A DNA stretch of 64,000 nucleotides from an uncultured virus (IMG/VR IMGVR_UViG_3300031659_000001) (taxonomy: Duplodnaviria; Heunggongvirae; Uroviricota; Caudoviricetes), in the IMG/VR virus record IMGVR_UViG_3300031659_000001. One strand, written 5' to 3'. Below the pieces are notes generated by a model. The model searched no databases. It was not told the origin of the DNA and saw only the letters and a list, made by a program, of their open reading frames with translations. Position numbers and translations under genes: made by a program. Position 1 is the stretch's first letter. Every line of letters begins with the position of its first letter. Positions 1-64,000 of this stretch are shown here, in pieces.

Positions 1-189
1 GGTTGGCAAGCCAAGTATCAGTTCGTTGATAGCATGACGGCCTGTATGACCGGCTAAGTAGTGCAACAGATCTTGACCCTCTTTGTCGCCGCATGACACA
101 CGCCATGCTTTGGTAAGAGAATCAACCATGTCCCACAGTTCGTCACCAACGACCGTTGATGTTTCCTCATAGGTAGGTGCATGAGTCAT
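1..189 (-). CDS. Hypothetical protein, partial (runs off window edge)
   Basis: ATG at 189 overlaps stop of 186..428 (ATGA), upstream GGAGG; frame MTHAPTYEETSTVVGDELWDMV... is open to position 1. Confidence 0.6.
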   Translation of the reverse strand, partial: MTHAPTYEETSTVVGDELWDMVDSLTKAWRVSCGDKEGQDLLHYLAGHTGRHAINELILGLPT

Positions 190-428
190 TGGCATTCCTC
201 CAATTTGGTTTGCCAGTGACGACCACATTTCGACGAGTGATGTGTCACATTATCCACATTGTAGCCACTAAATCCTGCAAGACAGATCTGAAGTGACCCG
301 ATGGTGTGCTGGGCGATTCCTTCGCCACAGAAGCGACATATGTCACCCTCAACAGGTTCCTTGAACTTCTGCACATCGATCGGTAGTAGGGCGTATTTCA
401 TGCGGTAATAATCATCGGGTTGTTTCAT
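186..428 (-). CDS. Small CxxC/His-containing hypothetical protein
   Basis: 80 aa, CRFC and H/C motif; GGAGG RBS; ATGA-coupled to both neighbours. Confidence 0.65.
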   Translation of the reverse strand: MKQPDDYYRMKYALLPIDVQKFKEPVEGDICRFCGEGIAQHTIGSLQICLAGFSGYNVDNVTHHSSKCGRHWQTKLEECQ

Positions 429-610
429 TGTGATTCCTCCTTCAACAATAGTTCCAGTTCTTCAACAATACATTCAACAGGTTCGGTATCGCAACCGCCC
501 TTTTCAATGGTGTCAATGTATTTGGCAATACCAGCCTTGAGGCGTGTGTTTTCCTCAAGCAATTGCTCCAACCACACACTGCCCACCATTGTTCGTGCTG
601 AATCACTCAT
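425..610 (-). CDS. Small coiled-coil hypothetical protein
   Basis: 61 aa; ATGA overlaps on both sides. Confidence 0.65.
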   Translation of the reverse strand: MSDSARTMVGSVWLEQLLEENTRLKAGIAKYIDTIEKGGCDTEPVECIVEELELLLKEESQ

Positions 611-684
611 TGAGAATCACACTCCCCACATCCACAATACCATGTGACAATGGATCTCGGGTTTCGGTTGAGACAGTAAATCAT
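607..684 (-). CDS. 25-aa Cys-rich microprotein (MIYCLNRNPRSIVTWYCGCGECDSQ)
   Basis: Read manually; GGAGG RBS; ATGA overlaps with both neighbours. Confidence 0.5.
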   Translation of the reverse strand: MIYCLNRNPRSIVTWYCGCGECDSQ

Positions 685-821
685 TGGGATTGCCTCCTTG
701 TGTTTTTTGCGGTGAACATATATTGCTGGCATATCTCATGCAAACAAACCTTAGCGAAGGTCGCTGTGTGCATACGCACTGGCATGTCGCATATCGGGCA
801 GGTTGGGTCATCGGTAATCAT
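681..821 (-). CDS. 46-aa Zn-finger-like microprotein (MITDDPTCPICDMPVRMH...C)
   Basis: Read manually; GGAGGAATCAGC-ATG; ATGA overlaps on both sides; CxxC. Confidence 0.6.
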   Translation of the reverse strand: MITDDPTCPICDMPVRMHTATFAKVCLHEICQQYMFTAKNTRRQSQ

Positions 822-1102
822 GCTGATTCCTCCTTCATCTCCGCTTCCTGTGCCGAACGACGGGCTTCTATTCGCTCGTCACGCTGTTGAGCAGTTTCAA
901 CACTACGGTGCTTGTCAATGGCTTCACAGGCAGGACAGTAGCGATTAGGGTATGAATAAGTGCCAGCATGACCCTCCTTCACGGAGTTCATAGCAACATC
1001 AGCCAGATCGGAAAGGTAGCGGTCAGCATCGACGGGGAACACATGTCCACCGCACTTGCCAACAAAGCCACACTGAATGTGTAGTGAACCGACAATACTC
1101 AT
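818..1102 (-). CDS. Cys-rich hypothetical protein
   Basis: Start moved to MSIVGS (GGAGG, ATGA overlap); CxxxxxC and CPAC. Confidence 0.6.
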   Translation of the reverse strand: MSIVGSLHIQCGFVGKCGGHVFPVDADRYLSDLADVAMNSVKEGHAGTYSYPNRYCPACEAIDKHRSVETAQQRDERIEARRSAQEAEMKEESA

Positions 1103-1338
1103 ACTGATTCCTCCATCATTGGTGACAAAGAACCGAAACAACAGCGACCGACATATGTTCTACGGAGACTATTACGGAGATCGTGAATGTCTTTACCGCC
1201 ACATGATTGGGTGGCTTCAAGGACAATGTAATTGCCATGTGAACGCTCACGACCGAAGGGTCGGTTCAGTGCGTTGCCGCACATACCGCATGGGTTCAAG
1301 TCAAGCCACTGCTGGTGTTGATCGTTTGGTTTGCTCAT
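1099..1338 (-). CDS. Small Cys-rich hypothetical protein
   Basis: CGMC...RCC; GGAGG RBS; ATGA overlaps. Confidence 0.6.
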   Translation of the reverse strand: MSKPNDQHQQWLDLNPCGMCGNALNRPFGRERSHGNYIVLEATQSCGGKDIHDLRNSLRRTYVGRCCFGSLSPMMEESV

Positions 1339-1883
1339 GCCCATTCCTCCTTGAAAGCATCGCTACCATATCCAGTTTTAGAATCCACATCATCATTGAC
1401 AATTTCAAAGTCGATCACGAAATCCTCAACCTCAATGGTGCTGTCGTCAGTAATTGGTGACGAACTGTCCGGCACCTGTGCAAGTTCCTCGGCTGATGTG
1501 TCGCCAGCGACTCGCTCAATAGTGCGAAGTGTGTGATTGATAGATGTAGCCATGATTGCTTGAACATCCCAGCCAGCCTTGTCACGCATCTCGGTGATAA
1601 GGGCAGTATAGTGTTCTTCGTTGCATGGTAAAGTGTCCTTGATGAGTGTGGTGTAGTCGCAAGCAAAACGCTCGCCACCAGCACCCACACAAGCCACCAT
1701 ACCGCCAGCCTTCATGCCAGCAGGTAGTGGTGTGTAAGGGAGAATCCCAAGCACTCTTGGTGCGTTGAGGGATTCCTCATCAACGAGAAGCCCCTTTAGA
1801 CCCGTCGGGTCTATTGAGGGCATCCTGCGGAAGCAGATCTGCACTGGTGTGTGCGGTGCTTTTGGTTGTGTCATTGAAGCCAT
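1335..1883 (-). CDS. Hypothetical protein with acidic C-terminus
   Basis: 182-aa ORF with GGAGG RBS. Confidence 0.7.
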   Translation of the reverse strand: MASMTQPKAPHTPVQICFRRMPSIDPTGLKGLLVDEESLNAPRVLGILPYTPLPAGMKAGGMVACVGAGGERFACDYTTLIKDTLPCNEEHYTALITEMRDKAGWDVQAIMATSINHTLRTIERVAGDTSAEELAQVPDSSSPITDDSTIEVEDFVIDFEIVNDDVDSKTGYGSDAFKEEWA

Positions 1884-1979
1884 GATAATTCCTCCATCGT
1901 ATGTGGTATGTGACTCAACATCTCATCGGGCAAGCATTTCACTGGCCGTCACTTGGGATGGGAATGTCACTTACCCGAC

Positions 1980-3815
1980 TTAAGCAACCACCGCCATAGG
2001 GGTGTAGATTGCGTCAAGTGTGCGAGAGACTTCATTGGCCTGTCCAACATTCTTTACGACTGTTGGGAGGATGTCACCAGCGTTCCATTCACGGATAGTG
2101 ATGTTGCCGTGTGAATCAGTGCCAACAGTTTCAGATCGAGTTTCAGTAGCGACCATTTCATTGAGCATTGGGATGCCATGTTCAGCGATGAACTCATTGA
2201 GTTCGTTGCCTTGTGGCGAATGACCCATTGTTTCAGCGAAAGCCCGTTGAGCATCGTTCTGTATCTCAACAAAGAGAGAATGTTGCTTAGCAAGGTCAGC
2301 GTTGGTCTTAGCGAATGAAACCGCTTTACCACCATCGACTCTACCATGTGCATCATTGACAGCAGGTTGGTGATTGATGATACCGTTGGTGTTTTGGTAT
2401 GCTTGGTAAAGAGAACCGACTTGAGAACCTCCAAAGTCTTCGCCAACAGCGACCCATGCTTCTTCGGGGTTGCCCCAGCCTTGAGTAAAGGCACGGTATT
2501 GGCGTCCACCAGTCAATTGAGAGTCCTGTCCGATAGATGGGTAGGAGATGAGGCCACGGTTCACTTGAAGCGCAATTAGAGCCTCAAGGTTTTGGGAACC
2601 GAGCATAATATCATTCATGTTCTCAACCTCGCTGTTTTGAGCAACCATTGAAGCAACCGCCGTCATTACAAGTTTAGCGATGTTGCCAAAGTTAAGGTTC
2701 TCAAAAACACCCTTCTTGTGGGTTGCTGAAAGAATAACAGTTTCCTTAGTGGATGAACAGCCGTTCAAGCACCATAGGCGTTCCGAGACACCACGAATGG
2801 TGAGGGCACCGTCGAATGAATGGCGGATCTGGACTCCGAATCCAATGTTACCAAGGTCGGGGTTTGCTTCCAATGTGGACATTAAACCGTAGCCAGTATT
2901 GTCACCGAACTCACCCGCTTCTAAGCGAGTTTGAAGGTCGTCCATTACTTCCTGCTTTGTCATTGAACCATCAATAACACGGATGTCCATAACAGCGTCT
3001 TGGCCGTAGTTTGTTCCGTATGTAGTGTAAGGCAATCCTGCTTTAGAAGACCAATCACCGAACTCGTCAATGATGGTGCTGTGTTGAGCAAAGGCGTAGC
3101 AATCGGTCTTAGGGCGACCCAATTGCATACCGAGGTAGTTATTGTCCTCATTGGCATATCCTTCGTTTAGAACGGTGTAGATACCAGTTCCAACCATGTC
3201 ACCTTTGGTGTTCTCCAATTGTGCTTCCTTGAAGACCATTGTCATGTCAGTGATGTTATCAACAATACCACCACGACGACCATTGAATGAAGAAGGGAAT
3301 ACTGGCATGTGTGATGCCGGTAGTTCGCCACCATTCATGGATTCAGTAAGGTCTTGCCATTCACCGTCGATTAGAGGGGAGATAGATTGAGGCAAAGTAG
3401 ATGCCTTGCCAGTTCCCTTACATGTGCCACATTTGATAGTAGTGCGATTCTCATTGACTTCAACGACGACACGGCGTGCGTTGATTGCTTCAAGTTCACT
3501 AACTAATGTGTTGATGTCTGTGTTACCACTGATGACGGCTTCAGATCCTTCGTTGTTGTTGTCGCATGTTGGACAAACACATCGCTTGATAGCGAAGGCA
3601 CGGTTGGTGTCTTCGTTGCTCATGGTGTCATTCAGTCGCACACCAATTGAACCACCAGCACCGAACTCGGTGCGAGTGACTGTCAAGTCAGTGTCGCCCA
3701 TCATAGATGGGTAGGACACAGTAACCTGTGTTGGCGTTCGTTGGGTGATACTGCCAACAACCACGATGTGGTCGAGGGTAGCACTTGGCTCATTATTTTC
3801 ATTTATTGCTTGCAT
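1980..3815 (-). CDS. DUF932-like protein with N-terminal Zn-binding region
   Basis: 611 aa; HSFDG...RLWCLNG resembles the DUF932 SHDG...RxxCxN core; CPTC and CGTCKGTG in N-terminal part. Confidence 0.55.
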   Translation of the reverse strand: MQAINENNEPSATLDHIVVVGSITQRTPTQVTVSYPSMMGDTDLTVTRTEFGAGGSIGVRLNDTMSNEDTNRAFAIKRCVCPTCDNNNEGSEAVISGNTDINTLVSELEAINARRVVVEVNENRTTIKCGTCKGTGKASTLPQSISPLIDGEWQDLTESMNGGELPASHMPVFPSSFNGRRGGIVDNITDMTMVFKEAQLENTKGDMVGTGIYTVLNEGYANEDNNYLGMQLGRPKTDCYAFAQHSTIIDEFGDWSSKAGLPYTTYGTNYGQDAVMDIRVIDGSMTKQEVMDDLQTRLEAGEFGDNTGYGLMSTLEANPDLGNIGFGVQIRHSFDGALTIRGVSERLWCLNGCSSTKETVILSATHKKGVFENLNFGNIAKLVMTAVASMVAQNSEVENMNDIMLGSQNLEALIALQVNRGLISYPSIGQDSQLTGGRQYRAFTQGWGNPEEAWVAVGEDFGGSQVGSLYQAYQNTNGIINHQPAVNDAHGRVDGGKAVSFAKTNADLAKQHSLFVEIQNDAQRAFAETMGHSPQGNELNEFIAEHGIPMLNEMVATETRSETVGTDSHGNITIREWNAGDILPTVVKNVGQANEVSRTLDAIYTPMAVVA

Positions 3816-3884
3816 GTTTTTGTCCTCCGTTTTTATTTGTCAGCAGGTTGTGATGTTTGACCCGCTACAACCAACCCACAGACA

Positions 3885-3900
3885 CCGGCCTATATGAACC
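3885..3900 (-). promoter_or_regulatory. Putative early promoter GGTTCATATAGGCCGG, copy 1
   Basis: Identical 16-mer at 7721-7736; both copies lie upstream of minus-strand genes; TATA-like core. Confidence 0.55.
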
Positions 3901-4091
3901 CCCCGATATTCAAGGGGCCGCCTGTCCGGTGTCTGCCGCAGGTGACACTGACGGCTTATAGTCTTTCTTTTGTTAATGTGCAAAAAAAGAGAATTAAACG
4001 CAAATAAATAAGTGGCCGACCAGCAAAACCAGCCCCCGTTTTAGGGGGATGATGAGAACATTACTGGCCGACCTTGAGTGCTTTGTGGTGT

Positions 4092-4322
4092 TCAATAGAC
4101 CCCGCCATTATCAACGAATACTTGGGCACATCCACTGCACCAACCAAGTGGATCTGTGGCTATGCGACGAATAGAACGCAGTGTGTCCGAATTACAATAC
4201 TGGCCGTGAGCATAGCATGTTGCTTGATAATATCCACCTTCGTTGATGCTAAAGTCCACTTGAATGTGTGTTCCTGTTTGGCGATTCTTTTTGACATCGC
4301 TGATTATTCTTGGTGTTGGCAT
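4092..4322 (-). CDS. Small Cys/His hypothetical protein
   Basis: Start MPTPRII after AAAACACGGAGGAATA; CxxH and CxxC. Confidence 0.6.
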   Translation of the reverse strand: MPTPRIISDVKKNRQTGTHIQVDFSINEGGYYQATCYAHGQYCNSDTLRSIRRIATDPLGWCSGCAQVFVDNGGVY

Positions 4323-4324
4323 AT

Positions 4325-4807
4325 TTATTCCTCCGTGTTTTGTGGTGTATTGTTGAGACGCATAGCCGCACGAACTCGGTTGATACAATTGGCACATCCA
4401 ATGTGCCGTGGATCAAGAGTCGCTGGTTGTTGGTCGGTGCTTGGTGTCATACCACTGACTCCATCGGTGACTGTGTATTGAAACACTTTTCCTCCATCAA
4501 AGTGGGGTGTTTGGGAACATCCTTTGGCGATTGATGTGCCATCCTTGGACAGCACGGTGAAGTGAACGCTGGCACGGCGAACTGTCTTAGATGGGGCGGA
4601 GTTCAAAGAACACACACACCCAGCCTTAGACACCTTAGAATGGAACTCACCAACGGCTCCGTGGAGTTTGCACCACAGCCCTTCGTAACCTTCACTTGAT
4701 ACATCCTCGGCATTCAGATCTGTGTGTCGAACCTTGAGGTATTTGGCGATCATGTGCTGGTTGTCAGCACCAGTCTTTCGCAATTGTTTCGCTCGCTCAC
4801 ATCCCAT
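4325..4807 (-). CDS. Hypothetical protein (Cys/His motifs)
   Basis: Start MGCERAK after AAAACACGGAGGAATA. Confidence 0.6.
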   Translation of the reverse strand: MGCERAKQLRKTGADNQHMIAKYLKVRHTDLNAEDVSSEGYEGLWCKLHGAVGEFHSKVSKAGCVCSLNSAPSKTVRRASVHFTVLSKDGTSIAKGCSQTPHFDGGKVFQYTVTDGVSGMTPSTDQQPATLDPRHIGCANCINRVRAAMRLNNTPQNTEE

Positions 4808-4848
4808 ATCTATTCCTCCGTGTTTTGTCGCATCCTGTCCACTGTATT

Positions 4849-7704
4849 TCAAATCCATTCTTGAGCCGCTTGCCAGTGGCTTGCGACAGCCTGTGTGATG
4901 TCGTCATCCATGACCTCGGATGTCATCCATACTGAATGCCCACCGACTTCGGTGCCAGCATGGTATGTTTCAACATCATAATCCTCACCCATAACCTGCT
5001 GGATGAAGTCCATAGCGAACTCCGCATCATTGGTTAAGTGAAGCACCTTGCTATCAGCGACACATGCAAATTGGGGCATAGTAGGCACCATGAATGTGTC
5101 CTCAAAAGAAGGATCTGGAACTGACATGTGAGAAGGTGTAGTGGTGTCCTCGTCTTCATCCTCGTCGTTTGACACAGGCCATGAACCCATCTCAATGTCG
5201 TCACCGTTGAGCATCCACATAGCATGTTCAAGGTCATTCGGAGTATCGCCAGTGGACACTATTTTGTTGTTGGTGTAGTATCGCTGGGTGTCCATAGAAC
5301 GGGTGATGCAAACATATACTGCGTTGAGTTCTTGATCAATTTCAGCCGATGTGTTCATCGACCATGGTAGCATGAAACATGGTGACAGGCGTTCTTCACC
5401 TTGAGCATCAATAACCATGCGGTCAGTGATGATGTGAACAGTCTTGCGCTCCAATCCTTTAGCACGGTGAACTGATGAGAACAGAACGAATGCTTCGCCA
5501 GTTTCATTTGGATCGACGAACATTTGAGAGAGCCAATCCGATTTGTTATCGCCACAGAAACCAATGCTGGTAGGGTTTGATTCTTCGGTGGTGTATCGGT
5601 CAGCGAGAGCAAGTGTAGCCTCAATCATATCGGTAGCAGTTCGGTAGTCATCATGGTTGGATGCTTGCACAGAATCACCCTTGCACTGTTGAGTCAGTTT
5701 GAGCAACAAAGCGGATAGGTAGTCAGCACCTTGTCCATGTCTTGAGGTGAACGATTGAAGTTCGGACAATTTCTTATCAACAACACCGACCATGCTCATG
5801 CCGACTTTACCCGACCACATGTTACGAACCTGTGATTCAAGGTCGCCACCACCCGCTAAACGGGCAGGTATTCCTTGCTTGAGGGTAGCGACAGCATATG
5901 ATACAAGAGGGGCTGTAATACGACACAGAACCATGTCTCCTACCTCTACGCTTTGAGTCAAGGCATTGACATGGTGAACAGTGGATGAGGATCCTTGTTT
6001 CCATGTTGGGATGAGTTCCACTGGTGAACGGTGGTCGGCATACATGGTGCGCTGTCCATCACGGCTACCGATGAGTAGTGATACTTCATCAGCAAGTGTG
6101 ACAGTTTGTCGCCAGCATATTGTCATTGGGAAGGATTCACAGCCATAGGTTTCAACACCGTAGTCAAATGACCGACTGTCGCTTCCTGCGAACAAATACA
6201 GTGATTGGCGACGGTCGCCAACAAGAACCACATTACCACCATCGACGAGAAGTCCTGCCAGTAGGTCGTGTTGAAGTGGGGACATGTCTTGCACTTCATC
6301 ACAGAACATCATATCAAATTGTCTCCATGCTGGGATGTTGAAATATGCTGGGGCGTAGATACAATCCAAGTGGCTGAAAGTAGCCGCATACTCACCGTCA
6401 GTAGCATCGGATTGATTGCCAGTAGCAAATGCTGGGGCGACATCAATACCATGCTCAAAAGCAGTAGCGATGAACCCATCAATATCCTGCTGATTATCCT
6501 TGACGGAGAAGACCCATTCATCGGATTGGAAGGTCGCTTGAGAACGCTTGTCCCACTTCTCTTGACTGAAAGGGCCATCATTGGATGTGCCAAACATTGT
6601 GAAGCGTCCTGTCTTGTCCATGCTGGCCTTCTTACATGATGCTTTGATGGCCTTAGCAATATCAAAATGCTCATTAGGAAACCTAATCTCAATTCGACGG
6701 TCAGTGAACTTACCAGTGCGGTAATTGCGAGAAGTGAATGGAACTGCGACCACTGATGAACCACCGTTCTGTTTGGTGGTTGGTGGCATGACACGGAGTC
6801 CCTTCTCCAATAGTTCAGCATCAGTGTAATTGGATGCCGCTTGTAAGAAACCGGAATACTGGTCCCGGCGTTGGAATACCATAGCATTAGGTGAACACTG
6901 GGCAATCTCCCCTTCGTTCTCAAGGTGGAACATACCAAGGTCAATTACACGCTCAATGATAGATGGCAATTGAGCAAGGATCTGTGGGCCGACTGGATGG
7001 TCGGATATTCGGAGGGAGTCACGGTTTCTGTCCATGTAGGTAGTCCAATCCTCTTCGGATGGCTTAGTTCCTACTGGTGTGAAGAATCCTTGCATCATCG
7101 CTTTTTCAGTAGCCGCTTTGATGAAACGAGCAAGAGCAAACCAAGACCAAGACTCTCGCTTGTTACCTGCTTTAGTCAATGGCATATTGTTCTCATAGTC
7201 AGCACGAAGCACTGGGTCAGCAAGGAGGTCACAGGACACTATACGAGCAAGGGATGTGTAGCGATTGTTCTGTAAGACCATTGGATGTTCAAAGAACTTC
7301 AACAGTGACTTCTTACCATGACTGTTGAGAGTTCCAGTTCCACCGCCACTTGTCCAGTCAGCACCATCGGGTTTCCACTTCTTCATGGCATTCACTACTA
7401 CTGCCGCAATAGTTCCGTTGAAGGCTGTTGCTGTGATGCTGTATCGACGACCAGCACGGTGAGCATGAGCAAGAATGTAGAAGGACATGTCAATCACCGT
7501 TGTTTTGCCGGATCCTGCGACCGATTCAAGTGCCGCTTTGATTGGCAATCCAGCATGGGCTTGAGAGATGAGATGGGATAGGAACACCAATTGCTCCGGG
7601 GATGGGTCGTTACCATGGGACTCAATGTCCGGCATCCAGTCCCGTAGTGCAACGGTTAGGGGGAGTTCAAGGGCGGGCTTCAATGTGGTGTTCTCTTCCG
7701 ACAT
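4849..7704 (-). CDS. UvrD/Rep-like superfamily 1 helicase
   Basis: SF1 motifs in order: AGSGKTT, DEVQD, VGDRRQSLYLFAG, SSVHRAKGLE, YVCITRS. Confidence 0.9.
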   Translation of the reverse strand: MSEENTTLKPALELPLTVALRDWMPDIESHGNDPSPEQLVFLSHLISQAHAGLPIKAALESVAGSGKTTVIDMSFYILAHAHRAGRRYSITATAFNGTIAAVVVNAMKKWKPDGADWTSGGGTGTLNSHGKKSLLKFFEHPMVLQNNRYTSLARIVSCDLLADPVLRADYENNMPLTKAGNKRESWSWFALARFIKAATEKAMMQGFFTPVGTKPSEEDWTTYMDRNRDSLRISDHPVGPQILAQLPSIIERVIDLGMFHLENEGEIAQCSPNAMVFQRRDQYSGFLQAASNYTDAELLEKGLRVMPPTTKQNGGSSVVAVPFTSRNYRTGKFTDRRIEIRFPNEHFDIAKAIKASCKKASMDKTGRFTMFGTSNDGPFSQEKWDKRSQATFQSDEWVFSVKDNQQDIDGFIATAFEHGIDVAPAFATGNQSDATDGEYAATFSHLDCIYAPAYFNIPAWRQFDMMFCDEVQDMSPLQHDLLAGLLVDGGNVVLVGDRRQSLYLFAGSDSRSFDYGVETYGCESFPMTICWRQTVTLADEVSLLIGSRDGQRTMYADHRSPVELIPTWKQGSSSTVHHVNALTQSVEVGDMVLCRITAPLVSYAVATLKQGIPARLAGGGDLESQVRNMWSGKVGMSMVGVVDKKLSELQSFTSRHGQGADYLSALLLKLTQQCKGDSVQASNHDDYRTATDMIEATLALADRYTTEESNPTSIGFCGDNKSDWLSQMFVDPNETGEAFVLFSSVHRAKGLERKTVHIITDRMVIDAQGEERLSPCFMLPWSMNTSAEIDQELNAVYVCITRSMDTQRYYTNNKIVSTGDTPNDLEHAMWMLNGDDIEMGSWPVSNDEDEDEDTTTPSHMSVPDPSFEDTFMVPTMPQFACVADSKVLHLTNDAEFAMDFIQQVMGEDYDVETYHAGTEVGGHSVWMTSEVMDDDITQAVASHWQAAQEWI

Positions 7705-7720
7705 GGCCCATCCACACCCT

Positions 7721-7736
7721 CCGGCCTATATGAACC
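7721..7736 (-). promoter_or_regulatory. Putative early promoter GGTTCATATAGGCCGG, copy 2
   Basis: Identical to 3885-3900; TATA core about 25 nt upstream of the helicase ATG. Confidence 0.55.
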
Positions 7737-7799
7737 AACGGCTACTACAAGCCCACAGTAGCACGGTTCTATTCAAGGGCATTTACAGCCAGTTCCAGC

Positions 7800-8600
7800 C
7801 ACCTTACCAAAGGTCACTGGGGCTTTCATCACTTTCATCACTTTCATCTATCATCAATAGGCCCTAAAGGGTATAGGGACATAGGGAGAGAGAGAAGAGA
7901 GAGAGAGAGAGAAGTGAGTAAAGTGATAATAGTAGCCCACATGATACATGGACATGGGACATGAGACATGAGCATGACACATGCCCGACGCACATGGCAC
8001 AGCACCAACAACCAGCAATCGAATGCAACCCAGCAACCCATAACAACCACAACAGGACACACTCCGGTGAGGCTCGGCGTGGACTCGGTTTTGCCACGGA
8101 TCTGTGTGATGTGTGATTGGTGTGTGATTGTCGATGGCTGGGCCAATCACACATGAAGAACCACACCTCTCAACACATGTGTCAAGTCACCCAGCGAAGC
8201 ACCGAATCACACATGGAACAGGCCAAATGAGGGCAGATCGTGGATGAATGGGCCTGTTTAGCGTGTGAATGGGCCTCAAATAGCCCCGTAACCGTGACAC
8301 TGCGGGTCACTGGGCCGGTGGGCTGGGCCTACGCCCAGCCGTCCCCATACTGTGTGTGATTGGTGGCTCGGCCCGCTAACCGTGGCACTGCGAGGCCATG
8401 TGTGATGCTGTGGGCGTGTGTGATTGGCTGTGTGGGGCGCAAAAAAAACACCCACAGGCTTGCTTACGGGCACATTTTTTTTTTTTTTGTGCGGGCTTCC
8501 CTAACCACAGATGCTAAACGGAATAAAATTGAGAACTTTTTTTGTCAGTCCTCACACCTTTGACATCACACATCACACACCGCAATTTTCATATCGAATC
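7800..8600. repeat. Non-coding repeat-rich region at strand switch (candidate origin, terminus or control region)
   Basis: CATCACTTT tandem, (GA)n tract, ACATG repeats, about 10 TGTGTGA/TCACACA copies in both orientations, A and T homopolymer runs. Confidence 0.6.
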
Positions 8601-8732
8601 GCCCCCTGTCACCACATGGTTCGCCACGAATAACTGCATCCCCATGCTTACTCCATGCCCTTCCTCTTTTGGCTCATTTTTCGTGGTGAACCACCCCATC
8701 CTTTTTTTGGTAGTTATGTTTAGGCAGGAAAC

Positions 8733-9623
8733 ATGGCGGGTGTTCACATTTTCGAGGTTGGCCCCCGTGATGGCTTGCAGGGCCTCGAACATGTGGTAAA
8801 TACTGCCGACAAAATCGAACTGGTTGCCCTTCTCCGAGAAGCGGGGCTGAAACAGATCGAAGTGACCTCATTTGTCCATCCGAAGCGAGTTCCGAACATG
8901 GCTGATGCGGAGGCTGTTTATACGGGTGTTTGTATGGATTCTTCAAATAGTGTCGGCCTTTCAGTATTGATACCGAATAAGCGTGGAATCGACCGTGCTA
9001 AGGCTGTTGGAGCCACTAATTTCAACATATTCTTCTCTCCTAATGACGATTTCAACCGTGAGAACTACGGATTGTCTCTTAAAAACATACTCAAAGGGTA
9101 TGTTGAGGCACTTGAGGGAATCGACCCGAAATTGGTTCGTGTGTATATTTCGATGGCGTTTGGCGGTTGTATGGATGAATTGTCCAGTGCTGTTAAGTCG
9201 GGCCTTACATTTGGGGATAAAATTGTTCTTTGCGACACGGAGGGTGATGCTACGCCGTTTGACATCGCTCTTGGTATAGATGTGGTGTATGACTTGACAC
9301 GAAACATAGGACTTCACCTTCACAGGGGTAAGCACTTGATGGCGAATGTTGAGACGGCCTACCTTCATGGTGTTCGAGAGTTTGATTCGAGTATTGGCGG
9401 TTTGGGCGGTTGTCCCTTCATGCCGAAGTCGGGTGCCAATTTAGCGACGGAGGAACTTGTTGCTTGGTGCGTGAAAATGAACATTCCCTGTGGCGTTGAA
9501 GAGGATGCTTTGAAGCCAGCGATTGCTCTTGCTCATCGGATTAAGAATCCCGACCTTCGCACTACGCTCCGCAATAAGGTTCGTGAAACGAAGGGTAAGA
9601 TCCTACGGGTGGTGAAGAGATGA
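8733..9623 (+). CDS. hmgL: Hydroxymethylglutaryl-CoA lyase (DRE-TIM metallolyase), auxiliary metabolic gene
   Basis: EVGPRDGLQ, IEVTSFVHPKRVP, HLH metal ligands, GLGGCPF...GANLATEEL. Confidence 0.9.
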   Translation: MAGVHIFEVGPRDGLQGLEHVVNTADKIELVALLREAGLKQIEVTSFVHPKRVPNMADAEAVYTGVCMDSSNSVGLSVLIPNKRGIDRAKAVGATNFNIFFSPNDDFNRENYGLSLKNILKGYVEALEGIDPKLVRVYISMAFGGCMDELSSAVKSGLTFGDKIVLCDTEGDATPFDIALGIDVVYDLTRNIGLHLHRGKHLMANVETAYLHGVREFDSSIGGLGGCPFMPKSGANLATEELVAWCVKMNIPCGVEEDALKPAIALAHRIKNPDLRTTLRNKVRETKGKILRVVKR

Positions 9624-10123
9624 GTGCTTTTGAAATGGCTTGGAGCATTGTGAAGTCATCTACTTTTGCGCCTTACGGTCACATTCCCGACACTGTTGCA
9701 GGGATGGAACAAGACGGTGGGCTGTTTAGCCTTGACTTTACTTCGTTTTATCCTCATTTTGATAAGGATAGCCACAAGCCCGATACAGCGACCCCTACTG
9801 GGGAAACAAACCCAAGTCAAGTGGGTGGTCGGGGAACCTCGGAAACAATATGCGAGAGGTGCGCTGAAAATCTAACGGATGGTTTGAGCCATCGACATTT
9901 GGATGAGCCGCCGAAACGCCATCTCATTCACGGACTTGCTCCCGATGAGGACTATGACAACGAAATGGCCGGTTGGGAGAACCGTCACCGTTGCCCGGAT
10001 GGTGTATCGCCGTGGGATTTGTTCGTTGAGCAAGGTCGTTCATCGGAGGGTATGGAATTAGGGCACGCTCAAGGGGAGCAATACCACCGTTCATTAACAG
10101 AAAGTGAGGGTGATTGGGAATGA
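9620..10123 (+). CDS. Tagged hypothetical protein
   Basis: N-terminal tag MSAFEMAWSIVK; CERC. Confidence 0.7.
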   Translation: MSAFEMAWSIVKSSTFAPYGHIPDTVAGMEQDGGLFSLDFTSFYPHFDKDSHKPDTATPTGETNPSQVGGRGTSETICERCAENLTDGLSHRHLDEPPKRHLIHGLAPDEDYDNEMAGWENRHRCPDGVSPWDLFVEQGRSSEGMELGHAQGEQYHRSLTESEGDWE

Positions 10124-10644
10124 CCGCTTTCGACACCGCTTGGTTGTTAATAAAACGCCAAACTGAATTGGGTGAACACCATGAGGATTTTCCCAGTAGT
10201 CATGGGCCTGTCACACATTATCATGGAACGAGTGAAAAGAGACACACCAACCTCGAAGAAATGGACGCCAATATGAGGCGTAATATGAATACTCGGAATC
10301 CTTTTAGGCGGCTTTTTCCAAAGAAGTTACCCTTACAACAGGAAAGTATGACAAACCGAATTAAACAGGATGGGTTACAACCATCGGGTGGTAATTATGG
10401 CGAAGGAGTATATACATCTCCCGAAAAGCCTACCTCCCAACAATATGCCGATATTGCCGGAGAGAGGAACGCAAGTGAGCCTACTATGTTCGGAGTTAGA
10501 GGTGGGGGTTTGGAACAGCAAAACAAAAAAGACATATTCGGCAATTTTACTATATTCCCAAATCAAATACCACCGGAGAGGGTGGTTCAAGTTCCTACTA
10601 CTCAAGAGCAACCTGCTTGGATGCAAGAGGATGATGCCCCATGA
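10120..10644 (+). CDS. Tagged ADP-ribosyltransferase-fold protein
   Basis: Tag MTAFDTAWLLIK; HYHGTS...GLQP...GVYTSP...QYA...IPPERV. Confidence 0.6.
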   Translation: MTAFDTAWLLIKRQTELGEHHEDFPSSHGPVTHYHGTSEKRHTNLEEMDANMRRNMNTRNPFRRLFPKKLPLQQESMTNRIKQDGLQPSGGNYGEGVYTSPEKPTSQQYADIAGERNASEPTMFGVRGGGLEQQNKKDIFGNFTIFPNQIPPERVVQVPTTQEQPAWMQEDDAP

Positions 10645-11267
10645 GCGCATTTGACACCGCTTGGCAATTGTTCAAGGAGAGCGCAAGCAAGGAGGAATAC
10701 CGTGCTATGCCTACTGATGAGTTTGGTTTCCTTGATCGTAAGCACATAGGGGCGCAGGATTTCGAGTTATCGCCGGAAGATGATGATTTGGTAGGTGGTG
10801 CTGAATTGGGGATAGATGGTTCTTATTCCCGTTCCCGTGTTCATCCTTCTAATATCGGTCGTCGTAAAGACCGTGAGTTCGATGCGGCCCAGCAACGGTC
10901 GATGGCTACCAAGATTGGTAGGATTTCGGCGCATGAGGCCACCCATCAAGCGATTCACAGTGTTGAGCCTTCTTTGCGGAATAATAGTATTGCCCAAGAG
11001 TATGGTGCTTACGCTGGCGAATCCGCCCAAGATGCTCACTATGAGCCTAAAAACAGGATGGATCAGATACTTAGGCACCCGCAGGTTCAAGACACCAAGG
11101 GTATTGAAAGGATTTTAGAGGATCTTGTTGATGGTGGTATTCGCCCCGATAGGCAAGCGCAAACTATGGGCGAGAGGGCGAGATGGAATGCTCAACGGGC
11201 TATGGAAGAGGAAGAATCGGAAGAGAAGTGGTATAACGCCGTTCATGGTAGGAGTAGTTGGATATGA
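10641..11267 (+). CDS. Tagged zincin-like metallopeptidase
   Basis: Tag MSAFDTAWQLFK; AHEATH plus downstream EYGAY. Confidence 0.6.
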   Translation: MSAFDTAWQLFKESASKEEYRAMPTDEFGFLDRKHIGAQDFELSPEDDDLVGGAELGIDGSYSRSRVHPSNIGRRKDREFDAAQQRSMATKIGRISAHEATHQAIHSVEPSLRNNSIAQEYGAYAGESAQDAHYEPKNRMDQILRHPQVQDTKGIERILEDLVDGGIRPDRQAQTMGERARWNAQRAMEEEESEEKWYNAVHGRSSWI

Positions 11268-11785
11268 CCGCTTTTGATGACGCCTTTGCTCTTTTGAAAA
11301 TGCCGTATCATATGACGGATGCTTCAAACCTGCCTTCGATTATGTCGGAGGGTTTGAAACCAATTCATAATGGGACTAATGCAGGGTTGAAGGAGGCTTT
11401 AACCGACCTTGAGGAATACCACGACTACGACCGTGATGAAGCGGAGGCTCATTTGAAACGACAGGCTGACTATTACGGGATGGACAAGGTTGAAGATTTG
11501 TGGGATGGCGAGTGGATATATGGTGCCGATGAAGACCATGCTAATGCCGAGGACTTAGCGAATTATGCAAATGGACATGAAACGCCTGTTTTACTTCACG
11601 CCGGTCAGTATGAAGACTGGATGCCGGATTATGGATATTTTACTGGACACCAAAGGAGTCCCCGGACTATTAGGCCGGAGAATCTCAAGGTAATGCAACA
11701 ATTCCCTTCAAGGACTGAAAGTGGATTAGACCCGGAAGCATACGAGGCTATGGTTCGAGAAATCTTGGAGGGGCTTGGAATATGA
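11264..11785 (+). CDS. Tagged ADP-ribosyltransferase-fold protein (DarT/Tpt1-like signature)
   Basis: Tag MTAFDDAFALLK; YHMTDASNLPSIMSEGLKP...IY...TIRPENL. Confidence 0.6.
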   Translation: MTAFDDAFALLKMPYHMTDASNLPSIMSEGLKPIHNGTNAGLKEALTDLEEYHDYDRDEAEAHLKRQADYYGMDKVEDLWDGEWIYGADEDHANAEDLANYANGHETPVLLHAGQYEDWMPDYGYFTGHQRSPRTIRPENLKVMQQFPSRTESGLDPEAYEAMVREILEGLGI

Positions 11786-12207
11786 CCGCTTTCATCACCG
11801 CTTGGGCTTTACTGAAAATGCCCTTTGTCGCCCCCGACAAATTACCAAAAAAGGCATGGGATGGGGTTATGGGTTCTGTTTCCGACTTTGAACACCAAAA
11901 AAGAGATGACTTTTGGGTTGATGATGAAGCGAACCCGAAGGCTTGGGGTCTTCACCGCCGTGCTGACTATACAACGGGGAACGGAACTCACATTGGGGCA
12001 CGCATTCCATACTTTGAGATAGATCCTTCTATGAGAGGGAAGGGTAAGGGGCGTGAGGCTTTGGTGCAAATGATTGCTGAAATGCGAGAGCATGAGAAAA
12101 TGAATCCCGACTCAAAGGTTATGGGGCAAGATGTGATTGAATCGGCCAAAGGATTTTGGGAACGCATGTATGAAGACGGCATCATACACGATTATACGGA
12201 GGAATGA
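11782..12207 (+). CDS. Tagged GNAT acetyltransferase
   Basis: Tag MTAFITAWALLK; IDPSMRGKGKG (acetyl-CoA motif A); SAKGFWERM. Confidence 0.7.
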   Translation: MTAFITAWALLKMPFVAPDKLPKKAWDGVMGSVSDFEHQKRDDFWVDDEANPKAWGLHRRADYTTGNGTHIGARIPYFEIDPSMRGKGKGREALVQMIAEMREHEKMNPDSKVMGQDVIESAKGFWERMYEDGIIHDYTEE

Positions 12208-12209
12208 GT

Positions 12210-13037
12210 ATGACCGCCTTTGACATAGCCTTTTCGCTTCTCAAAGAGTGGAGTCCTAACTGGCGTGACGAGATTTCGAGTATTGATACCGATATTGATA
12301 CGCACGAACTCTTGACTCAAGGGGGTGCCAAGGGTTTGGGCTTAGGCGGTGGCGGCATGATGGAAACCTTCAAACACCCGAATGACCGTAGATTCGTTGC
12401 GAAAATCCCGAATGGCTGGGGCGAGGGTGCTGGTGCGGTTGGTAAAGACCGTGACAATGCCATTGTTTTGGCGTTGGAGGAATTAGGCTTCCCAGTTGCC
12501 TCGGAAAAATACATTGACGCCTCTAATGAACTTTCGGAGGGCGGGCAGGGCCATTACAACATCCAGCCTAAACTTTCCCTCAAAAACCCCGACTGGCCGC
12601 CGGATCCCTCTAAGAAACCGGAACGCAGTGCCCATGTAGCGCATACAGCCTTAGCCCACATAATTGGGGATAGGCACCCTATGAACTTTGGCTACGATAC
12701 AAAGGGTAGAGCGAGGATGCTTGACTCTCAAGTGGAGCATCGAGGTGCCGATTGGTGGCCGGGCGAGTCAAATGCAGATGGGCAAGATAGTGCCGAACAA
12801 TACCAAGAATACCTCACCAACAAGAGGAACATGCAATTACCTGTCACGGCACTCTTGGATAGGTTGCCTGATCTGGATGAGGACAACAATTTCCTCGAAA
12901 GCAATACGGGCGATCAAGAATATCTAAGGGCGCAAAGAGATGATTTGGCCCTTTGGCTGGAACAGATGGAACCACATTCCGACAATCCTCCGCAATTGAC
13001 GGTTGGAGGCAAAGCGATTTGGGGTGATGACTGGTGA
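12210..13037 (+). CDS. Tagged HipA/PI3-PI4-kinase-like protein
   Basis: Tag MTAFDIAFSLLK; Gly-rich loop, VAK, IIGDRHPMN catalytic loop, MLD. Confidence 0.6.
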   Translation: MTAFDIAFSLLKEWSPNWRDEISSIDTDIDTHELLTQGGAKGLGLGGGGMMETFKHPNDRRFVAKIPNGWGEGAGAVGKDRDNAIVLALEELGFPVASEKYIDASNELSEGGQGHYNIQPKLSLKNPDWPPDPSKKPERSAHVAHTALAHIIGDRHPMNFGYDTKGRARMLDSQVEHRGADWWPGESNADGQDSAEQYQEYLTNKRNMQLPVTALLDRLPDLDEDNNFLESNTGDQEYLRAQRDDLALWLEQMEPHSDNPPQLTVGGKAIWGDDW

Positions 13038-14053
13038 GTGCATTTAGTCGAGCCTTTACCCTCATTAAGATGCCCATTGACTGGGACACGGTGACTGAAC
13101 CCGTGTGGACTGATAAGCCGTCCGACAAACCACCCCACTTCATGGAGGCTAAAGACCACCGTGGACAGGCCCAAAGAAACTCACGGGATTTACAAAGCGG
13201 TGAAGCATCAGCCCAATGGATTCACCCGCACACGGGAGAACGCTACAACATTAGGATGGATAAGTGGCTTCGTAATACTCTCAATCCCCCAAAAAACAAA
13301 CCCGCTTGGGAACCTTACAGGCGTGAAGGCGGTGAAATGTCGGTGACGCAACCTATGAGTGAAGAGCAATTGGCCGAAGCGGCTCGTTCAAATGAAATAG
13401 ATATAGACGAAATTAAAGAATCAATACACGGCCAAGACCGCCATGTGGGTGGTGCCGACTTTTACAATCATACCGACCCGTTCGGTCGTCGGTATCATAC
13501 CCGTGCAGACACCGCCCAAACCCAAGATCCCCGTTCCACCCCTATGCCGGATTTACCAAACCGCCTACAAGGGCTTGGTTTGGGGACAGACATGTATGAT
13601 TTATTGACCCATTGGGGTGTTCCGTTGAAGCCGGACTCGGCGCAATCGGATAAAGCGAGGCGACTTTGGGCAAGGAATCAAGGGTTTGACCGTGAAACGG
13701 CTGATATGATGGCCGTTGAAAGAAACTACTCGGCAAAACCCTATGAAGGAATACTCCAACAAGCGGTGGCGAAAGTGCGGGAGGCGGGACTACACAATTC
13801 ATTGACCTACGACATAACGGAACCCACTACTGTCGTCGGCAACCTCAACATTTGGGATGCTTTGGGTTATCCCGAAGCAACGGAAATCAAAGAATGGATG
13901 GATGCCATGGTTGAGGTTGAGGGCTTAAAGCCGTTTAATGAAATGCCTCCATATTTAGATGAGCCGAAAGGCATGGGGTCGGAAGATCAATACGACCGTT
14001 ACGATAGATTAAAAGAAAATTGGACATGGAGGGGTCATAATGAGCGCAATTGA
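13034..14053 (+). CDS. Tagged GNAT-like protein
   Basis: Tag MSAFSRAFTLIK; LQGLGLGTDMYD; QSDKARRLW. Confidence 0.55.
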   Translation: MSAFSRAFTLIKMPIDWDTVTEPVWTDKPSDKPPHFMEAKDHRGQAQRNSRDLQSGEASAQWIHPHTGERYNIRMDKWLRNTLNPPKNKPAWEPYRREGGEMSVTQPMSEEQLAEAARSNEIDIDEIKESIHGQDRHVGGADFYNHTDPFGRRYHTRADTAQTQDPRSTPMPDLPNRLQGLGLGTDMYDLLTHWGVPLKPDSAQSDKARRLWARNQGFDRETADMMAVERNYSAKPYEGILQQAVAKVREAGLHNSLTYDITEPTTVVGNLNIWDALGYPEATEIKEWMDAMVEVEGLKPFNEMPPYLDEPKGMGSEDQYDRYDRLKENWTWRGHNERN

Positions 14054-15818
14054 TAGAGTGTGGCATTTGATGAAATCGGAAATGTATTTCCCCCGTAAAG
14101 ACGGTATGGACGATGGGTCAAGCGCAGGAACTTATTGGGGGCCGGAAGCAAACGCCACCACCACCGTTGATTATCAAAAACCACGCTGGTGGCATCCTAA
14201 AGAGCGCAAGTTTCAAGCGGATTACAATAACATGGAGAGTGAAAAACACAACAAAGAGCGTGCAACGGGAACAGAACAGCGTATTCCTATGACCGCCGAG
14301 AACACTCAATATGGTGGCCCTTCGACAAGAGTGATGGATGATGATGTAAGAACCGCCAATGAACCATTTACCCAAGAGGAACGGGCGGAACGAGGGGAGT
14401 TTGCCCAGCAAGGAGATGTTCCTTTTAGAAGAGGTGCTTCTCAACCGAGAACTACTACTGTTCAATCCGATACAGCAAAGTTCCACGGAAGTTCAAACTT
14501 GCTTGATATGAAGGGCAACGAAATAGACCGAGGTCGAGTGGACAGAAATAACAATGTAATGGATCTCGATAGTAAGGCACCGCAAAAATTGGGTGGTATG
14601 CAAGATTATGAAACCATGAATGGTGTCAATTTAGCGGCTTTTGGTAAATATGGGTGGACTGACGAGATGCTTTCGGCGGAAGAAGCCGAAAATAAAACAC
14701 CCGAAATAACATCCACTCTCGCCCACGAAGGAACCCATGCGGCAATAGACCAGCCCATAAGTAGTGCGGTTGCAGAAGGGGAATTACCGAGAGCGAATTA
14801 TAATATGGCACACGAAATAGGTGCTTATTCGGGACAATTTGCGGGAGAAGAAAAGGAAGTAAATGACCGCCTCTCATATCACCCTTCGACAACAGCAAGA
14901 GGGAATAAAGTGCCAGCCAAATACCAAAGGCAACATGGCGGGGAACAGGTAAAAATGCCCCGACCGATAGAATCACAGGGGGATATTAAGCAAGCGGGTG
15001 AACCTATGGGTGCATTTGATGAGGCTTGGCATTTAATCAAGGCACCGTGGAGCGTTGATACACCACAAGGCACATACGGCAAGGTCACGGGGCCACTTTA
15101 CTCCGGCGGTGACAGAATCAACGACGAGTTCCGATATTGGACAAAGGACAAGGAAGAAGCATTGGCCTATGCGATGTATGGATCTGCTGTTCCCGAATCG
15201 TCGTTTAATCAAAGTATTCTATCTAATTTGGGATTAAGTCATCACGGGGTTCCACCTATGCGCCAAACCTACCCAGCAATCAAAGTGGCACCCGACCCCG
15301 GCTTCGATGAAGACGGAAACCCTGCGTCGTTCGTTACAGCCGACCCGCAATCAATGGGTTACATTCAAGACGACCTTGAAGGTATGGATGGCGAGTTTAT
15401 GGATGAAGACGAACTTTATGCGTGGATTGCTTCGATGATGCCCGACCATGATATGACACCCGAAGAAGAGAAGAGTGCCCATAGAGGCTGGCATTACAAC
15501 GACGAAGGGGATGAGGTGGCACCAAGAGCAGTTCAACCAGTAAATGCTTTAGGAACAACCGGATATTACTATGAAGACCATGAACGAGATCAACACATGT
15601 CGGAGGCATTAAAACGCCTTCAACAAGGTGCGTCGGGTAAAATAGCACTACCCGATGAGTTCCAAGGGCAAATGTCCACATCGGAAACCGATGATCTCAT
15701 GGAGAGGGAAATTGATTTAGCAGACTGGAATAATGGTATGGAAGAATGGGAAAGGGACTTCATAAGACGCAATCGTTCCGAAGACGCCGAGTTATTGGAC
15801 TACCCCGATATGGAGTGA
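14040..15818 (+). CDS. Two-module tagged protein: HExxH peptidase plus ART-like module
   Basis: Tag MSAIDRVWHLMK; AHEGTH...HEIGAY; internal tag MGAFDEAWHLIK followed by LYSGG...YWTKDKEEALAYA. Confidence 0.6.
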   Translation: MSAIDRVWHLMKSEMYFPRKDGMDDGSSAGTYWGPEANATTTVDYQKPRWWHPKERKFQADYNNMESEKHNKERATGTEQRIPMTAENTQYGGPSTRVMDDDVRTANEPFTQEERAERGEFAQQGDVPFRRGASQPRTTTVQSDTAKFHGSSNLLDMKGNEIDRGRVDRNNNVMDLDSKAPQKLGGMQDYETMNGVNLAAFGKYGWTDEMLSAEEAENKTPEITSTLAHEGTHAAIDQPISSAVAEGELPRANYNMAHEIGAYSGQFAGEEKEVNDRLSYHPSTTARGNKVPAKYQRQHGGEQVKMPRPIESQGDIKQAGEPMGAFDEAWHLIKAPWSVDTPQGTYGKVTGPLYSGGDRINDEFRYWTKDKEEALAYAMYGSAVPESSFNQSILSNLGLSHHGVPPMRQTYPAIKVAPDPGFDEDGNPASFVTADPQSMGYIQDDLEGMDGEFMDEDELYAWIASMMPDHDMTPEEEKSAHRGWHYNDEGDEVAPRAVQPVNALGTTGYYYEDHERDQHMSEALKRLQQGASGKIALPDEFQGQMSTSETDDLMEREIDLADWNNGMEEWERDFIRRNRSEDAELLDYPDME

Positions 15819-15822
15819 GAAA

Positions 15823-15942
15823 ATGGAGGGTGACTCTTTGGGCAACCTACTAATAAAGGCAGTGGGAGCATTTGTCCTAATCCCAATTCTTATCATACTG
15901 CTCCCCCTCGCCTATCTATACTCGGTGGTGGTGGAACAATGA
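15823..15942 (+). CDS. 39-aa single-transmembrane microprotein
   Basis: Read manually: MEGDSLGNLLIKAVGAFVLIPILIILLPLAYLYSVVVEQ; ATGA overlap with 15939. Confidence 0.5.
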   Translation: MEGDSLGNLLIKAVGAFVLIPILIILLPLAYLYSVVVEQ

Positions 15943-16688
15943 CAATCAGTTCCTTCGACCAAGCCTTCTTACTACTGAAAATGCCCTTCGTTCCCGGTTC
16001 AGTGCGCCCTTTAGAGGGTGAGTTCACGGAGGGTGACGACGACCACGCCCCAGCGCAAAAGTATGTTGGTGACTTCTATGACCCCACAGACGACCGGACA
16101 CTCCCAATCAACATCGAACCACAGCGAGAATGGATAGGTGAAGATGACAAGCGTGGTTTTGGGCACAAGCATAACAACATAGATCGGATGGATGCCGCAG
16201 TTATCCCTATGGACGCAATAGATGAAGATAGAGAAGCCGAGCAACAGTTCGGTTTGGGTCAAAAAAACCCATTCGCCGCCGTTATTGATAACAAAATCGA
16301 GCGTGTCTTTGTTCCATCGGATTTACGAAGAAGGTCTATGGGTGCAGGGCTTTTGGATGCTTTAGAAGAATACCGAAAGAACTTCTCAAAATACGGTAAG
16401 AGTGGGTCGTTTGGCCCAGCCCGTGAGAACAGTGCTGACATGCTTGGGCTTTTAGCAAGCAGGGGCATTTTTCCTAAAGGGTTGGCATCAATACCTAAAG
16501 AACAGAACTGGAACGACCCGGACACTCAATACATGCACAGCGAGTTCGGGCGTGGGTCAAATTGGGTTCATCCCGATGAAGCCGAAAAAGTGCCTAAATC
16601 CGAGTGGCAACAACGCTGGCTTGATGCTGGCAAGAGATTCGCAGAATATCAAGAGCGACAGGAACAGGAAGAGGATGAAGAATGGTGA
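15939..16688 (+). CDS. Tagged GNAT-like protein
   Basis: Tag SSFDQAFLLLK-MP; VFVPSDLRRRSMGAGLL. Confidence 0.55.
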   Translation: MTISSFDQAFLLLKMPFVPGSVRPLEGEFTEGDDDHAPAQKYVGDFYDPTDDRTLPINIEPQREWIGEDDKRGFGHKHNNIDRMDAAVIPMDAIDEDREAEQQFGLGQKNPFAAVIDNKIERVFVPSDLRRRSMGAGLLDALEEYRKNFSKYGKSGSFGPARENSADMLGLLASRGIFPKGLASIPKEQNWNDPDTQYMHSEFGRGSNWVHPDEAEKVPKSEWQQRWLDAGKRFAEYQERQEQEEDEEW

Positions 16689-16879
16689 CAGCATTTACCA
16701 AAGCCTTTTCGCTACTGAAAGCCCCCTTTAAGGCTAAATACACTGGCAATTGTAAGACCTGTGGTCGAACCATTGACGCTGGTGAATGGGTGAACTACAA
16801 TTCAATGCTTGGTGGTATTCAATGCCCGACCGATTGTAGCAAGGGATATGGCTTCGGATGGAGAGGTGGGAAAGAATGA
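16682..16879 (+). CDS. Tagged small Zn-finger protein
   Basis: Tag TAFTKAFSLLK; AKYTGNCKTCG...CPTDC. Confidence 0.65.
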   Translation: MVTAFTKAFSLLKAPFKAKYTGNCKTCGRTIDAGEWVNYNSMLGGIQCPTDCSKGYGFGWRGGKE

Positions 16880-17358
16880 CCGCCTTTGAACAAGCATTCG
16901 CTTTACTGAAAATGCCATATCACGGAACTACCATGGAGGCGGCAAAGAAAATCCTCCAAGAAGGTGGCAAGGCTATGAATCCCGGTGGTGCGCTCATGGG
17001 CGACCCATCATTTTACATGACTCCCGATGAACTCATGGCAAGAGCCTATGCCGCAAGTCGTTCTATTTCTCATGGTAGTCCTCCTGCTTTGTTGTATATT
17101 GATGATGATCACATAAACAGCCGAGATGATGTTAAGGATTTGGGATGGAATGTCCTTGGATCTGGTGAGGTGGCTCCCGAACACATTAGCCTTGTTGATG
17201 ATTCGGAGGAAGAATTGGCAGGAAAGGAAATTGACGAGGAATCGCTCAAAGAAGCAGGGTGGTTTATTCACCGTAATAAAAATCAAGGTAGGGCTAATGA
17301 TAAGCGGCTATGGGAAGAGAGGCCAGTGGGCCATGTGCAGGAGTGGGACAAAGAATGA
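16876..17358 (+). CDS. Tagged ADP-ribosyltransferase-fold protein
   Basis: Tag MTAFEQAFALLK; YHGTT...ILQEG...FYMTPDELMARAYA...VAPEHI. Confidence 0.65.
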   Translation: MTAFEQAFALLKMPYHGTTMEAAKKILQEGGKAMNPGGALMGDPSFYMTPDELMARAYAASRSISHGSPPALLYIDDDHINSRDDVKDLGWNVLGSGEVAPEHISLVDDSEEELAGKEIDEESLKEAGWFIHRNKNQGRANDKRLWEERPVGHVQEWDKE

Positions 17359-18113
17359 CCGCCTTTGAACAAGCGTTCGCACTTATCAAAAATGCGACAT
17401 TGGAACCGCCGGAAATGTCATCACCACCACCGCCGATGAAAATACCCGATAAGGACGGTTGGGATGATGATGACAGCCTCCCTGCTGACGAATGTTGTAT
17501 TCAAATTAGCACAAAATGGTATTATGAAACAAGTGCTTGGGGTCACGAAGAATGGGACATGCCTCATGCTATGGGCGACGACGATCCCGACTACCCGGAA
17601 ACCTATGACACCCTACAATACCACACACAGAATGCGTGCGACAACCTCCGTGAAAAATTAGAAGAATGGGCAAGCGGCAGGTTTGGTGAGAAGCACAGTG
17701 TCAATTATGACAAAGAGGGTCATACACAGGGTCTTTTAGGCCCGCAAGCGGCAAAAACCGGATTGAATGAAAAATTACAGGCATTCGCACGCCAATTACT
17801 TACTGAATGGGATGATTGCGCTTCTAAGGCAAATCGCCGTCATCCTTCGTCTTATTTCACTGCCTCCGCCGACCCGCAAACGACCGCCGTCGAACAAGCA
17901 TGGGCTTTAATCAAGGGTATTATATCCAAATTGCGACAATGCCGTGACTGTGGCAGGATTGCTTATCGCAATAGTGGGGTTTGCGGGGTTTCGCTCAAAG
18001 AACCAGTAGATGGAATCAAAAACAATTGTTCCGGTTCAATGCAAGTTATCCGCTATCCCACTGATGAACAAATCAAAGAAGCCGATGAATGGAGGGCGGG
18101 TGGTTATGAATGA
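17355..18113 (+). CDS. Two-module tagged protein (unknown domain plus Zn ribbon)
   Basis: Tag MTAFEQAFALIK; internal TAVEQAWALIK followed by CRDC...C...C. Confidence 0.65.
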   Translation: MTAFEQAFALIKNATLEPPEMSSPPPPMKIPDKDGWDDDDSLPADECCIQISTKWYYETSAWGHEEWDMPHAMGDDDPDYPETYDTLQYHTQNACDNLREKLEEWASGRFGEKHSVNYDKEGHTQGLLGPQAAKTGLNEKLQAFARQLLTEWDDCASKANRRHPSSYFTASADPQTTAVEQAWALIKGIISKLRQCRDCGRIAYRNSGVCGVSLKEPVDGIKNNCSGSMQVIRYPTDEQIKEADEWRAGGYE

Positions 18114-18826
18114 CCGCCTTTGAAACCGCCTTCGCATTACTAATGAAGTCCCTCCCGATTGAGGTAGATTGGGATAACAAAAAATTACCCCCTCCGATTG
18201 AGGTTGAATGGGATTGTAAAAAATGTGGCAAGTCCAAGAGTGGAACGGATAAGTGCCAATGTCCTGCTGTCAAAAAAGGCGGGCCAATGGACATGGCTTG
18301 GCGATTGCTCAAGTCACCCCTCTTCTACCCCGAAGAAAAATGGGAAGACACGATAGACCCCAACAAAACACCTACTGCACGGGAAAAAGAAATGTTTCCC
18401 GATTACATGTCAGATCTAATGACACCAGCATCGCCATTTGGTGATATTTCTTGGGAATCCAAAGATGGGATGGCAAGAGGTGTCGCTCAAACGAACTTCG
18501 ATACAGGGCAGGTAGAAGTTCACCACTTTGAAGTCGCTACCACTGTGCGGGATGGTGGCCTCGGTGAATCATACCTGCGTGAGATGATTGCGGAACTTGA
18601 ACAGGAAATGGCAGGTCAAACAGAATTAGACTCTTTTCATGCTCACGCTACAAAGGTCGAACCCAGCAAGGCTGGCTTTTGGGACAAGATGGTAGATAGA
18701 GGTGCTATACACAGTGCTTCAACACGATCCAATCCCCGTGTGACAACAGATGGCAAACACTTCGCACCTAAAATAAGCAGTGATCAATTACAACCATGGG
18801 AATGGCCGACAGAAGACGAGATTTAA
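18110..18826 (+). CDS. Two-module tagged protein (Zn finger plus GNAT)
   Basis: Tag MTAFETAFALLMK; CKKC...CQC; internal MDMAWRLLK; VRDGGLG; GFWDKM. Confidence 0.65.
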   Translation: MTAFETAFALLMKSLPIEVDWDNKKLPPPIEVEWDCKKCGKSKSGTDKCQCPAVKKGGPMDMAWRLLKSPLFYPEEKWEDTIDPNKTPTAREKEMFPDYMSDLMTPASPFGDISWESKDGMARGVAQTNFDTGQVEVHHFEVATTVRDGGLGESYLREMIAELEQEMAGQTELDSFHAHATKVEPSKAGFWDKMVDRGAIHSASTRSNPRVTTDGKHFAPKISSDQLQPWEWPTEDEI

Positions 18827-29463: not shown

Positions 29464-29674
29464 TGGGCGCAATTATTCCGCCTCGCCGCCACCAGCGTAT
29501 GAACAAGTGGTGCCCACACCGAAACCCGTCGTTCAACACAAATCGTTGAAATGTGCGGCTGTCAAGAAAGACGGGACACCGTGTAAAAATTGGCACATGA
29601 TTGATGGCCTATTTTGTAATGCTCACCGCCGAAACAGTCAAAAGTGAAATAAACCCAGCCCCTATCGGTAAAAC

Positions 29675-30385
29675 ATGACGGGGAGGCGTGTGCGTAGAAA
29701 CTGCTCTTTTTGTCAGCATGAATCAAGAGATCGATACGAAGAACAAATCCGTATTGGATTGCTTGAGGTATTTGAATTGGATTTGAACCAAGACTGGGCG
29801 GAGGGAACAGCACACCGCCACATGAGGCGTCATTCCGGTGAGTATCATAATAATAGCAATACAGAATGTCCTGTATGCACACACCCCGAAAGAGCCAACC
29901 TTGAAGCGGCAATTCTCAACGGTCTTGTTGGAATGGCCGATATGGCGACGGATTTGGATGTCACCGAAACGGCTCTCGCCCAACATATCGAACATCACAC
30001 TCAACCCGTAATACAAAGACAAGTGAATATGGAGGTATTGCCAGCCGCCATCGAAACCGCACACACCGCTATGGCACAGACGGAACGAAACCTCCAACGC
30101 CTTAACGGCTTATTCAACGACCACTTGGATCTGATGCAAGAGGAACGGCAGGAAACAGGAACTCTTGATTACAAGGGTCTTGACACCGCAGTGAAATTAC
30201 ATCGTGAAGTTCGTGACACTTTAACCGACATTAGCGAATACCTAATTAAAGCCGAATCACTCGGCTCTAACGAGCAGGTGAGTGTCTTGACAGTTATACA
30301 GGCCCACTTCTCCGAAAAGTCACCGGAAGAGTGGCGAGTTATGCGTAAAGCATTAGCCGATGCGGGGGTTCTTGAAGATGGTTGA
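29675..30385 (+). CDS. Tandem Zn/HTH repeat protein; possible terminase small subunit
   Basis: Two repeats of CxxCxH..R...H...H followed by helices; lies upstream of the head module. Confidence 0.5.
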   Translation: MTGRRVRRNCSFCQHESRDRYEEQIRIGLLEVFELDLNQDWAEGTAHRHMRRHSGEYHNNSNTECPVCTHPERANLEAAILNGLVGMADMATDLDVTETALAQHIEHHTQPVIQRQVNMEVLPAAIETAHTAMAQTERNLQRLNGLFNDHLDLMQEERQETGTLDYKGLDTAVKLHREVRDTLTDISEYLIKAESLGSNEQVSVLTVIQAHFSEKSPEEWRVMRKALADAGVLEDG

Positions 30386-30938
30386 AGCGAGATTTATTGG
30401 AGAGCCTGTCGAGTGTCCCGAATGTGGAAATCCACATGGCGGCATGATAAGAGAAGAAGAAGGTCATGTTAATTTCGTTTGTAATAAATGCGGTTACATG
30501 GAACGAGAAGAGGATTTCAAACCTGTCGTGAAAAAGGCCGCTTGTGCTACAATGAATTGTGAAGACAAATGCGACAAGAAAGATTGGTCTTACTGTGGAC
30601 AAGGTAATTGTTCCTCATGTGGTGGTGGGTGCGGTGATGATAATTGCTCAAAGTGCAACCGCCGTCCGAAATGGGGTTCTAAGAAAGCATCCACTGACCG
30701 AGCGTTCAGCGCAGGTTGGTCTGTGGTGAAATCAAAATCACCAAGGTCTTGCCCCATGTGCCTATCCGAAGAGTTGGAAATAGATACAAAAGAAGATAAC
30801 TTACAGGAAATAGCAGAAAAAGGAGGTCGGTTTCAAGGTATGAGCGATCAGGAATTGAAGCGTGAGAGGGAAAAAACAAAGCAAGGCCCTAATTATTGGG
30901 GATATTGCTTAAACTGTGACGAAGATATGGAGGGATGA
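30378..30938 (+). CDS. Cys-rich multi-Zn-finger protein with internal tag
   Basis: Many CxxC motifs; DRAFSAGWSVVK. Confidence 0.65.
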   Translation: MVEARFIGEPVECPECGNPHGGMIREEEGHVNFVCNKCGYMEREEDFKPVVKKAACATMNCEDKCDKKDWSYCGQGNCSSCGGGCGDDNCSKCNRRPKWGSKKASTDRAFSAGWSVVKSKSPRSCPMCLSEELEIDTKEDNLQEIAEKGGRFQGMSDQELKREREKTKQGPNYWGYCLNCDEDMEG

Positions 30939-30944
30939 TTGAAA

Positions 30945-31367
30945 ATGGATGAACGAGGGTATCAAACCATTCCAGCCTTGATGTTAAAGCATACAGAATA
31001 TGCCGACTACCTTCACGGCGATAACAACATTTACACCATGCTTGAGGCACTACAAATGTGTGATGCACTCGAAGAAGTCATTTCCGTTTGGAAAGTAGGA
31101 CTCGACGCATTCGGCCTTACATCTCAAGAGGATTGCTCAAGTGAAGCCATCGGGTCAGTTATGCTAATCCGCATGGCATACCACGATTTGAAAAACGCAC
31201 TACCCGAAGTTCCCCGTGAAGAAGCCGACGAACTCCTTCGCTCACTCTCCAAAGCATTCTTGCCAATGGCAAGATCTTATGCTAAAACACCAATGCTCGC
31301 TCATTGGTATATTGAACTACCACTACGAGTGGCTGAAACATACAACCGACTACGGGGGCAACGATAA
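30945..31367 (+). CDS. Hypothetical protein
   Basis: About 140 aa helical ORF in operon context. Confidence 0.65.
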   Translation: MDERGYQTIPALMLKHTEYADYLHGDNNIYTMLEALQMCDALEEVISVWKVGLDAFGLTSQEDCSSEAIGSVMLIRMAYHDLKNALPEVPREEADELLRSLSKAFLPMARSYAKTPMLAHWYIELPLRVAETYNRLRGQR

Positions 31368-31672
31368 TGGCAAAGAAAGACAAAATAGGACTATGCAACG
31401 ACTGTGATAAACAAATGGTTCGCACTGACGATACATGGGTGAGATGCCCCGATTCGGAATGCGGCTATCAAGATGTTCAGCCGCACCCGGATAGGGTTGA
31501 AAAGGCGTTCAGCGTCGGCTGGTCTGTGATTAAAGAAGAAGGAAAAAAATGTGGCGGAAAAGTAACAACCCCGCCATATTCGGGCTACGATACTACTGCA
31601 TCGTGTAAAAAATGCGGCAGATCTCCGGGGTTAGCGTGGAAATCCGGGACACCGTGCCCATGGAAGGTGTGA
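31367..31672 (+). CDS. Zn-finger protein with internal tag
   Basis: CNDC...CPDSEC; EKAFSVGWSVIK; CKKC. Confidence 0.65.
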   Translation: MAKKDKIGLCNDCDKQMVRTDDTWVRCPDSECGYQDVQPHPDRVEKAFSVGWSVIKEEGKKCGGKVTTPPYSGYDTTASCKKCGRSPGLAWKSGTPCPWKV

Positions 31673-31677
31673 TACAT

Positions 31678-32004
31678 ATGGCCGAACCAACGAAAACCTT
31701 TGACATGGGATGTCCACATATGAGAATGGGTGAAGAACCGTGTATAGCATGTGGCGGCAAGCGTGAATCTAATACAAAAGACCCTGCTAAAAAAGTCGCC
31801 AAATCTCTTGGCCGAGCATTCAGCACAGGCTGGTCTATCGTCAAAAACAATCCACACCTACCCAAAGAAGGTTCACTCGACGGAGTTCTTTCATCGTCGG
31901 GGCGACCCGATGTCGTCCCATCAAACAATGCTGGGATGCCGAGAGATCCAGATTTATTAGAACGACTCAAGAGAATGCAAGCCGCTAAAGAAGCAAAACG
32001 ATAA
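31678..32004 (+). CDS. Small protein with internal tag
   Basis: CPH...CIAC; GRAFSTGWSIVK. Confidence 0.6.
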   Translation: MAEPTKTFDMGCPHMRMGEEPCIACGGKRESNTKDPAKKVAKSLGRAFSTGWSIVKNNPHLPKEGSLDGVLSSSGRPDVVPSNNAGMPRDPDLLERLKRMQAAKEAKR

Positions 32005-32016
32005 CCCATATAGTGA

Positions 32017-33690
32017 GTGATTGAAATGCCCCCGCAAGCCCCCAACCTTAACCCCAATGATACATCCATACGGGTTCAAGAGTTCACAGGAGGGCATAAT
32101 CCCCGTGAGATGATGGGCGATTACGATGTGAACCCAAATGAAAATGCTGACGGTTTGTCGCATATCAGCCAATTTGGTGCGGCTTCACATGAAACAAGAG
32201 AACAGATGGATCCGGCGACACGCCGCAAAAAAGCACTCAAAGAGATGGAGGGCGACCTCCCACACATTTCAATCCATGCGGAGGAAATGGCCGAAACACT
32301 AAATGACACACCTATGGTGAACGGTGAAAGCGAATTGCTTGAATCGGCTATGGGTGTTGATATGGGCCATCGAAACGGTATGGGTATTTCAGCCGGTGCC
32401 AGCGTTGGTTCTGTTCGGCGTGAAGGGCCGGGAATGGTATTCGGTCGTAGCAACGACGCATTTGAAGACGCTTGGTCGTTGGTGAAGAACGATGGAGACA
32501 AAGACCTCCCAACAAGAGAAGAGATGATTGCCGACATGGAACAAATGTCGGCTGATCAGATGGACGACCAATGGGCGGTAGATATGACCGACGAAGAAAG
32601 AAAAACTTCTCAAGGCTACATGCTTCACGACTTAATTGAATTAGGGGACGCTGGTATGATGGGGCCAAGATCAACGGGTTTCGCATCCGGGGCTGACATA
32701 AAACCACATCAAGCCTTAGAAGCCCAACAAAAAATCAAAGAACAAATACCTCACCCGCTTGGTGGTTGGCCCGAAGATTCATTCAAATGGTTCGCACCTA
32801 CCCCGGTTGGCGAACTACCGGAGGATTGGAACAAAGACATCCAAGCATCATCCGACACCGTATTCATTTCCGATATTACAAAATCAAAGCGAAAGAAAAA
32901 GGGGCGTAAGTATGAAGAGGATGAAGAATCCGAAGAGGATGAAAAGAAGTCTAAAAAGAAGCATAAGCGAGAGCGAAGGCGCAAGGCCAAAAAAGGCAAG
33001 CAAGAAGCAAGCCGTCAGCCAAAAAGCAAGACCTCCCGCCGTGCCGCTTCGACTGAACAGAACCTCACTCGCCATACTAAGCGTCAAGCCTTTGCACCTC
33101 GCCGTATGTTTAGTGGCAACCCACGGGCAAAGGATATGCCTTTGCGTCTTCGTGATCCTGTTGCTTACCAGCGCAAATTAGCCTCCGAGAAGTTCCGCCG
33201 TGAAATGGGGTCACTCCCTACTGGAATGTCGGCACACGCTGACACCCGTGGTATCACTGGCGAAAAGGTGCAAACTATCGGTATGAGTGGGCGAGGAACC
33301 CGTATGGGTTCACAGCCTTCATCCAGCAAAGGCACATCATTCAAAAAACCAAAGAACGCTGACCGAGAAGGGTCACTAATACACGACCCTCTTAGTGGGG
33401 ACGCTTTGAAAATGGAGAAGGGTGCCAAACTTGGCCTCCGAGGAACTGACATCAGTGGCTTCAAATTAAACGAACTCCAAAAACTAAAACAGCAATTGAC
33501 TAAACTCCTTACCGCCGTAGAAAAATTAACAAAGGCAACACCCGAACATGACGCTGACGCTAAGAGAGGAAGTCAAGCAAGTGAGGAAAGAAACAGTGCC
33601 CCAACCGGCCCGACCGAGAACCTCAAAGGGTGGAAGTTTGAAGACACCACGCTAATGCCGGTCGCATTTGCGGGGGCCAGCAAGCGATGA
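32017..33690 (+). CDS. Hypothetical protein with internal tag and K/R-rich region (probable virion protein)
   Basis: NDAFEDAWSLVK; highly basic segment. Confidence 0.75.
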   Translation: MIEMPPQAPNLNPNDTSIRVQEFTGGHNPREMMGDYDVNPNENADGLSHISQFGAASHETREQMDPATRRKKALKEMEGDLPHISIHAEEMAETLNDTPMVNGESELLESAMGVDMGHRNGMGISAGASVGSVRREGPGMVFGRSNDAFEDAWSLVKNDGDKDLPTREEMIADMEQMSADQMDDQWAVDMTDEERKTSQGYMLHDLIELGDAGMMGPRSTGFASGADIKPHQALEAQQKIKEQIPHPLGGWPEDSFKWFAPTPVGELPEDWNKDIQASSDTVFISDITKSKRKKKGRKYEEDEESEEDEKKSKKKHKRERRRKAKKGKQEASRQPKSKTSRRAASTEQNLTRHTKRQAFAPRRMFSGNPRAKDMPLRLRDPVAYQRKLASEKFRREMGSLPTGMSAHADTRGITGEKVQTIGMSGRGTRMGSQPSSSKGTSFKKPKNADREGSLIHDPLSGDALKMEKGAKLGLRGTDISGFKLNELQKLKQQLTKLLTAVEKLTKATPEHDADAKRGSQASEERNSAPTGPTENLKGWKFEDTTLMPVAFAGASKR

Positions 33691-35729
33691 CATTACTACG
33701 CACACCATGGGCCATTCTTGACCGATGCACTATCATTAACAAGGGTATGGGGTTCTATGACTTCGATGCACTCATTAACGGGTTGATTGGACAAATAGGT
33801 GAAGACGGCAAATTGACAGCCTACCCAATGCCTATGGGTGATATTACCGGCGACCACTTAACTGGTGTAGAAGCCGATGCTGTCTATGAAGCAATATACA
33901 ATGCTGACCCATCAGATCCAAGTCACTTAACAATTCAAGAAGCCGCAATTATTCAAGCGGGGCCGCAGGGCGACGAAGACACATACAAAGCCACACTCCA
34001 AAAAGCAATCAATATCGGTAGCAAGCACATAAACCACGCTGTTGAAGTTCAAAACCACCTTTGGGCGCAAAAACGAGATGAAGCAGGTATGACAGGAAAA
34101 GGGCTTGACAAAATCCCCGACGACATTCCTCTACCGTTCAGCACGGATTTAGGGCGTTCTGTCTTGACACAGCAGTGGCGAGAAGGTGTTTGGGGGCCAC
34201 AGAAAAAAGAAACCCCTTGGCAATTTGACGCACACGGTGTTCCTAAATTGCGTGTAGGAAACCGTGATCAAGAGAACCTAATGAACGAGTCATGGAATCG
34301 CCCATACCAAGAAGGACTCAAGTGGGTGCGTGAGCAACAAGGCCATAAGGGCAACACCAGCGAATCAATCAAAGCCGACAAGGTGCGCCCAAACGGGGTA
34401 TATATCAATCACGAAGCACAGAAACACAGTATTGCTATGGTGAATGAATTAGCCCGTCATGCTCAAAATAACGGGCAGGAATTAACACCCGAAATGGTTC
34501 AAGAAGCATGGCTTCGACACCCTGTGTTGAGTAATTACGCACCTCAAAACAAAACGAACATTCAGCACCTTTACGGAATCCGACAAAGAGAATCCATCCA
34601 ATCTAATGAAACACCGGGCATCGTTGCCGATGCGGCACCGGATTTGGCACAGCAAGCGATTGAGGGACAACAGCAAGAAGCAAATGTTATGCCTCAATCA
34701 CCAACAGATGCTTACAGCACATGGTTTGAAGACGGATTCAAAAACGAAAAGGGAACAGACCTTTACAACGGGGCAAGAACTACAAAGAGGCATTACTTAC
34801 CTAAACTCCATGAATACTTAGGTAAGAAGTATAACATGACTGACCTCCCTCCAATGGAACATTTGATGGGTCAAGGTTCCGGTGGCTCGGCGGCGGATCG
34901 CCTCATTAGCGGTTTCATCAGCCACCTTCAATCGAACCATCCGGGTATTCAGCCTCCGCAAAATAGAATGCAACCCCAAGCACAGCAACCTCAACCAAAC
35001 GAAGGACAAACCCAACCTCAACCAAGAAACGACTTACAAGGGCAAATGGAGGCTCAAGCCCAACGGAGAGCCGAAGCCCGTGGAGCGAATCGCCCAAATC
35101 CGCCCAACACTCGGTCAGCCCCAGTAATACCACCAGCACCGGCACCCTCACCGCCAATGCAACAGGCACAGCCTCCTGCCCCGCCAGTCATTCAACAGCA
35201 ACCACCAGCACCACCAGTTCCTCGCCAAGCACCAGCACCGCCAGTGCGATTACAACAGCCAGCACCACCAGCACCCGTGGGTCAAATACCCCCAAACATT
35301 CCACCCGAACAATCTCCTGCTCGCCTAAACCCTTTTCAAGCGCAACCTGCTGGGCCTAATCGGCAGGACGGCCCGCCACGGTTTAGAGAAGGATGGAGAG
35401 GAATGGCTGATAAACTTGCATACATGACCGGAAAAGGTGCGGGACATGCTGGAAATGTCTTCGGAAAAGAAGAAATCGAGTCCATGCTCGAAACCGTCCA
35501 ATGTCAATTAGCACTGCAAGATGAAACCATCGCAAAGGCAGTTCCTCATACCCCTATGATTCAATCCAACGCAATAGACCTTGCCATGATGGCAGGTCAA
35601 ATACAACGACCCGTTTCCGATGTCGTCGCTATCCTCAACAGCAGGGGCGACTGGCGTGAGATGTCCAAATCAATGGACATCCCGTTGGATTGCATACAAT
35701 TAGTGAAGGTGATTTTTAATGGTAAGTAG
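33687..35729 (+). CDS. Pro/Gln-rich hypothetical protein
   Basis: 680-aa ORF with PAPP repeats. Confidence 0.75.
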   Translation: MTLLRTPWAILDRCTIINKGMGFYDFDALINGLIGQIGEDGKLTAYPMPMGDITGDHLTGVEADAVYEAIYNADPSDPSHLTIQEAAIIQAGPQGDEDTYKATLQKAINIGSKHINHAVEVQNHLWAQKRDEAGMTGKGLDKIPDDIPLPFSTDLGRSVLTQQWREGVWGPQKKETPWQFDAHGVPKLRVGNRDQENLMNESWNRPYQEGLKWVREQQGHKGNTSESIKADKVRPNGVYINHEAQKHSIAMVNELARHAQNNGQELTPEMVQEAWLRHPVLSNYAPQNKTNIQHLYGIRQRESIQSNETPGIVADAAPDLAQQAIEGQQQEANVMPQSPTDAYSTWFEDGFKNEKGTDLYNGARTTKRHYLPKLHEYLGKKYNMTDLPPMEHLMGQGSGGSAADRLISGFISHLQSNHPGIQPPQNRMQPQAQQPQPNEGQTQPQPRNDLQGQMEAQAQRRAEARGANRPNPPNTRSAPVIPPAPAPSPPMQQAQPPAPPVIQQQPPAPPVPRQAPAPPVRLQQPAPPAPVGQIPPNIPPEQSPARLNPFQAQPAGPNRQDGPPRFREGWRGMADKLAYMTGKGAGHAGNVFGKEEIESMLETVQCQLALQDETIAKAVPHTPMIQSNAIDLAMMAGQIQRPVSDVVAILNSRGDWREMSKSMDIPLDCIQLVKVIFNGK

Positions 35730-36654
35730 AAGAGAGTTTAGTGCAGATCGAATGGCGAGAGCAAGAATGATTGCTGAACGAGAGGCTTTTCAAAAAGGAG
35801 CAAGGATGGACAAGGTTGGCAACGCCATTACATCCACTGCCGCCGCCATAGCAAATACTCCCGGTGCTGTTGCTGGTGCCGCATCAAAAGTCAAAAACAC
35901 AGTAAGCGATAAAATGGCCGGAGGTCAAGCCAAAAGGGCATTCAATAACGCAGAACCTTCCGCCCAAGCCGCAATAGGTGGTTCAGCAAATCAATACGCT
36001 AATGATCAAGTAAGAAACCTCCAATCCGAAAGAGGAAGGGAGCAACAGACGGCTCTCACACAAGGAAACGCACCAACCCTCACCCCACCAGTTCCCGCAC
36101 CAGCAGGGCCAGCCGCCGTCCCACTCCCAGCCGCCGCCGCACCAGCAGGGCCAGCCGCCGTCCCACTCCCAGCCGCCGCCGCACCAGCAGGGCCAGCCGC
36201 CGTCCCACTCCCAGCCGCCGCCGCACCAGCCGCCGCCGCACCAGCAGGGCCAGCCGCACCAGCCGCCGCACCAGCCGCCGCCGCACCAGCCGCCGCCGCA
36301 CCAAACAAAATGCAAGAAGCGGCCCAAACTATGGCCTTTGGTGCTGACGCTCAAGCATTACAAGCAGGAAAAGGCGGCGACAAACAGTCTTGGATGAAGA
36401 ATCGATCTGGTATGGGTAAGTTCGCTGATGTTATGACAGGCGGTTTAACAGCCGGTATGGGTTCCACAGGAATGGGTGCCCGCAACAAAGCAAACACAGC
36501 CGCCACAGCACAGACTGACCGCTTCAATCAAGCAAATACAAACATGGGAATGCGTGCGGCTGGTGGACAACCAACAAACATGAAGTTCGCTTCGGCTGAA
36601 CGCATTCACGATTCTATCGGACATATTATGCTCCGCAAGCAAATGCAAAGGTGA
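35719..36654 (+). CDS. Ala/Pro-rich hypothetical protein
   Basis: 311 aa; PAGPAAVPLPAAAA repeats. Confidence 0.7.
   Translation: MVSRREFSADRMARARMIAEREAFQKGARMDKVGNAITSTAAAIANTPGAVAGAASKVKNTVSDKMAGGQAKRAFNNAEPSAQAAIGGSANQYANDQVRNLQSERGREQQTALTQGNAPTLTPPVPAPAGPAAVPLPAAAAPAGPAAVPLPAAAAPAGPAAVPLPAAAAPAAAAPAGPAAPAAAPAAAAPAAAAPNKMQEAAQTMAFGADAQALQAGKGGDKQSWMKNRSGMGKFADVMTGGLTAGMGSTGMGARNKANTAATAQTDRFNQANTNMGMRAAGGQPTNMKFASAERIHDSIGHIMLRKQMQR
36097..36303 (+). repeat. Coding tandem repeat: 3 x 42 bp plus shorter GCACCAGCCGCCGCC-type units
   Basis: GCACCAGCAGGGCCAGCCGCCGTCCCACTCCCAGCCGCCGCC at 36097, 36139 and 36181. Confidence 0.9.
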
Positions 36655-36660
36655 TTTCAA

Positions 36661-38724
36661 ATGGACAGATACGACGACATGTTACTCAAAGCCCGTGCTG
36701 AAATGATTGGCAAGGAACCACTACGAAAGGCACCAAAGAATGATGATATGTTTTCAATGGTATGGGAACATGTTATCAAGGCACCACCTCAATTATCCGC
36801 CGAAGAGATGGAAGCCTTTAACAGCCACCGACAATTCTATGCCGACCAAGATGAAAAGAAGCGTGTAGATTCTATGGCACAGGAAGCAACACCTCAAGGT
36901 GGCGACACGGCTGAATCTATTACCGGCGGAATGTTTGGTGATCCAACACAAGGCTCCACTACATTTGGACAAGAACGACCACCTGCTCAAGCCCCACCAA
37001 AGGGCATGGGTGCGAACTTCAAAGCAGGACAACAAGAAACCCGTGACCCGAATAAGAAAGGGATGATGGGTCGATTTATGGATAAGTTCAAGCGAAACCC
37101 AAAGCCGCAAGCCGGTTCTGTGGAAGAAGCACAGGCTACACCACCGGGACTTCAACCGGAAACTACCGAAGAACCACCAATGGTTTCATGGAACAATACC
37201 CCAGTAGCAAATATGAGTCCCACTTACAAACGATGGCAACAGGATAGGAACACCGAACCCGGCCAAGACTTCCCTTCACGGGAATACATACGGGGTCGTG
37301 GCACACAAGAAGATCTTGAACAGTGGGACAAGTGGGATGCACAACAAAACCCAGCAGTGGAGGCCGCACAGGGCGCACCACCCAGTCTTCAACCTACCGA
37401 TGACGGAATGGACATGAACAGCAGTGGTTCAGCCGATGCTGGCTTTGAAGCCATGGGAGAACAACCCGATGACGGCTTCTATGACCGAATGGTCGGAGAA
37501 GAGGGGTCACAGCAAACTCAAGCAAACCCACCGAGATATGGTGATCCAAAACCGGGAGACTTCGGAACCGAAATCTCCGAATGGGGTCGAGATGTGACAC
37601 CCGGCCAAAACCGAGTGTATGAAAATTGGGATTATGAGAATAATAAGTGGAAGCCAAATGCGGGTAACAAACAATCTCAAGCCCCCGATGCCGAGTTCGA
37701 GGAAATACCCGAAACCAAACCACTACCAACAGGTGGTAAAGGCGTAAAGGGACTTCTTGGTGACAATTCACCACCAATTGCCAGCGAAGATAGGCAATTG
37801 CCGCAGTATGCGAATGATGAACAAAACTGGACAGGAGATTTGGTCGGCCCCGAAAGAGGAAAGCGCATGGGCTTCAATGAAGTCAATGATCGTAACGATG
37901 ACGACAAGGGCAAGCAAGGGCCGGGTGGTCGAAGTCAAAGTGGACGCTTGAACGAGAAGAACCGCCGTGAAAAGGCCGTTGCTGATAGAAGCGTCGATCC
38001 AACCGAAGCCAAGAAGGAACCTCCAAAAGAAAAGAAGGCAACACCAGCCGCAAAGGCATTAGCCGCCGTGGATGAGAAGAAACCAGCCGCAAAGGCCGCA
38101 AAGGCCGCTAAGAAGGCAACACCAGCCGCAAAGGCCGCTAAGAAGGTATCACCCGCAAAAGCCGTGGCTAATACCCCAAAAGGCAAAGAAGCCACCAAAC
38201 CGGATTTACTTGAACAATTGATGAACAAGCCGGACACACAACCACCAATGACAAGAGGGACTCACAAGCCACCATCTAAGAAGCAAGCAACACCCGCTAA
38301 GGCCGCAAAGGAAGTCAAACTCACTCCAAAAACAAAAGCAAAGGCAGTGAAGACTACTGCCACCAAGCGTGCAGGGCAAACGGGTGGTAAGAATGTTTTT
38401 CAAGAAAGAGCCAATAAACAGCCAGCAAGGATAAGACCAAAGAATCCAAAGAAAGTCCCATTAGCCCCTGCAAGCACGGCGGCGGCTGAAACCCGCAGTA
38501 ATGCAAGGGCCGAGTCAAAAAAAAACGAAACAATGAGTGACGGCCCAGCCAAAACTTACGACAAATATATTTCCGGTTCATCCAGCAAGGATTATGTGAG
38601 TGAGGTAGTCGAGGCCGCACGAAGTGGCAACGCTTCGGCCATATCAAGACTAAAGAACGATAGTGGCGATTTAATCGACCACCACGGCATGAGCGAAGAC
38701 GAACTAAATGAGATAACGGGTTGA
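36661..38724 (+). CDS. Large low-complexity protein with tag and Lys/Ala-rich (histone H1-like) region
   Basis: DMFSMVWEHVIK; KKATPAAKAAKK repeats. Confidence 0.75.
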   Translation: MDRYDDMLLKARAEMIGKEPLRKAPKNDDMFSMVWEHVIKAPPQLSAEEMEAFNSHRQFYADQDEKKRVDSMAQEATPQGGDTAESITGGMFGDPTQGSTTFGQERPPAQAPPKGMGANFKAGQQETRDPNKKGMMGRFMDKFKRNPKPQAGSVEEAQATPPGLQPETTEEPPMVSWNNTPVANMSPTYKRWQQDRNTEPGQDFPSREYIRGRGTQEDLEQWDKWDAQQNPAVEAAQGAPPSLQPTDDGMDMNSSGSADAGFEAMGEQPDDGFYDRMVGEEGSQQTQANPPRYGDPKPGDFGTEISEWGRDVTPGQNRVYENWDYENNKWKPNAGNKQSQAPDAEFEEIPETKPLPTGGKGVKGLLGDNSPPIASEDRQLPQYANDEQNWTGDLVGPERGKRMGFNEVNDRNDDDKGKQGPGGRSQSGRLNEKNRREKAVADRSVDPTEAKKEPPKEKKATPAAKALAAVDEKKPAAKAAKAAKKATPAAKAAKKVSPAKAVANTPKGKEATKPDLLEQLMNKPDTQPPMTRGTHKPPSKKQATPAKAAKEVKLTPKTKAKAVKTTATKRAGQTGGKNVFQERANKQPARIRPKNPKKVPLAPASTAAAETRSNARAESKKNETMSDGPAKTYDKYISGSSSKDYVSEVVEAARSGNASAISRLKNDSGDLIDHHGMSEDELNEITG

Positions 38725-38730
38725 TGCTTA

Positions 38731-40167
38731 ATGAGTGCCCCTGTGTTAGATCTCGCCAACAAAGTCGATTGGGAAATGGGTCGTCGTGACTTCAAGTATT
38801 TTTTTGAAGACATTTGCGGCAAAGCCGAGAATTACATGGTCGCTGACTTTCACCAAGAATGGTTTGATATGAGCGAGAACTTCAACAAGACCTGTGTTAT
38901 TGCTTCTCGTGATCATGGGAAGTCGGTATTCTATCGGGTATATCTATTATGGAAAATGGCATACAACCCCGGCACAGAAGTCCTATTCTTTTCTCACAGT
39001 CAGCACCAATCCATCGAACACATGGCAAAAATGAACGAACTCATAGAATCAGTTCCTACTCTCTCTCACTTGAAACCAAAGCGTGGTTGGGCCAAGCAAA
39101 AGTTCAAGATGACAAACAAATCCTCCATCTCGGCTATGTCCGTTGGTAAGGCTGTTCGTGGTGCCCACCCCGACATTGTAGTGCTTGACGATATATTGTC
39201 CAGTGAAGCCGCTACCCAATTGACTCACATTTCTTCATGGTTCTTCACAGCCCTCCTACCTGTTCTCCACCACACTGCACAGTTATGTATTGTAGGAACT
39301 CCCTTTTCATACACTGATCTGTATCAAGAACTAAAATCACTCAAGGGGTATAAAGTGAGCGAATACCCTGCGATTAGCGAAGAAACAGGTAAGCCGCTTT
39401 GGCCCGAACGCTGGTCGCTTGACGCACTACATCAACGCCGTGATGAAATGACATCCATATCATTTACCCGTGAATACCTGTGCAAACCAATTGCCAGTGA
39501 ATCGAGTCTGTTCCCAATTGAAATGACAGACCCTTGTAAAGACGACGACCACGCATTTGTCTTTGACCCATATGCTGGCGACTTTGAAGAGGATGTCAAT
39601 TACTACATCGGCTGGGATCCTGCAATCAGCCCCGACCGAAAGGCCGACTATACTTGCATGGTTGTTTTGGCTATGGATAAGAATAGACATAAGAGAGTGG
39701 TTTGGATGCACCATGAAAAGGGAATGGATTTCAGTTCTCAAATTGATAAAATCATAGAATTGAATGCAAGGTTCAACCCCGTCATCGTTGAATTGGAAAC
39801 AAACAATTTCGCTCAAGCATTCCACCAAGTGCTGAAAGAGATTAGCGACTTGCCTATCAAACCATTTACTATGAGCCGTATGAGAAAAGAAGCGGTTATA
39901 CATTCTCTCCAATTGCACTTTGAACAGCGTCATTTGATTCTCCCTTACAAGGAAGAAGGTAGAACACGCCGGATGATGGACATTTTACTCAACGAACTTT
40001 CTATGTTCACCATGTTACCAAATGGTAAAATGGAGTCGCTTGGCCGACACGACGATACCGTTATTGCCCTCGCTTTGGCGGTTCAAGCCACAAAAGAATA
40101 TAGGGACAGCATCGTAGTCCTTGATGGGGCGGCGTGGTCGCAACGCTTAGGGTGGTCGGAAACATGA
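38731..40167 (+). CDS. terL: Terminase large subunit
   Basis: ASRDHGKS (Walker A), VRGAHPDIVVLDD (Walker B), VGTP, IGWDPA and HDDTVIA nuclease motifs. Confidence 0.95.
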   Translation: MSAPVLDLANKVDWEMGRRDFKYFFEDICGKAENYMVADFHQEWFDMSENFNKTCVIASRDHGKSVFYRVYLLWKMAYNPGTEVLFFSHSQHQSIEHMAKMNELIESVPTLSHLKPKRGWAKQKFKMTNKSSISAMSVGKAVRGAHPDIVVLDDILSSEAATQLTHISSWFFTALLPVLHHTAQLCIVGTPFSYTDLYQELKSLKGYKVSEYPAISEETGKPLWPERWSLDALHQRRDEMTSISFTREYLCKPIASESSLFPIEMTDPCKDDDHAFVFDPYAGDFEEDVNYYIGWDPAISPDRKADYTCMVVLAMDKNRHKRVVWMHHEKGMDFSSQIDKIIELNARFNPVIVELETNNFAQAFHQVLKEISDLPIKPFTMSRMRKEAVIHSLQLHFEQRHLILPYKEEGRTRRMMDILLNELSMFTMLPNGKMESLGRHDDTVIALALAVQATKEYRDSIVVLDGAAWSQRLGWSET

Positions 40168-41513
40168 CAAGAATTGTTTGGAATAGTGAAGTCCGTTCTA
40201 TGAACGATGCAATTGTCAAAATACTCCCTGCGCTTGGGGCAGTGGCCGGTGTCGCCGCAAAAAAATTAGCACCATCCCTTATTGGTGCCGCCGCAGGTAA
40301 AATGACTGGGTTGCTCGACCAAAAGAAGGTCAAAGAGCAGGAATTGGCACAGATAGATACCGATGTCGATGCCGAAACAGAACAACAACAACAACAAACC
40401 CCCCCGCCGACAGCCGCACCAATGCCTCCCCAAGCAACCACCGGATCTGAAATCACGGGGATGAAGGGCGGTGAACAAACAGCGAACCCCACCGACCAAC
40501 CCGGTGTCACCGCTTCTCCGACAGTAGGAATCACCAAATCATTTTTCAAAGACGAACTGGGTATTGCCGGTGCCGACTTAATCGAATTACTTTCAAAAGC
40601 GGGCGAAGAGGCGTTAATACCCTCGGTTGTCGAAATGTTACTACAAGAACAACATGCTGTCCTAAAATCATTTGATTGGTGGCAACAGGATGATTGGGGC
40701 TTGTTGGAATTGCAGGACAACGATTTCAATTTACTTATCAAATACCCCGAACGCCTTGAATATCAATTAAAGAAAACGGTGACTGGGGTTAAGAGATCCG
40801 AAAGTAAAGAGGAACGAGATGAGATTTGGAAAGCATGGCATGACCGCCTTAATGCTGAAAACCGCCTAAGCCGTCGTGAACGAAACATACTTTCCACTTG
40901 CCACACCACCTTACAAAAGAATGGTGACATGAATGCGGCTACAATTGCCAGTTATGAAGTGGGGGCTACAAGCGGTGAAGTCGCTGGCCTCATCAAGACA
41001 TACGGGCACCTCTTTGAAATGTCGGTGGTTGGCAAAGGAACCAAGCAAGATGATCGCACCCTCCATTACGGTGCCAATAGACAGCCAGTATTTTTGAAGA
41101 GAATAGACTCGTTTATAGGAAATCTATGGGAAGTTGGTGGCGAAATGTCCATCACTAAAAACGGTATTCCACGACTTATTCTACCGTTCGCCACGAAGCG
41201 TGCGATTGACTACACCAATGTCTTGAAGAAGGAATTGGGTGTGGAGGGTGTTATGTGGGAAGGCCGTCAATTCGTATTCGAGGGTGATTTGGCCGTGTAT
41301 AAGGCGGCTGAAATCGCTTTGCCTTATTTGGAAACCCGTCGCAGTGAAGCATCCCTTTTACTATCAGCACTTGAAGGCGACGAAAATGCAGGTCGCCTTA
41401 TCGCCTTTGAAAAGGCTGAACCGCAGGATCAAGTGAATATGATGAAGGAGTGGAACATTTCATCGACGGGGATGGATGAATGGAGAGAGGTGATTATCAA
41501 TGGCCGCCGATAA
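40164..41513 (+). CDS. Hypothetical protein with possible degenerate LAGLIDADG-like C-terminal domain
   Basis: Between terL and portal; FIGNLWEVGGEMSITKNGIPRL...LPYL pattern; start uncertain (40164 or 40200). Confidence 0.5.
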   Translation: MTRIVWNSEVRSMNDAIVKILPALGAVAGVAAKKLAPSLIGAAAGKMTGLLDQKKVKEQELAQIDTDVDAETEQQQQQTPPPTAAPMPPQATTGSEITGMKGGEQTANPTDQPGVTASPTVGITKSFFKDELGIAGADLIELLSKAGEEALIPSVVEMLLQEQHAVLKSFDWWQQDDWGLLELQDNDFNLLIKYPERLEYQLKKTVTGVKRSESKEERDEIWKAWHDRLNAENRLSRRERNILSTCHTTLQKNGDMNAATIASYEVGATSGEVAGLIKTYGHLFEMSVVGKGTKQDDRTLHYGANRQPVFLKRIDSFIGNLWEVGGEMSITKNGIPRLILPFATKRAIDYTNVLKKELGVEGVMWEGRQFVFEGDLAVYKAAEIALPYLETRRSEASLLLSALEGDENAGRLIAFEKAEPQDQVNMMKEWNISSTGMDEWREVIINGRR

Positions 41514-43299
41514 GAAGCGCATTGACCGTTTGTTTGCCGCACTTGGTGTGGACATGGAACGACATTCAACACCTACTCCCGAAATGCCTCTATTCACCAG
41601 TGGTGTCCAAGAACCTGCTCTTTTGCAGGGTATAACAATCCCAGCCCTTTATGCGGCGGCCTTTGAGTGTCTTGTCCTCCGTTCTATTCTTACACACCTT
41701 GCTACGGAATGTTTCCGTAAGGGCTGGGTATGGAAACCAAAGTTCGTGACTAAATGCCGAGAGTGCGATGAGGAATACCAAAAAGAAGTCGATGCTTGCC
41801 TCAAGTGCGAGGGCGAAGTTCGCCCTGCTGACAAAGGACAATTGGAATACGCCGACTCACTTCTCAAGAGCGAAAACAGAATGGCTCAATCATTCCTTGA
41901 AGTTCTCCGTGAACTTGAAATGGACTTGAACATTGTCGATGATGCTTACTTGATTTTGACAAAGGAATACTTCGTCGATCCGACTACCGGGAAACCGCAG
42001 TTCTACCGAATAAAGGAAATCACCCGTGCTGACCCAATTTTCATGCGTATTGTCGCTGACAAGCGTGGTATTCGTGGTGGCAAGCAATACACCAGCCTAC
42101 TCGACCGTTCGTTCCGAACAGGCAACAAGGATGAGAAGTGCCCAAAGACTGGCCTCCCAGTAGTGCCAGTTCACTACATCAACCTCGCTGGTGTAGGGTC
42201 GGGACAAGTCTATACCGAAGGCGAAGTAGTTCACCTTAGCAAATGGTCGCCGTCTAAACTCTATGGTCGCTCACCAGTCGCTACACTATGGCGTCAAGTG
42301 AACACACTAATTTCAATGGACAATTATGTCTATTCAGCATATCAAAAGCGAAGAATGCCAAGAGGTGTTATGGTGATCAAATCATCAAACCTTGAAACTG
42401 TGGAGAGAACAGCACGAAACATACAGGAACACCTTGAGCGTGACCCTAATTATATTCCCACGATTGGTGTTGAAACGGAGAGTGGGCGTGGTGGTCTTGA
42501 GTATGTCCGTATGATGGACACCCTTGAAGAACTACAATACATCCCAATTAAAGACGATATACGCCAGCGTATTTCATCCTTCTTTGGTGTTTCAAATGTA
42601 TTTATGAACGATGTGTCGGGTGGTGGATTAAACAACGAAGGAATGCAAATTGTTGTCACCAACCGTGCCCTCGCCGCCAGTCAAAACCTATACAACAACC
42701 GCCTATTCCCAATCCTATGTGATGCCCTCCAAATCGACGAGTGGGAAATGTCGTTGCATCCTCACGAAGAGGAAGACGAAATTATGATTATGCGCCGTGA
42801 TGAAATGGCTATCCGCAATATGCTTCAAATGAAACAAGCGGGCTATGACGCAAAACTGCGTGACGACCAAGGCATACTACAATTCTCTTACAAAGAAGCA
42901 CCACCGCCTCCACCTCCACCACCGGGTGCAACCGGAGCCGCCCCTGATCCAAGCGCAGGTGCGCCAGTCCAAACCAGTGATTGGCTACTACCACCAACAA
43001 TGGATGACATACTAAAGCGTAAAGAAAGTGACCCAGTTCACGGACAACATGTAGTTCCCGAAGCCATGACAACAACACATGGAACCGATTTGAAACCACT
43101 ACGCCGTGTGGGGCTTGCTCAATTAGCAAACAATACCCGCCGTAGTTCCGGCAAGGGAAAAAGCCCTGCCGATATTAACCGTCACGAAGGGGCACACCAT
43201 ATGTCCTCAACCAAACGAGATTCAAGAGATACAGCCCCCCAAGCAATTAAGAATGCGGAGGGTCGCATAAAGAACTTAGATAGGCGGTTAGGACTATGA
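41500..43299 (+). CDS. Portal protein
   Basis: Position after terL; DLNIVDDAY, LYGRSPV, RISSFFGVS; CREC...CLKC insertion. Confidence 0.85.
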   Translation: MAADKKRIDRLFAALGVDMERHSTPTPEMPLFTSGVQEPALLQGITIPALYAAAFECLVLRSILTHLATECFRKGWVWKPKFVTKCRECDEEYQKEVDACLKCEGEVRPADKGQLEYADSLLKSENRMAQSFLEVLRELEMDLNIVDDAYLILTKEYFVDPTTGKPQFYRIKEITRADPIFMRIVADKRGIRGGKQYTSLLDRSFRTGNKDEKCPKTGLPVVPVHYINLAGVGSGQVYTEGEVVHLSKWSPSKLYGRSPVATLWRQVNTLISMDNYVYSAYQKRRMPRGVMVIKSSNLETVERTARNIQEHLERDPNYIPTIGVETESGRGGLEYVRMMDTLEELQYIPIKDDIRQRISSFFGVSNVFMNDVSGGGLNNEGMQIVVTNRALAASQNLYNNRLFPILCDALQIDEWEMSLHPHEEEDEIMIMRRDEMAIRNMLQMKQAGYDAKLRDDQGILQFSYKEAPPPPPPPPGATGAAPDPSAGAPVQTSDWLLPPTMDDILKRKESDPVHGQHVVPEAMTTTHGTDLKPLRRVGLAQLANNTRRSSGKGKSPADINRHEGAHHMSSTKRDSRDTAPQAIKNAEGRIKNLDRRLGL

Positions 43300-43348
43300 T
43301 TAACCCCAACCTTCATTTAAGGCTAAGGCATGGGACAGGTTGGTTAAG

Positions 43349-43723
43349 ATGACAGAAGGCTTTCTCGATTTTGGAATAATAGCGAAAATGGATCCGATGG
43401 CACGCCGAGCAACGGCGAGTATGGAGGCCATGCAACAGGCGATAGTCCACAACAATATGGGCGATGTAGCAAAACATATTGAAGAAGCAAAAAACGCTCT
43501 TTCAATCCTTGAGCGTGACTTAAACCTCGCAAAATCATTACAAGCGTCAGCAACAATCGCTAAGAGCGATGGTGAAATTATTCAAGGGGATGGAAGCATG
43601 ATGGGGAACATTGGCCGCCACCATAACACAGTAAGTGATTATGACGGCACCGAAGGCGCAACCGTAATGGGCGTTTCACGCATGGGCCGTTCTTCAACAA
43701 TTTGGCGACCACAGCAGGAGTGA
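43349..43723 (+). CDS. Hypothetical head-module protein
   Basis: ORF after portal; IAKM, LAKS, IAKS sites. Confidence 0.65.
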   Translation: MTEGFLDFGIIAKMDPMARRATASMEAMQQAIVHNNMGDVAKHIEEAKNALSILERDLNLAKSLQASATIAKSDGEIIQGDGSMMGNIGRHHNTVSDYDGTEGATVMGVSRMGRSSTIWRPQQE

Positions 43724-43728
43724 TTACT

Positions 43729-44325
43729 ATGGCTTACCGTAGTTCTCCGTCTATTGCTCAACGAATGCGAGTCTTAGACTTCGCTAATTCACTACGCAAG
43801 GCTGATGGCTCCGACAGTGGTGGTAGTGGACAAATGGTTTCAAACCCTATGCCAACAACACCTCCCGCTTCTCCGATGAGTTCATCGGCTGAAATGGCCG
43901 CAGGGCCAACACCCGAAGAAATGAGTGCTTTGGTTTCAAGTGGTAAAGTATATGGCAACAGCAAAGAGGCTTTGGCTGACTTTGAAATGCGCCTTACTGA
44001 ACTTGCTACTGATATTACAGCGCACATTGGAACTATCGGGCAATCCAAATACACAGAAGATCTTGACGGCGACTCCGTTATGGGTCACGCTTCTTCTCTA
44101 ATGGCTTTCCGAAGTCAAGTAGAAGACACTCGAAACTTTTGTGAAATTATCCGACTCAAAGACGCTGGCATGGTTAATCACCTACCCGGTATGGGAATGC
44201 CACCCGAACAGGGCGGCGGCGGAATGCCACCCCAACAAGGACTTCAAAACATGCCCGGCCCCGGCCCAGCAGGTATGCCACCCGGTGGAATGCCTATGCC
44301 CGGCCCAATGATGGGAGGAATGTGA
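43729..44325 (+). CDS. Hypothetical head-module protein
   Basis: GGAGTGA RBS; G/M/P-rich C-terminus. Confidence 0.7.
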   Translation: MAYRSSPSIAQRMRVLDFANSLRKADGSDSGGSGQMVSNPMPTTPPASPMSSSAEMAAGPTPEEMSALVSSGKVYGNSKEALADFEMRLTELATDITAHIGTIGQSKYTEDLDGDSVMGHASSLMAFRSQVEDTRNFCEIIRLKDAGMVNHLPGMGMPPEQGGGGMPPQQGLQNMPGPGPAGMPPGGMPMPGPMMGGM

Positions 44326-44326
44326 T

Positions 44327-44455
44327 ATGGGAAAGGCAGGTGATGTAGGATTTTCTATCCTCAAACGAGAACCTTGTCGATGTGATCAAGATCATGGTGC
44401 AGTTAATGGGCCAAATGGGCCTATGTGCCCAAGATGTGGGGGGCATGTAAGATGA
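44327..44455 (+). CDS. 42-aa tagged Zn-finger microprotein
   Basis: Read manually: MGKAGDVGFSILKREPCRC...CPRCGGHVR; ATGA overlap with next gene. Confidence 0.55.
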   Translation: MGKAGDVGFSILKREPCRCDQDHGAVNGPNGPMCPRCGGHVR

Positions 44456-44805
44456 GCGAACAATCTAATATCGGAGAAGCAACAACCGACCTCTTGAAAG
44501 AACTTGTCGGAGAAGTCCGTTATTTGCGACAAAGGATGGAACAATTAGAAGCCGAGAACGCAACCCTCTCAAAAGCGATGGACGATCCGGAAACTATGAT
44601 GAAGAAGGCTGGATGGCTCAAAGCCGTCACTCCAATTTCCGCCGAGGTATATGACCCTCTAAACCGTGAGGCTGGTGACGCACCATCCTTCGTTAGTGGA
44701 TTTGATAGCGAAGTAATCAATAAGGGAGATGAACTGAAAACATGGCAAGACATGGAAAATGCCATGCCAAGTCACACATCCCCCTCTTCAATAAAATACA
44801 GGTGA
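44452..44805 (+). CDS. Coiled-coil hypothetical protein
   Basis: Start MSEQSN; heptad pattern. Confidence 0.7.
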   Translation: MSEQSNIGEATTDLLKELVGEVRYLRQRMEQLEAENATLSKAMDDPETMMKKAGWLKAVTPISAEVYDPLNREAGDAPSFVSGFDSEVINKGDELKTWQDMENAMPSHTSPSSIKYR

Positions 44806-44812
44806 TGATATT

Positions 44813-45781
44813 ATGGAACCACGATGGCACGACCCAAGCACGACCGCCGAAGGCGAATTACTACAACATGTTCTTCAATTAGAACAAATTGTTAAAATGA
44901 GAAAAAACACAAACTGTTCGGTTTGTAAAGGCGATTGCCAATGTTCTTTCAAACCAAACCGTGGCGACGAAAAGAAGCCCACTTTGAAAGGTAGAGGCGG
45001 CATGGAATCCAATTTCGACTTTAGCAAGAATACCAATAAGGCACCGGGCATTGGACAAGGTTCTCAACGATTAACTCAAGACGAAGCCATGGGCATGGGA
45101 CAAAACGACCGTATGGGGACACCTCATACTATCAACCCCCAAGCAAAACACATGGCAACCCGTCAAAGCGACTACACCCGACAAGATGAGAAAGGGCCGG
45201 ATCACTATGACACCCTCACGGGTGCGAGAGGTTCAAAGGGGAAAACAAGAACCATTACACGAACACCACGACCAAGCCAAGGGCAAACATCGGATTTCAG
45301 CAGTGAAGGAACTGGTGACAGTGTTCTTGACCCTAAACCCGATTGGATGGGCAACGACAGCAAACAAGCCTCGGCTGACATTACTTCACAGTTCCTTGCA
45401 TCAAAAGGCGTCATCGTCAAGTATGAGCAAGAAGGCGATGTTGAAAATGGAGTCCCAACCTTTATGGATCACAGTGGCGGAACACCAGTCCAAGCACGAC
45501 CATACCAAACAAATGGAACTTATCCCGACTTCAATGACAAAGCACCTAAAGCAACAGGTATTCACGAAGTCGCAAAAATGCCAGCATTCGCAAAAACAGG
45601 TTATGATGAAAAAGGCAGTGGCCTTCACATGCAATTAACCGACGGCGGCGGCAGAAAGGATGGGAACTGGAATATCGCACCCTTTGAAGAAAGGTTATCC
45701 GAATTGAAAAAGGGATATGGAAATCCCGGTCTTATCGAGGAAATTGCCACCCTTATGGAATCCGTAGCAAGTCGCCTCTAA
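44813..45781 (+). CDS. Hypothetical head-module protein
   Basis: GGTGA RBS; CSVC..CQC. Confidence 0.7.
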   Translation: MEPRWHDPSTTAEGELLQHVLQLEQIVKMRKNTNCSVCKGDCQCSFKPNRGDEKKPTLKGRGGMESNFDFSKNTNKAPGIGQGSQRLTQDEAMGMGQNDRMGTPHTINPQAKHMATRQSDYTRQDEKGPDHYDTLTGARGSKGKTRTITRTPRPSQGQTSDFSSEGTGDSVLDPKPDWMGNDSKQASADITSQFLASKGVIVKYEQEGDVENGVPTFMDHSGGTPVQARPYQTNGTYPDFNDKAPKATGIHEVAKMPAFAKTGYDEKGSGLHMQLTDGGGRKDGNWNIAPFEERLSELKKGYGNPGLIEEIATLMESVASRL

Positions 45782-45795
45782 TTGGAGGTGTAAGC

Positions 45796-48700
45796 ATGGA
45801 TAGGCAAGAGTTCTTGAGAATACGCACCGATACACTGTTGTCTTTAGTGCAAAATGAAGAAGTCGATACCGACCTTTACCTAAAGTCATTCTCCGATTTC
45901 TACGGAGATGAAACCTTAATTGAAAAAGAGGATCAAGCCATTCTCGGAATGTTACCGATGACCGCACCACCTCAATATCACATGGAGAACATGGATAACC
46001 CATCACCAATTACTACTCTCAATCTACCTACTGGGTATGAAGACTATGTTGCAGGACAACGCCGATACTCCAAAACATACGCCCAAGACTGGCCTATGGC
46101 AAACGAAAAGAACCGTTTCGGCAAAAGACACCCATTATCATACGATTTACCCACTATGCCCCTACTTCATGGGGCGGAATGGGGAGAACCAGCCTTTGTC
46201 GATCACCTTCTTCATATGATTGAAGAGGATGAAGAAGGTCAGTCCGTCATCAAGTCGATGAAGGACGCTGGGCGCATGGGCGTTATCCCAAAGGAATATG
46301 GCGAAGTGGTAGGGAGTCCTTCCGAAAGCCAACACCAATTATACATGAATGACAGAACAAAGCGATTCTCATACAAGGACGACGACGAATATATCGCCGC
46401 TAAGAAAGAACAGTGGGCTGGCTCAAACAGCCGACTTGGTTTGTTATCATATCTATATGGCCTCGAATGGCAATCCGGCGACGAGCGTGAACAATTTATG
46501 AACACTCTCAAGAAGTTGGGCGAGACAGAAGGCCCGACCGATCCAAACGCTCGCAAAGTTATGAACGATTTCACCGCTACATCCGGCATTTCATGGGATA
46601 GAGCAAAACGAAATTGGTTTGAACGCCTCATCCCACTTGCACGCTGGTGGGAACGACCTTCTGATCGTCACGGCCCTGTTTCAGCCGAAGACACCCCATC
46701 CGGCTTACAGCACATGAAATCACCATGGGTAGGAAACGAAGAGGGCATTGAACCATCGGCAAATCACCACTGGTGGTCGCCATACCAGCATTGGGGCGGC
46801 GTTGGTCGAGATTCTCAATCCCTGCAAACCATGATGCGTGATTCATACCCAGCCGCTATGAAAGGTTGGGTTGGTGATGAAATGCTCGGTTTTCTCGCAG
46901 ATAGACAACACCCATTAAACGACAGCGAAGACGCATACCACAGCAGTGGTTCATCATTTTTCCCTCAAACAGCCAACCACCCGATGATGGCAGGACACCC
47001 ACATCGTTCCGCCGTTTCAACAGGATGGGCGGCAGGTTCCGACCACCCCTATGTTCGTTCATTCCCACGCCGACGCTCTCTTTGGTCGTCTGTGTCAAAC
47101 AGCGCACACCTTCACCCATCCGAAATAGAAGGTGGTGGCAAGCGCATGATTATTCCATCCTATGCCTTCGCAACCAATCCAAACGGATTAGGTCGTATTA
47201 TTGCTTCTCACACTGATCAAGGACAACCACGCATTGGCCCAACACGGGAACGACACCCCGGTGATGAGCAATTCCATGAGTTCCATAACGACCACTATGA
47301 AAAGAGTGACGCCCATATCGGTCAAACCATGCAAAAAATGGCGACCCAATTGATGGGTGAACACGGCCCAGCCCTACTCCACGGAACAGATCCGAAGGAT
47401 GTTGTAGGAAACACACTTGCCCGTGGCAACCTACAACAAGTGGCTAAAGCCGCAAACATGCAATTGATGAGAGGCGGAGGCGGCGAAAAAATGAAAACAT
47501 TCGCACCAATGGTGGCAGGAAACGGGCTTACAAGCAAAGAAGTCCCAGTAGGCCCGATTAACCCCGACTCAAGTGCAACGACACCGCCAGTCTATTTGAC
47601 GGGCGATATGGATGCTTGGGGACACAAAATGCCAGCCACCCTCGCCTTCAATTGGGATAGAGAGAGCAACGCAGTTCGCTTTGATGTCAAAGACAAACCG
47701 TTTGAAACATTACAACGCACAGCCCATGAAGGCCATGTTGGTATGGTTCATCCTACTCACGCTGATTATCAAATCAAACCAAAAACCAATGCAATACCGG
47801 CTCTTGAAGTCACCGATGAAATGGGGGCACCCCCTATCCTTAACGGTGACATTTTCAAGGCTGACGATTATGAGGCTACGGGTATATTCGAGCAAGTCCT
47901 TATTCCAGCACATACTGTTTATGATTTCAGTTCTCTTGATGACCTCAAGGGATTCACTGGTGACTGGGTAGTGCAAAAGAAACCCGAAGGCAAGCGACTA
48001 TTCATTCAAAAGAAAGGCGGTCACATCAAAGCCAGCAACGGTAAAGGCAAGGATGTGTCTTTGCCTCTTAGGGTAAAAGAGGGCATTCGCAAGCAAGAAG
48101 GCAATTGCACCTTCGATGGGGTTTTGAAAGACGACCATTTCCGAGCAATAGATCTATTGGTGCATAAGGGTGACGATATTCATATGGAGAAATTGGAGGA
48201 TAGGCTCTCTATTCTTCGCACTCTCTATGAAACCGATGAAGGTGTTTCATTCCCTATGCCAGCCGATTGTAAGTTCAGCGACCGTGAAGGTTTGCGCTCA
48301 AACATGGATGCTCTTGGTGGAGACTTATGGCTCCGTGATTCAACATCCACTTTTATGAAGGGGCGAGAAGTCCACCATAAGTGGGTTAATTATGCTCCAA
48401 ATGGCGACGGTGTTAAGAAAATGTATGGCCCGTTCCCATCGGTTTCAATCCGAAACGAAAAAATGTTATTGGAATACCCCGGCCATCCTGCACCATTGGT
48501 GGTGAAAGGCGAGTGGGATGGAGAAGGTTTCGACTATCACGGGTTTGAAACCCATAGCCCACTTTCTATACACGCCGATAAGCAGATCAGTGTGTGGGGG
48601 CCAGTCGGCGTTCACCTTCTAAAGTATGAAATGAGTGAATTATCACCATACCCACCATACATTCCTACTCTATCAACGACATTGTTCAAAGCCTCACTGT

Positions 48701-49299
48701 TGGACACGAACGGTGAGGAAAACCCAATTCAAGAGATTTTGACACATGCACGCTCACACTTGACAAGTGGTGACGAAGCACTGACACCAGCCGAACTCAA
48801 GGCATCAGTCGCAGGTTTGACAGATAGTATGCTCGACCAATTTGGTGGGGAATACGGCTTAGAGCGAACCGATGACGGTAAGTGGACTGTCAATGAAGCC
48901 ATTGACGATGACATGAGAGAGAAGGCCATGAGTTCACCAATAGGCCGCATAAGCGGTAGTGTTCAAGGTGGCGGCTGGAACGGTGCGCTGGATATGCTCT
49001 CTTCCCCAAGAGGCCCAACCGAGGTCATTGACGAAGAGGCAACACCGTTCTTCGACCCTGCAAAGGGTGATGCTCAAGAAAAAGTCGAAGGTGTAGCACA
49101 TATCAAGATCCAAACCAAAGACGGCATGGGCGAAGAATTGGAGGGTGAGTTAGAGGTCGAAGGCAACACTGCGACCTTACGCTTGCCTCAAAAAACTAAG
49201 CAAGAGCAAAAGGATGAAAGCGAAATAAAGGTGCCTATCGACGATACACCGGACATAGAAACACCACCTATGGAACCACCACTTCCCCCTAACGCTTAA
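45796..49299 (+). CDS. Large protein containing an ATP-dependent ligase-like nucleotidyltransferase domain
   Basis: WVVQKKPEGKR (KxDGxR-like), TFDGVL, AIDLL, RLSIL, KWV. Confidence 0.6.
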   Translation: MDRQEFLRIRTDTLLSLVQNEEVDTDLYLKSFSDFYGDETLIEKEDQAILGMLPMTAPPQYHMENMDNPSPITTLNLPTGYEDYVAGQRRYSKTYAQDWPMANEKNRFGKRHPLSYDLPTMPLLHGAEWGEPAFVDHLLHMIEEDEEGQSVIKSMKDAGRMGVIPKEYGEVVGSPSESQHQLYMNDRTKRFSYKDDDEYIAAKKEQWAGSNSRLGLLSYLYGLEWQSGDEREQFMNTLKKLGETEGPTDPNARKVMNDFTATSGISWDRAKRNWFERLIPLARWWERPSDRHGPVSAEDTPSGLQHMKSPWVGNEEGIEPSANHHWWSPYQHWGGVGRDSQSLQTMMRDSYPAAMKGWVGDEMLGFLADRQHPLNDSEDAYHSSGSSFFPQTANHPMMAGHPHRSAVSTGWAAGSDHPYVRSFPRRRSLWSSVSNSAHLHPSEIEGGGKRMIIPSYAFATNPNGLGRIIASHTDQGQPRIGPTRERHPGDEQFHEFHNDHYEKSDAHIGQTMQKMATQLMGEHGPALLHGTDPKDVVGNTLARGNLQQVAKAANMQLMRGGGGEKMKTFAPMVAGNGLTSKEVPVGPINPDSSATTPPVYLTGDMDAWGHKMPATLAFNWDRESNAVRFDVKDKPFETLQRTAHEGHVGMVHPTHADYQIKPKTNAIPALEVTDEMGAPPILNGDIFKADDYEATGIFEQVLIPAHTVYDFSSLDDLKGFTGDWVVQKKPEGKRLFIQKKGGHIKASNGKGKDVSLPLRVKEGIRKQEGNCTFDGVLKDDHFRAIDLLVHKGDDIHMEKLEDRLSILRTLYETDEGVSFPMPADCKFSDREGLRSNMDALGGDLWLRDSTSTFMKGREVHHKWVNYAPNGDGVKKMYGPFPSVSIRNEKMLLEYPGHPAPLVVKGEWDGEGFDYHGFETHSPLSIHADKQISVWGPVGVHLLKYEMSELSPYPPYIPTLSTTLFKASLLDTNGEENPIQEILTHARSHLTSGDEALTPAELKASVAGLTDSMLDQFGGEYGLERTDDGKWTVNEAIDDDMREKAMSSPIGRISGSVQGGGWNGALDMLSSPRGPTEVIDEEATPFFDPAKGDAQEKVEGVAHIKIQTKDGMGEELEGELEVEGNTATLRLPQKTKQEQKDESEIKVPIDDTPDIETPPMEPPLPPNA

Positions 49300-49326
49300 G
49301 TAGGATTGTATGAAATTGGTTAGTTA

Positions 49327-50643
49327 ATGGCATCCTCAACCACTTGGACAGCGACCGGAGCAGACTTCATTTTGAAGTCGGGCGACGGTAACGACCTTGT
49401 TATTGCTGGCTATGCTTCTGTCGATATGGTAGACAAGCAGGGAGACAGAATCCCAGTGTCGGCTCTAAAGAAGGCATTCAATGGTTTTATGGCTGACCCA
49501 GCCTACCGTAATGTGCAATTAGCACACAGTGGTATTCAAGTGGGTGAAGTTCTTTCTAATTACACTGACAGTGATGGCCGAGTATGGAAATCTACTGTTG
49601 ATGATCACGGCCTGTTTGTCGTTTGTAAAATACGCAACGACATCGAGAAAGCCCGTGAAGTCCAAAAGCAAGTTCGCAGTGGCGAACTTCGTGCATTTTC
49701 CATCGGGGGCCAAGCCTTGTTCCGTGTCTCTAAGACAACACCGGAGCATGGCACCCACCGTGAAATCACGGACATGGAATTGCACGAAATAACACTGTGT
49801 AAGAAAGGCATAAACCCCGAAAGCACCTACACCCTACTGAAAATGGAAGATGAGAATATGAGCGAAAATGCAGAAACCCTAACCGAAATCCGTGACGCAT
49901 TGTCACGCATCAACAAACAGATTGAACAACCGACCTACGATGAGCCAGCCGTCGCTGACGCTTCTTTAGAGAAAGAAGAAGAAGCCGCAGTAGCATACAT
50001 TGATTCGCTCGAAAAGTTCGCTCATACTCAAGGCGTCGATCTAGATGGCCTACGAGGACACTTTGGACTCGGTAAGGCTTACATGGTAGGCGTTGATGGT
50101 GAACATGGATATGGACATCGTGGACAAGGCGACCTTTACGGAAGTGGCGAAGACGCTACTTTAGCAAGCGCACCTAAATTACCTAACGCTGTTTCAAACA
50201 AATATGTCATTAAGCAAAATGGAGTGCCAAACATGCAGATGAACGCACCTTCACGAAGCAAAAATGTCATCAAGGGCGGCCTTGACCTATCCCCTAACTC
50301 TCTTGAGAGAGGATATGGCGCATACTCCGCAATCCGTGATGAAGAAGCAGTAAAGGCTCTTGTTGAGAAAGAATGGCATAACCGCTATGAATCCGAAACA
50401 GAATCAGCACTTCACATGCAAAAGGCGACTGACTACTCTTCTCAAATTGAGATGCTAAAGTCCGAAATCGCAAACTTGCGTAATGAAACTTCAACCATAG
50501 CGAAATCCGCAGTGCCAGTTCCGGCACAATCGGACATTCGTGTTCCTACCCACGACGAGTTCGTGGCTCTTGGTGATGGATTAGACGGATGGCGTGCCCT
50601 TGAAGAACTTGGACAGCGTGCCCTCCACGGAGCAAACTTTTGA
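49327..50643 (+). CDS. Prohead protease (HK97/herpes-fold) with C-terminal scaffold-like region
   Basis: IAGYASVDMVDKQGD, LAH, FSIGG, EITLCKKGINP; directly upstream of capsid gene. Confidence 0.9.
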   Translation: MASSTTWTATGADFILKSGDGNDLVIAGYASVDMVDKQGDRIPVSALKKAFNGFMADPAYRNVQLAHSGIQVGEVLSNYTDSDGRVWKSTVDDHGLFVVCKIRNDIEKAREVQKQVRSGELRAFSIGGQALFRVSKTTPEHGTHREITDMELHEITLCKKGINPESTYTLLKMEDENMSENAETLTEIRDALSRINKQIEQPTYDEPAVADASLEKEEEAAVAYIDSLEKFAHTQGVDLDGLRGHFGLGKAYMVGVDGEHGYGHRGQGDLYGSGEDATLASAPKLPNAVSNKYVIKQNGVPNMQMNAPSRSKNVIKGGLDLSPNSLERGYGAYSAIRDEEAVKALVEKEWHNRYESETESALHMQKATDYSSQIEMLKSEIANLRNETSTIAKSAVPVPAQSDIRVPTHDEFVALGDGLDGWRALEELGQRALHGANF

Positions 50644-50657
50644 AAGGAGATGATTAG

Positions 50658-51824
50658 ATGAGTGGATCAACAGGATATATACGAACGATTGAAGACATGG
50701 AACGCCTCTATTACGGAGCCGGAACAGGACAGAACGCATGGGCATACGCCGGAACTGATTTATTGAAATCGGATTCTCCGCTAATGTCCTCGACAAGTGG
50801 AACTTACCAAGCGATCTTCGGTCGCAAAGTTTGGTCGCAATTGAACCAAGAGTTCAACGCATTCTCTATACTACCTAAGAAGCCTTGGGAAAAGAGTGGA
50901 TGGAGAGTAACCACAGCAAAGCCGGACATTACGAAAGGCGGCGGTGTTGGTGAAAATGCAACCCTACCGGAAACTACCAAGCCAACCTTTGAGCATGTAT
51001 CAACCAAGCCAAAGACTGTTGCACATTCCTTCGACCTCTCCGAAACTGCCATGTTCTTGGCAGACAAGGATGATGGACTGGGCGATGCACGGGCTGTTAT
51101 CAAAATGGAAATGGCAAAGCACCACACAGAACATATCAATAAAATGCTTCTTGCTGACATTGATACTCCTGCTGGAAACGACTTCGAGTCTCTTGACCGA
51201 ATCACTTCTTCGTCTTTCGTTGAAACTGCTAACTTTAGTGATGTGAGCGCAATTACAGATCACAACATCTACAACCTTACCCGTAATGGTGCAGGTGCAG
51301 GTTCTCAACAATGGTATGACGCTCAAGTCGATGCTGGTGCAAACAACGGAACTGACCGTGCGCTTACACTCAACATTCTTGACGGAATGTTCCGCAGTGT
51401 TTGGGAAGCAGGTGGCCAGCCAAAGGTTATCCTTACTGGTTACGATACTCTTGAAACTATCCAACAATTACTACAACCTCAACAAAGATTCGTTGAGATG
51501 AAGCGTGTTGTTCCGGGAGTCAATGGAGTCAAAGGTGTTCCGGGTATTCAAGGTGGATTTATGGTAGCAACCTACAACGGTGTGCCAATCATTCCTTCTA
51601 AGGATGTTCACAAGGGCACTGGTGGTTCATCCCGCCTTTACTTCTTGGACACAGACTACCTTTGGTTCACTACTGCAAAACCTACTCTTTACCACGAAAG
51701 CGGAATTGAAACCGGAGATCCTTTCGGTATCAACCGTCTTGGACAAATGGGAATGTTCCACACAATGGGCGAACTCATGGCTACCTTCTTCAAAGCAAGC
51801 GGCAAAGTGCGTGACTTGTCTTGA
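50658..51824 (+). CDS. Major capsid protein (HK97 fold)
   Basis: 388 aa after protease; LPKKPW..SGWRV, GGVGENATLP, YNGVPIIPSKD. Confidence 0.9.
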   Translation: MSGSTGYIRTIEDMERLYYGAGTGQNAWAYAGTDLLKSDSPLMSSTSGTYQAIFGRKVWSQLNQEFNAFSILPKKPWEKSGWRVTTAKPDITKGGGVGENATLPETTKPTFEHVSTKPKTVAHSFDLSETAMFLADKDDGLGDARAVIKMEMAKHHTEHINKMLLADIDTPAGNDFESLDRITSSSFVETANFSDVSAITDHNIYNLTRNGAGAGSQQWYDAQVDAGANNGTDRALTLNILDGMFRSVWEAGGQPKVILTGYDTLETIQQLLQPQQRFVEMKRVVPGVNGVKGVPGIQGGFMVATYNGVPIIPSKDVHKGTGGSSRLYFLDTDYLWFTTAKPTLYHESGIETGDPFGINRLGQMGMFHTMGELMATFFKASGKVRDLS

Positions 51825-51852
51825 TTATGAACAAAATATGGAGATGATTTGA

Positions 51853-52245
51853 ATGGCAAATACTAATGTAAAAGGAACACCGACCGCAATACTTGACACC
51901 CGCCTTTGGGCTGGTAGTCCAGCAGACAGCACAGCATGGCTTCAATCCCCTATCGGCTCAAACGCCGCAGTGGGAACAATGAGCATGGCTGTTATCGAAC
52001 TCGTTGCTGATGATGGCGATGCCGCCACTGTCTATGACTTGGCTCTCGCCGCCAACCCAGTGAGTGGAACTGAATTGCTTGCAGTTATGAGCATTATTTC
52101 AAGTGCAGAAGAGGACGGAACGGCAGGAGCCGCTTCGGCAATCCCTGTGGCTGGAAACATCTCAAACACTACACAGATCAAGTTCACCGGCGCAGGAACC
52201 AATGCAAAGGACACCACTTATCGCATCGCCTTCCTTTACCGTTGA
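51853..52245 (+). CDS. Putative capsid decoration or structural protein
   Basis: Follows capsid gene; A/T/G-rich, beta-strand-like. Confidence 0.55.
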   Translation: MANTNVKGTPTAILDTRLWAGSPADSTAWLQSPIGSNAAVGTMSMAVIELVADDGDAATVYDLALAANPVSGTELLAVMSIISSAEEDGTAGAASAIPVAGNISNTTQIKFTGAGTNAKDTTYRIAFLYR

Positions 52246-52262
52246 AGGTGGAGGGATTAAGT

Positions 52263-52643
52263 ATGGCTACTCTCAAATATATTGGCGACCGCCCATATGT
52301 CGAGTTCTCTACTGGCAATACCACATTCGGATTTGCGAGAGGCACAGAACGGACAGATGTTCCAATCGAACTTCTTGAGCAATTCAAAGGCGATAACTAC
52401 CCACAGTGGAAAGTTATTGATCTGGCGAAAGAAGAAGCGGTTGTTGTAAAAACCGAGAAGATGATTGAAGCCATTGAAGCGGTTGAAGAAGTCACCACAG
52501 AAGTGGAGGCTTTCGACAATTCGTGGACAAGGGCTGGGATGGTTGAATGGATGAAGGCAAGAGGACAAAGTGTTTCTAAGGCTGACACCAAAGCAATTCT
52601 CGCTCAAAGAGCCGATGCACTCACCTCTAAAGGTGATGAGTAA
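52263..52643 (+). CDS. Hypothetical protein with C-terminal HeH/SAP-like motif
   Basis: WTRAGMVEWMKARGQSVSKADTKAIL. Confidence 0.6.
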   Translation: MATLKYIGDRPYVEFSTGNTTFGFARGTERTDVPIELLEQFKGDNYPQWKVIDLAKEEAVVVKTEKMIEAIEAVEEVTTEVEAFDNSWTRAGMVEWMKARGQSVSKADTKAILAQRADALTSKGDE

Positions 52644-53203
52644 TGGCATTAAGCGGCTTAAGCATATATGACGGCGAAGCCCGTTATGCTGGTCGCACCC
52701 GTGTTAATCGCATTGTCTATGAGTTCTTACAAGCGGATCTTGCAGGACAAACTGTTGTAAGTGCCGACATTCCTATGAACGGAGAAGCACATACCATTTT
52801 TTTAGACAATACAAGTAGTAAATTGGGAACAAACACCAATACTCAAGTAGTTCAAGGAAAGTTCGATATTGGGATGGCTGATGTCACACAGACAGGTGCG
52901 ACGACAGTCCTACCTTATATCACCCAAATCCGAAACATCGACTATACAACCGCCGCACCAGCACCCTATGTTTTTCAAACATCCGAAGGTGGTGCAACCG
53001 GAGAAATTATTCTCGCAAGTTCTGTCGGTGTCAATGGACACAGTGGTAGCCCTACCGCACCTAATGTTGGAGGCGGAGCCGCTATGGCTACCGTTGTCCC
53101 TTGGACTGGCCGTGTTTGCGGCACAGTTCGTTTCACACTCACCACGACCTCCGCTTGGGCGGCTGATACCGGAACAATTCGGTTGGTTGTGGTGTATTCG
53201 TAG
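52643..53203 (+). CDS. Putative structural protein
   Basis: Head-tail region; beta-rich composition. Confidence 0.6.
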   Translation: MALSGLSIYDGEARYAGRTRVNRIVYEFLQADLAGQTVVSADIPMNGEAHTIFLDNTSSKLGTNTNTQVVQGKFDIGMADVTQTGATTVLPYITQIRNIDYTTAAPAPYVFQTSEGGATGEIILASSVGVNGHSGSPTAPNVGGGAAMATVVPWTGRVCGTVRFTLTTTSAWAADTGTIRLVVVYS

Positions 53204-53237
53204 GCAATCCTTTTAATGAGTAACCTACCCCCAAGGA

Positions 53238-53618
53238 ATGAGCATCATGGCAATAGTAGCGACAAAAGACGGAAGAAATAATGTAAGCGGATCTAAAATA
53301 ACAGCATATTTGAGTCTTGCTTTTACGGGAACATACTCCGCAGGTGGAGAACCATTGGACGCTGGTGCGGCGGCTGGCATAGGCCAAGTCGATGAAGTTA
53401 AAATCCTTTCAAACGGCCAAATGCTTGGTTATGTCTATGAATATGATTATACTAACAAGATAGTGACCGTATTTGGAACATCAACCCAAGCAAGTGGGGC
53501 GGAAGTGCTTGAAGGTGCGGCGGCTACTGCTGGCGGAAAACTACTTATCGAGGTTGCTAACGGAACCAATTTACAGGGTATCACAGCCCTCAAAGTTCAA
53601 GTGACCGGCGGTCGGTGA
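53238..53618 (+). CDS. Putative structural (decoration-like) protein
   Basis: YSAGGE...YVYEYDYTN...EVANGTNL; start may be 53247. Confidence 0.6.
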   Translation: MSIMAIVATKDGRNNVSGSKITAYLSLAFTGTYSAGGEPLDAGAAAGIGQVDEVKILSNGQMLGYVYEYDYTNKIVTVFGTSTQASGAEVLEGAAATAGGKLLIEVANGTNLQGITALKVQVTGGR

Positions 53619-53641
53619 AGTCGCCTTTTGAGGTGATTCTC

Positions 53642-53974
53642 ATGCCAAGAATGGAAATCGAAGACATTGATCTCGGAGAGGTCATGGACATTGAGCGAAG
53701 ACGCCAAGTCCGAATGGCCGAAATTAAACATGCTAATCGTTCGTCAGTGACGCAAGACGATAGCCCATTCTCCGAAGAAAATATGCGCCACGCTACTAAA
53801 AAACGGATTGCTTTGCGAAAAAGTGACCGACATGATATTCAAAACATAGGGTCGGGAACCCGATGTTTGTCGTGCGGTTGTTTGCACTTTTGCTGGGTGC
53901 CTAAATGTGGTGCTTGCGGAAACGCTATGACATTCAACCTCGGCGGTCATTCTATGGGCCGGAGGGTAGTTTAG
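53642..53974 (+). CDS. Zn-ribbon protein
   Basis: CLSCGCLHFCWVPKCGAC; GAGGTGA RBS. Confidence 0.7.
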   Translation: MPRMEIEDIDLGEVMDIERRRQVRMAEIKHANRSSVTQDDSPFSEENMRHATKKRIALRKSDRHDIQNIGSGTRCLSCGCLHFCWVPKCGACGNAMTFNLGGHSMGRRVV

Positions 53975-53975
53975 A

Positions 53976-55592
53976 ATGCCCCGTGCTTTTTCACCCGGAC
54001 ATCGCCCCGATGCACCCCTTTACCCCGAAGATTTAGTCTATACCACCGTAGAAAAGGTTGCTGACTATCTTCAATTACCACTACCCGATCCAGTGTCACT
54101 CGCTGGAAACAGCAGTATTGTTGGAAACGACATCAAGTTCCCTATTACTGGGGCTGACTATCGAAGGTGGGGCTATGCCGCCACCGAAAGTATTCTTGTT
54201 TATGACAATGCCAATGCTATGGGCATAACATACACCATTACTGCCATAGAGTCTGTTGGTTCAGCCGGACAAATCTTTTTGGTTGCCGCAAAGGTAGGTA
54301 GTGAGTCATTCACCACAGCCAACAGTGCGTCTGTTCAACATCAGTCGGCTATCACCAACAGCAACGAGCGTGGTGTAAAGAAAAGCCATGTGGAAACTCT
54401 TATTCGCCAGCGTCAAGACTACATCGACAAAGTATGTCGTCATGCTTGGCGACCACGCCTTGTAGGTGAAGAATACCTCAATTTCACCACATTCAAACCA
54501 TTCCGTCGCCGTTATTATACGGATTATGTCGGTGCTGTATTCTTGAAGAGAGGTGCGGTTCAACGCATTCTCAAACTGGGAGCATGGCAAGGTGACTACT
54601 ACCGTGAGATGGCTGGTGCGAGGGTTTCCCTAAGAGTCGCAGACTTTGGTGCCCTATCCGGCAAATCTATACTTCTTTGCCCCGGTGCAAACGGTGTGGC
54701 TGTATTGGCCGAGGGAGATGACTCACAGACTAAGTGGAGAGCCGACTTTGATCATAAATCAACCGCCGAAAACATCGGTGCGCTCGTCAATAAGGATCCA
54801 GCATTCAGTAAAGGTGCGCTTGCTATTGGTTCACTGACGGTAGAATCCGCCGATTCATCCAATACATCACTCAAGGTGCATGAAGAGTTCTTGGCTCTCG
54901 CCAACAGCGACACTGGTGATGGTGTAGTGGAAATCAGTTCAATGCGTAGCACAGAAGGCGGTCAAAACGCTACAATCGCTGTCGAGCATGATACCGCCGT
55001 GACATTCCAAACAAGCCTCTCCGACACCGTTTCAAGCACTGTCACCGCAAAAACAGGCTCACCCGTCACATCGTTTGTGCTAAGTAATGGAACAACATTC
55101 GTCGAAGGGCACTCGTTGGTGTATATCACCAGTGGAACAACGAACCGAATAGCACTATGCACTCGAAATGTCAATACATTCACCGTTGTTTCCGACCAAT
55201 TAAACGACTTTGACGGTCAATTAAATGTTGGCGATACAGTCAAGCAGATCCGCTTCAAGTGCGATATTGCCGACGAAGAACGCCAAAAGTCATGGTGGAG
55301 TATTGAGGAAAATGGAATGATTCTGTTTAACAACGAATACCCATTCTTTGAGAACCATTCTATCCGTTGTTCTTACATTTACGGAGAACGCTATGTTGAG
55401 GGTTCAATCCATGAGGCTTGCACCAAACTGGTTGTTATGGATATTCTCATGTCCGATGACTATTCTGTTATGTTCCCCGAAGGTTCGCAAAACATAGACC
55501 TAAGCACCAAGCATCAAAAATTAGACGCCGAAGTAGCCAAATTACTGGTGCCGTTCCAAGAAACAATTATTGTCGCATCAATGGGTGGTTAA
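53976..55592 (+). CDS. Putative head-tail adaptor with inserted beta domains
   Basis: YTTVEKVADYL...YIDKVC..AW N-part and YIYGE...IHEACTKLV C-part; gene position. Confidence 0.6.
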   Translation: MPRAFSPGHRPDAPLYPEDLVYTTVEKVADYLQLPLPDPVSLAGNSSIVGNDIKFPITGADYRRWGYAATESILVYDNANAMGITYTITAIESVGSAGQIFLVAAKVGSESFTTANSASVQHQSAITNSNERGVKKSHVETLIRQRQDYIDKVCRHAWRPRLVGEEYLNFTTFKPFRRRYYTDYVGAVFLKRGAVQRILKLGAWQGDYYREMAGARVSLRVADFGALSGKSILLCPGANGVAVLAEGDDSQTKWRADFDHKSTAENIGALVNKDPAFSKGALAIGSLTVESADSSNTSLKVHEEFLALANSDTGDGVVEISSMRSTEGGQNATIAVEHDTAVTFQTSLSDTVSSTVTAKTGSPVTSFVLSNGTTFVEGHSLVYITSGTTNRIALCTRNVNTFTVVSDQLNDFDGQLNVGDTVKQIRFKCDIADEERQKSWWSIEENGMILFNNEYPFFENHSIRCSYIYGERYVEGSIHEACTKLVVMDILMSDDYSVMFPEGSQNIDLSTKHQKLDAEVAKLLVPFQETIIVASMGG

Positions 55593-55593
55593 T

Positions 55594-55866
55594 ATGGAAA
55601 CATTGGTCGATTATTTCACAGAAATGCAAGAAGCGAACAGGGAATTGCTGGCCGCACTCAAGGCGCAAAATGCGGCTGAACCAGCCCATTTGGAACGGTT
55701 AAGGATATTTGAAAAGAATACCGACGCCGATGATGCAGAAACACTCGGAGAGGAAAAAGACGATGAAGAAGTCGAGGCTGTGATGGAGAAGCATAAAAGC
55801 GCAAGCCCCTTCGCCTTAGATGTAGCGGCGGCACATGCAAAGTTATTGGGGGTGGCAAACAAATGA
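55594..55866 (+). CDS. Small acidic hypothetical protein
   Basis: ORF between adaptor and next gene. Confidence 0.6.
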   Translation: METLVDYFTEMQEANRELLAALKAQNAAEPAHLERLRIFEKNTDADDAETLGEEKDDEEVEAVMEKHKSASPFALDVAAAHAKLLGVANK

Positions 55867-56294
55867 CAGATGCAATAGCCGCTATACAGACAATCATTGA
55901 AAGTAATTGGACTGTTTCGCCTAAACCCTCCATTTTAGACATCGCTACGCTGGATTCCGGCGAAGGAAAACGCACTCGCTTACAGGATCATGACATCATC
56001 CGTATTTTTGAAACAGCGCATAATGAAGCACAGCCGGAACTCCTTTTCGACTTTGTAAATGAACACATAAATCTCACCATTGACATACGCACCGTGAAAG
56101 GTAGGAGTCGCTTAAGCGAACTCCGAAATGAAGTCCGGCGCATACTACATTTGGTGAGAAAGGGTGATAATACCACATTTGATAGGGTAATCTTCAAAAC
56201 CCGAACGGACTTGTCCGACCGGAGTAAGAGGCTGTTTCGCTACACAATGCAAGCCGAATGTGTGATTTTCGCCCAACCACTACCAACACTATGA
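55863..56294 (+). CDS. Putative tail terminator/completion protein
   Basis: 143 aa directly before tail tube gene. Confidence 0.5.
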   Translation: MTDAIAAIQTIIESNWTVSPKPSILDIATLDSGEGKRTRLQDHDIIRIFETAHNEAQPELLFDFVNEHINLTIDIRTVKGRSRLSELRNEVRRILHLVRKGDNTTFDRVIFKTRTDLSDRSKRLFRYTMQAECVIFAQPLPTL

Positions 56295-56305
56295 GATGAT
56301 GAAAA

Positions 56306-58549
56306 ATGGCTGTAAATCAAGTATTCAAAGGCGACCTAATTGAAGTATCAATGGGTAAAGAAACCGGATTATACGGTAAAGGAACAAATGTCACATCGGG
56401 AACAGGCAACACTGCTGGGTGGAACACCGCAAACGGCTCACAGGACAATACCACAACAATCAGTGTCGGTGCAGGAATGTATTGGGTGGACACTACGCCT
56501 CAAATGCTAATCCCCGACGGAATGCTCGTTGGTGCTATACTCCGTATCTATTCAACAGGGAGCAACATTCGCTATTCAGCCGATCACTATCCATCAACCA
56601 AGCGCACATACTACATCACCAAAAACACAGGTAATACAATCACTATCACCCCTCGTTTGGCGACCGTTGGTGCAATAATAGGCCATACTGACGACTATTT
56701 CCTAATCGACGCAAACCGTGTTCCTACTATGGATGCGGCTATGGGTGAGGACGATCAGCGCATTCTATCCGACCAATTCATTGGTCTTCTCAATTCATTT
56801 TCAGTCCCCGAACCGGACATTGAAGTGAAAAAGCAACACATCATTGGTATGGGTCGTGATGTGAACATTATGACATCCGGCAAGGAAACACTGGCTGGCG
56901 GCTCTTTCGATTTGAACGCACATAGCCTCCGCTACTGGAAATACGCTCTTGGTGGACACACCGCAAAGAGTATGGGTGAATACAGTCAAGTCACTGGCAC
57001 AGGAACCATTTTAACCGCACTCCCTCTCAATTTCAAAACTACAAATGTGACCGGCCAAAAATTGGGTTCACAGATTTTTGGAACCACTACAAAGGAAACC
57101 GACCTCACCGCTACAAACGGAACAGCCGTCGCTGGTTTGAGTGCAACAGTCGGGACTGATGTTTTCATCGGTGCTTTGGCTTTAGCCGATACTGGCACCG
57201 ACATTACCATTCACGCCTCCGGTAAAGACTTCGATGAGATTTTTGACAGCAGTGCCGCCGCAGGTCTATTCAAGGTTCTTGATCAAGTCACAGGTTTGCC
57301 ACTACTTGGCTACTACACAGGCGGTGCCGCCGGAACAAAGGCATTAAGCGGCGTAGCAGACATTGACGCTGGTGCCGTTTCATATGCTCAAGATGCAGAT
57401 AGCCCCATCCAATTGCTCGCTACACCTCTCGCCAATATCGTTTGCGGGGATTTGAGAGTGAGCATTGGTGCAACCAACGCCGCTAAGTTCACCATCGGTG
57501 AATATATCCAGATCTTCGATAAAGACACCGTGGCTATTCCCGGTGCCGATGTCACCGCACCAACGATTAACAAGCACGAAATCCGTCGTGTAATCGCAAT
57601 CGGAACAGCAAACGGAACCGACGCTGGTATGATTTATGTTGAAGAGGCATTCTTATTCGACCACACTCTCGCATCGTGCGGGATTGAACGCCTCCAATAT
57701 ACATGGGATGACACAAACGAGTGGGAACGAGGAAGCCCTGCGCTTCTATCCACTGGTGAATTGAAGTATGGTGTCGAACACACCTTCTTTGGCTATTCCA
57801 CACTACCTACATTCACCATCGAGCAATCATTCCGTTCATCCAATGCTACACCGGGTGCAGATCAAATGCTCCGTATATTCTCCGGTTGTAAAATGGCCGA
57901 CTTGAACTTGGCCGCCGACAGCGAGGGTGAATTGAAAATGAATGGTTCTTTCGAGTCCACACGCATGTTCAAGGACACTGGTGGCAAGTTCACCACACCA
58001 CACCGCATGTTTGAGAATACGGCAAATACCCAAATCAAGAGAAAGGTGTCCGGTATTGCCGTTAATGGTGAGAAACCTTACCTATTCCAGCACATGCAAT
58101 TCAGCGCATTCGGGGCATCAGTGCTTCGTGCTAAAGGAGTGGAGATGGGTGTTGCCAACGGAAACACCGCCCAATTTTACATTCGTGGTTCAAACAGCGA
58201 GTATCTCGATGCGGATCAAGTTCAACAATCAGCGACTCATTACGCTTCGGAAATAACCGAAGCCGCCCGTGAATATACATTCAAGTTCACAGCACTGGTT
58301 GAGGATGACCGTTGGTTTGAACAATTAAGAACCCGCAAGCACCACATTAACACTAATGATTGCACTTTGATTATGACAAAGAGTGGTTCACACGCAACCC
58401 GCCAAAAGGCAACAATCACACTCGAAGACTACACAGTCTTGAAGGCCGAACATCCAATGCCGGATGACAAAGGCCCGGTCACAGCGTCAGTGGAGTTGGC
58501 TGTCCGTCACTTGAAAGTGAGCGAAACTACTCCATACTTTGTCGTATGA
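56306..58549 (+). CDS. Putative tail tube protein with large insertions
   Basis: LPTFTIEQS...RIFSGCKM...GELKM tube-like core; followed by chaperones and tape measure. Confidence 0.65.
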   Translation: MAVNQVFKGDLIEVSMGKETGLYGKGTNVTSGTGNTAGWNTANGSQDNTTTISVGAGMYWVDTTPQMLIPDGMLVGAILRIYSTGSNIRYSADHYPSTKRTYYITKNTGNTITITPRLATVGAIIGHTDDYFLIDANRVPTMDAAMGEDDQRILSDQFIGLLNSFSVPEPDIEVKKQHIIGMGRDVNIMTSGKETLAGGSFDLNAHSLRYWKYALGGHTAKSMGEYSQVTGTGTILTALPLNFKTTNVTGQKLGSQIFGTTTKETDLTATNGTAVAGLSATVGTDVFIGALALADTGTDITIHASGKDFDEIFDSSAAAGLFKVLDQVTGLPLLGYYTGGAAGTKALSGVADIDAGAVSYAQDADSPIQLLATPLANIVCGDLRVSIGATNAAKFTIGEYIQIFDKDTVAIPGADVTAPTINKHEIRRVIAIGTANGTDAGMIYVEEAFLFDHTLASCGIERLQYTWDDTNEWERGSPALLSTGELKYGVEHTFFGYSTLPTFTIEQSFRSSNATPGADQMLRIFSGCKMADLNLAADSEGELKMNGSFESTRMFKDTGGKFTTPHRMFENTANTQIKRKVSGIAVNGEKPYLFQHMQFSAFGASVLRAKGVEMGVANGNTAQFYIRGSNSEYLDADQVQQSATHYASEITEAAREYTFKFTALVEDDRWFEQLRTRKHHINTNDCTLIMTKSGSHATRQKATITLEDYTVLKAEHPMPDDKGPVTASVELAVRHLKVSETTPYFVV

Positions 58550-58585
58550 CAAAGGTTATTAACAACAATGATAAGGGTGAGAATA

Positions 58586-64000: not shown

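Follow-up and report, generated by a model that had tools for sequence, protein, structure and literature searches.

The capsid targeting sequence (CTS) of the phage T4 internal proteins is removed by the prohead protease gp21, which cleaves after Glu. Encapsulin cargo-loading peptides are mostly C-terminal, extended and rich in Gly, Ser and Leu, and they serve shells without DNA, portal or protease. Dar proteins of phage P1 are loaded in an ordered manner via specific partner proteins and are not known to rely on one common tag, and Duda et al. are said to have found in 2013 that the HK97 protease is encapsidated by a terminal peptide. The part of PMC3012670 dealing with the T4 internal proteins presents them as diverse defence proteins, the CTS being their only common part. 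The HK97 S78 protease cleaves the capsid protein at K103/S104 (PMC10275583). Polyvalent proteins comprise ART, kinase, GNAT, peptidase and methylase classes predicted to be co-injected with phage DNA (Iyer et al. 2017; PMC5512222). DarA, DarB, Hdf and others of phage P1 are capsid-carried, injected anti-restriction enzymes (see also PMC9024508, PMC12810830). The locus presented here lies in a stretch of 64,000 nucleotides, hereafter the window, from a magrovirus-like tailed virus whose hosts are Marine Group II archaea. About 20 otherwise unrelated genes of the window carry one common peptide tag, of which no published description was found in the literature.

The tag and the genes that carry it

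The tag consists of 10 residues, A-F-x-x-[AG]-[WF]-x-h-h-K, or in fuller form A-F-[DE]-x-[AG]-[WF]-x-h-h-K, and its Lys is followed by [AM]-P, often so in the fuller form, or by a Pro/Gly/Asp-rich linker. A PSSM was made from 327 distinct tags found on other contigs, so that neither the window nor its contig L004 contributed to it. It gave 23 matches of at least 8 bits on the + strand of the window and 0 on the - strand, which bears out the common tag claimed in an earlier note on this DNA; 22 of these matches lie within 9.6-44.4 kb and the remaining one at 60706. A loose peptide regex returned 21 copies, all on the + strand, against 0 in the three - strand frames, and the degenerate DNA form of the tag had 16 matches in the window where 0.01 were expected (0 of 100 shuffles reached 16). 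Placement is mostly N-terminal, with some internal copies and one C-terminal. The tagged genes follow one another in tandem, many with a start codon that overlaps the preceding stop and with purine-rich sites upstream, and occupy the + strand, which is that of the head and tail module. The main cluster is composed as follows.

9620..10123, + strand: tagged ORF, 167 aa; N-terminal tag SAFEMAWSIVK at 9626-9655 (29.7 bits); no Pfam or PHROGs match for the cargo
10120..10644, + strand: tagged ORF, 174 aa; tag 10126-10155 (32.9 bits); cargo without known family
10641..11267, + strand: tagged ORF, 208 aa; tag 10647-10676 (28.9 bits); HExxH motif visible in the cargo sequence, without a family match
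11264..11785, + strand: tagged ORF, 173 aa; tag 11270-11299 (35.3 bits); ART-like cargo of the YH.T family
11782..12207, + strand: tagged ORF, 141 aa; tag 11788-11817 (35.1 bits); weakly GNAT-like cargo (Acetyltransf_1, E=0.036, below cut-off)
12210..13037, + strand: tagged ORF, 275 aa; tag 12216-12245; cargo probably kinase-like, containing the motif GDRHxxN
13034..14053, + strand: tagged ORF, 339 aa, GTG start; tag 13040-13069 (23.2 bits); cargo in the same BLAST group as that of 15939-16688
14040..15818, + strand: two tagged modules fused into one protein of 592 aa; N-terminal tag degenerate (at 14046, 9.0 bits), internal tag full (15012-15041, 29.8 bits) and retaining its Met; second module of the LYSGG family
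15939..16688, + strand: tagged ORF, 249 aa; tag 15951-15980 (22.0 bits); weakly GNAT-like cargo (E=0.062)
16682..16879, + strand: tagged ORF, 65 aa; tag 16691-16720 (29.3 bits); four-Cys zinc-ribbon-like cargo, phrog_1581
16876..17358, + strand: tagged ORF, 160 aa; tag 16882-16911; cargo ART-like, Tpt1/DarT/PARP type (profile search, E=2e-5 for Tpt1 and 6.5e-5 for DarT1)
17355..18113, + strand: tagged ORF, 252 aa; N-terminal tag 17361-17390 (26.9 bits), internal tag near 17886 (23.6 bits) with a Cys-rich C-terminal module behind it
18110..18826, + strand: tagged ORF, 238 aa; N-terminal tag (16.1 bits) with an extra residue before Lys (ALLMK), weak internal tag near 18287 (10.1 bits)
18823..20400, - strand: thermosome subunit, untagged (Cpn60_TCP1, E=9e-166), inside the tagged cluster on the opposite strand

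Further tagged genes are found at higher coordinates than the thermosome gene.

21770..22192, + strand: tagged ORF of 140 aa; NAIDAGFRVLK, a degenerate tag (under 8 bits) whose orthologue in L005 is a good one; cargo with invariant Cys and His
22193..23362, + strand: 389-aa protein; C-terminal tag 23318-23347 (28.5 bits), four residues from the stop; invariant DPPY motif; no sequence match in PDB
30360..30938, + strand: Cys-rich zinc-ribbon protein, 192 aa; internal tag 30702-30731 of G-W flavour (19.8 bits)
31367..31672, + strand: zinc-ribbon protein, 101 aa; internal tag 31505-31534 (18.8 bits)
31612..32004, + strand: 130-aa protein; internal tag 31816-31845 (22.9 bits)
32017..33690, + strand: 557-aa protein; tag 32458-32487 at residue 147 (33.1 bits); C-terminal half rich in Lys and Arg
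44327..44455, + strand: zinc-ribbon ORF of 42 aa within the head module; weak N-terminal tag KAGDVGFSILK (8.1 bits)

All 15 N-terminal copies of the earlier note were present, three of them degenerate (14040, 9.0 bits; 44327, 8.1 bits; 21770, under 8 bits). Its internal and C-terminal copies were recovered at 15006, 17883, 18287 (weak), 23312 (C-terminal), 30696, 31499, 31810 and 32452. Scores of -2.7 and -6.5 bits left the candidates at 20676 and 24247 unsupported. The one at 36745 is likewise unsupported: it was missed by the gapless score, which placed the best segment elsewhere in the protein; by eye it is tag-like with an extra residue.

Codons for the Ala, Phe, Leu and Lys of the tag vary freely across 20 copies in the window; because synonymous codons vary while the residues are fixed, the tag is kept as protein and not as DNA. 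Lys directly follows 373 of 381 distinct tag cores, the other eight being four with one inserted residue and then Lys, one with Arg and three hydrophobic false matches. The seven residues before the Lys are conserved as strongly as the Lys itself. The tag has a net charge of about 0 and forms an amphipathic helix in which Phe, Trp and two aliphatic residues share one face, and two AlphaFold models show it as a helix of its own, at residues 2-12 and 2-10, that precedes the fold. The tag is a portable, position-independent amphipathic helix; in one relative, L050, a copy stands at each end.

Cargo and distribution

The 20 tails following the tag in the window fell into 15 BLAST groups at E<1e-3, and 337 distinct complete tails from related contigs into 162 BLAST families; close relatives of the window have differing sets of tagged genes. 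The cargo is thus mostly unrelated at the BLAST level, as had been claimed, but several window cargos join wider superfamilies at the profile or motif level: ART-like by profile, GNAT-like by weak Pfam matches and a motif seen by eye. Recognisable cargo resembles ADP-ribosyltransferases, a kinase, GNATs and zinc ribbons, with most annotations scoring below significance. For the kinase-like cargo nearly all matches listed by Foldseek were kinases, though at E>=0.014, and Atlas gave 0.94 to Kinase-PolyVal, T7 kinase and OspG clusters. ART-PolyVal was also a nearest named Atlas cluster, at 0.84, which we treat as a lead only. Lys-rich tails of DNA-binding-like character occur in two tagged proteins. 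With pI values of 4.4-5.9 the tagged enzymes are acidic, like most untagged proteins of the window, and no hydrophobic segment was seen in any tagged protein (max KD19 1.06 or less). Judged by such resemblances, the recognisable cargo would be consistent with enzymes that phages are thought to inject.

The window encodes an HK97-type capsid protein, an S78 prohead protease, a portal, TerL and a thermosome. The untagged neighbours named earlier were confirmed for the HMGL-like, thermosome, TerL and portal genes, while the GTPase was a weak match only (E 0.02-0.09). A strict DNA pattern of the tag matched at least 158 IMG/VR stretches. The tag is common in related viral contigs; in 185,579 species genomes the strict pattern matched a single contig, of 106 kb and itself magrovirus-like, in a Poseidoniales single-cell assembly. 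By these scans the tag is specific to these viruses and does not occur in cellular genomes. All five tag-bearing contigs tested encode the capsid protein type of the window, for which the best match in the phage collection was HVTV-1 (32% identity); no tag copy occurred in the 100,000 of 102,319 bases of HVTV-1 that were scanned. A complete relative of 108 kb has 11 tags on the same strand as its capsid protein, protease, portal and TerL, with the thermosome about 11 kb from the tagged genes on the other strand. The tag persists among viruses with a thermosome identity of only 59%, and their cargo cannot be aligned.

Head proteins and the role of the tag

Two proteins of the head module bear on the Lys of the tag.

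49327..50643, + strand: prohead protease; S78 domain at residues 19-178 (E=1.6e-9), scaffold-like C-terminal half
50658..51824, + strand: major capsid protein, HK97 type; invariant [DE]-[LI]-L-K-[AS]-D at residues 34-39 (N-arm)

The protease has an invariant Y-[TS]-[LI]-L-K-M at residues 168-173, followed by a linker of variable length. In 39 untagged proteins there are 8 instances of the pattern [LI][LI]K[AMS], where 2.0 would be expected (maximum of 200 shuffles, 7), an enrichment spotted post hoc. One such site is invariant in the capsid protein (33 of 33 sequences) and one at the end of the protease domain, where it meets the scaffold (14 of 14). By analogy with HK97, the near-invariant Lys of the tag would fit an S78 protease, and the protease at 49327..50643 is the candidate enzyme for cutting after it. 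With the tag PSSM, the conserved tail at the C-terminus of the protease/scaffold protein scored below -20, and therefore the tag is not a copy of that tail.

We propose that the tag is a head-loading label similar to the T4 CTS, possibly cut after its Lys, a reading that we hold with about as much belief as doubt. Each virus would use it as a shared address for about 20 soluble proteins, a set that changes fast, and the most likely destination is the interior of the assembling procapsid, where the tag would dock either on the capsid protein or on the scaffold portion of the protease protein. Such docking seems to us evenly balanced. Enzymes and DNA-binding proteins would be packaged, may then be ejected along with the DNA, and would in that way be delivered into the next Marine Group II cell. 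N-terminal tags may be cleaved by the S78 protease after the invariant Lys, at the same h-h-K site as in the capsid N-arm and the protease/scaffold junction, a step to which we give somewhat less than even weight. Such a cut would take only four residues off the C-terminally tagged protein, which would keep its tag, and would leave an internal tag attached to the upstream half; cutting therefore cannot be a general means of release. On this point the earlier note, which saw a capsid-loading and cleavage signal that frees the cargo, went too far; for the rest its reading has partial, circumstantial support in the portable helix, virus specificity, strand, cargo classes and the Lys/S78 match.

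The amphipathic helix with its single hydrophobic face could also be a short linear motif that places effectors in the infected cell, at a membrane, a replication factory or a host hub protein, without packaging, and the tagged genes make up a hypervariable array of small genes, a pattern common for host-takeover genes. We consider this rather unlikely: the tag is near neutral, the proteins lack hydrophobic segments, the genes are co-oriented with head and tail genes and not with replication genes, Lys over Arg by 373 to 1 is unusual for plain docking or lipid contact, and the strict pattern is confined to one magrovirus-like contig among the species genomes. Recruitment of new viral effectors as clients of the virus-encoded thermosome, an alternative already named in the earlier note, has been weakened and is in our judgement improbable. 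The thermosome gene does lie amid the tagged genes, both in the window and in 14 thermosome-centred loci, and all eight tag-bearing genomes of at least 90% completeness encode a chaperonin (13 of 19 across all virus records tested), always of thermosome type and 33-66% identical to that of the window. Against this, zinc ribbons of 42-65 aa and long low-complexity basic proteins are tagged too and are unlikely chaperonin clients, internal and C-terminal tags exist, and in the complete relative the thermosome stands apart from the tagged genes. In favour of recruitment, the N-terminus of T4 gp23 directs fusion proteins to GroEL (PMC3012670). Group B magroviruses are described as having GroEL in place of the thermosome (PMC5434244).

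A propeptide with no targeting role, holding toxic enzymes in an inactive state until cleavage after the Lys by a protease of the virus or host, would agree with the near-invariant Lys and the linker after it, and ART-like and kinase-like cargo could be toxic. Yet a ten-residue helix that the models separate from the fold by a linker would hardly inhibit 162 families, the equal conservation of the seven preceding residues points to recognition of the whole helix face, and a cut in the C-terminal tag would remove four residues only, which makes this role very improbable. We give almost no credence to a relic of gene duplication or a nucleic-acid or translation-level signal without peptide function: the tandem genes, overlapping codons and purine-rich sites agree with it, but it is contradicted by free synonymous variation around fixed residues, by tags inside and at the end of proteins, and by retention of the tag across viruses with diverged thermosomes and unalignable cargo.

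Comparison with known systems

Encapsulin cargo-loading peptides are likewise short and portable and load unrelated enzymes into an HK97-fold shell, but have no sequence likeness to the tag, and head loading is here a proposal. The gp4 protease of HK97 and that of the window are both Peptidase_S78, and the HK97 cut, preceded by a helix lining the inner capsomer surface, falls after Lys. In HK97 the scaffold domain is part of the capsid protein and is removed by gp4, whereas here the scaffold is fused to the protease and the cut site is only predicted. Polyvalent proteins of phages and conjugative elements share activity classes with the tagged cargo; they hold 2-15 domains per polypeptide, whereas the cargo consists of separate small proteins, each tagged, with only few two-module fusions (14040-15818, 17355-18113, 18110-18826).

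The proposed head loading of the tagged proteins resembles the T4 case, although no sequence relation between CTS and tag is claimed. The tag differs in being also internal or C-terminal, in ending in Lys, and in its S78 protease, archaeal host and acidic enzymes; T4 has a handful of tagged genes as against about 20 per genome here, and loading here is proposed from sequence. Both are peptides of about ten residues that form the sole common element of a diverse, fast-changing set of proteins and, if cutting is real, both have a cleavage site in common with the major head proteins.

Gene layout of the window

Nearly every gene from 8.7 kb to the window end, tail genes included, lies on the + strand. 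The following features serve as landmarks.

1-8 kb, - strand: replication genes, a UvrD-like helicase among them
18823-20400, - strand: thermosome subunit (viral chaperonin), surrounded by + strand genes
38731-40167, + strand: TerL
41500-43299, + strand: portal
49327-50643, + strand: prohead protease with an invariant Ser125; its Peptidase_S78 domain (residues 19-178, Pfam E=1.6e-9) is joined to a scaffold-like half
50658-51824, + strand: major capsid protein, about 32% identical to the capsid protein of halovirus HVTV-1

The HVTV-1-like capsid protein, the chaperonin, the separate replication and structural blocks and the link to Poseidoniales mark the window as a magrovirus, and the description of thermosome-carrying magroviruses in PMC5434244 agrees with it. 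According to the same paper, magroviruses are the dominant archaeal viruses in surface seawater. The completeness of the window's own IMG/VR record (64 kb) was judged to be 61%.

Several other genes deserve mention. An untagged HMGL-like gene (HMG-CoA lyase family, 8733-9623, Pfam E=3e-19) stands directly upstream of the first tagged gene, overlaps its start, and resembles an auxiliary metabolic gene. Between portal and protease, 45796-49299 encodes a 1167-aa protein with a nucleotidyltransferase/ligase-like K-x-E-G-x-R motif near residue 728, probably the "ligase embedded in the structural module" of PMC5434244. The matching position in HVTV-1 is occupied by a 1313-aa "zeta toxin" protein, and the window protein may therefore be packaged and multi-domain. 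Two low-complexity proteins are encoded at 35719-36654 and 33687-35729, one with a repeated P-A-G-P-A-A-V-P-L-P-A-A-A-A unit and the other with a long Pro/Gln-rich stretch.

The tag, its position in proteins and its distribution

A loose regular expression for the tag, a ten-residue helix of the form A-F-x-x-[AG]-[WF]-x-h-h-K, found 21 copies on the + strand of the window and none in the three frames of the - strand. The tag PSSM was derived from other contigs, which supplied 327 distinct tags, with the window and its own contig left out; at 8 bits or more it gave 23 matches on the + strand, 22 of them within 9.6-44.4 kb, and none on the - strand. One further copy was added to these 22 by orthology. 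At the DNA level, a degenerate form of the tag matched 16 times, against 0.01 expected. The earlier note had reported 15 N-terminal copies, all of which were recovered, with those at 14040, 21770 and 44327 degenerate. Eight of the 11 internal or C-terminal copies it had added stood up as well, while those at 20676, 24247 and 36745 found no support.

Taken over 421 distinct instances, the consensus reads M-[TS]-A-F-[DE]-x-A-W-x-[LVI]-[LV]-K. The lysine is most often followed by Ala (24%) or Met (20%), then by Pro (26%), and then by a stretch rich in Pro, Gly and Asp. Synonymous codons are free to vary at each conserved residue, which places selection on the protein level. The tag may stand at the N-terminus, internally (15012, 17886, 30702, 31505, 31816 and 32458) or, as in the C-terminal copy at 23318, close to the end of the protein, four residues before a C-terminus. 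Some internal tags mark gene fusions, and the copy at 15012 retains its Met. In a related virus, a protein of 229 aa (L050:4567-5253) carries the tag at both termini. In both AlphaFold models, which are of low confidence (pLDDT 59.6 and 56.0), the tag forms a separate helix ahead of the fold. No hydrophobic segment was found in any tagged protein.

Variants were also observed. Residue 6 is Phe in nine of 20 window copies compared with 9% overall; Phe is frequent at this place also in L002, a close relative among the thermosome-centred loci, and Trp makes up about 90% in other lineages. This lineage shift could help in searching for a receptor residue that co-varies with it. Small zinc-ribbon proteins at 30.4-32.0 kb carry a second flavour, A-F-[SR]-x-G-W-S-V-V-K, at internal positions, and the protein at 22193-23362 bears a similar G-W form at its C-terminus. 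An eight-residue W-x-x-I-L-K variant showed no enrichment in the window, and a match just upstream of 43340 lacks a start codon. The tail-module protein 59611-61185 contains, near 60706, G-D-F-D-K-A-G-D-I-I-K, scoring 10.0 with the PSSM against a maximum of 7.5 in 780 shuffled proteins; it may be a degenerate tag or a chance match. Directly upstream of TerL, 36661-38724 encodes a 687-aa protein with the N-terminus M-D-R-Y-D-D-M-L-L-K-A and, at residues 30-42, the tag-like stretch M-F-S-M-V-W-E-H-V-I-K-A-P. Ala, Lys and Pro are abundant in its C-terminal half, as in histone H1, and the protein may be a DNA-coating internal protein.

Outside the window, the tag was found in all 14 thermosome-centred IMG/VR loci, down to 59% thermosome identity, and always on the strand opposite to the thermosome. 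The strict DNA pattern (M-[ST]-A-F-[DE]-x-A-W-x-h-h-K) matched at least 158 IMG/VR stretches. All five tag-bearing contigs tested encode the capsid-protein type of the window, at 64-90% identity. A complete relative of 108 kb has 11 tags among approximately 120 ORFs, all on the strand of the capsid protein, protease, portal and TerL. HVTV-1 has neither the tag nor a shared N-terminal peptide. Among 185,579 prokaryote species, represented by one genome each, the strict pattern occurred in a single 106-kb contig. Since this contig belongs to a Poseidoniales single-cell assembly (G021; L171-L174, L264-L268), the tag is not a host motif and the link to the host is direct. The contig also encodes a thermosome, three more chaperonin genes being located on other contigs of the assembly, and has the appearance of a magrovirus genome sampled within its host.

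Cargo of the tagged proteins

All fetched loci together yielded 337 distinct complete tagged tails, which single-linkage BLAST (E<1e-5, coverage at least 50%) sorted into 162 families, a few of which are false positives of the regular expression; the largest has 27 members. The 20 tagged tails of the window fell into 15 groups. The cargo differs even between close relatives, as L002, with a thermosome 89% and a capsid protein 95% identical to those of the window, has neither the kinase-like nor the ART-like family and carries different ones.

Pfam and PHROGs were blank for nearly all tagged ORFs. Conserved Y-H-.-T, I..EG and IPPE motifs occur in the ART-like family (16876, 11264), whose profile matched Tpt1 (E=2e-5) and DarT1 (E=6.5e-5), single-sequence Pfam matches all being below threshold. 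For the protein at 12210, a GDRHxxN motif, Foldseek matches of which nearly all those listed were kinases (E of 0.014 or higher), and an Atlas score of 0.94 to Kinase-PolyVal, T7-kinase and OspG clusters point to a kinase-like protein, each of the three lines being weak. GNAT signals were likewise weak (E=0.036 for 11782, 0.062 for 15939), and the profile of this family gave nothing significant against solved structures, the best acetyltransferase having E of about 0.7. For HExxH (10641, 14040), Cys/His (21770) and DPPY (22193), the motif is not backed by any family match. No significant match among solved structures was obtained with profiles of the kinase-like and Cys/His families, the DPPY protein or the LYSGG family (second module of 14040-15818), and Foldseek with the LYSGG model gave no usable match. 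Several other cargos are zinc ribbons, and two long proteins, 32017 and 36661, have Lys-rich tails. The region 9620-19600 was found in marine DNA metagenomes only, with no RNA dataset among those listed.

Role of the tag and comparison with known systems

The tag helix would dock cargo onto the inner face of the procapsid, and in N-terminal tags the S78 prohead protease would cut after the tag lysine. We give docking inside the procapsid, by analogy with the capsid targeting sequence (CTS) of T4, an even chance, and cleavage of N-terminal tags by the S78 protease a chance somewhat below even. Release by cleavage would not be general, because a cut cannot free C-terminally tagged proteins or the upstream halves of internally tagged ones. 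The lysine itself is nearly constant. It directly follows 373 of 381 distinct tag cores, a set retrieved in part by a Lys-requiring pattern; in four others a single residue is inserted before the Lys, one carries Arg, and three are false matches of hydrophobic sequence. Every tag-like match ends in Lys in the loci fetched by way of the thermosome, for which the regular expression also permitted Arg; the few Arg matches there were chance and mostly on the other strand. The S78 protease of HK97 cuts at K103/S104 (PMC10275583).

A related pattern, [LI][LI]K[AMS], occurs eight times in the 39 untagged window proteins, against 2.0 expected and a maximum of seven in 200 shuffles. At residues 35-38 of the capsid protein the site is invariant in all 33 sequences, and at residues 170-173 of the protease, where the S78 domain ends directly before a linker of variable length, in all 14. 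Further sites are at residue 15 of the protease, residue 121 of the portal and residue 8 of the 36661 protein, and the remaining ones in the proteins at 23332, 29675 and 59611. This enrichment of h-h-K[AMS], a pattern spotted post hoc in the sequences, is suggestive rather than conclusive with regard to cleavage by the protease. The C-terminus of the protease/scaffold protein (residues 411-438) is a strongly conserved amphipathic tail that reads G-[LI]-D-G-W-R-A-L-E-E-L-G-Q-R-A-L in 14 of 14 homologues; it is likely a capsid-binding helix of the scaffold and is distinct from the tag. The idea that the tag copies this tail was dismissed, as the tail scores below -20 with the tag PSSM. No other head-module protein reached the 95% level of shuffles with this PSSM, the lone exception being the tail-module protein 59611-61185. 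A three-chain complex prediction with the capsid protein, the protease/scaffold and the 40 N-terminal residues of a tagged ART-like protein scored 0.00 and speaks neither for nor against binding.

Other roles for the tag were weighed. It could label clients of the thermosome, and all eight near-complete tag-bearing genomes do encode one; every chaperonin found was of thermosome type, records without a chaperonin were 56-88% complete, and no tag-bearing genome with GroEL was found among the records examined. However, tags also sit on tiny zinc ribbons and disordered basic proteins, and we regard the client reading as decidedly improbable. That the peptide directs proteins to a place within the infected cell is unlikely, and that it is only a propeptide with no targeting role is very improbable. 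A relic of duplication or a nucleic-acid signal is scarcely credible, being contradicted by the varying synonymous codons and by tags which stand at the C-terminus or at both ends. The head-loading reading in its full form, to which we assign a chance just short of even, is a plug-and-play one: any protein with a Lys-ending ten-residue helix, at either end or internal, would enter the HK97-type head, N-terminal tags would be clipped by the S78 protease, and each virion would inject approximately 20 effectors (ARTs, kinases, acetyltransferases, zinc ribbons, DNA-coating proteins) that come from well over 100 families.

Should the tag serve to load proteins into the head, some 10-20% of magrovirus genes, at present "hypothetical", would gain a role as virion-delivered effectors. 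The tagged proteins would then be the largest known tag-addressed set of virion cargo and the first in an archaeal virus, the tag would make it possible to catalogue by sequence the arms race of magroviruses with uncultured Marine Group II archaea, and its ten residues could be used to load foreign proteins into an HK97-type capsid. The idea is testable without virus culture.

No published description of the tag was found in literature searches, or by terms within the main texts of PMC5434244, PMC11706807 and PMC10160649. The shell of encapsulins lacks DNA, portal, terminase and protease, whereas the window has TerL, portal, S78 protease and tail genes. Injection along with phage DNA is predicted for polyvalent proteins (PMC5512222), and the catalytic classes of the recognisable cargo appear to agree with those given there. 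Of the polyvalent repertoire (ART, kinase, GNAT, peptidase, methylase), the window has the ART-like family at E=2e-5, weak kinase-like and GNAT signals, and HExxH and DPPY as motifs only. Polyvalent proteins combine 2-15 disparate domains in one polypeptide, while most tagged ORFs are of 65-340 aa with one module, and three are two-module fusions. The closest known system is the T4 CTS, which directs the diverse internal proteins of that phage (PMC3012670); in both cases one short peptide is common to otherwise unrelated proteins of one virus. However, the T4 CTS is strictly N-terminal, while the tag is independent of its position in the protein. The peptide sequences differ, and homology was judged on the protease. 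The protease of T4 is gp21 (S77), while here it is Peptidase_S78, with no T4-type family among its five Pfam matches, and the cut residue, proposed here as Lys, differs too. The two systems differ also in the domain of their hosts and in scale, the tag being found on approximately 20 genes per genome and in 162 families.
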